Source: Carcharhinus longimanus (taxonomy: Eukaryota). Taken from it: a DNA stretch of 64,000 bases. Shown piece after piece: positions 1 to 64,000 of the stretch. The first letter of the stretch is position 1; every line of letters starts with the position of its first letter. The DNA is taken from the NCBI GenBank assembly GCA_030264375.1, contig JASCQW010000109.1, forward strand, positions 69,601,110 to 69,665,109. The letters run 5' to 3'. The position numbers and the translations under genes were made by a program. The notes beneath the pieces are model-generated. The model worked only from the letters and a program-made list of their open reading frames with translations. It made no database searches and was not told the DNA's origin.

Positions 1-505
1 GTTGCCTCATTACAGGAAGGATATGGAAGCCATTGAAAGGGTGCAGAGATTTACAAGGTTGTTGCCTGGATTAGGTGGCATGCCTTATGAGGATAGGTTG
101 AGAGAGCTCGATCTTTTCTCCTTAGAGAGACGAAGGATGAGAGGTAACCTGATAGAGGTGTATAAGATGTTGAAAGGTATTAATCGAGTGGATTCTCAGA
201 GGCTTTTTTCCCAGGGCTGAAATGGCTGCCACGAGAGGACACAAGTTTAGGGTACTGGGGAGTAAGCACAGAAGAGACGTCAAGGGTAAGTTTTTCACTC
301 AGAGGGTGGTGGGTGCGTGGAATCGGCTGCCGGCAGTGGTGGTGGAGGCTGATAGGGTATTTTAAGAGACTTTTGGATAAGTACATAGGACATAGTATGA
401 TAGAGGGTTATAGGTAAGCCGAGTACGTAGTGACATGTTCGGCGCAACTTGTGGGCTGAATGGCCTGTTTATGCTGTAGTTTTTCTCTGTTATATGTTCC
501 ATGTT
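1..505 (+). mobile_element. CR1 LINE 3' fragment
   Basis: PHYRKD..ERVQR.FTRLLPGL..YEDRL.ELDLFSLERRRMRGNLIEVYK is the CR1 ORF2 C-terminus, followed by a typical 3' UTR tail. Confidence 0.85.
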
Positions 506-885
506 CAAGGTCCGCAACAGCCAAAATAAAGACCGGACCCAAACAGCCCATTCTTGCAAAGCGCAAAACGTAGTGTCCAGCATAACAGGTAATTCTGCTG
601 TTGGACAACACTTGCTGAACACTCGCAAAATTACACTAAAATCCAAGTCAAGATTGGAGGTCAGGTTGACTGACCTGCGCAAGCTCGAAACTACAAATAT
701 TCATACACCGGGTCCTGTCCTTGGCAGCGTTCGTGCACGAAGTAAACATTTTTCAGCTGAACAAGAACAGACCAATTTCCAGATGATCAGTTCTCGTTTC
801 TCATGCGGCATCAATTATTGTTTTCTTTTACTACTGCTATTGTTGCGACACGTTCTGCTGAGTGCAAGACGATAAGTTGTGTTTA
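505..885 (+). mobile_element. Penelope-like element 3' remnant (GIY-YIG endonuclease C-terminus plus terminal repeat)
   Basis: SAVGQHLLN...RKLETTNIHTPGPVL resembles PLE endonuclease ends (SAIxxH...LEAxxI...P.L); decayed hammerhead-like core at 855-874. Confidence 0.6.
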
Positions 886-1424
886 AAACGACGTTATATC
901 TGATCACCCGGTCACTTTAATGAGCTGATAAATCGTTGTCAAACATCCGTGGCACTCTGCGTAAGGATCCAAGGAGAGTTACATTCTTTCGTGACGCACT
1001 GTATTAGTGTAGGCGATTCTTGGAACGACATGCACAGAATTGATTCAGTTCCGACTTGAAAATTCTGAATCACGCTCGATTTACCCATATTAGAACCCAT
1101 GCTGCCCCAATGAAAGCAATCAGTTCCATCAGTACATGGTCACATGCTAATATGCCTCCATAGCACCACTTCCAGAGTCCATGATTGGAAGGCTATCATT
1201 ACAACACACAACGTTTACTTTGCAACGTAGGGGACAGTTTCCGAATGTGATGGCGATCCTCCTTCAAAAGCCATGACCTAAAAGAACATTGCCGACCATG
1301 GATTGGATTGGATTGGTCCATGATTATGCTTGGCAACTTACTGCAGTGCTTTGCGTTCTGTATCATGTTCCACCAAGAAACACCTATTCTTTACATAAGT
1401 GCAGCATACTGCGGATGATGGAAC

Positions 1425-1790
1425 CGGAAACAAAAGCAGAAAATGTTAGAAAATCTCAACTGGTGTGATATCATCAGTTCTGACCTCAGTGTCATCCTAA
1501 CCTGAAACGTTGGCCCTATTCTCTCTCGATGTGAAGATGCCGGCATTGGACTGGGGTAAACACAGTAAGAAGTTCCACAACACCAGGTTAAAGTCCAACA
1601 AGTTTAGTTGTAGCAAATGCCACTAGCTTTCGAAAGCTCGTGGTGTTTGCTACAAATAAACCTGTTGGACTTTAACCTAGTGTTGCGAGGCTTCTTACTC
1701 TATTCTCTCTCCACAGATATTGTCAGACCTGTTGACATTTTGCGGCATTTTCTGATGTTATTTGTGTTTTTGTTCCTGATCTTTATAGCC
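1425..1790. repeat. Palindromic Penelope-terminal-type repeat interrupted by a nested insertion
   Basis: agaaaatgttagaaaatctcaac... pairs with ...gttgacattttgcggcattttct; related copies near 24040, 32560 and 47050. Confidence 0.55.
1528..1699. mobile_element. 172-bp insertion with a 136-bp palindrome and 12-bp target-site duplication
   Basis: CTATTCTCTCTC at 1516-1527 and 1700-1711; arms 1564-1631 and 1632-1699. Confidence 0.8.
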
Positions 1791-2114
1791 TGTCATCGGC
1801 CATTTTAAGAAGTATTACAAAACTGATAATCAGCCTGTTTGGCCACATTATGCATGCAATTTAGATGACCATCAGATCTTTCAGTGGGGCTTAAACGTGG
1901 AGCTTATGGCAACAAGTTAGAAACGCCTCCACTGTTTGAATTTATAATGTAGAACGCGCAATGGAAAGTTTAAGTATATCGCATACGTTAACGAAATGGT
2001 GAATAAATCTGTTTAGCTTATAAGATTAGTCACCACTTATCAATATATGACTTAATTGTGTTCATACCGATCAAAAATTAACTCAGTTGCCAACCTTATT
2101 CTCATTGCTAATAA

Positions 2115-2410
2115 TCACTTTGGAATGGACTAACTAGGCAAGTAATCACGAGCCCCAGGCAATGCTCTGGAGAATCAGGTTTAAATGCAACCATGACGAA
2201 TGGTGAAATTTGAAGTTAAAATAAAAGAAATCTTGATTTAAACGGCTAATGTTGTCTTTAAAACTCATCTGGCTCAGTACTGGCCTTTAGGGAAGGACAT
2301 TTGCTATGCTTACCTGGTCTAGCCTACATCTGACTCCATTTCCACAACAATGTGGTTGACTTTTAAATGTTCTCTAAAACGGCCTACGATTCAGTTCAAG
2401 TGCAATTATC
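2115..2410 (+). mobile_element. SINE-like interspersed repeat
   Basis: Shared blocks (ggtgaaatttgaa; ctttagggaagga; atgtggttgact) with copies at ~11940, 47370, 54215 and 55320. Confidence 0.55.
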
Positions 2411-2772
2411 GATGTGCAATTATTTAAAATAATTTTAAAGAACTTTAGAAAAGGTTATGAGAAATTTTCAATTTTGCACATTTCACTGTAGTAATTTCCT
2501 GAAGGGTAACCGAGGTGAAAGGTAATCAAAGCAAGTTTCTACTTTTGATGACGATTGCTGAAAGGGAAATTTGCAAACTGTTAGGAAGGTACTCGCTGTG
2601 GTTAAGTGGTCTCAGGTTAAAGGCGAAATAAGAAGCATTTATTTGTATTTGTGAATATGTTATATGTGGGAGTGTGTGGGTGCATACTCGTTATAACTTA
2701 CAAATAGGAGGAGAATTGTAAATAGTTCTGTTGAGTAATGTATCAGATGAGAAACAATGTGCAAATAAGAGA

Positions 2773-2930
2773 AATTTTAATTTCAGCTGTACAAGTATAA
2801 AACAAGTACATTCTCAGGGCGTTTTTAAGAGTTTTCAGCTTTAAGACTTGCGTCACTATTGATTGGTTGTGCATACATCCACCAAAGAGTGAAGGAAACA
2901 CTGACCGGTGATCGCTATTGCCCACTGAAT
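2773..2930 (+). promoter_or_regulatory. Decayed cPcdh promoter cassette of the first relic exon
   Basis: GCTTTAAG 2838, ATTGG 2862, CCAAA 2882, GATC 2910: same module order as the intact promoters. Confidence 0.7.
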
Positions 2931-3203
2931 CAATGTAAACAGTCAGGCTCTTCTATGTGGAAACAGACGGCGCAAAACTTTATAAATGCGCAATATGCAA
3001 TCTAGGTTAGAATTTTGAGGAGTGCGAGGATATTTTGAAAATGATACGAGCGACTTAAACATTCGCCTATTGGCGCGTCAACTGGTTCTTCCCCGGTAAC
3101 AAAGGAATGCACATCAACTTTATTCCTGGGTGACATCGAAGACCCGATGCGTCCGGCTGAAGTCATTATAAAAATCGAAAGCGGCGGTGATCTATTTAAA
3201 AAT

Positions 3204-3708
3204 ATGAGATTTTTAAGTAGCAAACATTCTTCATTTTCGTAATCCTACATTCTAGTTTCTGCAACAATTTGGTATTCTATTCTCAAACAGTTCTCAAACT
3301 CGATGCTTTTGCTGGGAACAACGCGAATGATTTAGGTTTGGGTGTAAAGAGGCGGACACCTTGCAGTTTTCCGATTGTGTCTGGTCCCAGGGAAACAATA
3401 CTTGAATTTGAAGGGAAATATTGACACAGAACAACCTTGTGGGGCCAGTCTGAATTATATGCAGTCTCTGGATGCTGGATGGTAAACCCGGTAAATCTCT
3501 GCCATGTTGAAGTGGAGATCCCGGATGTAAATCACAATTCTCTTTGATTTCTAAACAAACAATTGCACCTTGTTATTTCGGGGCCGCTGCACCAGAAATG
3601 CGCTTCGGCCTCCAAATGTCGGGAACCACTCCTTGCAAAGCCATTGGCTTAGTCAGAACAATTACTTTGCCCTTCATGTGCAGACCAGTAGTGGAGACGA
3701 AAATAATT
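3204..3708 (+). pseudogene. Relic cPcdh variable exon (signal peptide, EC1, start of EC2), frameshifted and ending at a LINE fragment
   Basis: ATGAGAT at 3204; gctgggaacaacgcgaatgatttaggtttg (GNIADDLGL-like); ccatgttgaagtggagatcccggatgtaaatcacaat (HVEVEIxDVNxN); translated PNVGNHSLQSHWLSQNNYFALHVQTSSG matches DPDVGSNSLQSYQLxxNDYFTLDVQTRSG. Confidence 0.85.
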
Positions 3709-3978
3709 CAGAAGTTCGACATCATCCACAACAAAATAGTCCACTTGATTGGCACACCATCCACACCTTACACATGCACTCTCTACACCACTGGTGCACA
3801 GTGGCGTCTTTGTGTAACGTCGAAAAGATGCACTGCAGCAACTCACCAANNNNNNNNNNNNNNNNNNNNNNNNNNNNNNNNNNNNNNNNNNNNNNNNNNN
3901 NNNNNNNNNNNNNNNNNNNNNNNNNNNNNNNNNNNNNNNNNNNNNNNNNCACCAAAGCTCCATCAACAACACCTTACA
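3708..3978 (+). mobile_element. LINE (CR1/L2 group) ORF2 C-terminal fragment spanning a gap
   Basis: KFDIIHNKIVHLIGTPS / HSLHHWCTVA..KMHCSNSP; 100-N gap at 3850-3949 flanked by duplicated caccaa. Confidence 0.6.
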
Positions 3979-4444
3979 AGCTTACTTGCATACTCCGTAT
4001 CTCCTTCATAATCAGTAATTGCCAAAACATCAAATGTCCAAATGGCCATCTGCATCCGTTGTTTTCTGTCAATACTTCAGAAAGCAAGGGCGGAGCGTGC
4101 TGGAAATTGCGTATTCCTATGTTTATATTTCATTCAGAAAATTCAGTTCGTTATTATCTTAATTCCAAGAATTCTTTTGCAACTCGTTCCTTTGTCACGC
4201 AACAAGTTGCTTTCAAGTGTTACTTAGCAGTTCAACTGAAAATCATCAATCTATCCTGCAAAACGTGCTTGTGTTTTCTATGGTACAAAGTATTATAAAA
4301 ATAATAGCTTCAATAATTCGGAAGCTGAAAACGCATACTTCCCACCATACTGCGTTATAAATATGTAATAATAACACTTACACCATTTGCAGTCCATTGC
4401 TGTCAGAATTCGTTATTACTATTCGCAGAGAATTCGTCGCTTAG

Positions 4445-5495
4445 TTATAGGAGGCAGAGACTGATGACAGAAGGCTGCCTTAGTGACTGGAAACCAGCGG
4501 CCAGTGGCGTACCATACGGATGTTCGTTGTGCCCGCTATTATTCTTCATTTATATAAATGGCATTGATGACTATGTGCGGGGTAGGGTTAATGAGTTTGC
4601 GGATAACACAAAGATTAAACGGATGGTTCCGAGTAAGGAGGAGTGCCGGCGGGTGCAAGGATATATAGACGGAATGGTCAAATGCACAGGTAAGTGGCAG
4701 CGGAGTTTAACACTGAAAAGTGTGAGCTGATACACTTTGGAAGGAGAACTCTAACAAGAAGGTACATGGTAGTTCACTAGGGAGTTCTGTGGAACGAAGC
4801 GAGCTTGGCACGTTTGCCCATAGATTGCTGAATGCGGAAGAGTGGTGAAAAAGACCTATGGGATACTTGCCTTTATGAATCGAGGCATAGATTACAAATG
4901 CAGGGAAGTAATGGTGGAGTTGTATAGAACTTTGGTGAGACCACAGTTCGAGTAATGTGTGCAGTTCTGATGCCATATTATCGGGAGGATGTTACTGCAC
5001 TGGAAGGGGTGCAGAGGAATTTCACCAGGACGCTACCTGGGATGGAATTTTAAGTTATGAAGAGAAGTTGCAGAGGCTTGCTCTGTTTTTGTTGGAGCAG
5101 AGAAGATTGATGAGCGATCTGATCGAGGTGTACAAGGTTACGAGAGACATGGACAGAGTGAATAAAGAGCAGCTGTTTCCCTGAGTTGAAGGATCAGTCA
5201 CAAGGGGACATAGGTTCAAGGTGAGGGGCAGGAAATTTCGGTGGGATGTGTGGAAAAGTTTTTTTTTACCCAGAGGGTAGTGACGGCCTGGAATGTGAGG
5301 GTTGTAGAGACAGGTTGCCTCACATCCTGTATAAAGTATCTGGATGAACACTTGGCACATCATGAATTTCAGGACTATGGACCAATTGCTGGCAGATGAG
5401 GTTGGGTGAAAGTTCAGGTGTTTCTGTTGTGTCCGTGCGGATTCGATGGGCCGAAAGGCCTCTTCTGTGCTGTATGATCCTATGATTCTATGACG
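4445..5495 (+). mobile_element. 5'-truncated CR1 LINE
   Basis: RT motifs SGVPYGCSLCPLLFFIYIN and FADNTK; LEQRRLMSDLIEVYK; (ctatgat)n-like tail. Confidence 0.9.
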
Positions 5496-5920
5496 GTATA
5501 CGATCCTACCGTTTTAGTTAAGGCAAACATATTTCAGTCTGTGGACGTTCATATTTCGATCTTCAGCAGAGTGAAAAAGTGTTGCCAGCATCAAGATTAA
5601 TTTGGGGCAATGTATTTGATTCTAGTTTTCAGAATCATTTTTGGCATTATACTATTACCATCGAAGTGGGTGAGGTTTTCTTGTTTGTCCCCGGTGTTGC
5701 AAAATTTTAAACGATTACGTGTAAACGTTTTTCATCGTTTCGGACACCAAGCCGACAATGGTTAACACATACTACCCGTCTACAAAACACCAATTCAGGT
5801 TTATTTCGGTCGTTTCTGGGTATTTGATCCCAATGATGATTATGTTATTTGTTCGTATTATGAATAGATTGACAGATAAAATGTAAACCATGCAAATTTT
5901 GAATTAATTTGGTGTATTAC

Positions 5921-6110
5921 ATTTTTGACTGTACAACCAAAAATGCACAATCAACGCAATGATCTTTCGAGACATCCTAGCTTTAAGAAATGCTCAAAAA
6001 CCTGATTGGATGTCTGTGACCATTTTTCCATCCACCAATCAAAAGCTGCAATGTGCCTGGTGATCGAGGGCCCCCTTTCCTTCCCAAGCACCATTGCGCA
6101 GTTGCAGTCA
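5921..6110 (+). promoter_or_regulatory. Conserved promoter cassette of V1
   Basis: TTTTTGACTGTACAAC, GCTTTAAG 5980, ATTGG 6005, CCAAT 6035, GATC 6062..CCCCCT. Function inferred from conservation across paralogs. Confidence 0.8.
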
Positions 6111-6341
6111 CAGTTCATTGTGAAAGCTGGGACCGCGGCTGCGTTTTAAGAGCTTTTGCGCTTTAAACCAGTGTGATGATTCGCATCAATAAGGAGATCG
6201 ACAAAGAAATAATGTCAAGATTTTAAATCGCACAAGTGTTTGGGTGAAATCTGCGACTTCGATCAGGGATCTTATATTTATTCGAATGAATTATCCAACC
6301 GAGTTGTGGCGCTGAAATCATTGGGATGCTTTGTGCTGGAA

Positions 6342-8798
6342 ATGAGATATTATCAACCACACTGGCTGTTAAAATGGTCATTGTTGCACTGTGGATTGTG
6401 CTTCTGGGATCTGATTTCTTGTCAGATTCGCTATTCGATTCCAGAAGAGCTGCAACTGGGCGCCTTTGTTGGGAATATCGCAGATGATTTGGGTTTAAAT
6501 GTGCAGGAGCTCGCGGCTCGCAGTTTCCGGATCGTTCCCGGGCCCAGGAAACAGTATTTCGACCTAAATTTGAACAATGGTATTTTATCTGTGAAGGAAT
6601 ATATAGATAGAGAACAGCTGTGTGGGTCGAGCGAAACGTGTGCTGTATCTTTGGAAACTGTGATCGAAAAGCCTTTCAGTCTCTACGATATTGAAGTGGA
6701 AATTCTCGACGTAAATGATAACGCACCGATTTTTCCAAATAAACAATTCCGCATTGAAATCTTCGAAGGGGCCTCACCGGGAACTCGCTACGCCCTTCAG
6801 CGCGCCCACGACCCAGACGTAGGAACCAACTCCCTCCAGTCGTATCAGCTGGATGCCAATCCGTACTTCACTTTAAATGTTGAGAGTCGAAATGGGAATG
6901 ACGACATGCCTGTGTTACTGCTAAAAACGCCACTTGATAGAGAAAAGATATCCAGTCACAGGTTAGTGTTGATCGCCAAAGACGGAGGGGTCCCGGAACG
7001 ATCCGGAAGTGCCGAGATAATAATCAGCGTAAAAGATGCAAATGATAACACTCCTGTCTTCTCGCAATCAGTTTACAACATCAGTCTTTTAGAAAACGCA
7101 CCCAAAGGAGCATTGGTAATAAAGTTAAATGCTACTGATTTGGATGCCGGTCCAAATGGGGAAATTCTGTACTCTTTTAGTAACCATGCTTCTGGTAGAG
7201 TCCGTGAGTTGTTCAGTCTGGATTCTAAAACTGGTGAAATCAGAATCAGGGGCAATTTAAACTATGAGATCAACAAGTTTTTCGAGATTAATGTGCAAGC
7301 AATGGACAAGGGACCTTATGCAGTCCCTGCTTATTGTCATGTGCTGCTACATATTGTGGATATCAATGATAACGCCCCAGAGGTGACTGTTTCTACGTCG
7401 TTCAGTCCAGTTAGCGAAGATTCAGTGTCCGGGACAGTTGTGGCTCTAATCAGTGCAACAGACAAAGATTCAGGAGAAAATGGGCAGGTAAAATGTAAAG
7501 TCGCAGAAAACGTTCCATTTCAACTGGATTCATCGTCCAAGAAGTACTTAACATTGCGTACAAAACAAGGACTTGATCGGGAAAATATCTCCAGATATGA
7601 AGTCACCGTTGTGTGCAGTGATTCAGGATCTCCTTCTCTCACCTCACAGAAAGTCATCCTGGTGGAGGTTTCGGATATAAATGACAATGCGCCACGCTTT
7701 TCGCGACCTTTATACACAGCTTATGTGATGGAGAACAATGTTATTGGCACGTCTATATTATCAGTGGCCGCTTTTGATCCAGATTTAAACCAGAACTCTC
7801 GACTAAACTATTCCATAATACCGGCGCAAGTACAGGATGAGTCAGTATTTAGTTACGTCCATATCAAACCAGAAAAGGGAACTATAATTTCTCAAAGGTC
7901 TTTTGACTATGAAAGACTCAAAAGTTTTCAGTTTGAAGTTCAGGTTACGGACTCTGGAGCCCCGTCACTATCCAGCACTGTCGCAGTAGAGGTGGTAATC
8001 CTTGATCAGAATGATAATGCTCCTGTCATCGTACATCCATTACCAGAATATGGATCTACAGTAACAGAGATTGTATCTCGATTTGCAGAACCAGGCTATC
8101 TAGTCGCCAAGGTGTCGGCCACAGATGTCGACTCTGGTCAAAACGCACGCCTCACGTACGAGATTCATCAGGCTACTGAACCGGGACTTTTTACCATTTC
8201 ACCAGATACAGGTGAAATTTGGACCATCCGAGGCATTATGGGCAAAGATACCACGAGGCAAAGGTTGGTTATTGCTGCAAGAGACAGTGGTTCACCGCCA
8301 CTTTCAGCCACAATGACAATCATCTTATCACTGACAGAGGGTGATACAGAAATGCTTTCCGACGTGAGCAGTCTGTCTGAGGATTCTGGTTCTGTGAGTG
8401 ACATTAGTTTTTTCTTAGTTATATCGTTAGGGATAACCTCTTCAATTTTCCTCGTCGTTTTAATTGTTCTCGCCCTTAAGCTTAAAAATAACAGGAACAT
8501 GTTTGGTGCACAAAATGGTTTTCGAAACACTTGCTGTTGCCTCAGCGGACGAAATTCCATGAATGGAGTTCAAAAAGCTAGCAGAAATCTTGAAATAGTT
8601 CCGAACTATGTTGAAATATTTGGGGGCGATCCACTTTCCCAAAGTTTTCGCTATGACTCATGTTCATCTTCGGGCACAGCCAAGAGAGACGCCATATTTT
8701 CTAACAAGTATCAGTCATCCAGTTCCAAGAATAACGTCATGAGTGGAGATGAGGAAATACTACGAAATGTCAAGTGCAAAAATACCATAAATAGTGAG
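6342..8798 (+). CDS. Clustered protocadherin variable exon V1 (signal peptide, EC1-EC6, TM, variable cytoplasmic domain); splices to constant exons outside the window
   Basis: ORF 6240-8807. Start placed at the ATG shared by paralogs (6342, MRYYQPHWLLKW). QIRYSIPEE, DRE/DYE, DxNDNAP and AxDxG motifs repeat six times; TM FFLVISLGITSSIFLVVLIVLAL; donor GAG|GTGAGC after 8798 (819 codons, phase 0). Confidence 0.95.
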
Positions 8799-9444
8799 GT
8801 GAGCTGATCTTACTGCCTTAAATATTTGCATTTGTTTTGGCGTCCAGTCACGAATTCGCTATTCCCAATGACCACTGTGTTTTAATGACTCTGGCATCTT
8901 CTGAAGTTTTGTCATTCCAGGGTCCGACATGTTCTAGTTGATGGCAGAGGAATATCAGACATGGTTTATATCCCAAATCTAAATTTGTTTTTCTATTTCA
9001 GTTCAAAGTAATGACACTTGATCAAGATTCCGTCCAGTTTTAAACTGAGAATTCTGGGTGAAATGCTGAGGATCATTCACAAGTTGAAACTTTTAAGAGA
9101 AAGTAACAGCTGAGTTAATTAGCAGGTCAGAACCGTCCGGGATTCCCTTATCGTAGATTGTCATAGCAAAGTCTTAAGTAATCAAAATGTTTTACAACTC
9201 TTAAAACGCTGCACGAGAATTACTTAAAGTATTGATGCAGTTGCTTTGAATTTGGGAAGAGGAATGTGTCATGGATGCATGCATGACATTTAGAAGAAAG
9301 GAAACATTCAGAGTACTAAAATAAGCACAGTATTGTGGATACGATTGTCAGAAAAGATGCGATGAACGCGGGGACCAGTGAAAACCGTTCAGCACCTTGA
9401 ACCTGTGCATTCCTTCAGTTAAAACATTTCAGTTGGATATCTCA

Positions 9445-9648
9445 ACTCATAGAACTCATAGCACTCAAAGAACCCTACAGTGCAGAAAGGGGCCCTTCGG
9501 CCCATCGAGTCTGCACCGAACACAATCCCACCCAGGCCCTACCCCCCATACATCATACCCACTAATCCCTCTAACCTACGCATCCCTGGACACTAAGGGG
9601 CAAGGTCTTAGCATGGCCAATCAACCTAACCCGCACATCTTTGGACTT
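9445..9648 (-). mobile_element. HE1-type SINE 3' part inside a degenerate minus-strand CR1 (~9370-10240)
   Basis: ccctacagtgcagaaagg..ttcggcccatcgagtctgcaccg..agcatggccaatcaacctaacccgcacatctttggact, shared with other copies in the window. Confidence 0.7.
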
Positions 9649-10384
9649 CAACTTGCTGCCTTGTTTCCATTGCCCTCAAGTCTTTTGTACTATGAAAACG
9701 TAGCAATTTTATCATTGGCAATTTAAATTCAGAATTCACATCAGCTTTTCAGTGAGGCATTCTTGATTCCTACTTTGTGTGAACGACTGCACACTGGCAT
9801 CACTTCAATTACCTGGATCTAGTTTGTCAGGTTGTGCCCTTTCTTCTCGATTCTCGTGCCAGAAAAAATAACTTTTCTCTAATCTTTAAAAACCATTAGC
9901 TGTCTTAAGCACTTCATTTATATCACCCCTTAATATTTTACTTACAAGTAAATGGTAAATTGATTGACACAGTCGGTATTGATAACTGTTTTAGATCGGG
10001 GAATCATACTGTTGAATCTGCAATGAGTCCACTCCAAAACCAACATATACCTCCTGAAGTGTGCTGCCATCAGCTGAATGTAATTCTCACCTGAGCTCTA
10101 TAAAGCTTGAACGCACCATCCATTATTAGAATATCAGGCCTTTTGAGATAGTGACCACTTTTCCAAAATGTTTACTGTTGTTTTTAAAGCAGTACGCTCT
10201 CTTTTAATGATGTACGTACTGGACCTTTAAATCTCTGTTCATTCATGTCCCCAAAATTAAATGGGAAATAATCGTGTTCATAAAATCATTTTGAGAACCA
10301 CCAGACGCGATAAAGTGCGTAAAAACCAATGAAGAACTGCGCACTGTCAGGTGCGTATCAACCAAATTACGCACAGCAAAATCC

Positions 10385-10655
10385 GACCAATAGTAGTGCA
10401 AGAATGACCAGATAATCTGCACATGTGATGTAAATTGAAGGATAAATATTGGTCAGGAGACCAGGCTTCCACTCAAGTAATCGAAGGTTGCTCTGGTTTA
10501 AAGTTTCATCTGAAGGACAGCACCTCTAACAATGCAGACCCTCTGAGTACTGCAATGAAGAGACAGCATTGATTTTTGGCCTTGAGCCCTGGAGAGTACC
10601 TGAAGTCAAAATCCAGTAATTGAAAGCGAATATGCCACTAACTGACTCACGGGTA
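10385..10655 (-). mobile_element. Old SINE, probably DeuSINE (SacSINE1/AmnSINE-like)
   Basis: ggtttaaagtttcatctgaaggacagcacctctaacaatgcag resembles the Deu-domain consensus as I recall it; not database-checked. Confidence 0.45.
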
Positions 10656-11939
10656 ACCTGCTATTTCCTATACTGAGCTCTATAGCCGCATCTTGCCCAC
10701 GCTTTAACCTCGCAATGTGCCTTGAAACCTATTGTTCCCGTTTGCGCTATTTATTGTGTCACAAAATCTATTTCCGTAGAGAGGGTGCGGAGAGGGGAGA
10801 AAATATGGTAGACCATCACTGAAGGAAGGATCACGCATTCTAAAACTTGTTTTGGATGAATGGTGTGTTGTCATCTGCATTCATTTCAATTTTGGTGAAT
10901 TCTTTCAGTGACTTCCTGCAGCAGAAATTTGCGTCCTCGTGTAAACCAGTTGTATTTTGGAAGAAGTATGTATGCATTAATTGAGAAAGAAACAACAAAA
11001 AAAATAGTGTTTAAATGCATATCTACCACCAGAACAGCATGGATGTGTAAGTATACTTAACGATTAATTTAGCTGTTGAGTGCAGTGTTGATTTTATGCT
11101 GCATGGTGATATAAATTGCAATAAATGGGACTCCCAAGGTTTCGCAATTCCAAATAATTTCAAGAAATTTTATTTAATTTGACCATCCTTAGTTGGTGTG
11201 TGCATTGGGAGAAGAACGCCATTAGCTTTAGATTATTTTATCATTTTTCACTGTGTGCAATGCCAACCATTAATGAAACGCAGGTCTATCACAGCACAGC
11301 TCTGCTATACAATTCTTGGTCATTTCATTGAGTAAATTAACCCCATCTTCTAAGAATTGATTTATAGCTGTAGAAGGATGTTACACACACACAGTAGCCA
11401 GGATGAGTGGCATAATCTAAGGAGTGCCACATTCGAGTCAGTATTGTGAAATAGGACAACCATTTGTAATTGTGTACCATCCGCCCAAAGGCATTCAATA
11501 TTAAGCATTTACTTGCATTTGCTAGTGGATAAATGTATTCCCAACTATCTAATCTCTTAACATAAAACGCAACGTGATAATCCATTGTAATCTTCTCCAC
11601 AATATGGCGAGCATCAGCAGCCAGTGTTCCACCTGTTCCCTGCCACTACAAACAGCAACGATGCCAAGAAGAATATCAATATTATGTCAGATGTAATCAA
11701 CAGAAAACTAACTGATATTCTTGAAAATTAATTAGGCGTGCATTGTAATAATACTTTAAGTGGGTCATGTAATGATGATACTCAGAAAATTAACTGCGAC
11801 CATTTTTGGAGAATAGCGCAGCTCAGAAATGAAGAACTCCGAACTATTTACATAAGACTCTCGCAGCCTTGATTTAAGAAAAATAGTAAAATTGGATAAA
11901 GCGAGGCAGAGCAATCTAGTCATGACATGTTATTATTTG

Positions 11940-12300
11940 TGGTTTATGTGATGTTCACATCGCTGCCGAGGTCAACATTTATTACCCATCCCAATTTGCC
12001 CTTGAACTGAGTAGCTTGCTCTGCCACTTCTGAGGGCAGAAGTTTAGAGTCAACAACATTGTGGTGTGTCTGCATTAAGGTGTAGGTCAGGTCAGGTTGG
12101 TTAACCATGTGGGTTTTTACGACAATCGGCAATGGTTTCATAGTCATTATGAGACTTTCAGATTCCAGATGTTTATTAATTCCAGATGTTTATTAAATTC
12201 AAATTGCAGCATCGTGAGATTTGGCTCACATTCTGAGAGCATAATAATGTGTTACTTCATTACTAGTCAGTGGCAATGCCACAACGCCAACGCCTCTCCT
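11940..12300 (-). mobile_element. SINE-like repeat (family of 2115-2410)
   Basis: Reverse-complement match to 2115-2410; internal 17-bp tandem duplicate at 12163-12196. Confidence 0.55.
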
Positions 12301-12399
12301 ATCTAATTGTTTAAAGCTGATATTTTGTTGTTTTACAAAAATGAACATGAAATCTAGGCTAGAGTTCGCAATGACCCACTTTAGCTATTTCGCACTACT

Positions 12400-14120
12400 A
12401 GATATTGAATGGGCTGTGACGCCTGTTAGTCTGAATCCAATGCCTTGGAGGAATTCATAGAACTAATCACTTCAAAGAAGAACAAGTCTTTGAATTATTG
12501 AAGAAGTGATAGCAGCACATTTGGGAAATCATAATCTAAACAAACAGATTCAACATGGTTTCATGAAAGGGAAATCGTTCTGACTAATTTATTGGAGTGT
12601 TTTGAAGCAGTCAGAACCAGAGTGGTTACATGGGGAACAAGTTGTATTTGGACTTACAAAAGACGTTCAATAAGGTACATTAGAAAAAGTTAAGTTAATC
12701 ATAGAATCCCTACTGTGCACAAGGAAACCATTTATCCCATGAATCTGCAGCGACCACAATCCCATCCAAGCCCCATTTCCGTAAACCTACATATTTACAT
12801 TAGCTAATGCCCCTGACATTAATGTCAATTTAGCATAGCCAATCATCTGACCTGCACAACTTTGGACTATGAGAGGAAAACGGTGCACCCAGAGCAAACT
12901 CACGCAGACACGGAGAGAACATGCAGACTTTGCATAGTGGCGCGAGGCCGGAATTGAACCTGCATCTTTGGCGCTGTGAGGCAGCAGTGCTAACCACTGT
13001 GCCACCATACTGATCCCGTCTTAAGATAAGAGCCCATGGTGTTGGACGTAGTAGTTTGGCATCCATAGAAATTCGGTTAATGGGAAGGAAACAGCAAGTG
13101 AAGATAAGAGTTTTTTTTTCAGGTTGCAACCTCACATCAGTGGGATTTCAGAGGGACCAGTGTTTTATTTACTTGGAGGAAGGAAGCAAATGTCTGGTAG
13201 CGAAGTTTTTAGATGACACAAAATAGATGGAAAGGCAAAATGCGACAGAGATACGAACAGTTTACATACAGATATTAATAGGTTAAATAAGTTGGAAATG
13301 CTGGCAAACAGAGCATCACATGGAAAAATGTGAATTTTTTCAATTTGTAAGGGAAGCAAAGTAACAGTGTATTATTGAAATGGAGAAATCTGTCGAAAAT
13401 TGCAACACAGAGATTTAGAGGTGCTTGTGCACTAAAAATGGAAAGGTAGCACAGAAGTGCAGTCGATAATCAGGAAGGCAAATGGAACGTTGATCCTTAT
13501 TTCAAGGAGGTTGTAATATAAGATTAGGGATGTCTTGCTGCATCTGTAAAGGCATTTTTGAGGCCACACCTGAAGCATGGTGAGCAGTTTTTGTCCCCTT
13601 ATTTAAGGGGACATCTATCTCATTGGGGACATTTCAAGAAACGTTCACCGGGATAATCCTCAGTATGGAGGTGTTGGCTTTTGAAGAATGGTTAAATAGG
13701 TTGAGACACTGATGATTTGAATTTAGAAGAATGAGATGTGATCTCTTTAAAACATATAAGATTCATAAGGTGCTTAGCAGTGTAAATACCAGAGGATGTT
13801 CTCCCTCATGGGAGAGTCTAGGAGCAGAGGGCATAGCTTCAGAGTAAATAAGCGCCAAATTAAGACTGAGGGTAGGACGAATTTCTTCACTAAGAGGGTT
13901 GTGAGTTTTTGGAACACCTTGCCACAAAAATCTGTGGGGACTGAGTCTAGTCTATTGTTAATTCTGGGATAGATCTATCTTTGATCGGTAAGAAAATCAG
14001 GAGTTATGGGAAAAGGACAAGAAAGTGGACGCAAAGAATGCCAGCCATGATCCTATTAATAGGCTCAAGGGCCGGATGTCCTACTCATGTTCCTATATCT
14101 TATCGTCTTACGGTCTTATT
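12400..14120 (+). mobile_element. Degenerate CR1 LINE (RT to 3' UTR)
   Basis: caacatggtttcatgaaagggaaatcg (QHGF.KG.S), tagatgacacaaa (DDTK), agaagaatgagatgtgatctc, 3' UTR. Confidence 0.8.
12700..13010 (-). mobile_element. Full-length HE1-type tRNA-derived SINE nested in the CR1
   Basis: Minus strand ggtggcacagtggttagcactgctgcctcacagcgcc (A box) ..ggttcaattcc (B box); CR1-like tail. Confidence 0.85.
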
Positions 14121-14719
14121 AAAACTAACTTTCAAGGGCAAATTCCTGACATAAACTTTATTGCAAGAATTTTCAGAATGCTGGTATGGGGAAAATATCG
14201 AGTTGAAGTCCACTGGCGCTTTGCGACTTGCCAAACCAACACTGTTTGTCTGGATCCCATCCTTACATTATTGCCACATAGCGGCAAGAATCAGCGGCTA
14301 TGAACAGACAGCACAAAAATTAAATCCTTCCATTCAGTAGCATTTGGGCACCTCAAATCGAGGCCAAAGGTCCTATCAGTTATGAAATTGTCAAAACATC
14401 AGAACTCACACCTCGATATAAGTGGGAAATGATGTGGCATGAAGGGACAAAGGGGCATGGGGAGGGTTCTTTCGGGTATCAAGGGGCATTAGGGGCTTAT
14501 CGTAATCAGTTCGTCTTCAAATGCTGAGTGAAAACATTGTTTAACTCAGCATTGTACGTGTATTTCATACGCACGGTCAAACTGCTGTCTTTAATTAGGA
14601 GAAGTATAAGCATGCCTTGTCTTTCTAATACGCATCTGTCTTTCCGGGTCCCCAGAAAATTAGCTGAGTTTCTGAGTTAATTGTCTATCGATAATACCAA
14701 TAAGCCATCACCTCCTAGA

Positions 14720-15200
14720 GTATTGCCTGCCTTGGAGGATATGATCTTTGAAGAAAGGTTCATCAAATGTGGACTTTTTTTGCAGCGTTGGACTGTAAGG
14801 GAGTGGGGGTTGTTGTACGTGACCTAATAGAGGTTACAAAATTATGACAGGCTTGAATGGATTGGATAGTCAGAATCTTTTTCCCAGGGTCGAAAATTCA
14901 ACTTCTCGGGGACATAGGTTGAAAGTGAGCGGGGGGAAATTAAAAAGAGATGAAAACGGCAATTTTTCACACAGAGGTTGGTGAATGCCTGGAACGCGTA
15001 GCCGGAGGAGGGGGTGGAAGCAGATCCTAAAACAACATTCCAGAGGCATCTGGATAAATGCATGAATAGCAGAAAACAGAGGGATATGGACCAGGTAGAG
15101 GCAAGAAAATATCAGATTGTAGAGGCATCTGTGTCAGCACACACTTGGTGAGCCGAAGGGCCTTTTCCTGTGCTGTACTGTTCTTTGTTCCTTGTTCTTT
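14720..15200 (+). mobile_element. CR1 LINE 3' end
   Basis: gacctaatagaggttacaaaattatg..ttttcacacagaggttggtgaatgcctggaac..gccgaagggccttttcctgtgctgtactgttctttgttc. Confidence 0.8.
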
Positions 15201-15510
15201 CTGCATAAGCGTCATTGCTAACCAGTCCGTTCTCGCTTCGTTATTTCTGAGTTGTAAAAGAGGTCGTTATGTAAAATCAGGCGTGAAAAATACTGATACC
15301 AGTTCCAACATGTCGGCATTTAAAATTACGCTTACTACAACTTGGAGTAGCGTTGCCAATAACGAAATTTAATAGGATTTGATAAATTATAATTTAGATT
15401 TCAACAGCACCTCCAAAGTTTCGTATTTAACGGGTTTCTGCTCATCTCGACGCAATTATGTAAAACTATGAGCTGATATTCTCGCATTTGAGAAAAAAAA
15501 GTGTCTCGTT

Positions 15511-15616
15511 GCATTTTTGATTGAACAACCATAAATGTGAAATCGGCGCAATGAGTTTTCTCGTCATTCCAGCTTTAAGAATTGCTCGCAACCTGATTGG
15601 TTGGATGTGATTCTGC
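15511..15616 (+). promoter_or_regulatory. Promoter cassette of V2 (3' half lost in gap 15617-15838)
   Basis: TTTTTGATTGAACAAC, GCTTTAAG 15572, ATTGG 15596, then Ns. Confidence 0.75.
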
Positions 15617-15899
15617 NNNNNNNNNNNNNNNNNNNNNNNNNNNNNNNNNNNNNNNNNNNNNNNNNNNNNNNNNNNNNNNNNNNNNNNNNNNNNNNNNNNN
15701 NNNNNNNNNNNNNNNNNNNNNNNNNNNNNNNNNNNNNNNNNNNNNNNNNNNNNNNNNNNNNNNNNNNNNNNNNNNNNNNNNNNNNNNNNNNNNNNNNNNN
15801 NNNNNNNNNNNNNNNNNNNNNNNNNNNNNNNNNNNNNNAAAAATATTTCGGCGTGACCGAGCATTCGGGCTGAAGCAACTGGAATGATTTGTGCTGGAA

Positions 15900-18344
15900 A
15901 TGATATATTATAAAAGATTTTGGCTGTTCAGATGTTCGCTATTATACTGCATGTGGGTTTTCGATCAAATATCTGGAGAGATTCGCTATTCAATTCCCGA
16001 AGAGCTAAAACTGGGGGCCTTTGTCGGGAATATCGCAAAGGATTTGGGTTTAGACCTGAAGGAGGTCAAAGTTCGCAGCTTTCGGATTGTGCCTGGTCAC
16101 AAAAAACAATATTTCGACGTAAATCTAAACAATGGTAATTTATTTGTAAAGGAAAAGATTGACAGAGAAAATCTCTGCGGGCCGAGTGCGGCATGCCTGT
16201 TATCTTTACAGACAGTGATAGAAAACCCTTTCACTCTGCACGATGTTGAAGTGGAGATTCTGGATATAAACGATAATGCTCCGACATTTCCAAAAAATCA
16301 ATTCCGCCTTGAAATCTCCGAGGCGGCCGCGCCAGGAACCCGGTATCCACTTGATTCTGCGCACGATCCAGATATAGGAACCAACTCCCTGCAGTCATAC
16401 CAGCTACTAACAGACGAGAATTTTGCCTTGAATGTTGAGAGTCGAAATGCGAATAAAGATATGCCAGTATTAGTTTTGAAAAGGTCACTGGATAGAGAAA
16501 AAGTATCACATCACAGGTTACGCTTGATTGCCAAAGACGCAGGAATCCCAGCGCGGTCAGGAACAGCTGAGATAATAATCAGTGTACAAGATGCGAACGA
16601 CAACGCGCCTGTGTTCACCAAACCAGTTTACAACGTCAACCTTTCCGAAAATATAACCAGAGGGACATTGGTGATCAAACTAAATGCCACTGACTTGGAT
16701 GATGGTTCGAACGGAGAGATTATTTATTCTTTCGCCAGTCACACGGCGGTTAGAGTGCGGGAGTTGTTCAGCCTGGATTCTAAAACTGCAGAAATCAGAA
16801 TCAGGGGCAATTTAAACCATGAGGAGAACAAGCTTTTCGAGATTAATGTGCAAGCAATGGACAAGGGACCGAATGCAGTCCCTGCTTATTGCCTTGTGCT
16901 GGTTCACGTTGTGGATATCAATGATAACGCCCCAGAGGTGATTGTTTCTACGTCGTTCAGTCCAGTTAGCGAAGATTCAGTGTCGGGGACGGTTGTGGCT
17001 CTAATCAGTGCAACAGACAAAGATTCAGGAGAAAATGGGCAGGTGGAATGCAAAGTCGCAGGAAATGTTCCCTTTCAGCTGGATTCATCATCTAAGAAGT
17101 ATTTGACATTGCGTACAAAACAGGAACTTGATCGGGAAAATGTCTCCAGATATGAAGTCACAGTTGTGTGCAGTGATTCAGGATCTCCTCCTCTCACCTC
17201 ACAGAAAGTCATCTTGGTGGAGGTTTCGGATAAAAATGATAATGCGCCACGCTTTTTGCGACCTTTATATACAGCTTATATGATGGAGAATAACGTTATT
17301 GGCATGTCTATATTATCAGTGACAGCTTTTGATCCAGATTTAAACCAGAACTCCCGACTAAACTATTCCATACAACCGACACAGGTACAGGATGAGTCAG
17401 TATTTAGTTACGTCCACATCCAATCAGAAAATGGAACTATAATTTCTCAAAGGTCTTTTGACTATGAAAGACTCAAAAGTTTTCAGTTTGAAATTCAGGT
17501 TACGGACTCTGGAGCCCCGTCACTATCCAGCACCGTCACAGTAGAGGTGGTAATCCTTGATCAGAATGATAATGCTCCTGTCATCGTACATCCATTACCA
17601 GAATATGGATCTACAGTAACAGAGGTGGTTTCTCAATTTGCAGAACCAGGCTATCTAGTTGCCAAGGTGTCGGCCACAGATGCCGACTCTGGTCAAAACG
17701 CACGCCTCACTTACGAGATTCGTCAGGCTACTGAACCGGGACTTTTTACCATTTCACCTGATACAGGTGAAATCTGGACCATCCGAGGCATTATGAGCAA
17801 AGATGCCACAAGGCAAAGGTTGGTTATTGCTGCAAAAGACAACGGTTCACCGTCGCTTTCAGCCACAATGACAATCACCTTATCACTGACAGAGGGTGAT
17901 AAAGAAATGCTTTCTGATATGAGCAGTTTGTCTCAAGATCCAGGTTCCTTTAATCATGTCAGCCTTTACTTGGTCATATCTTTAGGGGTAACACCTTCTG
18001 TTTTCCTCGTCGTTTTAATTATCCTCGCTATTAAGGTTCATAAAAACAGGAATCGTTTTGGAGTTCATATCGGTTACCTGGACACTTGTTGTTGTTTCGA
18101 AGACCTGAATGAAATCCAAAAAGCCAGCAGAAATCTTGAACTTGGTCCGAACTACGTCGAAGTTTTGGGGGGCGAGCAACTTTCTCAAAGCTTCCGCTAT
18201 GACACTTGTTCGACTTCAGGTACAGTTAAGAAGGATACAAAGTTCCTTGACATCTACGGATCATCTGTATGCAAAACAAACGTACCGAATGGAAATGACG
18301 AACTTTTCCAGAATGTAAACATCCGGACCTCCGGAAATAATGAG
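15900..18344 (+). CDS. Clustered protocadherin variable exon V2
   Basis: ORF 15891-18359; ATG 15900; six cadherin repeats, TM and cytoplasmic motif; donor GAG|GTGAGG after 18344 (815 codons). Confidence 0.95.
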
Positions 18345-19259
18345 GTGAGGTACATCTGATAACAAAAATATTTTGAATTTCTTTTTTTTTCAGGCACCCG
18401 TTTAAATACTGGAAAACCAGTCGCCCGCCTTTAAGCAGATTTTGCAGAGAAATGGTAGATGTATCAATTATCTTGCATCTGAACCTATTTTAGTATTTCG
18501 ACCTTTAATAATCATGACTAATCAAGGCACCATTCGAGTTTTTAATTGAGAAGTCTAGCAGAAGTGGCAAGGGTCATGATGTAATTTAGCAGTAAAGTTG
18601 AGAGAAGTCAAAAATTGGCCAAAACGGCACCAAGATTGAGTTATCGCAGATTTCAGCAGCAAAGGGGCTGAAAGAATGTTTCACTCTTTGAGGTTCTGCA
18701 TGACCAAAATGAAGCAATTGGTCTGAATTCAGAAAGAAGAACGTGTCGCAGTTTTATAACTGGTCTTGAGAAGAAGCAGGGAAATAAATGAATACTGTGT
18801 TCCAGTACTATGGAGAAAGTTGACAGAAACGTTACGATAAGCATATTAACAAGAGTGGCCATTCAGCACCTCAAACGCATACCGCCTTTCAATTAGATCA
18901 TGGCGGGTCTACAACTTAAATCTATCTCATTCGTCTTGGTTCCATAATCCTTAAGATTCACAGTTCATAGGTATTTCGAATTTATTGTGATATGTTCAAT
19001 TGGCCCCAGCTGCCAGAGTCAGCTTCAGACGCAGAATCATTACAGAACAATCAAGCTCTAATTATAAGTTTGGCCCCTGTTGTTCTGGAATTTCTCACCG
19101 GTGGAGGTAGTTGGCGTTGATCATCCCTTAATCACCCTTAAAGTTTTAATTAGTTCATCCCTTCATTTGCTACATGCAATTGAATAAAAGTCTAAATTAT
19201 AAAACCTGTTCTTCCAAGCTAAAAGAAAAATCACTGTGATGAATCCATGCTGCATTTTT

Positions 19260-20340
19260 TTAATTCATTCATCGAATGTGAACGTCTCTGGCAAGAGCGA
19301 CATATTGCTACCCATCCTTAATTGTCCTTGAGAAGTTGGTGTCGAGTTGCTTTCTTGAAATACGGCAGCCCATGTTCTGGAGGTACGTGCGCAATATTGT
19401 TAGAGTGTGAAATGAGACTCTAGATGCTGGTATTCCTTTATACCTTCTACACTTATATTTGTGGGTGACCGTGATCGTTTGCTTCTGGCATGTGTTGAAA
19501 GGCGTTTGGAGATTAGCTGCAATGCATCTGGCAGATGGTGTACGTTGCCGCTTCTGTACACAACTGTCGTGGGAGATAACCTATCTGTTAATGGATAGGG
19601 CACCAATCAAAGTTTCTTTGGCCTGGATGGTGTCATAGAACCCTACAGTGCAGAAAGAGGCCATTCAGCCCATCGAGTCTACACCGACCACAATCACACC
19701 CAAGCCCTATCCCTATACATTACCAACTAATCCCTCTAACCTATATAACCCAGGACACTAAGGGGCAATTTAGCATGGCCAATTAACCTAACCCGCACAT
19801 CCTTGGACTGTGGGAGGAAACCAGAGTCCCCGGAGGAAACACAAGCAGTGCATACCATTCTATTAGCCTGTATTTCGGGCAAAGCTAAAATGAGGTCAGG
19901 ATCTCGGTGGCCTTTGTGAAACTAACAATCGTCAAACAGTTTGTTGGCAAGAAATACGTATTGAGAGCATTGTTGATTATCCCTTACATTAGGTGATTGG
20001 TGGGGCGGGAATTGGCTGGGTTGGATTTATCCTCCTTTCTGTGTACAGGACCTGTCGGGAAAACTTTCCACATTGTTAGTTGAATGCCAGTATTGTAGTT
20101 GTTCAGGAACAGCTTGGCTGGAGGTGCAGCACGTTTTGGAACATAGGACGTCAGTACTACGGCCAGAATATTGCCAAATTCAAAGCCTTTGCAGTTTCCG
20201 GTGACTTCAGCCATTTCTTAACTTCCCATGGAGAGAATTGAACTGACGAAACATAGGCATCTGTGATGCTGATTACCCCACAAGGAAACGGAGACAGGTC
20301 GCACATTCGGCACCTTCAGCTGAAGATTGTTGCAAATTTT
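19260..20340 (-). mobile_element. Degenerate LINE with nested SINE (19634-19850)
   Basis: Minus-strand PVHRKEDKSNPANSRP (RT N-terminal motif) and shared 3' tail; the SINE matches the 9445 copy. Confidence 0.65.
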
Positions 20341-21014
20341 TGAGTGTCTCCCTTGTGGAAGTAATGAAGCAAGTTTTATTTTATTTTAAACTCATCGGTG
20401 AATCTTCGTTCTGACAGCATAGTGATGTTCGGTTTAGAAAATTAATGTGCTTTACAGTTTAAGTAATGCCTGTTGTGAAACAATCATGGGCCACACCATG
20501 GCGCAGATTAACTACCGAATGAAGCTCATCATTTATATTTGCGTAGATTGCCCAAGTAATTCGACCTCACATTCAAAGCACTAGTCTGTCGTACCTGTGT
20601 GGTACTTAATGTCAATACAGTAACTTTGGTCCCTCTGGTGTAAGATTGTCAGATGAGTGCCAGAACGGAGGCAGCTCTGTGCAGTAGAATTGCGCCAATT
20701 TACAACTATGTTATTTGTAATTTATTTAAGGGTTGTGGCTTCGTTGGCACGGCCAGCATTTATTGCCCTTTCCTAATTATCCTTTCGAAGGCGACACTAA
20801 GCTTCCTTTTGAAACCGCTATAGTTCATAAGGCCTGGTACACCCAATGTGCCGTTACGTTGGGAGTTCCAGGAATTCGATCTAGCGACGGTGCAAAAACG
20901 GCGATATGTATCCAAGTCAGGATGGTAAGTGGCTTGGAGGGAAGCTTCGTGTTGCTGATGGTGAGAGTGAATGTTTATGGAAGGAATGGCAGTCAAGTTT
21001 AATTCACATCAAAT

Positions 21015-21330
21015 GGGGTGGCATGGCAGCTTGCACTGCTGCTTCACTGCGCCAGGAAGTTGTGTTCGATTCCGGCCTCGGGTGGCTCCGTGGGGTTTGC
21101 ACATTCTCCCCTTGACTGCGTGGGTTTCCTTTGGGGGCTCCGATTTCATCCCATAGTCTAAATGTGCATTGACCATGCCAATTTGTCCCTTAATATCCAA
21201 AGATGATCAATTCGCAATGTTAGGGGAATAGGTCGGGGAGTGGGCCAAGGAAGAGTCTTCTCTCCGAGTGTCGGGCTTGATGGGTAGAATGGATTCCTTC
21301 AGTACTGCAGGAATTTTATGAATTCTATGG
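21015..21330 (+). mobile_element. HE1-type SINE
   Basis: cactgctgcttcactgcgccagg..ttcgattcc..gtttgcacattctcccc..attttatgaattctatg tail. Confidence 0.75.
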
Positions 21331-22599
21331 AAACTTCTGAGGCACGGGGAAGCTCCATTGATCTCGATAAATTATTTACCATCCTAAAACACAACAGGTT
21401 AATTTGCTGTGCCATCTATTCTCTCATAATTCGCTTAAATAGTTTTCTTAAAGAATACAGCAATAAGGTAAGAGATAACTTCAAAATAATATGCCTATGT
21501 TTTTGGTTACCAGACAACAAAGCAGGAAAAGGGATCGCAAGGCCCACCAGTTGAAATTCAGTTGGTTAAATTTGGAAGTTTACTTTACCAACGACATACT
21601 GAAATGTAATGGAGATCTTGGCAATGAGCTTGCAATTACGCACTGCTTGATATATTACATAGTTCAATGGAGAGTTGTGTAATATTGCATACGACATTAT
21701 CGTGTGTACATATAATGATTTAGAGAAAGAAGTAGAAATATTCGGCTTAGCATTCAAACTTTGAGGGACTTTGAACACTGTTATGGGCAGAAATTGCACA
21801 ATAAAACTTCTTGATGTGTAACTGCATTGCGCGCTGATTTTCTTCGGATGAACACTGTCGCTAGCTCCCTATCTTCGACACATCTTACCAGTAGGGTCCG
21901 AAGAGAAGCAGCAATAATGGTAGATAAAGCCATGCCCTGTCAAATTAATGTAGATCTCCAAAAGTGCTGAAGATAAGAATCACACCTGATTCGGAGCCCT
22001 GGAAACTTAAGAATTTTCAACGAAATGTCCAAAACGTATGATGTGGGAAGCCTACGATTAGGAGTTGACTAATCACTAAACCTCATAACGTCACCTAAAA
22101 TGTGGACCACTGCGCCAGAAATTCATATGCTGATTGAATGAAAAACTGAAAGATAGCCTATCGTATCACTGGAACAACTGCACAAAGCAATGAAGCACGG
22201 TGCGAAACATTATTCACTCAAATCCATGAGCCGGGGAATGCGGCGGGGGGCGGGATTGGAGGCGGGGGAGGCAGGNNNNNNNNNNNNNNNNNNNNNNNNN
22301 NNNNNNNNNNNNNNNNNNNNNNNNNNNNNNNNNNNNNNNNNNNNNNNNNNNNNNNNNNNNNNNNNNNNNNNNNNNNNNNNNNNNNNNNGCAGGTTGGCAT
22401 CTTCAGAGGCACAGAGCTCTTGATGACATGATAGGCCGCATTTAAATTATTGCGTCAGCTGAAGTACGAGGGAAATGTGGCTGACTGATGATGACATTGT
22501 CAATTTTTGAAAGGATTTATAAAGAAGTGTAACATGTTAAAGTGATAATTTATGTGGTTTCAGCTTTTGCTTCTACTTAGCTCATGGATGTGGTGGTTA

Positions 22600-23230
22600 C
22601 TCTTGAAAAGTCGCGACTGGATGCATTCCTTGTGAATGTTGCGATCGCTAATGATCGAGGTATTTCGCAACTGAATAGCATTTAAACAGTGAAACGTCTG
22701 TGATATATTGCACATCAATTCACTAATCCACTAAAAGAGTGCGAATTTGAGCTCCCTCATTCTTGGTGATACTTGATATATGTGTTGAGAATTTGCCAAC
22801 ATTTCAGTTCAATGTGAGAGTCGACCTGTTGGTTACGGAAGATAAGCTCCTCCCCCTTGAGAGCATGATTGGTCCAGATGTTGGCAGCAACTCCTTACCA
22901 GCTGCTTCTCCTGGAATATTTCATCCCAGACAAACAGGCCAAAAGTAGCGTTGGAATGTTATCTATCTTTACGCTAGACAACGCCTTGGATCAAGTAAAG
23001 TAATCAGCGCAAAACGTAGCCGGACTCGACAATGATAGTGATGTGGTTGAAAGACATTAGGTTGTCTCGTAGATATCTGACAGCTAGGTGTGAATCGCAA
23101 TCTAGGGTGCAAAGGACAAGGTGTTTATATTTTATCAATTAGCTTATAATGCCGGTTCATTGGAAAAGAAGTGCAACCGAGCTCTGGCCATCAAACTAAT
23201 GGCTTCAACAACGGTTCCAACGGAAAGACG
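22600..23230 (+). pseudogene. Highly decayed cPcdh variable exon relic (traces of EC1-EC3)
   Basis: ORF pieces VILDICVENLPTF...LPLESMIGPDVGSNSL (cf. EILDVNDNAPTF...FPLESAHDPDVGSNSL) and FYQLAYNAGSLEKKCNRALAIKLMA followed by ggttccaacgga (cf. FSQSVYNISLLENAPKGALVIKLNA...GSNG), in collinear order. Confidence 0.7.
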
Positions 23231-24220
23231 TTGTAGTTTTCGGTATACACGCATCTGGTGTATTGTTTCAGTTAGATTAATAGAAACAATATTGGGCAGT
23301 TCAGATCCAACAGCTTACTTTGCTTTTAATTGGGTTTTGGATAATCGGTAACTAAACTGCATTTACTCAAATTAGGTCAATCTCCTTTACCTAACACAAA
23401 TCTACCGAGGCCAGTCTTAAAAACGTTATTTTCGTAGAAGTTATAGGTTTTGCCCGAGAACGTTCCAGAGTTGCTCTCTTCTAAAATGCCAAATCCTACC
23501 TTTACTATTCTGTATGCATCAACATTTGTTGCAATCCCTACTTGCCAGCTTTTTTCCACATCACCATTATTATTTAGTGGAGGGAAATCTTCATCACAGC
23601 AGCATGTTAAGGAATTGTCACACTGACTGCAACAAGTGTGTATTAATAATGTGATTGCTGCGAAGCAGAGTTGTCACCAAGTTTATAGCTGAAGTTTTTG
23701 ATCTTAGCTTTAAACAGCATAGTTATGATTCTGAAAAGTCCCCTTAACTAGGAAACACTTTTTACGTAGCTTAGTGCGGTGATATACACTATATACTGAT
23801 GTGTACTAATATAAAAGAACATACTGGAAAAAGGAATATGATCCAACAAGAGTTGAAAACATTATTTAGTTGAATTTTTGATGTATTTGACTAAGCTTTC
23901 AGCACCAAATTTAAGGAGCTGACAGCAGCTCACCTATTAAGCATGATATCCATTTTATGTAGCATTTGAGGATTTGTTGGATATCTTAACTTAATGGTAT
24001 AAGCTTTTGACTGCTACTAATAGATATGTAAAGACCAGCTCCGACGAAGTGTTAGCCAGGCGAGAAACGTTAGCTCTGTTCTCCCGCCACAGATGTTTCA
24101 GACCTACTGTGATTTTCCAGCATTTTTTGTTTCTGTTTCAGATTTCAGAACCAGCAGCATTTTGCTGCCTATAAAGTAAAACCCTGCAATCCATTAAAAC
24201 ATGGAAATAACGAGCAATTA

Positions 24221-24410
24221 CATTTTTGATTGAACAACCATAAATATGAATGTCACTCAATGATTTTCGAAGACATTACAGCTTTAAGAGCTAAGCAGAT
24301 GCCTGATTGGCTGGAGCTGATTAGACTCTATCCACCAATGATCAGCTGCAATTTGCCTGGCGATCCCGACTGTCCCCTTCCCTTCCGATCCAACATTGCG
24401 CAGAGGCAGT
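24221..24410 (+). promoter_or_regulatory. Promoter cassette of V3
   Basis: TTTTTGATTGAACAAC, GCTTTAAG 24281, ATTGG 24306, CCAAT 24335, GATC 24362..CCCCT. Confidence 0.8.
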
Positions 24411-24640
24411 TTAACGTTGAAGGTCGGGCCCGCAGCATTGTCAGCGATTTTGCATTTGAAACTAAACGGTGATTATTCACAAAAAGATCGGCATGGAAGC
24501 GGTTTTCAGACATTTAAAATGACAAGTACTTCGGGAAGCCTGCTCCTTCCGCAAAGAAAATAATGCATCAGTAGCTTCATCCGAATGATTTATCGAACTG
24601 AGCTCTCGCACTGAAACAATTGGGATGCTTTGTGCTGGAA

Positions 24641-27091
24641 ATGAGATATTCTAAACGACACTGGCTGTTAAAATGGTCACTGTTGTACTGTGCATTCTCC
24701 TTCTGGGACCTCACTTCTTGCCAGATTCATTATTCCATTCCTGAAGGTCTGCAACTGGGCGCCTTTGTTGGGAATATCGCAAAGGATTTGGATTTAGACC
24801 TGAAGGAGCTCGGAGTTCGCAGTTTTCGGATTATGCCTGGTCCGACAAAACAATATGTCGACGTAAATTTGAACGACGGTAATTTATTTGTGAACAAAGA
24901 GATTGACCGAGAAGAGCTGTGTGGGTCGAGTGCAAAGTGTGTCTTGTCTTTAGAAACGGTGATCGAAAACCCTTTCAGTCTTTACGATGTCGAAGTGGAG
25001 ATTCTGGATGTAAATGATAACACGCCGACATTTCCACAAGCTCAGTTCCGCCTGGAAATCTCCGAAGTGGCGACACCGGGGACACGCTATCCACTTGAGT
25101 GCGCTCACGACCCGGACGTAGGAACCAACACGCTGCAATCTTATCAGCTATCTGCAAACGAATATTTCTCTTTAAATGTTGAAAGCCAAAATGGAAATGA
25201 AGACCTGCCGGTGCTAGTTTTGGAAAGACCACTGGANNNNNNNNNNNNNNNNNNTCACAGATTAGTGCTGATTGCCAAAGACGGCGGGGTCCCTGTGCGA
25301 TCCGGAACTGCAGAAATATTAATCGTTGCCCAAGATGTCAATGATAATGCTCCTGTCTTTTCCCAGACAGTTTATGAGGTCAGTCTCTTGGAAAGCACGC
25401 CCACAGGAACACTGGTGATAAAATTAAATGCCACTGATGCAGACGATGGTTCCAATGGAGAAATAGTGTACTCATTCAGTCGCCATACCTCTGCAAAAGT
25501 CCAGGATTTTTTTACTGTGGATTCCAAAACTGGTGAAATCAGAGTAGGAAGAAATTTAAATTATGAAGAAAACAGCCTTTTTGATATCAATGTACAAGCA
25601 ATGGACAAGGGATCGGGCTCAATACCATCTTATTGTCATATATTAGTTCAGATTGTGGATGTAAATGACAATGCACCGGAGGTGACGATAGCTACACTGT
25701 TCAGTCCAGTTCCTGAGAACTCTATTCCCGGAACAGTTGTAGCTCTGATCAGTGCAACAGACAAAGATTCAGGAGAAAATGGGCGGGTAGAATGTCAAGT
25801 CGCAGAAAGCTTTCCCTTTCAACTGGATACATCCTCCAAGAAGTACTTAACATTGCGTACAAAACAGGGACTTGATCGGGAAAATGTCTCCAGGTATGAA
25901 GTCACAGTTGTGTGCAGTGATTCAGGATCTCCTCCTCTCACTTCACAGAAAGTCATCCGAGTGGAGATTTCGGATATAAATGACAACGCACCACGCTTTT
26001 CGCGATCTTTATATACAGCTTATGCAATGGAGAACAATGTTATTGGAACGTCTATATTTTCAGTGACAGCTTTTGATCCAGATTTAAACCACAACTCTCT
26101 ACTAAACTACTCCATACAAGCGACCCGAGTGCAGGATGAGTCAATATTTAGTTACGTCCACATCCAGTCAGAAAAGGGAACCATATTTTCTCAAAAATCT
26201 TTTGACTACGAAAGACTGAAAAGTTTTCAGGTGCAAGTACAGGTTAGGGACTGTGGAATCCCATCGCTCTCCAGTAATGTCACTGTCGAGATAGTTATCC
26301 TTGATCAGAATGACAATGCTCCTGTCATCGTGCATCCATTGTCTGACTATGGGTCGACAGTATCAGAGACTGTATCTCGTTTCGCAGATCCAGGCTACCT
26401 GGTTGCTAAAATATCGGCCACAGATGCCGACTCTGGTCAGAATTCACGCCTCTCTTACCAGATTCTGCAAAGCACAGACCATGGACTTTTTACCATTTCA
26501 CCTGATACAGGTGAAATCTGGACAATCCGAGGCATTAGGAGCAAAGATGTTTCAAAACAAATGTTGGTAGTCGCTGCAAAAGATAACGGTTCACCACCAC
26601 TTTCCGCTACAATGACAATCATCTTATCACTGGCAGAGGGTGATCGGGAAATGATTTCTGATGCGAGCAGTTTATCTGAAGATCCTAATTCCTTTACTGA
26701 CGTTAGCCTTTACATAGTCGTAACGTTAGGGATAACGTCATCTTTCTTTCTTGTCGTTTTAATTATACTGGCCGTCAAGGTACATAGAAACAGAATCCAG
26801 TTTTCTGCTCAGAATGATTGCCTGGCCACGTGTTGTTGTTTCCTACCACGAACTTCCCTGAATGGAATTCAGAAAGCCAGCAGAAATATTGAAATAGTTC
26901 CAAACTATGTAGAAGTATTTGGGGGCGACCCGCTTTCACAAAGGTTCCGGTATGAGACCTATTCAACTTCACGCACGGCCAAGAGACAGACGACATCGTC
27001 TAACATGCAAAATTCAGGCAAGATTCCTCTCACGGATGGAAATGAAGAACTTATCCAGAATTCAAACTACAACAGCACTTTACAGTGTGAG
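24641..27091 (+). CDS. Clustered protocadherin variable exon V3
   Basis: ORF 24620-27118; ATG 24641; in-frame 18-N gap at 25237-25254 over the EC2 DRE motif; donor GAG|GTGAGG after 27091. Confidence 0.93.
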
Positions 27092-28919
27092 GTGAGGAGC
27101 TCATACAACTTTTTTTAAGATTGATTTCTAATTGNNNNNNNNNNATCCCCTTAAGTTTCGCAGCCCAATATTCTATCTTTGCCTACTTGACAGTAATTGG
27201 AGTTAAGAGTGCACATCTGAACGTCTATTGTTACTTCTGCCCTTTTGTTTACCTCCAACAAGACATCGTTCGTATTTTGTATTGCGACTTTCAGGCGTCG
27301 AGACATGGGACGTTATGGGTAAGTTCAAGTGAGATGATTCAAATAATGGCTGGAAGACGCCAACGTTATGTTTTAGCGAACTGCAACAGGGAAGGAAGTG
27401 AAATAGTCATGACATTCAGGAAGGCAGCTTACCACCACCACCATCTCAAGGGCAACTAGGGATGGCCAATAAATGTTGGCCAGCCAGCGACGCCCATGTC
27501 CCACGAATGAAAATAAAAAAGTTTGAAGTTCTGCCTGTGATTGGGTTGGATTAGAATGCGCTAACATGGAGGGTCGAACGTGTGAGGGGATAGATGCTTT
27601 AAGTTTAGGAAAAGGAAAATATAAGAGTGATAAAAATTGCAGTATTTTTAATGGAGAGAAATATTGGGAAAAATAAAGAGGAAGAAAATGTTGAAGTCAG
27701 TGCTAAGAGAATGATTGCCTAACATCTTTTGGATTGAAAAGAATGGTAGTCGTAAAACTGCGTTCCAAATAATTCACAATCAATCATTTATAAATCTCTA
27801 AATGGTGTAATTGCAATCCAAGAAAGTGCTTTCACACATCAAAGCTTCATATTGCAATATTAACGCATGCAAAGCTGTTACGCATTTGGAGGAGAGTGAA
27901 TGACATGTAAATACCCAATTGCGGCGACAGCAATTGGGCAAAATTGGTGACATGTTATATTACACCAGTGATAATGATAAACATCATTTAATGTTAATGG
28001 TTTCTGACAGCCTTTCCTGCAAATTTAATTTCCTGCAATTAAGTCATCACGGAATGGATTTAAGTTATCTAAGGATGGATTTGAAAGTATTGTATCATTG
28101 TTCATTGCACTCGGTGTAACGTTCTGCTTCAAATTTGAATTTGTGACATACATTTCTTCGAATATTTTACGTTAAATTGTGGAAGAAGTGCGAGTAATAC
28201 AGTATAATTTGAACTTCATTGGTGAAATTTTGGGCAGAATGCTGTTGGCACTGCAAANNNNNNNNNNNNNNNNNNNNNNNNNNNNNNNNNNNNNNNNNNN
28301 NNNNNNNNNNNNNNNNNNNNNNNNNNNNNNNNNNNNNNNNNNNNNNNNNNNNNNNNNNNNNNNNNNNNNNNNNNNCTGAACCATTGCATCAGTGAAATAT
28401 TTCATACGAACACACTACCTTTGACACGCAGTTTAGGTTTGTCAACTGAGTGCCAGATTGGAAGCAACACTGTACAGCTAAATCATTCCTAACACTAACT
28501 GTCCTTCCCCTGCTCAATTGCAACTCATATGTATATTTTAGATCCAAAGCCAAAATGCACTCATTTCAACAATTTATTTTGGATTAGCATCTGATTGGAA
28601 AGGACAATTTACGAGTATTGAAGGGCGTCTTAGTGCGGGAAAGCTCCAACATAATAAAAAGTAAAGTTTCCGTGATAACTTGATTGCAGGAAAGTAAAAT
28701 TGCACGAAAGGCTGCCAGGAGCCACTAACATCATATTAATAATTATCATTGATGCAATATACTTTGGTATCCCAGTATGATTGAATTTAAAATACAGATG
28801 GAGCATGAGAAGGTAAAATCCAACACCAGTCTCTTGTGCTTAAACGAAGGAGACTATAAAGGGATGAGGGAGGAGGCTAAGGCAGATTGGGAGCAAAAAA
28901 TTTATGGTTGGACAATTAG

Positions 28920-30285
28920 AGTCATAGAGTCATCGAGATTTACAGCATGGAAACAGGTCCTTTGACTCAACTTGTCCATGCCGTTCTTTTTAAAAAACAT
29001 CCACTAAATTAATCCCAACTGCCCGCATTTGGTCCAAATCCCCCTATACCCACCGTACCATGTAACTATCTAAATGCTTCTTAAAAGACAAATTGCGCCT
29101 GCCTCTACTAATACATCTGGCAGCTTGTTCCAGACATTTACCACCCTCTGTGTGAAAACCCTATCCCTCTGCACGCTTTTGATTCTTTCCCCTCTCACCT
29201 TAAACCTGTGCTCCCTAGTTTTAGACTCCCCTACCTTTGTGAAAAGATATTGATTATCCAGCTGATCTGTGCCTCTCATTATTTTATAGACCTCTGTAAG
29301 ATCACCCCTCAGCCTCCTACGCTCCAGAGAAACAAGTCCCAGTCTATCCAGCCACTCCTTATAACTCAATCCCAGTAGCATCTAAGTAAGTCTTTTCTGG
29401 ACTTTTTCTAACTTAGTAATGTCCTTTCTATAATATGGTGACCAGAATTGCACACAGTATTCCAAGTTTGGCCTTACTAACGTCTTGTACAACTTCAACA
29501 AGACATTTCAACCCCTGTATTCAATGTTCTGACCGATAATTCCAAGCATGTCGAATACCTTCTTCACCACTCTGTCCACTTGTGACTCCACTTTCAAGGA
29601 GCTATGAACATATACTTCTAGACCTCTTGTTTTTCTGTAACTCTCCCCAACGCCCTACCATTAGCTGAATAAATCCTGCCCTGGTTCAATCTACCAAAAT
29701 GCATCACTTCACATTTGTCTAAATTAAACTCCATCTGCCATTCATCAGCTCACTGGCCCAAATTGATCAAGATCCCGTTGCCATCCGAGATAACTTTCTT
29801 CACCATCCACTATGCCACCAACCATAGTGTAATCTGCAAACTTACTAACCATGTCTCCTATATTCTCGTCCAAATCATTCATATAAATGACAAGTAACAG
29901 TGGACCCAGCACAGCTCCCTTAGGCGCACTGCTGGTCACTGGTTTCCACTTCGAAAAACAACTCTCTACAACCACCCTCTGGCTTCTGTCAAGAAGTCAA
30001 TTTTGTATCCATTTAGATACCTCACCCTGGATCCCGTGAAATTTAACCTTATGCAAAACCTACCATGCGATACCTTGTCAAAGGCCTTGCTAAAGTCCAT
30101 GTAGACAACATCGACTGCATTGCCCTCATCTATCTTCTTGGGTTACCCCTTCAAAAAACTCAATCAAATTTGTGAGACATGGTTTTCCACTCACAAAGCC
30201 ATGCTGACCGTCCCTAATCAGTCCTTGTGTCTCTAAATGTCTGTAGATCCTTTCTCTCAAAATACCTCCCAACAATTTACCCACC
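28920..30285 (-). mobile_element. 5'-truncated CR1 LINE
   Basis: Minus ORFs GAVLGPLLLVIYMNDLD..KFADYT and LERRRLRGDLTEVYKIM. Confidence 0.9.
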
Positions 30286-31255
30286 ATAGACGGATAGAGG
30301 ATTGGTTAACTCACAGAAAGCAAAGAGTGGTGGTGAATGGGTGTTTTTTTTCTGGATGGCGATCAGTGCCTAGTGGTGTGCCTCAGGGATCAGTGTTGGG
30401 ACCACAGTTGTTGACATAGATGATTTGGAGTTGGGGACCAAATATAGTGTGTCAAAATTCGCAGATGACACTAAGATGGATGGAAGAGCAAAGTGTCCAG
30501 AGGACGCTGAAAGTCTGCAAAGGGATATAGGTAATCTAAATGAATGAGCGAGGGTCTGGCAGATGGAGTACAATGTGGGCAAATGTGAGGTCATCCATTT
30601 TGGTAGGAATAATAGCAAAATGGACTATTATTTAAATGGTAAAAATTTGCAGCATGCTGCTGTGCAGAGAGGCCTTTGCAGGATCTCAAGGAGTTGGGTT
30701 GCAGGTGCAGCAGGTAATTAAGAAGGCAAATACAATTTTGTCCTTCATTGCGAGAGGGATGGAGTTTAAAAACAGCGAGATTGTGTTGCAGCTGTAAAAG
30801 GTGCTGGTGAGGCCACACCTGGAGTACAGTGTACAGGTTTGGTTTCTTTACTTGAGAAATGATATACTGGCATTGGAGGGGGTGCTGAGAAGATTCACTA
30901 GGTTAATTCCGAAGTTGAGAGGGTTGGCTTATGAGGAGAGACTGAGTAGTCTGGGGCTATACTCTTTGGAATTCAGAAGAATGAGGGGAGATCTTCGAGA
31001 AACATATAAGATTAAGAAGGGAATAGATAAGGTAGAAAAAGATTGTGAACATGTGGAATTCCGTGCCCAGTGAAGAGGTTGAGGCTACCTCATTGAATGG
31101 TTTTAGGGCAAGAATAGATACGTTTTTGAACAGTAAAGAAATTAAGGGTTATAGTGAGCGGGCGAGTAAGTGGAGCTAAGTCCACAAAAAGATCAGTTTT
31201 GTCGGAAGTACTCGAATGCGACGGCCTCATAGGCGTTGGTTGAATGAATCCGAGT
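30286..31255 (+). mobile_element. 5'-truncated CR1 LINE (different subfamily), back-to-back with the previous one
   Basis: [34 protein letters not shown]. Confidence 0.9.
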
Positions 31256-32379
31256 TTATTTGNNNNNNNNNNNNNNNNNNNNNNNNNNNNNNNNNNNNNN
31301 NNNNNNNNNNNNNNNNNNNNNNNNNNNNNNNNNNNNNNNNNNNNNNNNNNNNNNNNNNNNNNNNNNNNNNNNNNNNNNNNNNNNNNNNNNNNNNNNNNNN
31401 NNNNNNNNNNNNNNNNNNNNNNNNNNNNNNNNNNNNNNNNNNNNNNNNNNNNNNNNNNNNNNNNNNNNNNNNNNNNNNNNNNNNNNNNNNNNNNNNNNNN
31501 NNNNNNNNNNNNNNNNNNNNNNNNNNNNNNNNNNNNNNNNNNNNNNNNNNNNNNNNNNNNNNNNNNNNNNNNNNNNNNNNNNNNNNNNNNNNNNNNNNNN
31601 NNNNNNNNNNNNNNNNNNNNNNNNNNNNNNNNNNNNNNNNNNNNNNTGCACTCCCTCCAAGGCCAAAATATCCTTGCGTAAGTACGGCGCCCAAAACTGC
31701 ACACAGTACTCCAGCTGCGGCCTACCATGTTTCTGTTCATGTGACGATGTATGTCAGGTCTCAGGGTTGATTCACTTTTCAATTTGAGATAACCATTTAT
31801 AACCAGTTATATTCTCAACTCAAACACCTATGCAGTTATTGGCAAAACGAAATAACCTGTGCAACACGGGTACGGTTGGAGAAGGCTACCTGCCAAGAGG
31901 GAGATCGAGCTGATGAACTCATCTGTTCCACCAGCTCAATGTTATCTTTTGCTTCGAGTAAAATTATCACGATTCCCAGTGCCAATATCCACAAAATCTG
32001 CCCACTTTGCCTTGTAAAAATTTAACATTGCCTTGTCAGAGTTTCAGGTTACAGTAGCTTCTGAAATCAAAACAACGAAGTTCAGAATAACAGGAAATGC
32101 TAACGGAATATCGAGATGTAACGTCTGAGAAATTGTTGATTAACTTCCATGAAGTACTCATCCATCCCGATTGATTGCTGAATGAAATTGTGAAACAGAT
32201 CCACGCAATGCGATAAGGGAAGGGATGCACATTCCATCCATGTTGGAGTAAAAACTGTCAAATATATATAGCTCGGAGGCCTAATATTTATTTGGGTAAA
32301 AGTAATTTATCATAATATGACACTAAAACCATTGTTCCCACTTGTTTTAAAGAGCAGTTGCTGGTAATAACGTTTCTAT

Positions 32380-32665
32380 CACTTTCCCTCCACCCACCTT
32401 CCATCTGATCCACTACCTATATTCGCCTCATTATCCTTTTTGTCATTTAATGTTTGCTGCCTTCCACCTTACCGCAGATAGTTCATCTTCTTCTTTCGCT
32501 CACTCCACCCTTCCCCTGTCCTTGATCTTGTGTATTATAATTTGAATATCTAATCATTTCCAGTCTAATGAGAGGTCAACAAGCTAAACATTAATTATAT
32601 TTTGTTCTCTACACAAATGTTGTCTGACATGCTCAGTATTTCCAACACTATCTGCTTTTATAAGT
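32380..32665 (+). mobile_element. Penelope-like terminal repeat remnant
   Basis: Reverse-complement similarity to 46110-46300 (gccttccacc / ggtggaaggc); decayed hammerhead-like ctaatgagaggtc..ctaaac. Confidence 0.45.
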
Positions 32666-33324
32666 AAATTCCAAAAAGTAATTGGACTGTGCGTTCTCAG
32701 GATGTTTACATCAGGTAGAAGTAGCTTTTTACAATTGCACTAAGATCGTTGTATCTTAAAGAGAGTAAATAAACTGGATCATAGGAATGTACTCAACATT
32801 GTCATGTGCTGAGTTTCGGCTTGAAAAATAGACACCCAGTTAATTTTTAATATGTGTCGTGAATTCAATGATTCAATCGGGACACAGCAGTATGGGAACT
32901 CACAAATTCCGAAATGCAAGCATTTTTGGCCGAGTGAAGGGAATAAGTGATATATTTTAGCACACTCGTATGATTGGCTACTTACATCCAATCAACATAG
33001 GCTAGATTCAAATGCATGACCACCGTATGAAAAAAAACTGTGTACTAACAAATTATACCACCCAACCTCTCCGGGATTTGAATTCCATTAGTCATACATT
33101 AAGTCAAGCATAAATTACAAGGAACAAGACTACACGAAAATTACTGAATCGTAAAAGAACAAGTAAGCAACTTAAAACTTAACATGACTCCCTGCACAGT
33201 CGCTCGGTTACACATCCATTCGGAACGGTGATTCTGGCGTGCACACTTTAAAGACCTTTAATTAAACCTGTTTTCGCAAAAAAATAAACAATTGTCAAAA
33301 AATGATAAATTAAACAGTCATTTC

Positions 33325-33515
33325 GATTTTCAATTGAACAACTATAATTGCAAATATGCTGCAAGTAATAAGACGTCGTCGCTTTAAAAACTCAATAGTA
33401 TTCTTATTGGGTGAATACGACTGTTCGCCTGGCAGCCAATCAGAGGCTAAAATACGATTGGTGATCCGGACAATCCCCTCCCATCCTCCATCTCCTCACA
33501 TTAGACCAGTGTGCA
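33325..33515 (+). promoter_or_regulatory. Promoter cassette of V4
   Basis: TTTTCAATTGAACAAC, GCTTTAAA 33381, ATTGG 33406, CCAAT 33436, GATC 33463..CCCCT. Confidence 0.8.
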
Positions 33516-33721
33516 CTGGATTGCGAGCTGCAACGTTTCACCGGTAATTTTGGCCGAAATGAGACAACCTGACCAAGTAATCTCAGCGAATCTCAAAAGA
33601 CACAGAGAACCTGCCGTACAATCAGTTCCTTCACGTTAAGGAAAGATATCCACTTAATTGTTACAGCGATTTTAAACGGTGCCGACTCGCCCTGAAATCT
33701 TTGGAATGATTCAGCCTGGAA

Positions 33722-36193
33722 ATGCGATGTAAAATAATTTGGTTGCTAAAATGGCAACCATTGTTCTACATTTTGCTTTCCTGTGATCTAATTACTGGGC
33801 AGCTTCGTTACTCGATTCCTGAAGAACTGCAACTGGGCGCCTTTGTTGGGAATATCGCAGCCGATTTGGGTTTAGATATAAAGCAGCTCTCGGCTCGCAG
33901 TTTGCGGATCGTGGCCGGTGCCAGGAAACAGTATTTGGAGGTAAATTTAGACAATGGAAGTTTCTTTGTGAAGGAAAAAATAGACAGAGAACAGCTTTGC
34001 GGGCCTAGCCTCCATTGTGTGCTGTCCTTGGAGGCTGTGATTCAGAACCCCCTCAATTTGTACCATGTTGAAGTGGAGATTCTGGATGTAAATGACAATG
34101 CTCCCAGATTCCCAAAGGGCGAGCTTCACCTTGAAATTTCAGAGCTTGCTGCGCCTGGAGCCCGCTTCCCCCTCGAGTCTGCGCACGATCCAGACGTAGG
34201 AAGCAATTCCGTGCAAACCTACCAGCTCCACCCGAACGATTATTTCACCCTGGATGTCCTGACGCGCAGCGGAGTGGGGAAGATTCCAGTTCTGGTGCTG
34301 GAAAGGCCCCTGGATAGAGAAAAACACTCAGCCCACAACCTGGTGTTGATAGCCAAGGACGGAGGATCTCCTGAAAGGTCGGGCACTGCTCAAATCACCG
34401 TCCTGGTCCAGGATGCTAACGACAACGCTCCTGTCTTCCCTCAGGCGGCTTATCGGGTCAGTCTGTTAGAAAACGCACCGAAAGGAACTGCGGTAATCAA
34501 GTTAAATGCTACAGATCTGGACGCTGGCCCTAACGCAGAAATAGAATATACATTCAGCAGCCGGACAGCAGACAGAGCGTCTCAACTGTTCGGTATGAAT
34601 TCCAAAAACGGTGAAATCACCGTTCAAGGACTTTTGGACTATGAAGAGAGCAATGTATTCGCCATTAACGTGCAGGCTATTGACAAGGGTGCTTCGGCGA
34701 TCCCAGTGTATTGTGATGTTGTGGTGGATATTATTGATGTCAACGATAATGTCCCTGAAGTGACTTTGACGTCTTTGTCCAGTCCAGTTAGTGAAGATGC
34801 GCAGCCCGGCACGGTGGTTGCTCTGTTCAGCGTAGCTGATCAAGATTCGGGACAAAATGGGCAAGTAGAATGTGAAGTCACAGAGAACATTCCCTTCAAG
34901 CTTGACCTATCTTTAAAAAACTATTACAGGTTGCTCACGCAGTGGGTGCTGGACCGCGAAAATGTATCTAAGTATGACGTTACTGTCACATGCAGGGACG
35001 GGGGAAATCCTCCGCTAATTTCCAACAAAACAGTCCTCGTGGAGATTTCCGATGTAAACGACAACCCTCCACGCTTCACGCAACCTTCGTATACTGTTTA
35101 TATAATGGAGAACAATGTTATCGGGGCTTCCATTTTTCAAGTCACAGCCTTTGATCCTGATTTAAATCAGAACTCTCGATTATCCTACTCTATCCTTGAG
35201 ACACGGATTCAGGGTGTTCTGGCATCCTCTTACGTCCACATCAACTCGAACAGTGGTATAATATTTTCTCAGCGATCGTTCGATTACGAGCACCTTAAAA
35301 ACTTTCAAATCCAGGTTCAGGTTCAAGACTCTGGAGACCCAACACTCGCCAGCGCGGTTTCAGTGGACTTTGTTATCCTTGACCAGAATGACCATGCCCC
35401 AGTGATTATCCATCCATTACCCGAGTTTGGTTCAACCGTGATGGAAACAGTGTCCCGTTTCGCTGAACCTGGGTACTTAGTTGCTAAGGTATCGGGCAAC
35501 GACGCGGACACCGGTCGAAATGCTCAACTTTTTTATCAGATTCGTCAAGCTACAGATCCTGGTCTTTTTACTATTTCTACCGACACTGGGGAAATCTGGA
35601 CAACCCGTCGGATAGTCAAGAGCGATAGCAAAAAGCAAAAGTTGCTCATCTTGGTGAAGGATAATGGAACACCATCCCTGTCCGCTACGGTAACTATTGT
35701 TTTGACGGTTGTGGAGGGCGATACAGAAATGTTGTCTGATGCGAGCACCTTATCAGAGGATCCTGGGTTGACTTCAGACATAAGTCTTTATTTAGTCATA
35801 TCTTTAGGCATTCTCTCGTCGATTTTTCTAGTGGTGTTAGTTATCCTGGCTGTCAAGGTTCATAAGCGCAGACATGGTTTTGACGATCGCAGTTGTCATG
35901 TGGATATCTGCTGCTGCTTTGATGCAAGGAATTCGCTGAATGGGATTCAAAAAGCCAGTCGAAATATTCAAATACCTCCTAATTATGTTGAAGTATTTGG
36001 AGGGGATCCACTTTCACAAAGTTTCCGTTACGAGACCAGTTCAACTTTAAATTCTTCCCAAAGGGATGCCCTGTTTTCCAAACTTTGCAGCTCTTCCACG
36101 GGGAATGATTACTTCTGTAGTGAAACACCGGGGAGAGAAGAAAGCGTACTGCAAGCAAAGTCTGCAAACAATAGGAACACGATAATTGATAAG
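33722..36193 (+). CDS. Clustered protocadherin variable exon V4 (distinct sequence type)
   Basis: ORF 33722-36208; six EC repeats, TM, PPNYVEVFGGDPLSQSFRY; donor AAG|GTGAGA after 36193 (824 codons). Confidence 0.95.
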
Positions 36194-37311
36194 GTGAGAT
36201 ACGGGTAATAAACAGTCCAGGCTCTGACTGGATCCACAGGTATCCATTAAAACAATCGCTTATGGATTTCTAACAAGAGCTTATGGTCTCCTTTTCCTTC
36301 AGCTTACATGGCGAATCCAACGTCCAAACTGTGTTTCACAATGTGCTGTGTTGTATGGTTGTTAACTTGCCTGTTTTTAGATTCGTAATTCGGCCCCATG
36401 CCTATAATCACGTCCATCCTCCTCCACTTCACTCAGCAGAATTCATACATTCTAAGATCGCGTTGTTACGCGTGAAGTCGAACTATAAACATAACACAGA
36501 AAACTGCATAGGTCAGAATGTCATTCCACTTGGCTTCTACTTCCTGATCCTAACTGAACTTGTTTAATTATGTAAATATCAATGATGATATGCATTTATA
36601 AATAATCTTGTTAATTTCGTTCTAAGGAATACAGTGTGGCGAAAGGAGAGAAGTTATCAGTTGGAATAGTAGTAATGTAGTATGTATCATTTTGGTTATG
36701 GTATCGTCATTCGTCAGCGAGAAGGCAGCACGGTATATGGAGCGGAGGCGTGCATAAATTGATTTGTAACATGCGCCAAATCATAATGATGAGAAGACAG
36801 CTTATCTATGGCCAATTCAAAGCTCTCGAGTGTGTAAGCACATCTATTTTGCTCAATGAAATGTGGCTAAGAATAGATTAAGCGTTAACATTAACACAGA
36901 GTAGAAAGAACAACCCACCCTCCTCAACCTATCCTAACGAACTACCCTAAAAATGAGATGCGTAATTAAATTGGGCAGGCACATATTCCAATTGTTTCTC
37001 AAACTCTGCATAGTTGCAGGGCATTGAGGTGAGGCAAGGGCCTAATAAGCCTATTCACATTTTTTTTTTTGCAATGCATTTCAATTTCAGTACATAAAAT
37101 CCCCAAACTGCAACTTTCCAGTGTCTACCTGCTGTGCATTGGCGCAACTTTGATGCGAAACGGCCAGTTTTTCAAGTGCGGAGACTGCGATAAACGAATT
37201 AAGAACTGTTTTGGTTGTGACCAACAGCAGTTTTGGATATGTATCAAGAAAAATCTGACAACAATGCTGAATATAGATGACTACGCGATTGCAAAAAATA
37301 CAAAAAAATCA

Positions 37312-37645
37312 GTGGGTGACATAGTAGCACAGTGGTTAGCACTACCGCCTCACAGCGCAAGGGACACCGCTCAATTCTAGCCTCGGGTCACTGTCCGTGT
37401 GGAGTTTGCACGTTCTCTCCCCTTGCTTGCGTGGGTCCCCTCCGGGCGCTCCGGTTTAGTCCGGCAGTTCAATGACATACAGGTTAGGTGGATTGACCAA
37501 GAAAAAAATCCCGTTCGTGTCGGAGGATGAGCAGGGTAAATAGTCGGGGTTACAGGATACAGCCTGGGTGAGATTATTCTTGGTGCAAATTCAATGGGCC
37601 GAATGGACTCCTTCTGAACTGTATGGATTATATTCTATGATTCTG
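37312..37645 (+). mobile_element. Full-length HE1-type SINE
   Basis: gtagcacagtggttagcactaccgcctcacagcgc..gtggagtttgcacgttctc..ctatgattct. Confidence 0.85.
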
Positions 37646-38269
37646 CTATCATTGGGCTACACTCGAACTTCATCTAAACTGGGTTGAGGTTTCATGGAAA
37701 TTTCAAAACCAGTTAATTTTAATTATCTTAGTGTCAACACAGAATTAGTGATTGGGCCAGGTTTCTTCTAACTTGGCGTTAGAAACTCTTGAAAGGACGT
37801 GTCCCACCATCCGAAACACCTGTGAAACTTAATTGATCCTGCAGATAGTGCACGGGAGACTACAGTCCAGCTCCAATCGCGCCCCCACAGCACATCGGGT
37901 CTCTATTAATGCAACATAAACTGGTAGCTCTTAATCGTGGCCACGACCGAACAAAGACAGATATCAGCTGGGCTCGATTCAAACCCATGACCATGGTCAA
38001 TAGACAGTGAGCAACTGAAATAGACCTGACTAGCCTTCACGATTTTAGTTTATTTTTACGATCAGTTGGAAGTTTACATAAATGGTGGCAGCATGCGCAA
38101 TTAAAACAGGACTTTGGAGGTTTATTTGCATTGTTCTAATTTGTTACAATCTCATTGAAACCTGTAATTATTTTGTCGAAATCTATAGATCGCCCATAAT
38201 CAGAGGACTGAGGAAACTTAGAAAACGTGTTGTTTTGATGTTCTGTAACTAATTAAGGCGTTTTACTGG

Positions 38270-38935
38270 TGATAGCACACTGGTTGGTTGGGGTTGGCAG
38301 AGAATGGGGATAAAGCGGTCTTTTCCAGAATAGCAGCCTGTGACTGTGGTGTCCCTCAGGGGTCAGTGCTGGGACCACAACATTTCACGATATAGATTAC
38401 CGATTTGGAGGAAGAAACTGAAGGCACTGTTGCTAAGTTTGCAGATGATACAAAGATATGTAGCGGGACAGGTAGTATTGAGATAGCAGGGGAGCTGCAG
38501 AAAGACTTGGACAGGTTCGGAGAGTAGCCAAAGAAGTGGCAGATAGAATACAATTTGGAAAAGTGGGAGGTTTTGCGGTTTGGAAGGAGAAATGGAGGGA
38601 GAGTGGGAAGATGCTTAGGAAATCAGAAACACAAAGAGACTTGAAAGTCATTGTTCAAGATTCTCTTGAGGTTAACGTGCAGGTTCAGTCGACAGTTAGA
38701 AGGCAAATGCAATGTTAGCATTCATGTCGAGAGGGCTAGAAAACAGAAGCAGCGATGTACTTCTGAGGCTGTATAAAGCTCTAGTCTGACCCCTTTTGGA
38801 GTATTCTGAGCAGCTTTGGGCCTCATGTCTAAGAAAGGATGTGGTGGCCTTGGAGGGGGTCCAGAGGATGTTCATAAGATTGATCCCAGGAATGAAGGGT
38901 TTGTTGTATGAGGACTCTGGGTCTTTACTCGTTGG
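38270..38935 (+). mobile_element. CR1 LINE RT fragment
   Basis: gtccctcaggggtcagtgctgggacca (VPQGSVLGP) and tttgcagatgatacaaag (FADDTK). Confidence 0.85.
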
Positions 38936-39469
38936 CTTTGACCAGTCTACAAGTGAGCTAGGAAGTGGAATGTAATGCTCATGGAGCATGTTGCACATTA
39001 TCCAGATGGAATGAGAAATCAGTGTCCAAAGTTCGGTACTGACTATTTCTCAAGGAGATTGCTCTGATCTCCACTGTATATCATGTTTATGAATTCCATG
39101 GCTAAGCTCTAATAATGTTATAATGTTTCAGTGGCAACGTATGCGTAATGTAGTGAGTTGAAAGAAATTTAACTAGTTTCAGCCCAACTTGCACCAAATC
39201 AAAAATTCGGCTGTAGTATGCAAGATATGAAACAAATAAGAATGCAATATAGTAACACAGTGACACTGTGCGCACCATGAAAACACACATACTTTATACA
39301 CAGCAAGAAAAAAAAACTTAAATGCTGGAATGATCGCTGATCACCAAAGGAAGGCATCTAAACAGCATCAAGAGTGAAGAAGGGGACAAAGCGAAAGTTC
39401 ATTGTATAATGCATTGGTGTTCAACTCATAGCAAATTAAGTTGTACAATGTTATTGTCTAAGTAACATG

Positions 39470-39740
39470 TATTTATTAGTCATAGGTTAGGCTTACATTA
39501 CACTGCAATGAAGTTGCTGTGAAATTCCCCTTGTCGCCACACTCCAGCGTCAGTTCGGGTAAATGCAGCTAACCAGAACATCTTTCGAATTGTGGGAGGA
39601 AACTGGAGCACCCAGAGGAAACCCACACAGACATGGGGAGAACGTGCAAACTTCACAAAGACAGTGACCCAAGCTGGGAATTAATCCCACAACCCTGGCA
39701 TTGTGAGGCATGAGCGCTAATCACTGTGTCACCCTACCAC
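39470..39740 (-). mobile_element. tRNA-headed SINE with an alternative 3' tail
   Basis: Head and core as in the HE1-type copies, but tail aggcttacattacactgcaatgaagttgctgtgaaattcc; same tail on + at ~48010-48140. Confidence 0.7.
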
Positions 39741-40219
39741 CTGGGCTGTAGCTTACACTCTTGACCAAACTTTCTCAAAACATATCATGCAAGTTTTAAA
39801 AGATTAGAACACAGAGGTGCTTTCACAATTTAGCGTATGCGTGTTGCAGAAAAGACAAATGATTTGAAGCAAAGTGACACATTTACAAAGCATCTGGGTG
39901 GATATCCGTTTGGAAGTGAAGCAGATCATTACTTAAATACTAATAATATTGATTCGTTACTTCCATTCAAGGAGTAGGTAGTAATTACCTAGGAGTAGGT
40001 AGTAATTGCCCTCAAATATGCATTCACAGTGGTGGATGTTGAAATCCTGATCGAATAATCGTCAATGGACTATAAATGGAACAGAACTGATGGACCAAAC
40101 ATTAATGCCTAATTTAAAAAAAGCATAAGTTATTTGTACGATGTTCAGTGCATTTTTATCTCGGGATAGCTTTCATAGCATAAATAAATGCCCACAATAG
40201 TGAAATAAAAGCTTAATTC

Positions 40220-40420
40220 AATTTTTAACTGTGCAACAATAAATAGAAATATTTTGTTCTGGTTTTATACATCCTAGCTTTAAGAAATCAGGACTTTCTG
40301 GTTGGCTCAGTTTTAGCTTGCCCTTGTTCACCAATCAGAAGCTGAGATGTGAATGGGGATCCGGACTGCCCCCTTCACAAACCAGACACCATCACGTCCG
40401 ATCAGACGCAGTGTAAAATG
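40220..40420 (+). promoter_or_regulatory. Promoter cassette of V5
   Basis: TTTTTAACTGTGCAAC, GCTTTAAG 40277, GTTGG 40301, CCAAT 40331, GATC 40358 CGGACTGCCCCCT. Confidence 0.8.
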
Positions 40421-40633
40421 GAGCAGCGAGCAGCTAGGGAGGACCCGTGCGCGAATCCATTTACAATTCAAGAAATGAAGATTAAAAGTGATTAAGCCGA
40501 GAGAATTGCAAATCGTGCAAGTATGTTAAATAACGNNNNNNNNNNNNNNNNNNNNNNNNNNNNNNNNNNNNNNNNNNNNNNNNNNNNNCGAAAGGCGTCG
40601 GACTAAAAAATATTGGAATGCTTTATGCTGGAA

Positions 40634-43223
40634 ATGAGATATAAAATATATTGGTTGCTAAAATGTCAACTGCTATATTGCGTATTCTCCTCGTGGAATC
40701 TAGTTTCTGCGCAGATTCGTTATTCGATTCCTGAAGAATTGCAACTGGGCGCCTTTGTTGGGAATATCGCAGATGATTTGGGTTTAGATATAAAGCAGCT
40801 CTCCGCTCGTCGTTTGCAGATTGCGTCTGGGCCGGGGAAACAATATGTGGACGTACATTTGAACAATGGCATTTTATTTGTCAAGGAAAGGATTGACAGA
40901 GAACCGCTTTGTGGACCCACCCAGATTTGTGTGTTATCCTTGGATGTCATGCTTGAAAATCCCATCAATCTATACCAGGTTGATGTGGAGATTCTCGATG
41001 TTAATGACAATGCTCCCCGTTTTGCAAATAGACAATTCCGCTTGGAAATCTCAGAGCTTTCTTCACCGGGAACGCGCTTTCCCCTCGAGTCTGCGCACGA
41101 TCCGGACATTGGGACAAATTCCTTGCAAACCTATGAGCTCCTTCCGAACGGTCATTTTATTCTCGATATACAAACGCGCAGCGGAAAAGGAAAATTACCA
41201 GTATTGGTGTTGGAAAGGTCCTTGGATCGAGAAACAGAGTCAACTTACATTTTAACTCTAATAGCCAAAGATGGCGGGACCCCCATTAGGTCAGATACAG
41301 TTAATGTTACAATCATAGTAAAGGATGCAAATGACAATGCCCCTGTTTTTTCTCAGTCAGTTTATAGAGCGAGACTGTTGGAAACCGCACCCAGAGGAAC
41401 CCTGATAATCACATTAAATGCCACTGACTTGGACGATGGTCCCAATGGAGACATAGTTTACTCTTTCAGCAGTCATAGTTCCGCTAGAGTTCGAGAGCTG
41501 TTCGGTGTGGATCCCAAAACCGGTCAGATTAGAGTGAAAGGCAATTTGGACTATGAGGAAAGCAGTGACTTTGAGATTAACATACAAGCAATGGACAAGG
41601 GTCCGTACGCAATGTCCGGACATTGTGACGTTGTGGTGGATATTATTGATGTGAATGATAACGCGCCTGAGGTGACTGTGAGGACTTTGTCCAGCACAGT
41701 TTCAGAAGATGCTCCACTTGGAACAGTGGTCGCTTTGTTCAGTGCAGCAGATAAAGATTCGGGGCAAAATGGGCAGGTGCAATGTCAAATTTCAAATCAG
41801 CTGCCCTTTAAACTAGATTCTTCCATGAAGAACTATTACAGACTGCTTCTTCAGCACCGACTGGATCGGGAAGGTAGCCCCAGGTATGACGTCACTATAA
41901 CATGCACGGATGGAGGAAATCCCCCTCTGGCATCCAAAAAAACCATTCGGGTAGAGGTTTCAGATATAAATGACAATGCCCCACGGTTTACCCAGACTGT
42001 GTACACAGCAAACGTGAAGGAGAATAATGCTATTGGGGCGTCCATATTCTCCGTCTCAGCCTTTGATCCAGATGTAGGACAAAACGCTCGTCTAAAATAT
42101 ACTGTACTGGAGACTCTAGTTCAGAATTCTTCAGTTTCCACTTCCGTTTCAATTAACTCGGAGACTGGGGTCATTATCGCTCAGAAATCTTTTGACTACG
42201 AACAATTGAAAAACTTTCAGGTCCAAGTTCAGGTCATGGACTCTGGGACCCCACCACTCGCCAGTAATATCTCAGTGAATGTTATTATCCTTNNNNNNNN
42301 NNNNNNNNNNNNNNNNNNNNNNNNNNNNNNNNNNNNNNNNNNNNNNNNNNNNNNNNNNNNNNNNNNNNNNNNNNNNNNNNNNNNNNNNNNNNTCAGTGAA
42401 TGTTATTATCCTTGATCAGAATGACAATGTTCCAGTGATCGTGCACCCATTAGCCGAGTATGGCTCAACGGTAACAGAGACAATATCCAGGTTTGCAGAA
42501 CCAGGCTACTTGGCTGCTAAGGTATCGGCCACTGATGCTGACGCCGGGGAGAATGCTCGCCTTTCTTATTCCATTTTTCAGGCTACCCAGCATAACCTCT
42601 TCACCATTTCACCAGACAATGGGGAGATTTGGACTGTCCGTCGCATTGAGAATAAAGATGCCTCTAAGCAAAGGTTGGTGATTATGGTAAAAGACAATGG
42701 AACACCATCACTTTCTGCCACAGTGACCATCATCTTATCTGTGGTAGGTAGTGATGCTGAATTGTTATCTGATGTGAGCAGTTTATCAGAACGCCCTGTT
42801 TTCACACCTGATCTGAGCCTGTCCTTAGTATTAACTTTAGGAATAATTTCAGCCATTTTTCTGGTAATTATGATTATTCTCGCTGTTAAAGTCCACCGAA
42901 ACAGAAATGGTTTGGGTACGCCATGCTGTTCCCTCGGCACCTGTTGCTGCTTTGAAACAAGACATTCTCTGAATGGAATTCAAAAGGCCAGTAGAAATCT
43001 TCAGATACCACCCAACTATGTCGAAGTATTCGGAGGTGATCCACTTTCCCAGAGTTTCCGCTACGAGTCATGTTCAACGTTGCAGTCAACAAAGAGAGAC
43101 TTCCTAACGGCAAACGCATGTGGGCTTTCTACAGCCAAGTACGCGCTACAGAATGCACCTATTGAGAAAGACAAGGCAGGGTTGACGAACTCTGAAAATT
43201 ACAACAACTTCACAAGTAATGAG
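40634..43223 (+). CDS. Clustered protocadherin variable exon V5, split by an assembly gap
   Basis: ORFs 40613-42415 and 42279-43385 join across the 100-N gap (42293-42392), which is flanked by a 21-bp duplicate. Removing gap and duplicate gives 823 continuous codons. Alternative in-frame ATG at 40625; donor GAG|GTGAGG after 43223. Confidence 0.88.
42293..42392. other. Assembly gap with 21-bp overlap inside V5
   Basis: TCAGTGAATGTTATTATCCTT at 42272-42292 and again at 42393-42413. Confidence 0.9.
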
Positions 43224-43849
43224 GTGAGGCGCTCGCAACTAAACAAAGAGTCTCGCATGTTTGATTTGGATGCACAAATGTCTGAGGGAAACATTTATAA
43301 TCGGGATGGAAGCAATACCCTGACTTTAAAATCATCTGTTGTCTATATTACATCCTGTCACCCCCATTCCCACCCCATTATTTAGGTGTGTAATGATATC
43401 TCCAACAATCAGATAATGCTCCCTTCTACTTGAGGGTAATCAACTGGATTCAACAAGTGTCCACGAAGGCCGTCATATCTTAGACACCCACTGGATTTTA
43501 TTTAAATGCATAAACGGTGTGGACGTTATCCCACACTTGTCAAATATTTCCATTTTAATGAACTGGTGAGAAATTCATAGATTATATGTAACCATGGAAG
43601 CACAGACTACATTTGTTTTTGTAATGGTACCTGGAGTTCCAGACAGATTTGCGTAAATAAACTCTTCCCTTGCTGAACGTGTTCTCAGCTCGAATTATAG
43701 AAAACAGTCGATTTCTTTATTTCAGATCATTTGAAAATGAACATGTTGCCCTGTAGCATTGGGCTACATACAATTTTCAATATAACAGATCCATTCGAGT
43801 ATAAAATGATTCAGCATCCTCAGGGTTTCAGCGGTCTTTTCTGATTTGT

Positions 43850-44430
43850 ACTAGCTAATTAGGGACCAAAGTGTGGTGAAACATAACTGATCTATTAACG
43901 TAATACTTTACAACAATCTTTTCCAAGGAATATGATGTTAAGCACGTCATGGTGAATAGGAGGTAATTCAGACACTGAATTTGTTAAAATTAATAAAGCT
44001 AAGGTTTTGGTTAGGCTGTCTGTAGTTATGTTTGATAAGACAACGGGACCAGATGAGGTCGATCCAAATGTACTGAGCGAAATGAGAATAGAAATGGTAC
44101 AATTTGTAATTTTCGCGTATTTCGCAGATTCAGAGATGGTGCCAGTGTACTGGAGAATTGCAAATATTTCACCCTTGTTCAAGAAACGATTTGGAAATAA
44201 ATCTATTAATTGCAGCCAACCACTTTAACCTTGGTGGTGGGAAAGGTTCTGAAAACTAGAGTTTGATACTATATTAATTGTCACTTTGGAAAATGCGGAT
44301 TTATTAAGAAAAGCCAGCAAATATGTTTAAGGGCAAATTGTGTTTAATTAATTTCTAGAGACTTTTGGTGAAGTAACAGAAAGGTTGATGAGGTTAATGT
44401 TCCCGGTGTGATATACATGGATCGCCAGAA
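43850..44430 (+). mobile_element. Degenerate CR1 ORF2 fragment
   Basis: DKTTGPDEVDPNVLSE..VPVYWRIANISPLFKK motif. Confidence 0.75.
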
Positions 44431-45179
44431 GATTACAGGAGACTATCGAAAAATGGGGCAGATATGTATGGTCTTCCAGCGACATAAATGAACACAAGAG
44501 TGTAGGGGCTGTTCGAATGCAGTATGTGGCCGGTCCACCTATTTTTCAATTGTACTCGAGCTGTGTCAAATTATGCAGGAGGGAGTTATACCGTTGTGGG
44601 GTGGGGGAGGGCACTTAAATGCCTCATTGCCTCATCACTTCCAAATCACAATTTTACCCATAGCATGGAGAGGGCCACTGGGTAGCCCAACATCTTCAGC
44701 TGTAAAGCTTGTTGCCACGCCAGGGGTGTGTACCAACTTTGGGGCTTCCTGTGTCTATTGGTGGCACCACCAAAGTCATACTCCGCCAGAAACCGTACTC
44801 CCTTTGGCATTACGAATCATACATTTCACTGCCCTCGGTGGAGTCTGCCAACAAGGCCCTATCGATGCAGTAAACTTACCATGAAGGCAATCTCCATCAG
44901 CTCCTCTTCTTGGGGTTTTGACTGCAGTCCTTGCAGTGGCCACCACTTGACCATGACGCTGCTAATACTGCAGAACCTCAGGCCACCCGATTGGTCTTCC
45001 AATCTCTCCAGTAGGATTTCCAAACAGATAGTTGAAGAAGTCTCACCCTGCGCCAATTGACACCCTGTCAAACGTTAAATTAGTTTGGCGGCTGGGGAAC
45101 TGTGGTATTGCATCCAGTTGTGAGTACTACATTTTATGAAATCAATTAAGGATCAGGGAGTGCAGAAAAGATGCATACG

Positions 45180-45600
45180 AATTTCGAAGATAGATTAGAG
45201 AAGTTGTGACTGCTTTCCATGGCAAAGTTTGAGAGGCCGTTTGTTCCAGATATGCAGGCTCACAACAGGCTGGACATAAAAAATTAGGGAAAACAGTTCC
45301 CATTGCTGGAAGTATTGTGAAAAAGAAGATACATATTGAAAATAATTAGAAAAAGAAGCAATGATGACATGAGAAAAAGCATTCATACAGAAGTGGTTTT
45401 GATTGGAATGCATTGTCTGAGAGTGTGGTGGAAGTAGGTTTAATTGTGGTATTCAAAAGAGAATTGGATTGTGATTTGTAAAAGGAGAAGGTTATAGGAC
45501 TATGAGGCGAAGGTCGTGAACTGGCAATAGAAAAATGGCTCTAATGGAGAGCTAGTGCAAATACGAAGTGCAGAATGGCCTCCTTTTGTGCTGTAAAAAT
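45180..45600 (+). mobile_element. Degenerate CR1 3' end
   Basis: ggaatgcattgtctgagagtgtggtggaagtagg..attcaaaagagaattggat..gaatggcctccttttgtgctgtaa. Confidence 0.65.
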
Positions 45601-46109
45601 TTGGGGATTCTGATATTTAGAAGATAGTGAGTGGAGCTCACTGAATTGCGTGAACACATGGTAAAAGACCTGATTACTTCTGAAGAGAGTGTGTACCAGA
45701 ATGTAACTCCATTGCCATCTAAATACATGCTCGGTCCCTGAAAGGAAGAAATTAATCTAATTTCACGAATTGGAGTACAACCCCTGCCTAAGGATAAAAA
45801 AGCACTACTGCAGCAGGCTAAACGTCTCTTCAAGATTTTAATTTTATTCGCCGTATATTGACACTTAGTCAACGCTTGCAAAACAAATATGCTATGGCTG
45901 ATTGAAACAAGGCATTGTTGGTTTATTTCAATGGCTACAACATTAAATATTTCAATACGATTCCTACATACTTTAATGCTATTCAATGCTCTATAAAGCA
46001 GTTGAATTCTAAGCAACTTGCAGACTAAAGACAATTATTTCAGTCCTGATACTCAAAAAACGAACGTGGTACTTTGGTAATAGCACATTAGTAGGTCTAC
46101 CGACTAAAG

Positions 46110-46770
46110 TGGGAAAACCATTCAGAAATAAAACAGGCAATGCAGGAAGCAACCAACATATCAGCAGCATCAATGGATAGGAATGCAACAGGTCTTGAGC
46201 AAGTGAAATTACGGGTCAGGGACAAGAACAATGAAGATCTGTGATAGGGTGGAAGGCAGGAGAGACTAAATCATCACATTTTACATGGTATAAAAGACAA
46301 AGTGCGTGCTAATCAGTATAATAAGCAATAAAAGGATGCATCCAAATTAGTTGTGGAGGCTTGCTTGTCAACCATCGAATGAAAAGTGAAGGAATAAAGA
46401 AAGACAGGAGACAAAACTGAACCTCCAAAGAAAAACAACAAGCAACAAAATGGAGGCAAAGGCTATGATCTCAGTTGTTGAATTCAATGTTGACACCAAA
46501 ACATTGTCGGGTGCCCCGTTGAATAATGATGTGCTGCTCCTTTTGGTGGATAGGTCTTCATTGTGACATTGCAGCAAGCCAAAGTTCAAACTGAGATTGG
46601 TGGAGAATTTTAATGATAAGAAACGGGGAGCTCAGAGCCATACTTGCATACTGAACAGAGGTGGCCAACAAACTGGTCCCCCAGCCTGGAAGTCTCCCAG
46701 TGCAGAGGAGATCACAGAATGAAATGCAAATACCGATTATTAAGTTGAAAGAAAAGTAAACCGCTGTTTC
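46110..46770 (-). mobile_element. Penelope-like element fragment (GIY-YIG region plus 3' terminal repeat)
   Basis: Minus strand gives frameshifted G(E)T..LGDQFVGHLCSV..ELPV..H..S..GLLQCHNE..KEQHII..NIEFNN, the PLE endonuclease end. Confidence 0.7.
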
Positions 46771-46812
46771 TCTTATAAAAGCAATTAATCTATCTCTATT
46801 ACCACTGCCTTT

Positions 46813-46909
46813 GGTTTTAGTAACATGAACTTGTATTTTTTAATCTTTAATTTTAATTATTTAATTAAATTATAGAATTTAAATAATAAAAGTTCATGTT
46901 ACTAAAACC
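46813..46909. repeat. 97-bp AT-rich palindrome with perfect 20-bp outer arms
   Basis: GGTTTTAGTAACATGAACTT (46813-46832) and AAGTTCATGTTACTAAAACC (46890-46909). Confidence 0.85.
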
Positions 46910-46914
46910 CCGTC

Positions 46915-47175
46915 ACAGGTTTTCCCTCCCCTTGCACACCATTTCCATTCCTTCACCCCCAGTTCCCAAGCCCGCACCCCTAACTCCATCGCTCCTTCTT
47001 CAGTTGCACGAGTTACTCAAAAACTATAACATTTCCACAGTTCCTCAGTTCTGATGAAAGTAATTGGCATGAACATTCACCTGGTTTCTGTCCACAGGTC
47101 TGGCTTCCTGAGTATCTCCTAGGTTTTCCAATCTTATTGCAGATTTTCTGCAACTTCGGTATTTTATTTTGCTAC
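46915..47175 (+). mobile_element. Penelope-like terminal repeat, inverted relative to 46110-46770
   Basis: C/T-rich tract, then cagttCTGATGAaag.. and tgtccacagg..ctgagtatctc tail as in related copies. Confidence 0.5.
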
Positions 47176-47369
47176 AGCGATTCAGAATCTTTGCCGGATA
47201 TAACAAATGACTGTTGGAAGGAATAATTCTTTTAAGAATATAATGAATAAGAATATAACGAATATAATGAAATTATTTGAGAGACAACTAAGCCACAATA
47301 TATGAATAAATGTAGATTTTTGATGATGCCATTGGATTTACATGGTTCTCTAAAGTTCGTAGAACAGGT

Positions 47370-47715
47370 GAAATTCAGGGAATGTGAGCACCGCTGGCTG
47401 TATCAGTATACATTACCCATCGCTGATTGCCCTTGTGTGCCTCGGCCATTTTTGTTTCAGTCATATTGTTGTGGGTCTGGAATCACACATCGACCACATC
47501 AGGTTACGATGGCAGATTTCCTTTCCTAAAGGATATTAATGAACCAGATGGGTTTTGACGACAATCAACAATGATTTCTTGGTTATCATTAGACTTTTAC
47601 ATCCAGATTTTTATTGCACTCAGATTTCACCATCTGCCAGGGTGGGATTCGAACCTGATCATCATTATTCTGGGACTCCAAATTAGTCCAATGAAAATGC
47701 CACCGCACCACTGCA
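47370..47715 (-). mobile_element. SINE-like repeat (family of 2115-2410)
   Basis: ggcagatttcctttcctaaaggatattaatgaaccagatggg..ggtgggattcgaacc (B box, reverse). Confidence 0.65.
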
Positions 47716-48830
47716 TTCCATGAATCCAGTGACCCGAAGTAGGTGGATAGCAAGATAAACTGAATGTGATTATTTCCAGGGAGGATAATATTAAAAATGA
47801 AATTGAAGTGTGAAGCATACAGGATCAGTTACAATAACAGTGCCCCTGTTTCAAACAAAAATAGATGTCCAAAGGTTAAGCTGAAAGAGAGCAAATTGAA
47901 ATGGTACTCAAGAGTGTGCATACTGTAGAAGTGTTAAGTCATGAAAAATGTAACAATCAGACAAATCGACAAAGGAGAAGTTAAGTTTCTAGTTCTACTG
48001 GCATGATTTTGAAAGATGTGCTGGTTAGGTGCATTGACCCGAACAGGTGCCGGAGTGTGGTGACTAGTGGAATTTCACAGTAACGTCATTGCAGTGTTAA
48101 TGTAAGCCTACTTGTGACTTATAGATAAACTTTAACTTTAATGATTCAAATGAGCTTTCCCTTTCTCGGGTGTGGCCAACAGTTCTGAGCCCATCATCTC
48201 AAAAATAAAGTAACTGCATCATTAACAGGCTGACAGATCCGTATTCTGAATGTACATCTTTGGAAACTGCACTTAACATTTTCAGAACTGAACTTGCTTT
48301 CAGTTTCAAAAAGATGGAGGCATACGTAAAACTAAGTACTTAAGTGTAGTAGTTTTAAATAAATTTAAAGACAAGATGCTACTTAGAGTGAGTCTGATGA
48401 TATGGGTTACGATCATAAAATTTGTCATTTTCGAGTAAAATTAGAGATTGAACTGTAAGTTTTTCAATCGCCTGGTCAAGAGTAAAGACTAATTTTCGAA
48501 GGGACTTAATAAATATCGTATGGATAAGAGGTGGGGCATATATACATCATAAAAGTAACCATTTGTTCTTTTTCCACCGGGAAAATGCTTTAATATTGTT
48601 TCAGTTTTACTCGACGGCAGTGATTAGAAAATCAGGGTTGAATATTTGTCCTGTGTTTATGCAGGGAATGATGGAGCGAATGAACTCAGCTGACACCTGA
48701 TATTCTTGAAGTTAATTGCCATTATCGCACATTCTATAAAGCTGATTTTTAACATGTTAATTATACTCTTGCTGTACAGAAATATTTTCACAACAGGCAG
48801 ATATAACACGCTGAAGGAAAAGGTTAAATC

Positions 48831-49030
48831 ACTTTTTGATTGTGCAACGATAATTATATTGCCGGTTTGAAGCATTGCAGCTTTAAGAAACAGAGAGCAT
48901 TCTGATTCGTTGAATTTCACATTGCCTGTGTTCACCAATCAGAAGCTGATATGTGATTGGGGATCCGGACTGCCCCCTTCATAAACCAGACACCATCACG
49001 TACGACCAGACGCAGTGTAAAATGGAATAA
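48831..49030 (+). promoter_or_regulatory. Promoter cassette of V6
   Basis: TTTTTGATTGTGCAAC, GCTTTAAG 48880, ATTCG 48905, CCAAT 48935, GATC 48962; near-identical to V5 from the CCAAT box onward. Confidence 0.8.
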
Positions 49031-49242
49031 CGAGCAGCTCGGGAGGATTTGTGCAAGAATCCATTGGCAATTTTAGGCAGAATGCGAAGATTTAAATGAA
49101 GTCAGAGAGTGATTCGCAAAGCGGACAGGTATTTTTCGCATCGCAGATCCTCGGATTTGAAAAGGAACTCCCCAAAACACTGTTGAAAGGATATGAACAG
49201 TATAGTAGCGTACTGAGAAAATTGGGATGTTTTATGCTGGAA

Positions 49243-51711
49243 ATGAGATATAAAATACATTTGCTGATAAAATGCCAGCTATTGTATTGTGTGTTCTCCT
49301 CGTGGAATCCAGTGCTTGGGCAAACTCGTTATTCGATTCCTGAAGAACTCGAACAGGGCGCCTTTGTTGGGAATATTGCAGCCGATTTGGGTTTGGATAT
49401 AAAGCAGCTCTCGGCTCGTAGTTTGCAGGTTGCGTCTGGGCCTAACAAACAATATGTGGGCGTAAAATTAGACAATGGGATTTTATTTGTGAAGGAAAAG
49501 ATTGATAGAGAACAGCTTTGCGGGCCTACACTGAACTGTGTGTTATCCTTGGATATTACGCTTGAAAACCCCCTCAGTCTGTATCAATTTGAAGTGGAAA
49601 TCCTCGATGTAAATGACAATGCTCCCAGCTTTCCAAGGAGGCAGATCCGCCTCGAAATCTTAGAGATTGCTGCGCCTGGAGCGCGTTTTCCCCTTGACTC
49701 CGCGCACGATCCGGACATTGGAAACAACTCCCTACAAACGTACCAACTTCTTCCGAACGATTATTTCACTCTCGATGTACAAATACGGAGTGGAGAAGGG
49801 AAGTTACCGGTACTGGTGTTGCAGAGGCCCTTGGATAGGGAAACTATATCAACCCACAGTTTAACGCTGATAGCTAAGGATGGCGGGATCCCTGTAAGAT
49901 CAGGCACTGCTCAGGTCATAATCACAGTAAAAGATGTAAACGACAACGCGCCTATTTTCTCCCAGTCGGTTTACAAAGCCAGTGTGTTGGAAAATGCTCC
50001 AGTTGGTAGCCGAATAGTCACAGTAAATGCCACTGATTTAGACGATGGTTCAAATGGAGAGATAATGTACTCGTTCAGCAGTCACACATCTGCAATAGCC
50101 CGTGAATTATTTAGAGTGGATTCGAAAACTGGTGAAATCACAGTGAAAGGTAATTTGGACTATGAACAAAGAAATGTTTATGAGATTAACATACAAGCAT
50201 TAGACCTGGGTCCTTATGCAATGCCGGAGCACTGTGACGTTTTGGTTAATATTATTGATGTGAATGATAATGCACCCGAGGTGACGCTGAGGACTTTGTC
50301 TAGCACAGTTTCAGAAGACGCTCCAGTTGGAACTGTAGTCGCTCTGTTCAGTGCAGCAGATAAAGATTCGGGGCGAAATGGGCAGGTAAATTGCGAAATT
50401 TCAAAAAAACTCCCCCTCATATTAGATTCTTCATTGAAGGGCTATTACAGACTACTTATTCAGCATCGACTGGATCGGGAAAATACCTCCAAGTATGACG
50501 TTACTATCACATGCACAGATGCAGGAAATCCTCCTCTCACAACCAGGAAAACCATTCGAGTGGATGTTTCAGATGTAAATGACAATAGGCCTCAGTTCAC
50601 GCAGCGTTTCTACACAGCAAACGTTGTGGAGAATAATATTATCGGGAGTTCTGTATTGTCCGTCATAGCCGTTGACCCAGATATAGGATTAAACGCTCGA
50701 CTAAACTATTCTCTGCTGGAAACTCAAGTTCAGAACTCTTCGGTGGCCACTTACGTTTCTATTAACTCGGAGAGTGGTGTCATATATTCTCAGAGATCTT
50801 TTGACTATGAGCGATTAAAAAACTTTCAAGTTCAAGTTCAGGTCATGGACTCTGGAATTCCACCACTCGCCAGTAATGTCACAGTGAATGTTATTATCCT
50901 TGATCAGAATGATAATGTTCCAGTCATCGTGCACCCATTAGCCGACTATGGCTCAACAGTAACAGAGACAATATCCAGGTTTGCAGAACCAGGCTACTTG
51001 GTTGCTAAGGTATCGGCCATTGATGCTGACGCCGGGCAGAACGCTCGCCTTTCTTATTCCATTTTTCAGGCTACCCAGCATAACCTCTTTACTATTTCAC
51101 CAGACAATGGCGAGATTTGGACTATCCGTCGTATTGAGAATAAAGATGCCTCTCAGCAAAGGTTGGTGATTATGGTAAAAGACAATGGAACACCTTCTCT
51201 TTCTGCCACAGTGACCATCATCTTATCTGTGATTGGGAGTGATATGGAAACGTTTCCTGATGTGAGCAGCTTATCGGATGATCCTGGTCTCACAGCTGAT
51301 TTGAGTCATGCCCTAGTCATAGCCTTAGGTACAATTTCCATCATTTTCCTCATGATTTTAATTATCCTCGCCATTAAAGTTCACAACGGCAGAAATCCTT
51401 TAGGAAGTCAGCCCTGTTCTCTGGCTGTTTGCTGCTGCTTTGAAACAAGACATTCTCTGAATGGAATCCAAAAGGCCAGTAGAAATCTTCAGATACCACC
51501 CAACTATGTTGAGGTATTCGGGGGTGATCCACTTTCTCAGAGTTTCCGCTATGAGTCATGTTCAACATTGCAGTCAACAAAGAGAGATTTCATCACATCA
51601 AACACATGCAAATCATCTACAGGCAAGAATTATAACTGGAATAAACCAAACACGGATGAAAATCCAGAGCTGAAGAATTCAGAATATTATCCTAACTCTG
51701 TGAACAATGAG
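49243..51711 (+). CDS. Clustered protocadherin variable exon V6
   Basis: ORF 49096-51726; shared start at 49243 (in-frame ATG also at 49234); donor GAG|GTGAGA after 51711 (823 codons). Confidence 0.95.
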
Positions 51712-54214
51712 GTGAGACCCATCTAAATGAGGAGCTGATCCTGGCAGGTTTGGTTTGCATGTCAGATGTATTTATGCAAATTCAGCATATTTAAGTGAAG
51801 GGAAGAAGATGTATGTTCAATGTTTCATTCACAGTGTTCTGCAGTGTCTCCATTTACAGACTAACGCTCCGATTTGTCGTTATAATGTGGCATCACTCAG
51901 GAAGTGTTGTCAGTTCTATGGTTTATAGGTAAATACTGTACATTGCTCAGTTGGGTTTTACAAGTTTACAGAGGTCCACATGACGTTTAAGGGACATGGA
52001 AGGTTGGTTAAAATCGTTGGAAACATCAGCATTTCCCACAGTCTCTAAGCATTTGCATGTTAATTATATGTAGAGGGAGTTTGTCCGTCGCATATGTCTG
52101 CCCACGTGCAGAACTGTTTCTTCCACAGCAGAAAAGGAGAACAGATTACATAAACAGTAGTTACTTCTCCGTTGATCTTCTCACAGCCCCATGGCTGCAA
52201 GTTAATATTATTAGGATATTTCTCAGTTCCAGGTTAAAATGGGCAGGATAACTTTTCTTCTCATAAGTTACAGAAATACTGAGTTGAAGTCGATTCAGTA
52301 ATTAAGACTAGTTGTGTTGAATATTTATCTGTCAATAGAGAATCAGTAACTGCATCAGAGGTTAGCGAAAGGAGTTCTGTGCATAGGCATCAAAATGTAC
52401 CAAAACTCTTCTCTTTCTGGAGAGACTGCAACACCCACCTCTAGTCAGTCTTTCACACACCATCACATTCAAAATACAGTATGAGACAGGTAGCTGTAAT
52501 ATGCAGCTCTTGAAAGCAAAAATAGTAACCAACATTTTAGCCAATTATTCTAATCAGAATTGAAGCTCATATGAAAGGGCAAAAAGAGCAATGTGCCCAT
52601 GTATGTGCCAATCTTCCTTCCTGGGGTTGCATGGTAATCTACATGTCTCAATCCATTGAGTAACCTGGGCACAAATCGAATTAAAATAGGCAATCAATGC
52701 ACATTGTAGGTTTGAGTTAATCGTGACACGGGGTCGTAATAAAATGCTAAATGCAATGTGTTAGTATTATCCTAAATTCTATAAATACAACAACTTGGGA
52801 GCTAATGACAACTAATGTAACATCCGTGTTTTGAAAGATTTAAAACAATGTTTATACTGACATAATAGTTTTTCAAATATTCCAATGAGGAAATACCTGA
52901 GACCCTTGTCCTCTTCATTCTGTTCACTGGAAAATTATGCAGGAGGAGTAAATAGTCCACAAACTGTTCTCAAGATAATTGACGTTTGACAGATACCTCG
53001 TCGTGCATCTAGTATGCATCAGTGACGAGGCATGTGCCTATTAAAACAATGTTTTCTCAAGTTTTAAAAAGAAATGATGATGAGGGAATGTCATGTGAGG
53101 CCCGGCGAAGTGCAACTTGTTGGCTGACAAGAATTCACAAGTGCCAGCGTTTCTGTCATGCCATCTTCCATCAATATCGCCTGGGGAAAATATTCCGAAC
53201 ACTTGGTGAGATAATGGTGGGTCGGTTTCCTGTCAGCAAAGCTCAACTTCTCTCCTTGGAGGGCTTATCATCTCCAGCAATTGAGATGTGCCTTAACCCT
53301 CTCAAGGAAGCCTGGCTGGCCAACCAGAAAAGAATGGAGGCCAGAGCCATCCTGAGACATGTGTGAACTGCTATGTTGCACATATGTACACTTGGCACAT
53401 GAATTCGTCCTTGAAGGGTCATCTCCAAAATAAAGGATGTAATTTACTTATTTTATGAGTAAAGGATATATTTAGCTACTGCCATGGTTCTGAGTCTCCC
53501 CATGTGTGCCCATAGTCAGCTGAGGGCTGTTCATCTTCAAGTATTGCAAATATAACTGTACGTTGAAGAACCACTGAGAAGAATTGTGTTAATTCCATAT
53601 TCCTTCTGCCAGCTGCATGCCCCCATGCAGAGGTTAGAGACATGCTTGGCAAGCTGACAAGAGTTGATTGTGTACTACATTGTGGAGGAGGGACTGGATT
53701 GTTGCTAGAGCAGCTGGCGCACCATTCACCTTGGGAGAGCTGCCACTATGCACATTGAGATGCTCAATGTAGCTCTCCCTTCTAACATTCTGATGTATGC
53801 TGTGGAGCATGCAACGCGATTCTTTTACAGGTATCATTATTCAGGCAAAATTGCGTTTAAACCCCGACACAAAAATCTTCCCCCAGGAGCTGGTGGCTTG
53901 CAAACTGAGTACTCTCTTGATATCAACTCATGGATAGATCCAGGCAGCTCACAATCAAGGGATCATTCATGCCAAAACCAAGCTTCTTTTCCTTGTTATT
54001 GTCACATCTGGAAATTCCTGGAATGTGATCTTGTCATGTCCTCTTGCGCACCAGAAGTCTTTGGTGAATTGTGAGTGCCATCGGAACTGGGGTGATTAAT
54101 CAAAACCCAAGACAAAAGAATAATAGATTTGCTTAATTTGGTGGCTCACCAGAGTATTTCAAGAGCAATTCGGGAAGGGGAGCAAATTCTAACATTCCCA
54201 GTGGCACTCCCATT

Positions 54215-54850
54215 TTTTAATTCATTCTTGGGACACGGGTTTCACTGGCTGGCCAGCATTTCTTGCACATCCCTAGTTGTCTTTTGTGGGGGGAAGTTGA
54301 GAACCAACTAAACCGCTGTGGATTTTATTGGACTGGGATCATAATGCAGGCCAGACGAGGTTAAGGCTGGCAGATTTTCTTCCCTAAATGGCATTAATTT
54401 TTTGTCTCTCTCTTTGGAAATCAACAATGGTTTACTGATTATCAGTCGATTCTTAATCCAGCNNNNNNNNNNNNNNNNNNNNNNNNNNNNNNNNNNNNNN
54501 NNNNNNNNNNNNNNNNNNNNNNNNNNNNNNNNNNNNNNNNNNNNNNNNNNNNNNNNNNNNNNCCCGCCCCCTCCCCAAAGCCCAAAGATGTGCGGGTTAC
54601 GTTGATTGCTCATGGTATATTAACTGCCCCATTGTCCCCCTGACACTATCAGTGTAACTATGTGGGGTTAGGAGGATAAGACTTGGGTCTGCTAGGGCAG
54701 ACTCGATAGGCCACATGACCGCCTTCTGCACTGCAGCGATTCTATGATTCTACGAAATTCCACCGCCTGTCGAGGTGGGATTCAAAACCTGAACAATACT
54801 TCAGTTTCCGGATTGATAGTCTAGCGCTAATATCACTAGGCCATTACCCC
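54215..54850 (-). mobile_element. SINE-like repeat interrupted by a gap and a + strand HE1-type tail (54562-54755)
   Basis: ggctggccagcattt..ggcagattttcttccctaaa..gaggtgggattcaaa; nested cccaaagatgtgcgggtta..ttctatgattcta. Confidence 0.6.
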
Positions 54851-56229
54851 CACGTCATGTTGTTTGACTTTCAAAAGTTTTATTAAATTTTAATTAATGT
54901 ATACTTATTGAACCCTTCAAAACTGCTGCTGCAAAAGCTTATAGTCAATGATGTAATCAGTCTAAAATGAGCAAGTAAGAGAGTAATATCATTGTTCTTA
55001 ACAATGCAAATGAAAGCAGGAACTGTGAGTACCACAAAACATTTCTTGAAGTGAAGCATTGTACAAACCAAGGCGAAATTATTTGAGAGGCAATGGCCCA
55101 TAATTTCCTCAGAGTGCTATTACCCAGTGGCTTCCTAATCGTGATGGTTTTATTCGCATTGAAATTCCAAAACTCCTGTCATTCCCAAAGTTCTCACTCA
55201 GGCTCATTGAGACAGGAGCAGCGAAATGCGCCTCTGACTGCGTCAATGGGGAGTAACTGGGGTGGGGAGAAGAATGGAATGGATTGGGTCGAGTTGGGTT
55301 GGGCTTTTCTTCAGGGAAGTTGGTTGTGTAATGATATTATCACTGGACTAGTAATCATGAGACCCAGTGTTTCGGGACCCAGGTTTGAATGTGAACGTGA
55401 CAGATGGTGAAATTTGAATTCAACACAAAAACCCTTGGCTAGCGGGGAAGGGATCTTATTGGACTGAAAGGAGAGGTCGGGCCAGATTCGGAGTGGTAAG
55501 AGAAACAGAACAGATCGGCAGAATGGAGGTGGGGAATCGAGTCGGAAAGGGGGGATCATATGGGGTCGTGTTTGTGCCTGAGTGACTCTGCATTTTTTGG
55601 ATTATTGTTCTAGAATTAGAGGTGTTTTCTTTCCTCTTCACACTCTTTCAGACGAATTAACAAGGTGATTTACAACTCTTTTGTTGGATGGTTCTAAGCC
55701 CTCTCAAGTATCAAGGAGAAATTTAGCACTTGTGGACAATTGCCGGGTAAAATCTTATGTGGGAAAGACCTAGAGGGATTTCGGAGCACATTCCTAGGTT
55801 ACTCCCAAAATGTGACGCTGAATAAACAAAACGTTTTGGGCCACTAATCTAGGCTTGGGCCTCTGGACGATTTCAAACTTTACAAATGGAATAAAACTTG
55901 CGTTGTAAACGGAGAAGGGGGCAATGACAGACATCAAGAACACATAACGACAGGCTGATGGAATGGGCAGACACGATGGATGATATTTAAAGCAGAGAAG
56001 TGGGAGGTGATACGTTTTAATAGGAAGAATGATGAATTGCACTGCAAATTAATTGATAAACTTCAAAAGAAGGTACTAGCTCAAAGGATCCTGGAGGTAT
56101 ATGTGCACAGATCGTTGAAGGTGGCAGGAAATGTTGAGAAAGTGAGTTAAAAAAGTACGTGGGTGTAGAAATAACGTGGGAAAGTTCAAAAGTAAGGCAT
56201 ATTGCTGTAAAATAGACAGGCCGTCAAAA

Positions 56230-57000
56230 TAATTCAGCTTCACTCATCAAGACAGACGCATGAATGCCAAATTTGAAAGAGAACAATTTTGTTGCATGAT
56301 TACTCGGTACTAATTAGTTGGCAAGCATATTTGGTTATTATGGAGAAGGCAACAGGGAAAATGAATCCCACAAGCCTCGAAATATATCGCCATTCCTTTG
56401 CACTTCTTGGGTCCAAATTCTGGAATGTACTACCTAACGGAACTGTGGGTTAACCCACAGCACGTGGACTGCAGCGTTTTAAGAAGGCAGTTCACCACCA
56501 CCTCCTTTAGGGCAACTGGAATTGGCAATAAAATCTAGCCAGCCAGCGATGCCCAAATTCCACAAATGAATACAAAGTGTTGTTTAAATCCAGTTTGGGC
56601 AGATAACTCAGATTGTTTGGAGCATTGCCGTGGGATATACATCATGGTAAATGAACAATCTCAAATATGAAAAGAATTACAGTAACGAACACTTGAATGT
56701 TAACAATCAAGCTCGTCATTTAGTTCACTTAAACTTGCCACAAGCTACCTGTATTCATGGATAGGGGCACGTCCTATGCAAACAGAAATAAAATGCACAG
56801 ACATTGCTGTTTTTTAAATTAAACATAATAATGAGAATAGCCTCCCTGTGCGTTCTCCATGGCAGAGTGTCAACCAATCAGAATGCAACCAAACAACAGT
56901 TTTCATATGCAGTATTAACTGTTGTTACCTTTGACATTTTGTACATTTGGATCTATCCTGAAGAGGGAACAAAACTTCGACAGCATATCTCATTTTCAGT
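56230..57000. mobile_element. Inverted pair of Penelope-like terminal repeats with an internal LINE tail (56387-56575)
   Basis: 56230-56360 (-) and 56830-57000 (+) both resemble 790-880 (tcatgc..attgtt..CTGnnGA). Confidence 0.5.
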
Positions 57001-57059
57001 ACACTCAAGAATTGTTAAATCAAAACCTAAGTAGCTTATGGTGAACATGTATAAAATGC

Positions 57060-57500
57060 CAGCTGAACCTTAGCTAAAATACTGTGTCTAATTCTGAACA
57101 GCACACTTCATGAAGGATGCGAAAGATTTGGGGCAAATGAAGAATAGAATATGAGAACGTTTCCAGAGATCAAAAACTTCTCTTATGTGGATATCGTAGC
57201 AATACTTGTGGTGCTTTCAATAAAGCAGAGAAGATTGAGAAGAGATTTGATGGAAGCATAGACAACAGAAGCAAATGCCTTTCTGTGCAACCAATTGGTC
57301 GGATCTACAATGTGCTTCCAAAGGTTGTGAGGAAGGCAGATTTAATCATAGCTTTCAGAGTGAATTGGATAATTATCTGAAGATAAAAATATTGTGGCTT
57401 GATATAAAACTGCTAGGAAGTCGGACAAGATGGTTAGTTCTTGCAGAGAGCCAATATGCACACAATGGATGGAATGGCCTCCTTGTACGTTTTAACAATG
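57060..57500 (+). mobile_element. Degenerate CR1 3' end
   Basis: gcagagaagattgagaagagatttgatggaag..gaattggataattatctgaag..gaatggcctccttgt. Confidence 0.65.
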
Positions 57501-58245
57501 TTTTCATCTCAATTATATCAGGAAACATACCAATTAAATTATGTACTTTGTTTAGATTTTAAGTGGACGTTTGTTGATAGGCCACAAGTGATGGGCTATG
57601 GGGTTTCCAGCTTATACGATAAATAGATTGTAAATTGGCTTCGTACCAGCAGGCAGGTGTATTAGATTACTATCTCCAAGTGTATTTTCCAGCATCGTTT
57701 TTGGCTTCCTACAGCTCACAGATATTGTAATTCAAATAGATTATTCGTGTTAATACATTTTTCAGTGACAAAGAACTATGTGGTAGTTACAGGTGAAAAA
57801 AGTAAAATTACTTTTAGAGTGACATATGCTCATTTCAAACAATGTGTTAAGGCATAAAATGTTCTCGTGGGTTAAATATATGTATAGTGAATTACTTTTT
57901 GTGAGAGTACGGGCTGCAAGAAAATGCACCCACTGCCAAGGCTGAGAAAACAAATAAAAATAACTATAGAAACGAACATATGTTATGCCCTGAAATACTC
58001 CAATCATTTTGAAAGTGTTAGTAATGAGGCAAAGGCCAAGGGCCTGGAAGGCAGTGAATTTAAATTCATGGTCATTAATAGTGACAATGGAATTGAATGT
58101 TTGGACATAATGAGTTCCGCAGATTCCTTTCCATCTTATGTCTTTATTTATTTTCAGGACATTCGCCACATGTGATCTTACATTATTCATTCATTCAGTA
58201 GAAAATGTTTACGCATAACAAATAATGGTGAAAATAGCTTAATAA

Positions 58246-58450
58246 AATTTTAATTGTGCAACAAAAATTGTAGGTCTGCAACGCTACTTTCAGTCCTTGC
58301 TTTAAGAAACGAGTAACATTGCAATTGGTTGAATTTCTTTGTGGCTCTGTTCACCAATCAGAAGCGGAGATGTGAATGGGGATCCGGACGGCCCCCTTTA
58401 CTACCCAGCCACCATCACGCACGATCAGAGGCAGTGTAAAATTGGATAGC
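58246..58450 (+). promoter_or_regulatory. Promoter cassette of V7
   Basis: TTTTAATTGTGCAAC, GCTTTAAG 58299, ATTGG 58324, CCAAT 58354, GATC 58381. Confidence 0.8.
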
Positions 58451-58636
58451 GAGCAGCTCGGTCGCGTTTGGGAGAAATGAACAGGTCTGACTGAAAAAAG
58501 AATCGAGCGATTCGCAAAGCGACAAGGTACTGAGTACATCTAGCTCATTGGTTTTATTTTACAAACGATGCAACATTTAAAAGGATCATGATTGGTGCGT
58601 GCGAGCACTGAAACAATTGGAATGTGTTGACTAGAA

Positions 58637-61102
58637 ATGAGATATCAAATATATTGCTTCCTAAAATGCCAGCTATTGTACTGTATATTCCCGTGGAGTT
58701 TTGCTTTTGGGCAAATTCATTATTCGATTCCCGAAGAGCTGCAACTCGGCGCCTTTATCGGAAATATCGCAGCCGATTTGGGTTTAGATATAAAGGAGCT
58801 CTCGGGCCGCAGTGCACGGATTGCTCCCGGGTCCGGGGAGCAGTATGTGGACATCAGTTTAAACAATGGAGTTCTGTTTGTGAAGGAAAAGATTGACAGA
58901 GAAAACCTCTGCGGGCCGAGCCTCACGTGTGTGTTGTCCTTGGATATTATGTTTGAAAACCCCCTAAGTCTGCACCAGATTGAAGTGGAGATTCTCGATG
59001 TTAATGACAACGCTCCCAGTTTTCCAAAGAACCAGATCCGCCTCGAAATTTCAGAGACTGCATTGCCCGGAGCGCGTTTTCCTCTCGACCCTGCGCACGA
59101 TCCGGATATTGGCAACAACTCCCTGCAAATGTACCAGCTCCTCCCAAACGATTACTTTATTGTCGACGTACAAATGCATAGCGAGGAAAGAAAATTACCG
59201 GTGCTGGTGTTGCAGAAGCCATTGGATCGAGAAACGATATCAACCCACAGATTAACTCTAATGGCCAAGGACGGCGGGATCCCTATAAGGTCAGGCACTG
59301 CTCAGGTTCAAATCATTGTGAAAGATGCAAACGACAACTCACCTGTTTTCTCCCAGCCGGTGTATCGAGCCAGCCTCTTGGAAACTGCACAAATAGGAAC
59401 TCTAATAATCAGGTTAAATGCTACTGATTTGGACTATGGTTTAAATGGAGAGATAATGTACTCGCTTAGTAGCCACAGTTCAGCTGGAGTTCGTGAACTC
59501 GTTGATGTAGATTCCAAAACTGGCGAAATCAGAGTGAAAGGGAAACTGGACTATGAGGAAAAAAAGGCTTTTGAGATTAACATTCAAGCAATCGACAAAG
59601 GTCCTCACCCAGTGCCCGAGCACTGTGTTCTATTAGTGAATATAATTGATGTGAATGATAATGCACCTGAGGTTACACTGAGGACCTTGTCCAGCACAGT
59701 TTCAGAAGATGCTCCAGTTGGAACCGTAGTCGCTCTGTTCAGTGCTGCAGATAAAGACTCGGGGCCAAATGGACAGGTACAATGTCAAATTTCAAATAAA
59801 TTGCCCTTTAAACTAGATTCATCTTCGAAGAGCCATTATAGTTTGTTCATTCAGCGCCAGCTCGATCGCGAAGATACTCCAAAATATGATGTTACTATAA
59901 TCTGCACTGATTCAGGAAGTCCTCCTCTGATATCCAAGAACAATATTCGGATATACGTTTCAGATGCAAATGACAATCCGCCAAGATTCACTAGACACTT
60001 ATACACAGCAAATGTGATGGAGAATAATGCTGTTGGTATCTCCATATTCTCCATGACAGCCTATGATCAGGATATAGGTGAGAACGCTAAACTAAGCTAC
60101 TGTATCCTGGAAACTCACGTTGAGAATGCATCAGTGTCCAATTATGTCTCAATTGACTCGGGGACTGGGGCCATAATCGCTCAAAAATCTTTTGACTATG
60201 AGAACTTGAAAAGCTTTCAGTTCCAAGCTCAGGTCATGGACTCTGGAACCCCATCACTCGCCAGTAATGTCTCAGTGAATGTTATTATCCTTGATCAGAA
60301 TGACAATGCTCCAGTAATCGTGCACCCATTAGCCGAATATGGTTCAACGGTAACAGAGACAATATCCAGGTTTGCAGAACCAGGCTACTTGGTTGCTAAG
60401 GTATCGGCTACTGATGCTGACGCTGGGCAGAATGCTCACCTTTCTTATTCCATTTTCCAGGCTACCCAGCATAACCTTTTTACTATTTCACCAGACACTG
60501 GAGAACTTTGGATTATCCGTCGTCTTGAGAATAAAGATGCCTCTAAGCAAAGGTTGGTGATTGTGGTAAAAGACAATGGAACTCCATCACTTTCTACCAC
60601 AGTGACCATCATTTTAACTGTGGTAGGTGGCGACACTGAATCGTTCTCTAGCGTCAGTGGATCATCTGTAGATCCACGGTTCACTCCTGATCTGAGCCTT
60701 TCCCTGGTAATATCCTTGGGGATAATTTCTACCGTTTTTCTCGTTATTTTGATCATTCTTGCCACTAAAGTTCATAAAAGCAGAAATGCTTTGGGAGGTC
60801 AGCACTGTTCATTGGGTGTTTGTTGTTGCTTTGAAGCAAGACATTCTCTGAATGGAATTCAAAAGGCCAGTCGAAATCTTCAGATTCCACCCAACTACGT
60901 TGAGGTATTCGGGGGTGATCCACTTTCTCAGAGTTTCCGCTACGAATCATGTTCAACATTGCAGTCAACAAAGAGAGACTTCATCGCTGCTAACACCGTT
61001 AGGTCATCTACGGAGAAGAACTATCTCCAGAATGAGTCTATGAGGAAAGAATACCAGGGGATAATAAATTCTAAAAATCACAACGATCCTTTAAACACTG
61101 AG
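58637..61102 (+). CDS. Clustered protocadherin variable exon V7
   Basis: ORF 58637-61111; six EC repeats, TM, cytoplasmic motif; donor GAG|GTGAGT after 61102 (822 codons). Confidence 0.95.
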
Positions 61103-62584
61103 GTGAGTTGATATTAAAATTCGGGCCTAATTTTCACAGATATGAATTGGTTGTACCAGTGTTATTGGGAAAATACTGTAAATTAAAACGAAAATGCTGC
61201 ATGTAATAACTCAGGCCAATCATTTCGGATTTCTGCACGATTTCCATTTCTTGACACCAGCCCTGTGTTATTTATGTCAAGTAGTAAGATGTATATTCGT
61301 TTGTGAACTTGTGTAACTTTTTACATTAAACTCAAGTTTAAACTGCGTTCTGAAATCCACGTCGACGTTGGCACTTTCTAAACCTGCTGGAGTTTACTTA
61401 AGGTTGTGACAATTGTTAACTTTGTCCCAAGCACTCTAAACGTTTACATTTATCAATCTTGTGAGGAACGCTGTGTACACACGAAACCGCGCAAGTACCG
61501 AATGCTTTCCTTACTAGCAGAACACAAGTTTCCCATCAGTTCTGCTTGGTTACCTATTAGTCATTGTGATCTCGGCACGATAGTTCTAACTGTATTCCTC
61601 AGTGTCAGATCATTCTAAAATGATTGGGCAATCTTGGGTTTCACTGACGTTGCAAAAAACTGACTTTAAGATAATTCAATGTTTAAACGATATTCATTTT
61701 GAATATTTTTAGTATCATGTGAGATTCCGTATCATATCTTGCGAACTGACATATCGGTATCAGTGAACAAACTGCGATTCATATGCGTAAACATGGGGGG
61801 AGGTGGAGGTGAGTGGTAGAAATCAGGCTATTTGGAAAAGGTTGCACGTGGAATCGCTATCCAAATCCAGCCACTGTCTTGGGTTCCATTGTGCTCTAAA
61901 GATGCGGCAGGAATCTGGCATCTGCAATATCTGACACGTAATAGCAAAAGGAGAGATGAACATTTCATCAAGTTCTTCTGGGTGGAATTGACCCCCATGC
62001 GTTAGCGCAAAATGACAATGCGTTCAATCAATGTACCAACCTCCTCTACTGGTTTAGAAGTTTGTGGCCAAATTAGCATAACTAGGTTAAAATTATTAAT
62101 TAAAACAGCAGTTTTCTGATTTGGCAAAATCACCACAACATCAGCATAATGAAATATTCATTGAGACCTGATTCTGATATACAATCCTCCACAAACACAG
62201 CAGCGAGGCATCTAAACACTGCTCGTTGGTTTCAATATTCAAAAAACAAGCGAATCATTATACTACTGAAAACATAGCAGTCCACTCACCATCCAAGTTG
62301 AGAAATCATTCCTGAATTATTCACAAGATGTGCAAATGGTAGCCAGGTTGCACAGGTGCCCTGAAAAGATGTTAGAAATGAAAGGTTTCGCCTTCAAAAT
62401 AGTTGAATTCCAAAATCAGGTAAATCAACAGGTATAGCTGACTTCCATTTGCAGTGGACATTTGACAACAATTCAGAAGTGAGAATGGTTATGGGTTTGT
62501 TTGCTAATAGAACTGACGCCAAGTTTTCTAGGTGAAATGAGAATTGGATAATGTAAAATGCAGAGGTCGGTAGTTTTCCTATAT

Positions 62585-64000
62585 TATACAGAATCACAGA
62601 ATTGTTGTGGTGCAGAAAAGGGTCATTCAGACCATCAAGCCTTCACCGGCTTCCCAAGTTAGCATTATAACTCAAAGCATTCTCCTGCCTTTTCCTCATA
62701 TTCTTGTTCATTGGTTCTATTTTAATAGTCATGTAATGACCACTTGGATGCCTCGATTGATGATGTCTCCATCATTCACCCAAGCAGTGCATTCTAGACC
62801 TGAACCACTCACTGTGTGAACATACAACATAGAACAGTACAGCACAGGGACAGGCCTTTCAGCCCATGATGTTGTGCCGAACGTGATGTCAAATTAAACT
62901 AATTCATTCTGTCTGCCACTTGTCCATATCCTCTATTCCTTGCATATTCATGTGCTTATTAAAAGCCCCTTAATCGCCCCTAACCAACCTACCTGCACCA
63001 TCACCCCTCACACTGTATTCCAGACACCTATATCACTCTGTATAAAAAACTTACCCCTCGAATTCCTTTGAATTTCCACCCTCGCCCTCTTAACCTACTA
63101 GGCATGCCGTCTGGTATTAGGCATTCAGAAGAAAATTCTGACTGCCATCCCTAGCTATGCCTCTCATAATTTAACAGACTTCTATCAGGTCTTTCCTCAG
63201 GTTCCACACATCAGAAGAAACCATCCTAGTTCGTCCAGCCTCTCCTGAGATTTCATACACTTTGATCCAGGCAAGATCCTTGTAGACCTCTTCAGCACCC
63301 TTTCTAATGCTGCCACATCCTTCTTGTAAAGTGTTGACCAGAATTGACGCAATAATCGAAGTGCAGCTTAGTCAAAATTTTATAGACCTGCAACATGATA
63401 TCCTGACACTGGCATTCGATGGCCCAACCGTTAATGGCAAGCATGCCATACGTCTTCTTCACCACCCTATGTGTTTGCGTGATTATTTTCAGTGGGAACA
63501 AAAAAACAAAGGAACAAAGACAAGTGCAGCACAGGAACTGGCCCTTCGGCCCACCAAGCCTGCGCCAATCATGTTGTCTAAAGTAGAGCAATTGTCTGTA
63601 TCTCTCTGTACTCCACTTGATCACGTGCCTGTCCAGATAATGCTTAAATGACGCTAATGTGTCTGCCTCAACCACTTCACTTCGCACTGCATTCGAGACC
63701 CCCACCACACCCTGTGTAAAAAAAAACTTCCCCGCACATTTCTACTGAACCTTTTCCCCCTTTGCCTTGAACTTGTGCCTCCTTGTGATCGTCATTTCTG
63801 CCCTGGGGAAAAAGCTTCCAAGTGGTCACCTTATTTATCCCTCATAATTTTATAAACTACTATCAGGTCACCCCAACCCCCCAGCTTCCACTTTTCCAGC
63901 GTCACCAATCCAAGTTTATTCAATTTCTCCTCTTAACTAAAGTCTTCCATACCAGGCCACATACTGATGAACCCTTTCTGTACTCCCTCCAAGGCCACCA
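62585..64000 (-). mobile_element. Three stacked minus-strand CR1 3' ends (~62585-62820, 62820-63490, 63495-64000)
   Basis: Three successive reverse tails (agaatcacagaat.., catagaacagtacagcacaggg.., aacaaagacaagtgcagcacagg..), each followed by CR1 body sequence. Confidence 0.8.

Follow-up and report, generated by a model that had tools for sequence, protein, structure and literature searches.

In a shark protocadherin array, probably of the nu type, each of the seven variable exons is preceded by a homologous cassette of short motifs, which is very probably a promoter element maintained by selection. On balance, we favor reading it as a proximal promoter, copied along with every Pcdh-nu variable exon and retained by purifying selection, with NF-Y at its center. 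In the window, by which we mean the whole 64-kb stretch analyzed, the cassettes lie 245-420 bp 5′ of the exons, in agreement with the initial annotation, which had placed one about 250-420 bp before each exon. Each cassette comprises a first motif, the sequence GCTTTAAG or a variant of it, an inverted CCAAT (ATTGG, box A), a forward CCAAT (box B), a third, inverted CCAAT where present (box C), then GATC, CCCCT and a candidate-start CAGT.

A profile made from the cassette copies yields exactly eight strong matches in the window, all on the plus strand, and the next-best match has an E value of 0.21; by this search there is one cassette per exon at a like distance and none elsewhere. The eighth copy (V0, at about 2779-2925), absent from the initial annotation, precedes a decayed exon whose remnant matches V4 at 39% by tblastn and other exons at 65-71% by blastn. 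An N gap cuts off the V2 cassette, so that six complete copies remain among the intact genes (Table 1). The cassettes span about 155-190 bp and are centered on the CCAAT boxes, approximately 300 bp from the ATG; in six genes the interval between box B and the ATG is 283-308 bp. The full composite had no occurrence in 200 shuffles.

Table 1. Cassettes and variable exons in the window.
Feature	Position	Strand	Details
Cassette V0	2779..2925	+	GCTTTAAG and box A intact; box B is CCAAA; A-to-B 20 instead of 30
Decayed variable-exon remnant V0, EC1 region	3203..3620 (end approximate)	+	no long ORF
Cassette V1	5922..6108	+	first motif 5922, GCTTTAAG 5980, box A 6005, box B 6035, GATC 6062, CCCCT 6072, CAGT 6105
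Variable exon V1 ORF, 821 aa	6342..8807	+	GAG/GTGAG donor near end
Cassette V2, 5′ part only	15514..15616	+	first motif, GCTTTAAG 15572, box A 15596; remainder in N gap
Variable exon V2 ORF, 819 aa	15900..18359	+	
Cassette V3	24223..24410	+	GCTTTAAG 24281, box A 24306, box B 24335, GATC 24362, CCCCT 24374
Variable exon V3 ORF, 825 aa	24641..27118	+	
Cassette V4	33327..33510	+	GCTTTAAA 33381, box A 33406, box B 33436, third inverted CCAAT 33457, GATC 33463, CCCCT 33475
Variable exon V4 ORF, 828 aa	33722..36208	+	
Cassette V5	40222..40412	+	GCTTTAAG 40277, box A broken (GTTGG 40301), box B 40331, GATC 40358, CCCCT 40370
Variable exon V5	40634..43223	+	N gap inside
Cassette V6	48833..49016	+	GCTTTAAG 48880, box A broken (ATTCG 48905), box B 48935, third inverted CCAAT 48956, GATC 48962, CCCCT 48974
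Variable exon V6 ORF	49243..51726	+	start is the signal-peptide ATG; listed ORF begins upstream, 49096
Cassette V7	58247..58435	+	GCTTTAAG 58299, box A 58324, box B 58354, GATC 58381, CCCCT 58393
Variable exon V7 ORF, 824 aa	58637..61111	+	

The exons themselves form a tandem array of seven, each of about 820 codons (~2.4 kb), with cadherin Pfam families in their homologs and an AG/GTGAG splice donor at every exon end (7/7); no constant exon was identified in the 64-kb window. The V4 protein is 85% identical to a white shark protein and 65-66% identical to elephant shark Pcdh-nu8/9/13/15/17. With V4 as the sole query, the best 120 matches include five named nu and none named epsilon or mu, and the protein tree was built without epsilon, mu or delta rows. 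Two of the three paralog clades in this tree include ray or skate proteins, and those clades are therefore older than the shark-ray split. Among the same 120 matches, N-terminal extensions match clearly no further than about 84 bp upstream of the ATG and never reach the cassette. Metagenome contigs were also scanned for vertebrate protocadherin loci; of 120 stretches, one held a distant locus (26% identity), which was left out of the analysis.

Between the three clades the cassette motifs are 69-95% identical, whereas identity is mostly 0.3-0.5 at four-fold sites outside EC1 and 0.35 in the spacer between boxes A and B, a contrast that argues against recent duplication or conversion of the whole block. 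Because the paralogs arose before sharks and rays diverged and their synonymous sites are almost saturated, the motifs are very probably under selection. The proposal that spacers diverge while their length is held is correct as to sequence for the A-B spacer and for the one from GCTTTAAG to A (0.45), but it fails downstream of CCAAT, where identity is about 0.70; the CCAAT-GATC stretch is thus conserved in sequence and is not a free spacer. This constraint extends 45 bp beyond box B, which is more than NF-Y base contacts would explain, and another protein with a long footprint may therefore be the main reader. The leaders, which hold 2-6 ATGs when counted from CAGT, are CpG-rich (observed/expected 1.04-1.55 versus 0.46-0.71 at 3-4 kb downstream, 6/6 genes), as expected for promoter-proximal DNA.

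Individual modules are kept to different degrees. GCTTTAA is the most invariant (8/8). Box B is intact in all six intact genes with sequence at this position and is broken in the pseudogene copy V0 alone, the box A pentamer is intact in five of seven intact genes, and box C is intact in V4 and V6 only (2/6 complete copies). The initial annotation had assigned the literal series GCTTTAAG..ATTGG..CCAAT..GATC to all complete copies, but only three of the six carry it, because V4 has GCTTTAAA, V5 has GTTGG and V6 has ATTCG. Similarly, its first motif is found literally in six of the seven intact genes and fails in the seventh, and a fixed distance from this motif to GCTTTAAG is contradicted by values of 52, 52, 52, 48, 49, 41 and 46 in V1-V7. 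The spacings of the core were described accurately: GCTTTAA and box A are 24-25 bp apart in all eight copies, box A to CCAAT is 30 bp in five of the six complete copies and 29 in V3, and CCAAT to GATC is 27 bp in all six. Measured between their AT steps, the separation of boxes A and B is 33 bp in five copies, whereas V3 has 32 bp and V0 has 23 bp, and the distances from box B to CAGT are 70, 72, 71, 78, 78 and 78.

The signs that core length is rigid are no more than suggestive, with P about 0.01-0.2 depending on the test, and we judge it close to an even question, leaning slightly to the negative, whether the spacing is needed for activity. A somewhat less probable view is that the motifs are selected and the spacing is not, in which case the similar lengths would reflect homology and the rarity of indels in short spacers. 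Consistent with this view, core lengths did shift, by 1 bp in V2, V3 and V5, by 2 bp in V1 and by 10 bp in V0. The alignment, in which V2 and V5 were left out of the gap tests for their N gaps (leaving 5/7 genes), shows two gap runs, one of 1 bp and one of 2 bp, across the 99 core columns and 13-20 in about 285 flanking columns, and comparing these rates over all gaps gives P 0.05-0.21. Likewise, a simulation based on approximately 36-60 free bases, with 1.7-2.8 events expected at the most cautious rate, puts the probability of no event over 1 bp at 0.09-0.24. However, no gap of at least 3 bp falls in the core versus 11-14 outside it (P 0.016-0.035, at a threshold picked post hoc with the data already seen), a sliding-window estimate of core length constraint gives 0.012-0.069, and the lengths of the adjoining first-motif spacer differ by up to 11 bp. 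Spacer-length variance was also compared by an F test (P below 0.0002), which was set aside, since it assumes independent and normal changes; the gap-count tests are much weaker than this one.

Position, conservation and the CpG richness of the 5′ ends give good support to a CCAAT-box promoter before each variable exon, with NF-Y as the probable factor. To this extent the NF-Y promoter proposed in the initial annotation stands, but a fixed two-NF-Y complex would not be obligatory, because the upstream CCAAT box (A) is broken in two of the seven intact genes. The stereospecific complex of the initial annotation depends on a length constraint that is no more than suggestive. We propose that NF-Y, which is likely to bind box B, would occupy this forward box in every case, and that a second NF-Y could optionally occupy the inverted box A on the same helical face, the 33 bp between AT steps being about three turns. 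Further factors would recognize three other parts: GCTTTAA, the TG..CAA motif upstream, and the unbroken block of 45 bp between box B and CCCCT, which probably includes a G-rich zinc-finger site. Together, the bound factors would open the promoter and set the start roughly 70-100 bp downstream of box B, for which the conserved CAGT at B+70 to B+78 is a candidate; its variable distance from box B and the ATGs in the leaders count against this reading. For comparison, NF-Y sites in mouse ES cells are reported at a median of 94 bp upstream of start sites (PMC6624317). The cassette would in this way render every exon competent to fire, whereas the choice among exons would come from elsewhere (methylation, enhancer contact).

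The NF-Y flank consensus RRCCAATSR fits box B in V4 only (1/6) and box A in V0, V2 and V3, and is not enriched across the window (15 matches versus 10.65 expected). The DECA-CCAAT composite (GAnnGAC, 11 bp, CCAAT) has three one-mismatch matches where 4.7 are expected, none of them at boxes A, B or C. CHR hexamers (TTTGAA/TTTAAA type) are represented in the cassettes by TTTAAA in V4 only, which falls short of a CDE/CHR element; TTTAAG and CTTAAA do not occur in the main text of PMC4176359, whose list of ten variants stands in a figure. A 19-letter ZNF143/Staf consensus is matched with 2-3 mismatches just past CCCCT in V1, V4 and V7 (21 matches in the window versus 15.5 expected), with the mismatches in V1 and V7 falling in the central AT. 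A scan for the NRSE found three weak matches in the window and none in the cassettes.

One conceivable but unlikely alternative is a weak CTCF site concealed in the cassette, which would simply be the shark version of the conserved sequence element (CSE); fixed spacing would then reflect one long zinc-finger footprint. The CTCF sites of mouse cPcdh promoters are all described as having weak core motifs (PMC11217373), and a failed consensus scan would thus be compatible with CTCF binding. Moreover, in human alpha6, where CTCF is the binder, linkers of +5, +10 and +15 bp between two adjacent elements are reported to have all abolished activity (PMC3333863), and the elephant shark cluster is stated to contain a CGCT element (PMC2926608). 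In the cassettes, the CCCCT module of V5-V7 can be read as the right half of a minus-strand CTCF core (11/15 letters), but in V3 and V4 this half-site has decayed, and its orientation is opposite to that of mammalian promoter sites. The consensus CTCF core, allowing up to two mismatches, has 24 matches in the window (26.6 expected) and none in cassettes, whose best scores of 10-11/15 equal the background of random 220-bp stretches. From the first motif to CCCCT, CGCT occurs only in V4 (+) and V7 (-), V2 being incomplete, and at unrelated positions, so that no CGCT position is shared; the A-B spacer, furthermore, has diverged as much as neutral sites.

The initial annotation also had the cassette used for promoter choice, which gains no support here. 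An element common to all exons cannot alone tell them apart, although it can license transcription, and a direct role in choice is improbable. We consider it more doubtful still that a stereospecific multi-factor complex itself effects stochastic choice, as the initial annotation would have it. Core spacing does hold within 1-2 bp across old paralogs, boxes A and B share a helical face even in V0 after its 10-bp loss, and stereo-aligned NF-Y composites have been described (10.64898/2026.02.16.706105); however, V5 and V6 have a broken box A, no more than 2/7 copies retain an intact third box, every exon has the cassette, and in mammals choice is attributed to methylation and to looping by CTCF/cohesin (PMC7811963). 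Least likely of all is a bidirectional or antisense-facing cassette, in which the minus-strand CCAAT of box A followed by the AT-rich, TATA-like GCTTTAAG would drive upstream antisense RNA, for although boxes A and C are CCAAT on the minus strand, the invariant GCTTTAA keeps its 24-25 bp from A, and antisense transcription is reported to participate in mammalian alpha promoter choice (PMC7811963), the mammalian antisense promoter sits within the exon rather than upstream of it, and CCAAT and the AT-rich element stand closer together than is usual for a CCAAT/TATA pair.

CTCF-guided stochastic gene choice has its textbook example in the promoters of clustered protocadherins, and if shark nu promoters were without CTCF sites, this mechanism would not be universal among jawed vertebrates. 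We regard it as unlikely that CTCF sites are wholly absent from these promoters and that the promoters rest on a phased, NF-Y-centered cassette. If this were true, stochastic exon choice in cartilaginous fishes would not depend on CTCF loops anchored at promoters, and in bony vertebrates the CTCF-bound CSE would be either a later addition to an older CCAAT promoter or a lineage-specific survival beside it. Mammalian gamma CSEs may close with a similar ACCAA directly past the CGCT box, in which case box B would be the shared ancestral part. If CTCF does bind, the cassette would be an ordinary lineage variant of the known element, seen at higher resolution. The exact bases are supplied by the cassette, namely box B, box A, GCTTTAA, the B-to-CCCCT block and the natural variants V0, V5 and V6.

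The cassette resembles NF-Y promoters in its CCAAT pentamers, their predicted position 70-100 bp upstream of the start and the adjoining G-rich site. Unlike in multi-CCAAT promoters, its boxes are inverted, back to back, and the flanks of box B are mostly off-consensus; cell-cycle multi-CCAAT arrays, spaced at 31-33 bp, are direct repeats. The MHC class II SXY module is also a fixed-spacing cassette with an inverted CCAAT common to paralogous tandem promoters, but this likeness is an analogy only, as no RFX X box is evident by eye in the shark cassette. The elephant shark cluster belongs to the same lineage and probably to the same nu subcluster, and its description by Yu et al. 2008 reportedly mentions a CCAAT box. 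A conserved promoter element in that cluster is described, second-hand, as CGCT (PMC2926608), whereas CGCT is not conserved in the cassettes studied here. Like the CSE (CGCT box) of mammals, frog and zebrafish, the cassette is a conserved paralogous element that occurs once per variable exon, a few hundred bases 5′ of it, and strict spacing of adjacent parts has been demonstrated for human alpha6 (PMC3333863). The CSE, a CTCF-binding element of about 22 bp, sits some 200 bp from the ATG, whereas the shark cassette is far longer, more distant and without a shared CGCT or CTCF core. Variants of the CSE are nevertheless known: frog and zebrafish alpha are without CGCT, and frog gamma2 15-36 have another motif. 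Although it has neither a conserved CGCT box nor a recognizable CTCF core, the cassette is best read as the shark counterpart of this known conserved promoter element.

The window is part of a shark clustered-protocadherin (cPcdh) array, and the subcluster is probably nu. Seven large open exons of about 820 codons each (V1-V7; an N gap divides V5) code for protocadherin ectodomains, and all seven are closed by an AG/GTGAG donor. Only V4 was used as a query; it shares 85% identity with a protein from white shark and 82% with one from a catshark. Its best 120 matches include five elephant shark Pcdh-nu proteins, at 65-66% identity, and none named epsilon or mu.

Each variable exon (7/7) is preceded by a cassette consisting, in order, of a first motif, a GCTTTAA module, an inverted ATTGG (box A), a forward CCAAT (box B), GATC and CCCCT. 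The initial annotation had described this arrangement but missed an eighth copy, at the decayed exon V0. A profile search returned eight strong matches in 64 kb, all on the plus strand and located before V1-V7 and V0, although seven were expected by construction because the profile was trained on seven copies (V2 excluded). The runner-up reached only E 0.21, nothing else in 64 kb scores, and the composite pattern occurred 0 times in 200 shuffles. Most of the annotated distances hold: GCTTTAA to A is 24-25 in 8/8 copies, A to B is 30, 29 (V3), 30, 30, 30 and 30 in the complete copies (20 in V0), and B to GATC is 27 in 6/6 complete copies (28 in V0). GATC to CCCCT is 10 or 12, and 283-308 bp separate box B from the ATG (with an N run counted in for V5). 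The annotated rigid spacing does not extend to the first motif, whose distance varies from 41 to 52 bp, and the literal pattern fits three of the six complete copies but not V4 (GCTTTAAA), V5 (GTTGG) or V6 (ATTCG). Box B reads CCAAT in 6/6 intact genes that have sequence there; the pseudogene copy V0 has CCAAA instead. Box A is intact in 5/7 intact genes. A third, inverted CCAAT at B+21, formed by the bases immediately 5′ of GATC, is present in V4 and V6 and missing from the other five copies with sequence. A conserved CAGT is located at B+70 to B+78.

Features located in the window
Feature	Position (nt)	Observation
Decayed exon remnant V0	near 3200-3620	One of two decayed exon remnants
V0 with its cassette	2779-3620	Most of cassette retained despite badly degraded exon; GCTTTAAG and box A intact, box B broken, A-B spacer shortened by 10 bp
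Second decayed exon fragment	22769-23207	EC1-EC2 boundary to EC2; no upstream cassette match
Pre-ATG block (examples)	6308-6341, 33688-33721, 58603-58636	Conserved block in the ~35 bp directly 5′ of ATG, all seven exons
EC1 stretch of 12 codons	6462-6497	Plus matching codons of V2-V7
ATTGG..CCAAT inverted pair	32971-32992	15 bp apart, ~450 bp 5′ of V4 box B; its ATTGG matches NF-Y flank consensus
Open frame 5′ of V6	49096-49242	49 codons 5′ of signal-peptide ATG
CTCF-core matches, V1-V3	8095-8106, 17650-17661, 26394-26405	Minus strand, two mismatches, same place in each exon

Judged from its sequence, the cassette is a real, old and selected promoter element. Between the clades V1-V3, V4 and V5-V7, agreement is 0.69-0.95 in the motifs and mostly 0.3-0.5 at four-fold synonymous sites outside EC1. 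The annotated view that free spacers keep their length while diverging applies between A and B (0.35) but not 3′ of box B, where 70% of positions are identical between clades and invariant columns span ~45 bp, from B to CCCCT. The neutral divergence of the A-B spacer speaks against recent duplication or whole-block conversion. In a rapidly built tree, with SH-aLRT as its sole support measure and 36 proteins hand-picked from the 120 matches (three removed since the EC1 start was not located), V4 groups with proteins from skate and sawshark, V5-V7 group with ones from ray and skate, and V1-V3 are joined by one from a sevengill shark. On these groupings, the paralogs are older than the shark-ray split, which dates to roughly 270-300 million years ago. 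Separately, comparisons of the 12-codon EC1 stretch between clades find an unchanged codon in 91% of cases, versus 52% on average (permutation P 0.023); the stretch may be a conversion tract or a regulatory element within the exon.

Rigid spacing of the core, as originally proposed, is suggested by our tests but unproven. Five genes were compared, V0 being left aside as a pseudogene and V2 and V5 for N gaps. Across 99 columns, the core contains two gap runs (1 and 2 bp), and the flanks (279-290 columns) contain 13-20, depending on alignment setting. The difference in gap rate gives P 0.05-0.21, or P 0.016-0.035 for gaps of at least 3 bp, a threshold picked post hoc; both tests count motif bases, which would resist gaps regardless. 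Sliding windows give P 0.012-0.069, and simulating only the free bases, at the most cautious of the rates, yields P 0.09-0.24. An F test on spacing, whose result was far stronger, was set aside as its assumptions fail. Phasing is favored by the distance separating the AT steps of the two boxes: 33 bp in five copies, 32 bp in V3 and 23 bp in V0, where it reflects one event in a dead gene.

Most likely, the cassette serves as each exon's proximal promoter. The leaders have a CpG observed/expected ratio of 1.04-1.55, versus 0.46-0.71 at 3-4 kb downstream (6/6 genes), and in mouse ES cells NF-Y sites are located at a median of 94 bp 5′ of start sites (PMC6624317). NF-Y would occupy box B, with an optional second NF-Y on box A, and other factors would read the remaining modules. 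A cassette common to all exons could confer competence on each, and exon choice would then require some further asymmetry; the role in promoter choice originally proposed is, like rigid spacing, unproven. The separate pre-ATG block carries an out-of-frame upstream ATG at -16 (in V7 at -15, with a quick stop), and four other sharks/rays have predicted proteins in which it is translated as an N-terminal extension; the block could act as a conserved damper of translation or as an additional promoter element.

Box B matches the flank consensus of NF-Y in one gene only, and the cassettes conform to neither the DECA-CCAAT nor the CHR definition. A stretch directly 3′ of CCCCT weakly resembles a Staf/ZNF143 site, and CTTTAAR is an orphan conserved mammalian promoter motif. 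Alternatively, CTCF may bind the cassette through a weak site: the CCCCT module in V5-V7 looks like half a reverse CTCF core, mouse cPcdh promoter CTCF sites are all weak (PMC11217373), and strict spacing accompanied CTCF binding at human alpha6 (PMC3333863). However, the CTCF core consensus has 24 matches in the window versus 26.6 expected, with none in any cassette, and the best score per cassette is at background level. The recurrent CTCF-core matches of V1-V3 lie inside a conserved coding motif and are probably a by-product of protein sequence.

Among open papers, we found none relevant that links CCAAT or NF-Y to clustered protocadherins; one hit proved to be a primer and a reference. An elephant shark promoter element, recorded second-hand (PMC2926608), may already cover part of the shark cassette. 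The cassettes share no position of CGCT, the box of the conserved sequence elements (CSEs) of cPcdh promoters, and their apparent lack of a CTCF site merits testing. The cassette is a variant of already known cPcdh promoter elements: like the CSEs of mammals, frog and zebrafish, which PMC4978886 describes as paralogous elements 5′ of cPcdh variable exons with CGCT-less variants among them, it is a paralogous element repeated before each variable exon.

Follow-up and report, generated by a model that had tools for sequence, protein, structure and literature searches.

The window analysed here, a stretch of 64,000 nucleotides of Carcharhinus longimanus DNA, contains seven protocadherin variable exons on the forward strand (V1 to V7), whose coding parts, from the main ATG to the splice donor, lie at 6342..8798 (V1), 15900..18344 (V2), 24641..27091 (V3), 33722..36193 (V4), 40634..43035 (V5, which has an internal assembly gap and whose end was set by the donor motif), 49243..51711 (V6) and 58637..61102 (V7). 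The variable exons show 65-66% similarity to Callorhinchus nu8, nu13, nu15 and nu17; V4 is 85% similar to a Carcharodon protein, with Callorhinchus nu17 among its matches, and nu-type constant exons lie downstream at 69.76-69.82 Mb of the same contig (C109). From this sequence similarity, the seven exons are assigned to the shark clustered-protocadherin nu subcluster. C-type orthology of nu is not claimed, because gamma-C4, the best match of V6 at EC1-4 length (446 bits; next alpha-4, 400), is also the best match of the non-nu exon L043 (432 bits; next gamma-B7, 424). The comparisons below set 19 placed nu exons (V1 to V7 plus L-numbered ones) against 42 scorable non-nu exons, where the 19 are not independent since L001-L006 are recent duplicates.

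An upstream ATG (uATG) just before the main start codon had been reported for each of the seven exons, and re-checking on the sequence reproduced all seven coordinates, the spacing to the main ATG of 16 nt in V1 to V6 and 15 nt in V7, the peptides and lengths of the upstream open reading frames (uORFs; 53, 9, 9, 8, 8, 8 and 2 codons in V1 to V7), and the G at -3 of the uATG, which is invariant. The overlapping uORFs, all on the forward strand and each ending in a stop codon, encode MICAGNDIL in V2 (15884..15913), MLCAGNEIF in V3 (24625..24654), MIQPGNAM in V4 (33706..33732), MLYAGNEI in V5 (40618..40644) and MFYAGNEI in V6 (49227..49253). The uORF of V1 (6326..6487, +) has lost the early stop, main codon 5 being CAA, and runs to the predicted stop at 6487; V7 carries a minimal uORF, ATG TGT TGA (58622..58630, +), with a 1-nt deletion. 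Among the 19 nu exons, the uATG stands at -16 in 17 and at -15 in V7, and L007, with the near-cognate ACG, is the sole loss. Seventeen of the 19 thereby have an overlapping uORF as usually defined (an upstream out-of-frame AUG with its stop inside the coding sequence), and V7 has a non-overlapping uORF of 2 codons. The original prediction attributed the uATG to the whole cluster; this scope is too wide, as an ATG at -13 to -19 was found in 0 of the 42 other exons, and the feature belongs to the nu subcluster only.

Further ATGs occur in the same leaders. An extra in-frame ATG at -9, in a weak context with T at -3, is present in V5 (40625) and V6 (49234), and V6 has a further in-frame one at -147. 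Apart from the conserved one, the leaders hold a mean of 3.4 uATGs each (58 against 73.9 expected in 17 gap-free leaders, O/E 0.78), a mild depletion, so the conserved uATG need not be rate-limiting. A third out-of-frame ATG follows the main start in the frame of the uATG, at +30 in V6 (49272..49274, +), with counterparts at 6374, 15932, 24673, 33751, 40663 and 58666.

In neutral simulations on the tree, presence of the uATG in 18 of 19 exons has P = 0.002 when the rate is set lower than the synonymous rate observed, and at matched rates its retention was reached in 0 of 3000. The uATG has undergone 1 change on the tree and is the least-changed triplet within -60 to -1. These substitution patterns indicate that the conservation of the uATG is not due to chance and that this start codon is under purifying selection. 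By +14 the uORF frame has met a stop in 16 of the 19 nu exons versus 2 of the 42 others; it lies 11-14 nt inside the coding sequence, and in L010 TAA has been swapped for TGA. The stop is lost in V1, V7 and L007, of which V7 and L007 are both of the members without the -16 ATG, an association with p = 0.018 in a Fisher test and 0.019 by a branch-length estimate, both post hoc. V1 counts against this coupling, as its uATG is kept although the early stop is lost.

The overlap region is constrained also at synonymous sites. At main codons 2, 3, 4 and 6 the third position shows 0 changes, where the background mean is 4.1 and zeros occur in 6 of 300 columns, and at main codons 2-4 the second position, which is the wobble position of the uORF, shows 2-3 changes; this combination occurs in 0 of 92 background columns. 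When V7 and L007 are excluded, the changes by codon position from uORF codon 4 to the stop number 2, 4 and 11; codons 2-5 pooled show 11, 7 and 11, that is, no periodicity. The frozen sites could partly be explained if selection favoured a start region rich in A/U and free of structure, together with the Kozak context of the main ATG, with the uATG as a tolerated passenger: in codons 2-6 the A/T fraction of third positions reaches 0.95, and a search for a consensus RNA fold with covariation in 16 of the 19 leaders gave 0 pairs, a result on which a structured cis-regulatory RNA was rejected. This explanation appears improbable, however, because the same third-position measure is only 0.51 in the other subclusters, and because the invariant G at -19 and -14, the fact that +6 and +18 keep A and not T, and the absence of G at -16 are left unexplained.

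The uATG is part of a conserved block from -33 to +18, whose V1 copy at 6309..6359 (+) comprises G..CTGAA, GRRATG, GCTGG, the main ATG and the frozen third positions of codons 2-6, and whose further copies lie at 15867-15917, 24608-24658, 33689-33739, 40601-40651, 49210-49260 and 58604-58654 (+). Whether the ATG is more invariant than its flanks had been proposed as a decisive point, and the answer is mixed: compared with its 1 change, CTG(-6) and TGG(-5) have 2 each and CTG(-30) has 3, so that the uATG is not clearly more invariant than the neighbouring triplets. Frozen bases also occur beyond the uORF and its context, namely G(-33), CTGAA(-30..-26) and, in codon 6, the third base, so some constraint other than the uORF exists. 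The accompanying statement that the rest of the 5' UTR is much less conserved holds for about -200 to -35; it fails at about -430 to -225, where promoter blocks are conserved equally to the leader block. In V6 these blocks (48880..49020, +) are GCTTTAAG at 48880, CCAAT at 48935, TGGnGATC at 48958 and CAGTGT at 49013, the last marking the inferred start region, and a CGCT box is absent.

Several sub-blocks of equal invariance, at fixed spacing and in part beyond the uORF, are what a composite element bound by protein, on the DNA or the RNA, would leave, for example a first-exon transcription-factor site replacing a lost CGCT/CTCF element, with the ATG incidental. The nu promoters carry other blocks of like character and are without the CGCT box, and we regard such an element as the main rival explanation, possible though on the unlikely side. 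The candidates that can be named, the TEAD core and the CSE matrix, fail. GGAATG is a TEAD-like (TEAD/MCAT) core consensus, and a TEAD-like site had been suggested on that ground; the core is intact in 12 of the 19 exons and broken in 7, and in 6 of those 7 the ATG survives. A TATA-like run at +7 is likewise broken in V3, V4 and L010, in all three of which the stop is kept, and the variable bases under the overlap are mostly third positions of the uORF. Two other readings of the block were rejected: a splice acceptor, since no shared AG or pyrimidine tract was found by eye, and an ancestral displaced start, as the main ATG already precedes the mature start by 27-31 codons, the usual distance.

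Homogenisation of the leaders by shared ancestry or gene conversion, which had also been raised, is largely refuted by the sequence comparison and seems the slightest of the possibilities. L001-L006 are indeed close copies, and four-fold sites in EC1 evolve a little more slowly (2.5 versus 3.5-4.8 changes, at 8 sites). However, positions interleaved with the frozen ones (-32, -31, -24, -13, -9 and -8) have changed 4-7 times, variation across signal-peptide codons 7-27 is normal (3.9 changes at third positions), and the neutral simulation already accounts for the tree. Limited gene conversion is reported for the elephant shark (PMC2764143).

The block might also encode protein, as an N-terminal extension that begins at CTG(-30) in the main frame (LKQL[GE]CFVLE-M), the ATG then being a by-product of Glu/Gly-Cys codons. 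Relative to this CTG the invariant G(-33) stands at -3, and the same peptide is found again in annotated shark, ray and chimaera proteins; a region search for further N-terminally extended proteins returned the query only. Such an extension is very improbable, because 5 of the 19 exons do not keep the frame open (TGA in V2 and V4, TAA in L010, indels in V5 and V7), the CTG is altered in L009 and L012, periodicity in the main frame is absent (2.2 changes at third versus 1.9 at first and second positions), and the wobble bases at -19 and -16 never change. In favour of the uATG, other chondrichthyans have 19 nu starts annotated so that the leader is read in the main frame, 4 rows of which are ambiguous: Cys at -5 keeps the TG in 13, and two Callorhinchus starts have D-A or N-A at -6/-5, fitting ATG or ACG at -17. 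The Callorhinchus nu14/15-type starts keep Cys alongside Gln at codon 5, which counts against a uATG tied to its early stop.

Contigs of X1, a single run from a relative that is guessed to be RNA and whose contigs show neither start nor strand, span the V6 site (49024-49508, from -219) and the V7 site (58484-59019, from -153, with a sole gap at 58572). Unique intergenic bins are without depth in this run, and a contig departs from the genome at 61104, at the V7 donor, the point at which divergence into constant exon 1 (GTC...) is expected. The V4 leader has no cover in X1, which is no evidence either way. In the X3 contig of V4, none of the listed differences (32 of 33) falls within 33621-33728, and close relatives add little; a pattern scan for DNA of more distant chondrichthyans gave 0 matches.

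The best reading of these results, to which we give about an even chance, is a selected overlapping uORF that may act as a translational brake on the nu protocadherins. This was the reading of the original prediction, and the kept stop, the frozen synonymous sites and the site-bridging contigs speak for it, while its cluster-wide scope was not borne out. With transcription probably starting near -230, scanning ribosomes would meet the uAUG before the main AUG; those initiating there would end beyond the main AUG and yield no protocadherin, and main protein output would then depend on leaky scanning. The uORF is likely translated and likely a fixed brake that lowers protein output. In yeast reporters, two AUGs compete within a range of ~17 nt (PMC9743702); as both AUGs here have a middling context (G at -3, mostly without G at +4) and the spacing is just inside that range, the brake would be partial. 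More speculatively, the early stop may limit decay or the making of junk peptide, and ribosomes that miss the main start may be absorbed by the third ATG, which lies at +30/+33 and shares the unproductive frame.

Overlapping uORFs are a known class that includes those of vertebrate SSAT and spermine synthase (PMC7889888, PMC2811004, PMC10275272), which share with nu a conserved out-of-frame uAUG, a stop within the main ORF and a leaky-scanning route. Unlike them, nu has one uORF at fixed spacing in about 19 tandemly arrayed paralogs, and this uORF is very short and close (16 nt). Since overlapping uORFs make up about 14% of uAUGs (PMC7889888), the mechanism itself is not new. Conserved inhibitory uORFs are described for Hox mRNAs and eIF5 (PMC8892498); there too, conserved uAUGs occur in vertebrate gene-cluster paralogs, and output could track start-codon stringency. 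However, those uAUGs are described as having suboptimal context and are reporter-tested, whereas nu has a candidate uORF whose uAUG carries G at -3 and whose frame runs across the main start. The AdoMetDC uORF MAGDIS, a peptide-stalling one (PMC2811004), is like nu in its very short peptide and superficially in A-G-[ND]-x-I before the stop, which is a lead only; MAGDIS is cap-proximal and non-overlapping, whereas the nu uORF overlaps the main start.

A subcluster-wide uORF, if true, would add translational dose control to a family of neuronal identity genes. Control of clustered protocadherins is described as promoter choice, involving CTCF, methylation and antisense RNA. It is conceivable, though doubtful, that nu dropped CTCF/CGCT-based stochastic promoter choice and co-expresses many isoforms, with dose held down by a peptide-dependent uORF (M-x-x-A-G-N-[EG]-I-stop) predating the shark-chimaera split. 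The 19 nu members form a natural series with two natural losses (V7 and L007).

The CSE, or CGCT box, is a CTCF site conserved upstream of each cPcdh variable exon (PMC7811963, PMC4978886). Like the nu block, it is a conserved element 5' of each variable exon of the array; unlike it, the CSE is absent from nu promoters, and the block does not match its matrix. With a scoring matrix derived from the CSEs of this same genome, the leader block reaches -3 to -18 versus 5-37 for true sites, so a CSE/CTCF site was rejected as its identity. The CGCT box is present in 1 of 18 nu promoters versus 35 of 42 others, and in the other subclusters of this genome the CSE lies 210-330 nt upstream.

The window is located at 69.60–69.67 Mb of its contig, C109, in a genome of 2.68 Gb, inside a protocadherin exon array that extends over approximately 68.8–69.75 Mb, and nu-type constant exons are found downstream of the array at C109:69.76–69.82 Mb. 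V4 shares 85% identity with a protein of Carcharodon, 82% with one of Scyliorhinus, and 65–66% with Callorhinchus nu8/13/15/17. Because of this similarity to Callorhinchus nu and the nu-type constant exons downstream, V1–V7 are, as judged from homology, the first seven variable exons of a shark nu subcluster. Twelve later members (L001–L012) bring the placed nu exons to 19; an unplaced copy, L013, has the upstream ATG (uATG) and is excluded from the counts. Immediately upstream of V1 (window 3200–3700, approximately) is a degenerate protocadherin exon interrupted by stops and frameshifts, and L011 (G000:C109:69745842 onward) has a frame break in EC1 beside an assembly gap, representing a pseudogene or an assembly error, with its uATG and stop intact.

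The coordinates, spacings and upstream ORF (uORF) peptides of the original prediction agreed for all seven exons on recheck. Among the 19 nu exons, the uATG is located 16 nt before the main ATG (−16) in 17 and at −15 in V7, and is ACG in L007. The 15-nt spacing of V7 is common to a relative, whose contig over V7 from sequencing run X1 has its only gap at 58572; therefore, the spacing is no assembly error. Neutral simulation on the paralog tree left the uATG in at least 18 of 19 exons in 0.2% of 3000 runs when the rate was set below the observed synonymous one; at matched rates, 0 of 3000 runs did so. The expectation of a cluster-wide uATG was not borne out: no ATG occurs at −13 to −19 in the 42 non-nu exons with a callable start (47 fetched, five dropped for having no motif or no Met), where starts were chosen automatically and some may be wrong. 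The uATG is real, selected and nu-specific.

Elements common to the nu promoters are GCTTTAAG, two CCAAT boxes, TGGnGATC..CCCCCT, and, at about −230, CAGTGT, which we infer to mark the transcription start region in nu. The X1 contig over V6 (49024–49508) begins at −219, 11 nt past the C of CAGTGT, and that over V7 (58484–59019) begins at −153; unique intergenic bins show no X1 depth. One X1 contig departs from the genome at 61104 with 24 unshown letters, which is the point expected for spliced RNA because the V7 donor is at 61102 and constant exon 1 starts with GTC. X1, a single run available as contigs and presumed, as a guess, to be RNA, fits a transcribed uATG. A splice-donor-like AG|GTA(T/A)T lies 63–124 nt upstream of the start codon in several subclusters (window 49129 in V6, at −114; L001–L006, L011, L012; L045–L051; L015–L018, L056–L059) and at −14 in L054; the X1 contig over V6 passes it unspliced.

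The uATG lies within a block conserved from −33 to about +18 in the nu exons, where no parsimony changes occur at −33, −30, −27, −19, −16, −14, −6 and −3, and four to seven occur at −32, −31, −25, −24, −13, −9 and −8. The ATG has the fewest triplet changes (1), but its flanks are near, with 2 for CTG at −6, 2 for TGG at −5 and 3 for CTG at −30, so the ATG-versus-flank comparison proposed in the original prediction does not clearly favour the ATG. Gene conversion, an alternative raised originally, would level every site and was rejected, since the interleaved sites and signal-peptide codons 7–27 vary normally. A TEAD-like site fared no better: GGAATG, which we take to be the TEAD consensus, is intact in only 12 of 19 nu exons. 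A match to the CSE, a known protocadherin promoter element (CTCF site), was rejected with a matrix from 35 non-nu promoters, which gives the block values of −3 to −18. An in-frame CTG extension was also rejected, its frame being closed in 5 of 19 exons and lacking periodicity. No consensus RNA fold was found over 16 of the 19 nu leaders. Taken jointly, readings other than an overlapping uORF brake and a binding element are quite improbable. An unnamed composite binding element is a possible explanation of the block, less likely than the brake but its main rival. Outside the uORF, CTGAA at −30, G at −33 and the third position in codon 6 are also frozen. The in-frame CTG at −30 (window 6312, 24611, 49213 and equivalents) resembles both ATGs in having G fixed at its −3 and −2/−1 free; in V2 and V4, it would start a 5-codon ORF closing on the ATGA of the uATG.

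As for signs of translation, the uORF frame has a stop by +14 in 16 of 19 nu exons versus 2 of 42 non-nu exons; L010 has TGA in place of TAA. The early stop is missing in V1, V7 and L007, and V7 and L007 are exactly the members without the −16 ATG (p ~0.02 by two estimates, post hoc and on three events). Main codons 2, 3, 4 and 6 show no third-position changes, with codon 3 present in 9 of 19 rows, against a background mean of 4.1 and zeros in 6 of 300 columns. The second positions of codons 2–4, which are uORF wobble positions, show two to three changes, and this pairing of an invariant third with a varying second position is seen in none of 92 background columns. Tyr codon 7, beyond the uORF stop, is free (6/3/4 changes), and V7, after its frameshift, has substitutions at −7 and −4, otherwise almost fixed sites. 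Bearing on the age of the feature, 19 nu starts annotated in other chondrichthyans are modelled with the leader included in the main frame; this set is biased to open frames, includes repeats of one gene and does not distinguish A from G at −16. Cys stands at −5 (TG kept), after E, G, K or Q, in 13 of them. Two from Callorhinchus have D-A or N-A, which would fit an ATG or ACG at −17, likewise out of frame, and the remaining four, from Hemitrygon, were assigned to neither pattern.

Against these signs, uORF codons 2–5 show no periodicity (11/7/11 changes), V1 keeps the uATG with its early stop lost, and Callorhinchus nu14/15-type starts probably also keep the ATG without the stop. The 17 gap-free nu leaders contain 58 other ATGs versus 73.9 expected, and therefore ribosomes would encounter several uAUGs ahead of −16. 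In-frame ATGs occur at −9 in V5 and V6; others are found at −147 in V6 (window 49096; T at −3), where the frame is open and would add 49 codons, and at −54 in L012. Because third positions of codons 2–6 are 95% A/T in nu versus 51% in other subclusters, selection for low structure may contribute to these A/T-rich codons.

By sequence definition, the nu uORF is an overlapping uORF (oORF), out of frame and crossing the main start, and the chance that it acts as a translational brake is about even. By analogy with AUG-proximal stops, the early uORF stop may curb mRNA decay. Such oORFs typically repress translation, the main ORF being reached via leaky scanning (PMC10275272). Two AUGs no more than ~17 nt apart compete in yeast reporters, where uAUG inhibition falls off closer to the main AUG (PMC9743702); because of this, the 16-nt spacing and similar contexts would give a partial brake. 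The proposed mode of action is that of known oORFs (PMC7889888 and PMC2811004), and the nu uORF would work like the conserved Hox and eIF5 uORFs (PMC8892498). In the searched literature, which takes in few subscription papers, no protocadherin uATG or uORF was found described by title or abstract start. All nu exons but L007 (18 of 19) also contain a third ATG, at +30/+33 and again in the dead frame (window 6374, 15932, 24673, 33751, 40663, 49272, 58666; from K/R-W/C codons), whose role is speculative. At the Lys codon there, AAA occurs 17 times and AAG, which makes up 46% elsewhere, not once.

Outside nu, CGCT directly precedes the CCAAT box in 35 of 42 promoters, against 1 of the 18 nu promoters that could be scored. 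In nu, the CGCT-box CSE (GTGTCGCTGTCTACCAAT) is degenerate, e.g., at window 48900–48940 (comparison set, L014–L060), which suggests that CTCF promoter choice may not operate in nu genes. The −16 uATG occurs in the very subcluster that lacks the CSE, but this is one lineage, from which no correlation can be claimed. Outside nu, L045–L051 have a position-conserved uATG at −70 (one at −49) with a uORF of 6–9 codons and A at −3, L015–L018 and L056–L059 have a conserved GGTAATGA at about −87 in varying frame, and L022–L024 have an overlapping uATG at −25, which may be a displaced ancestral start.
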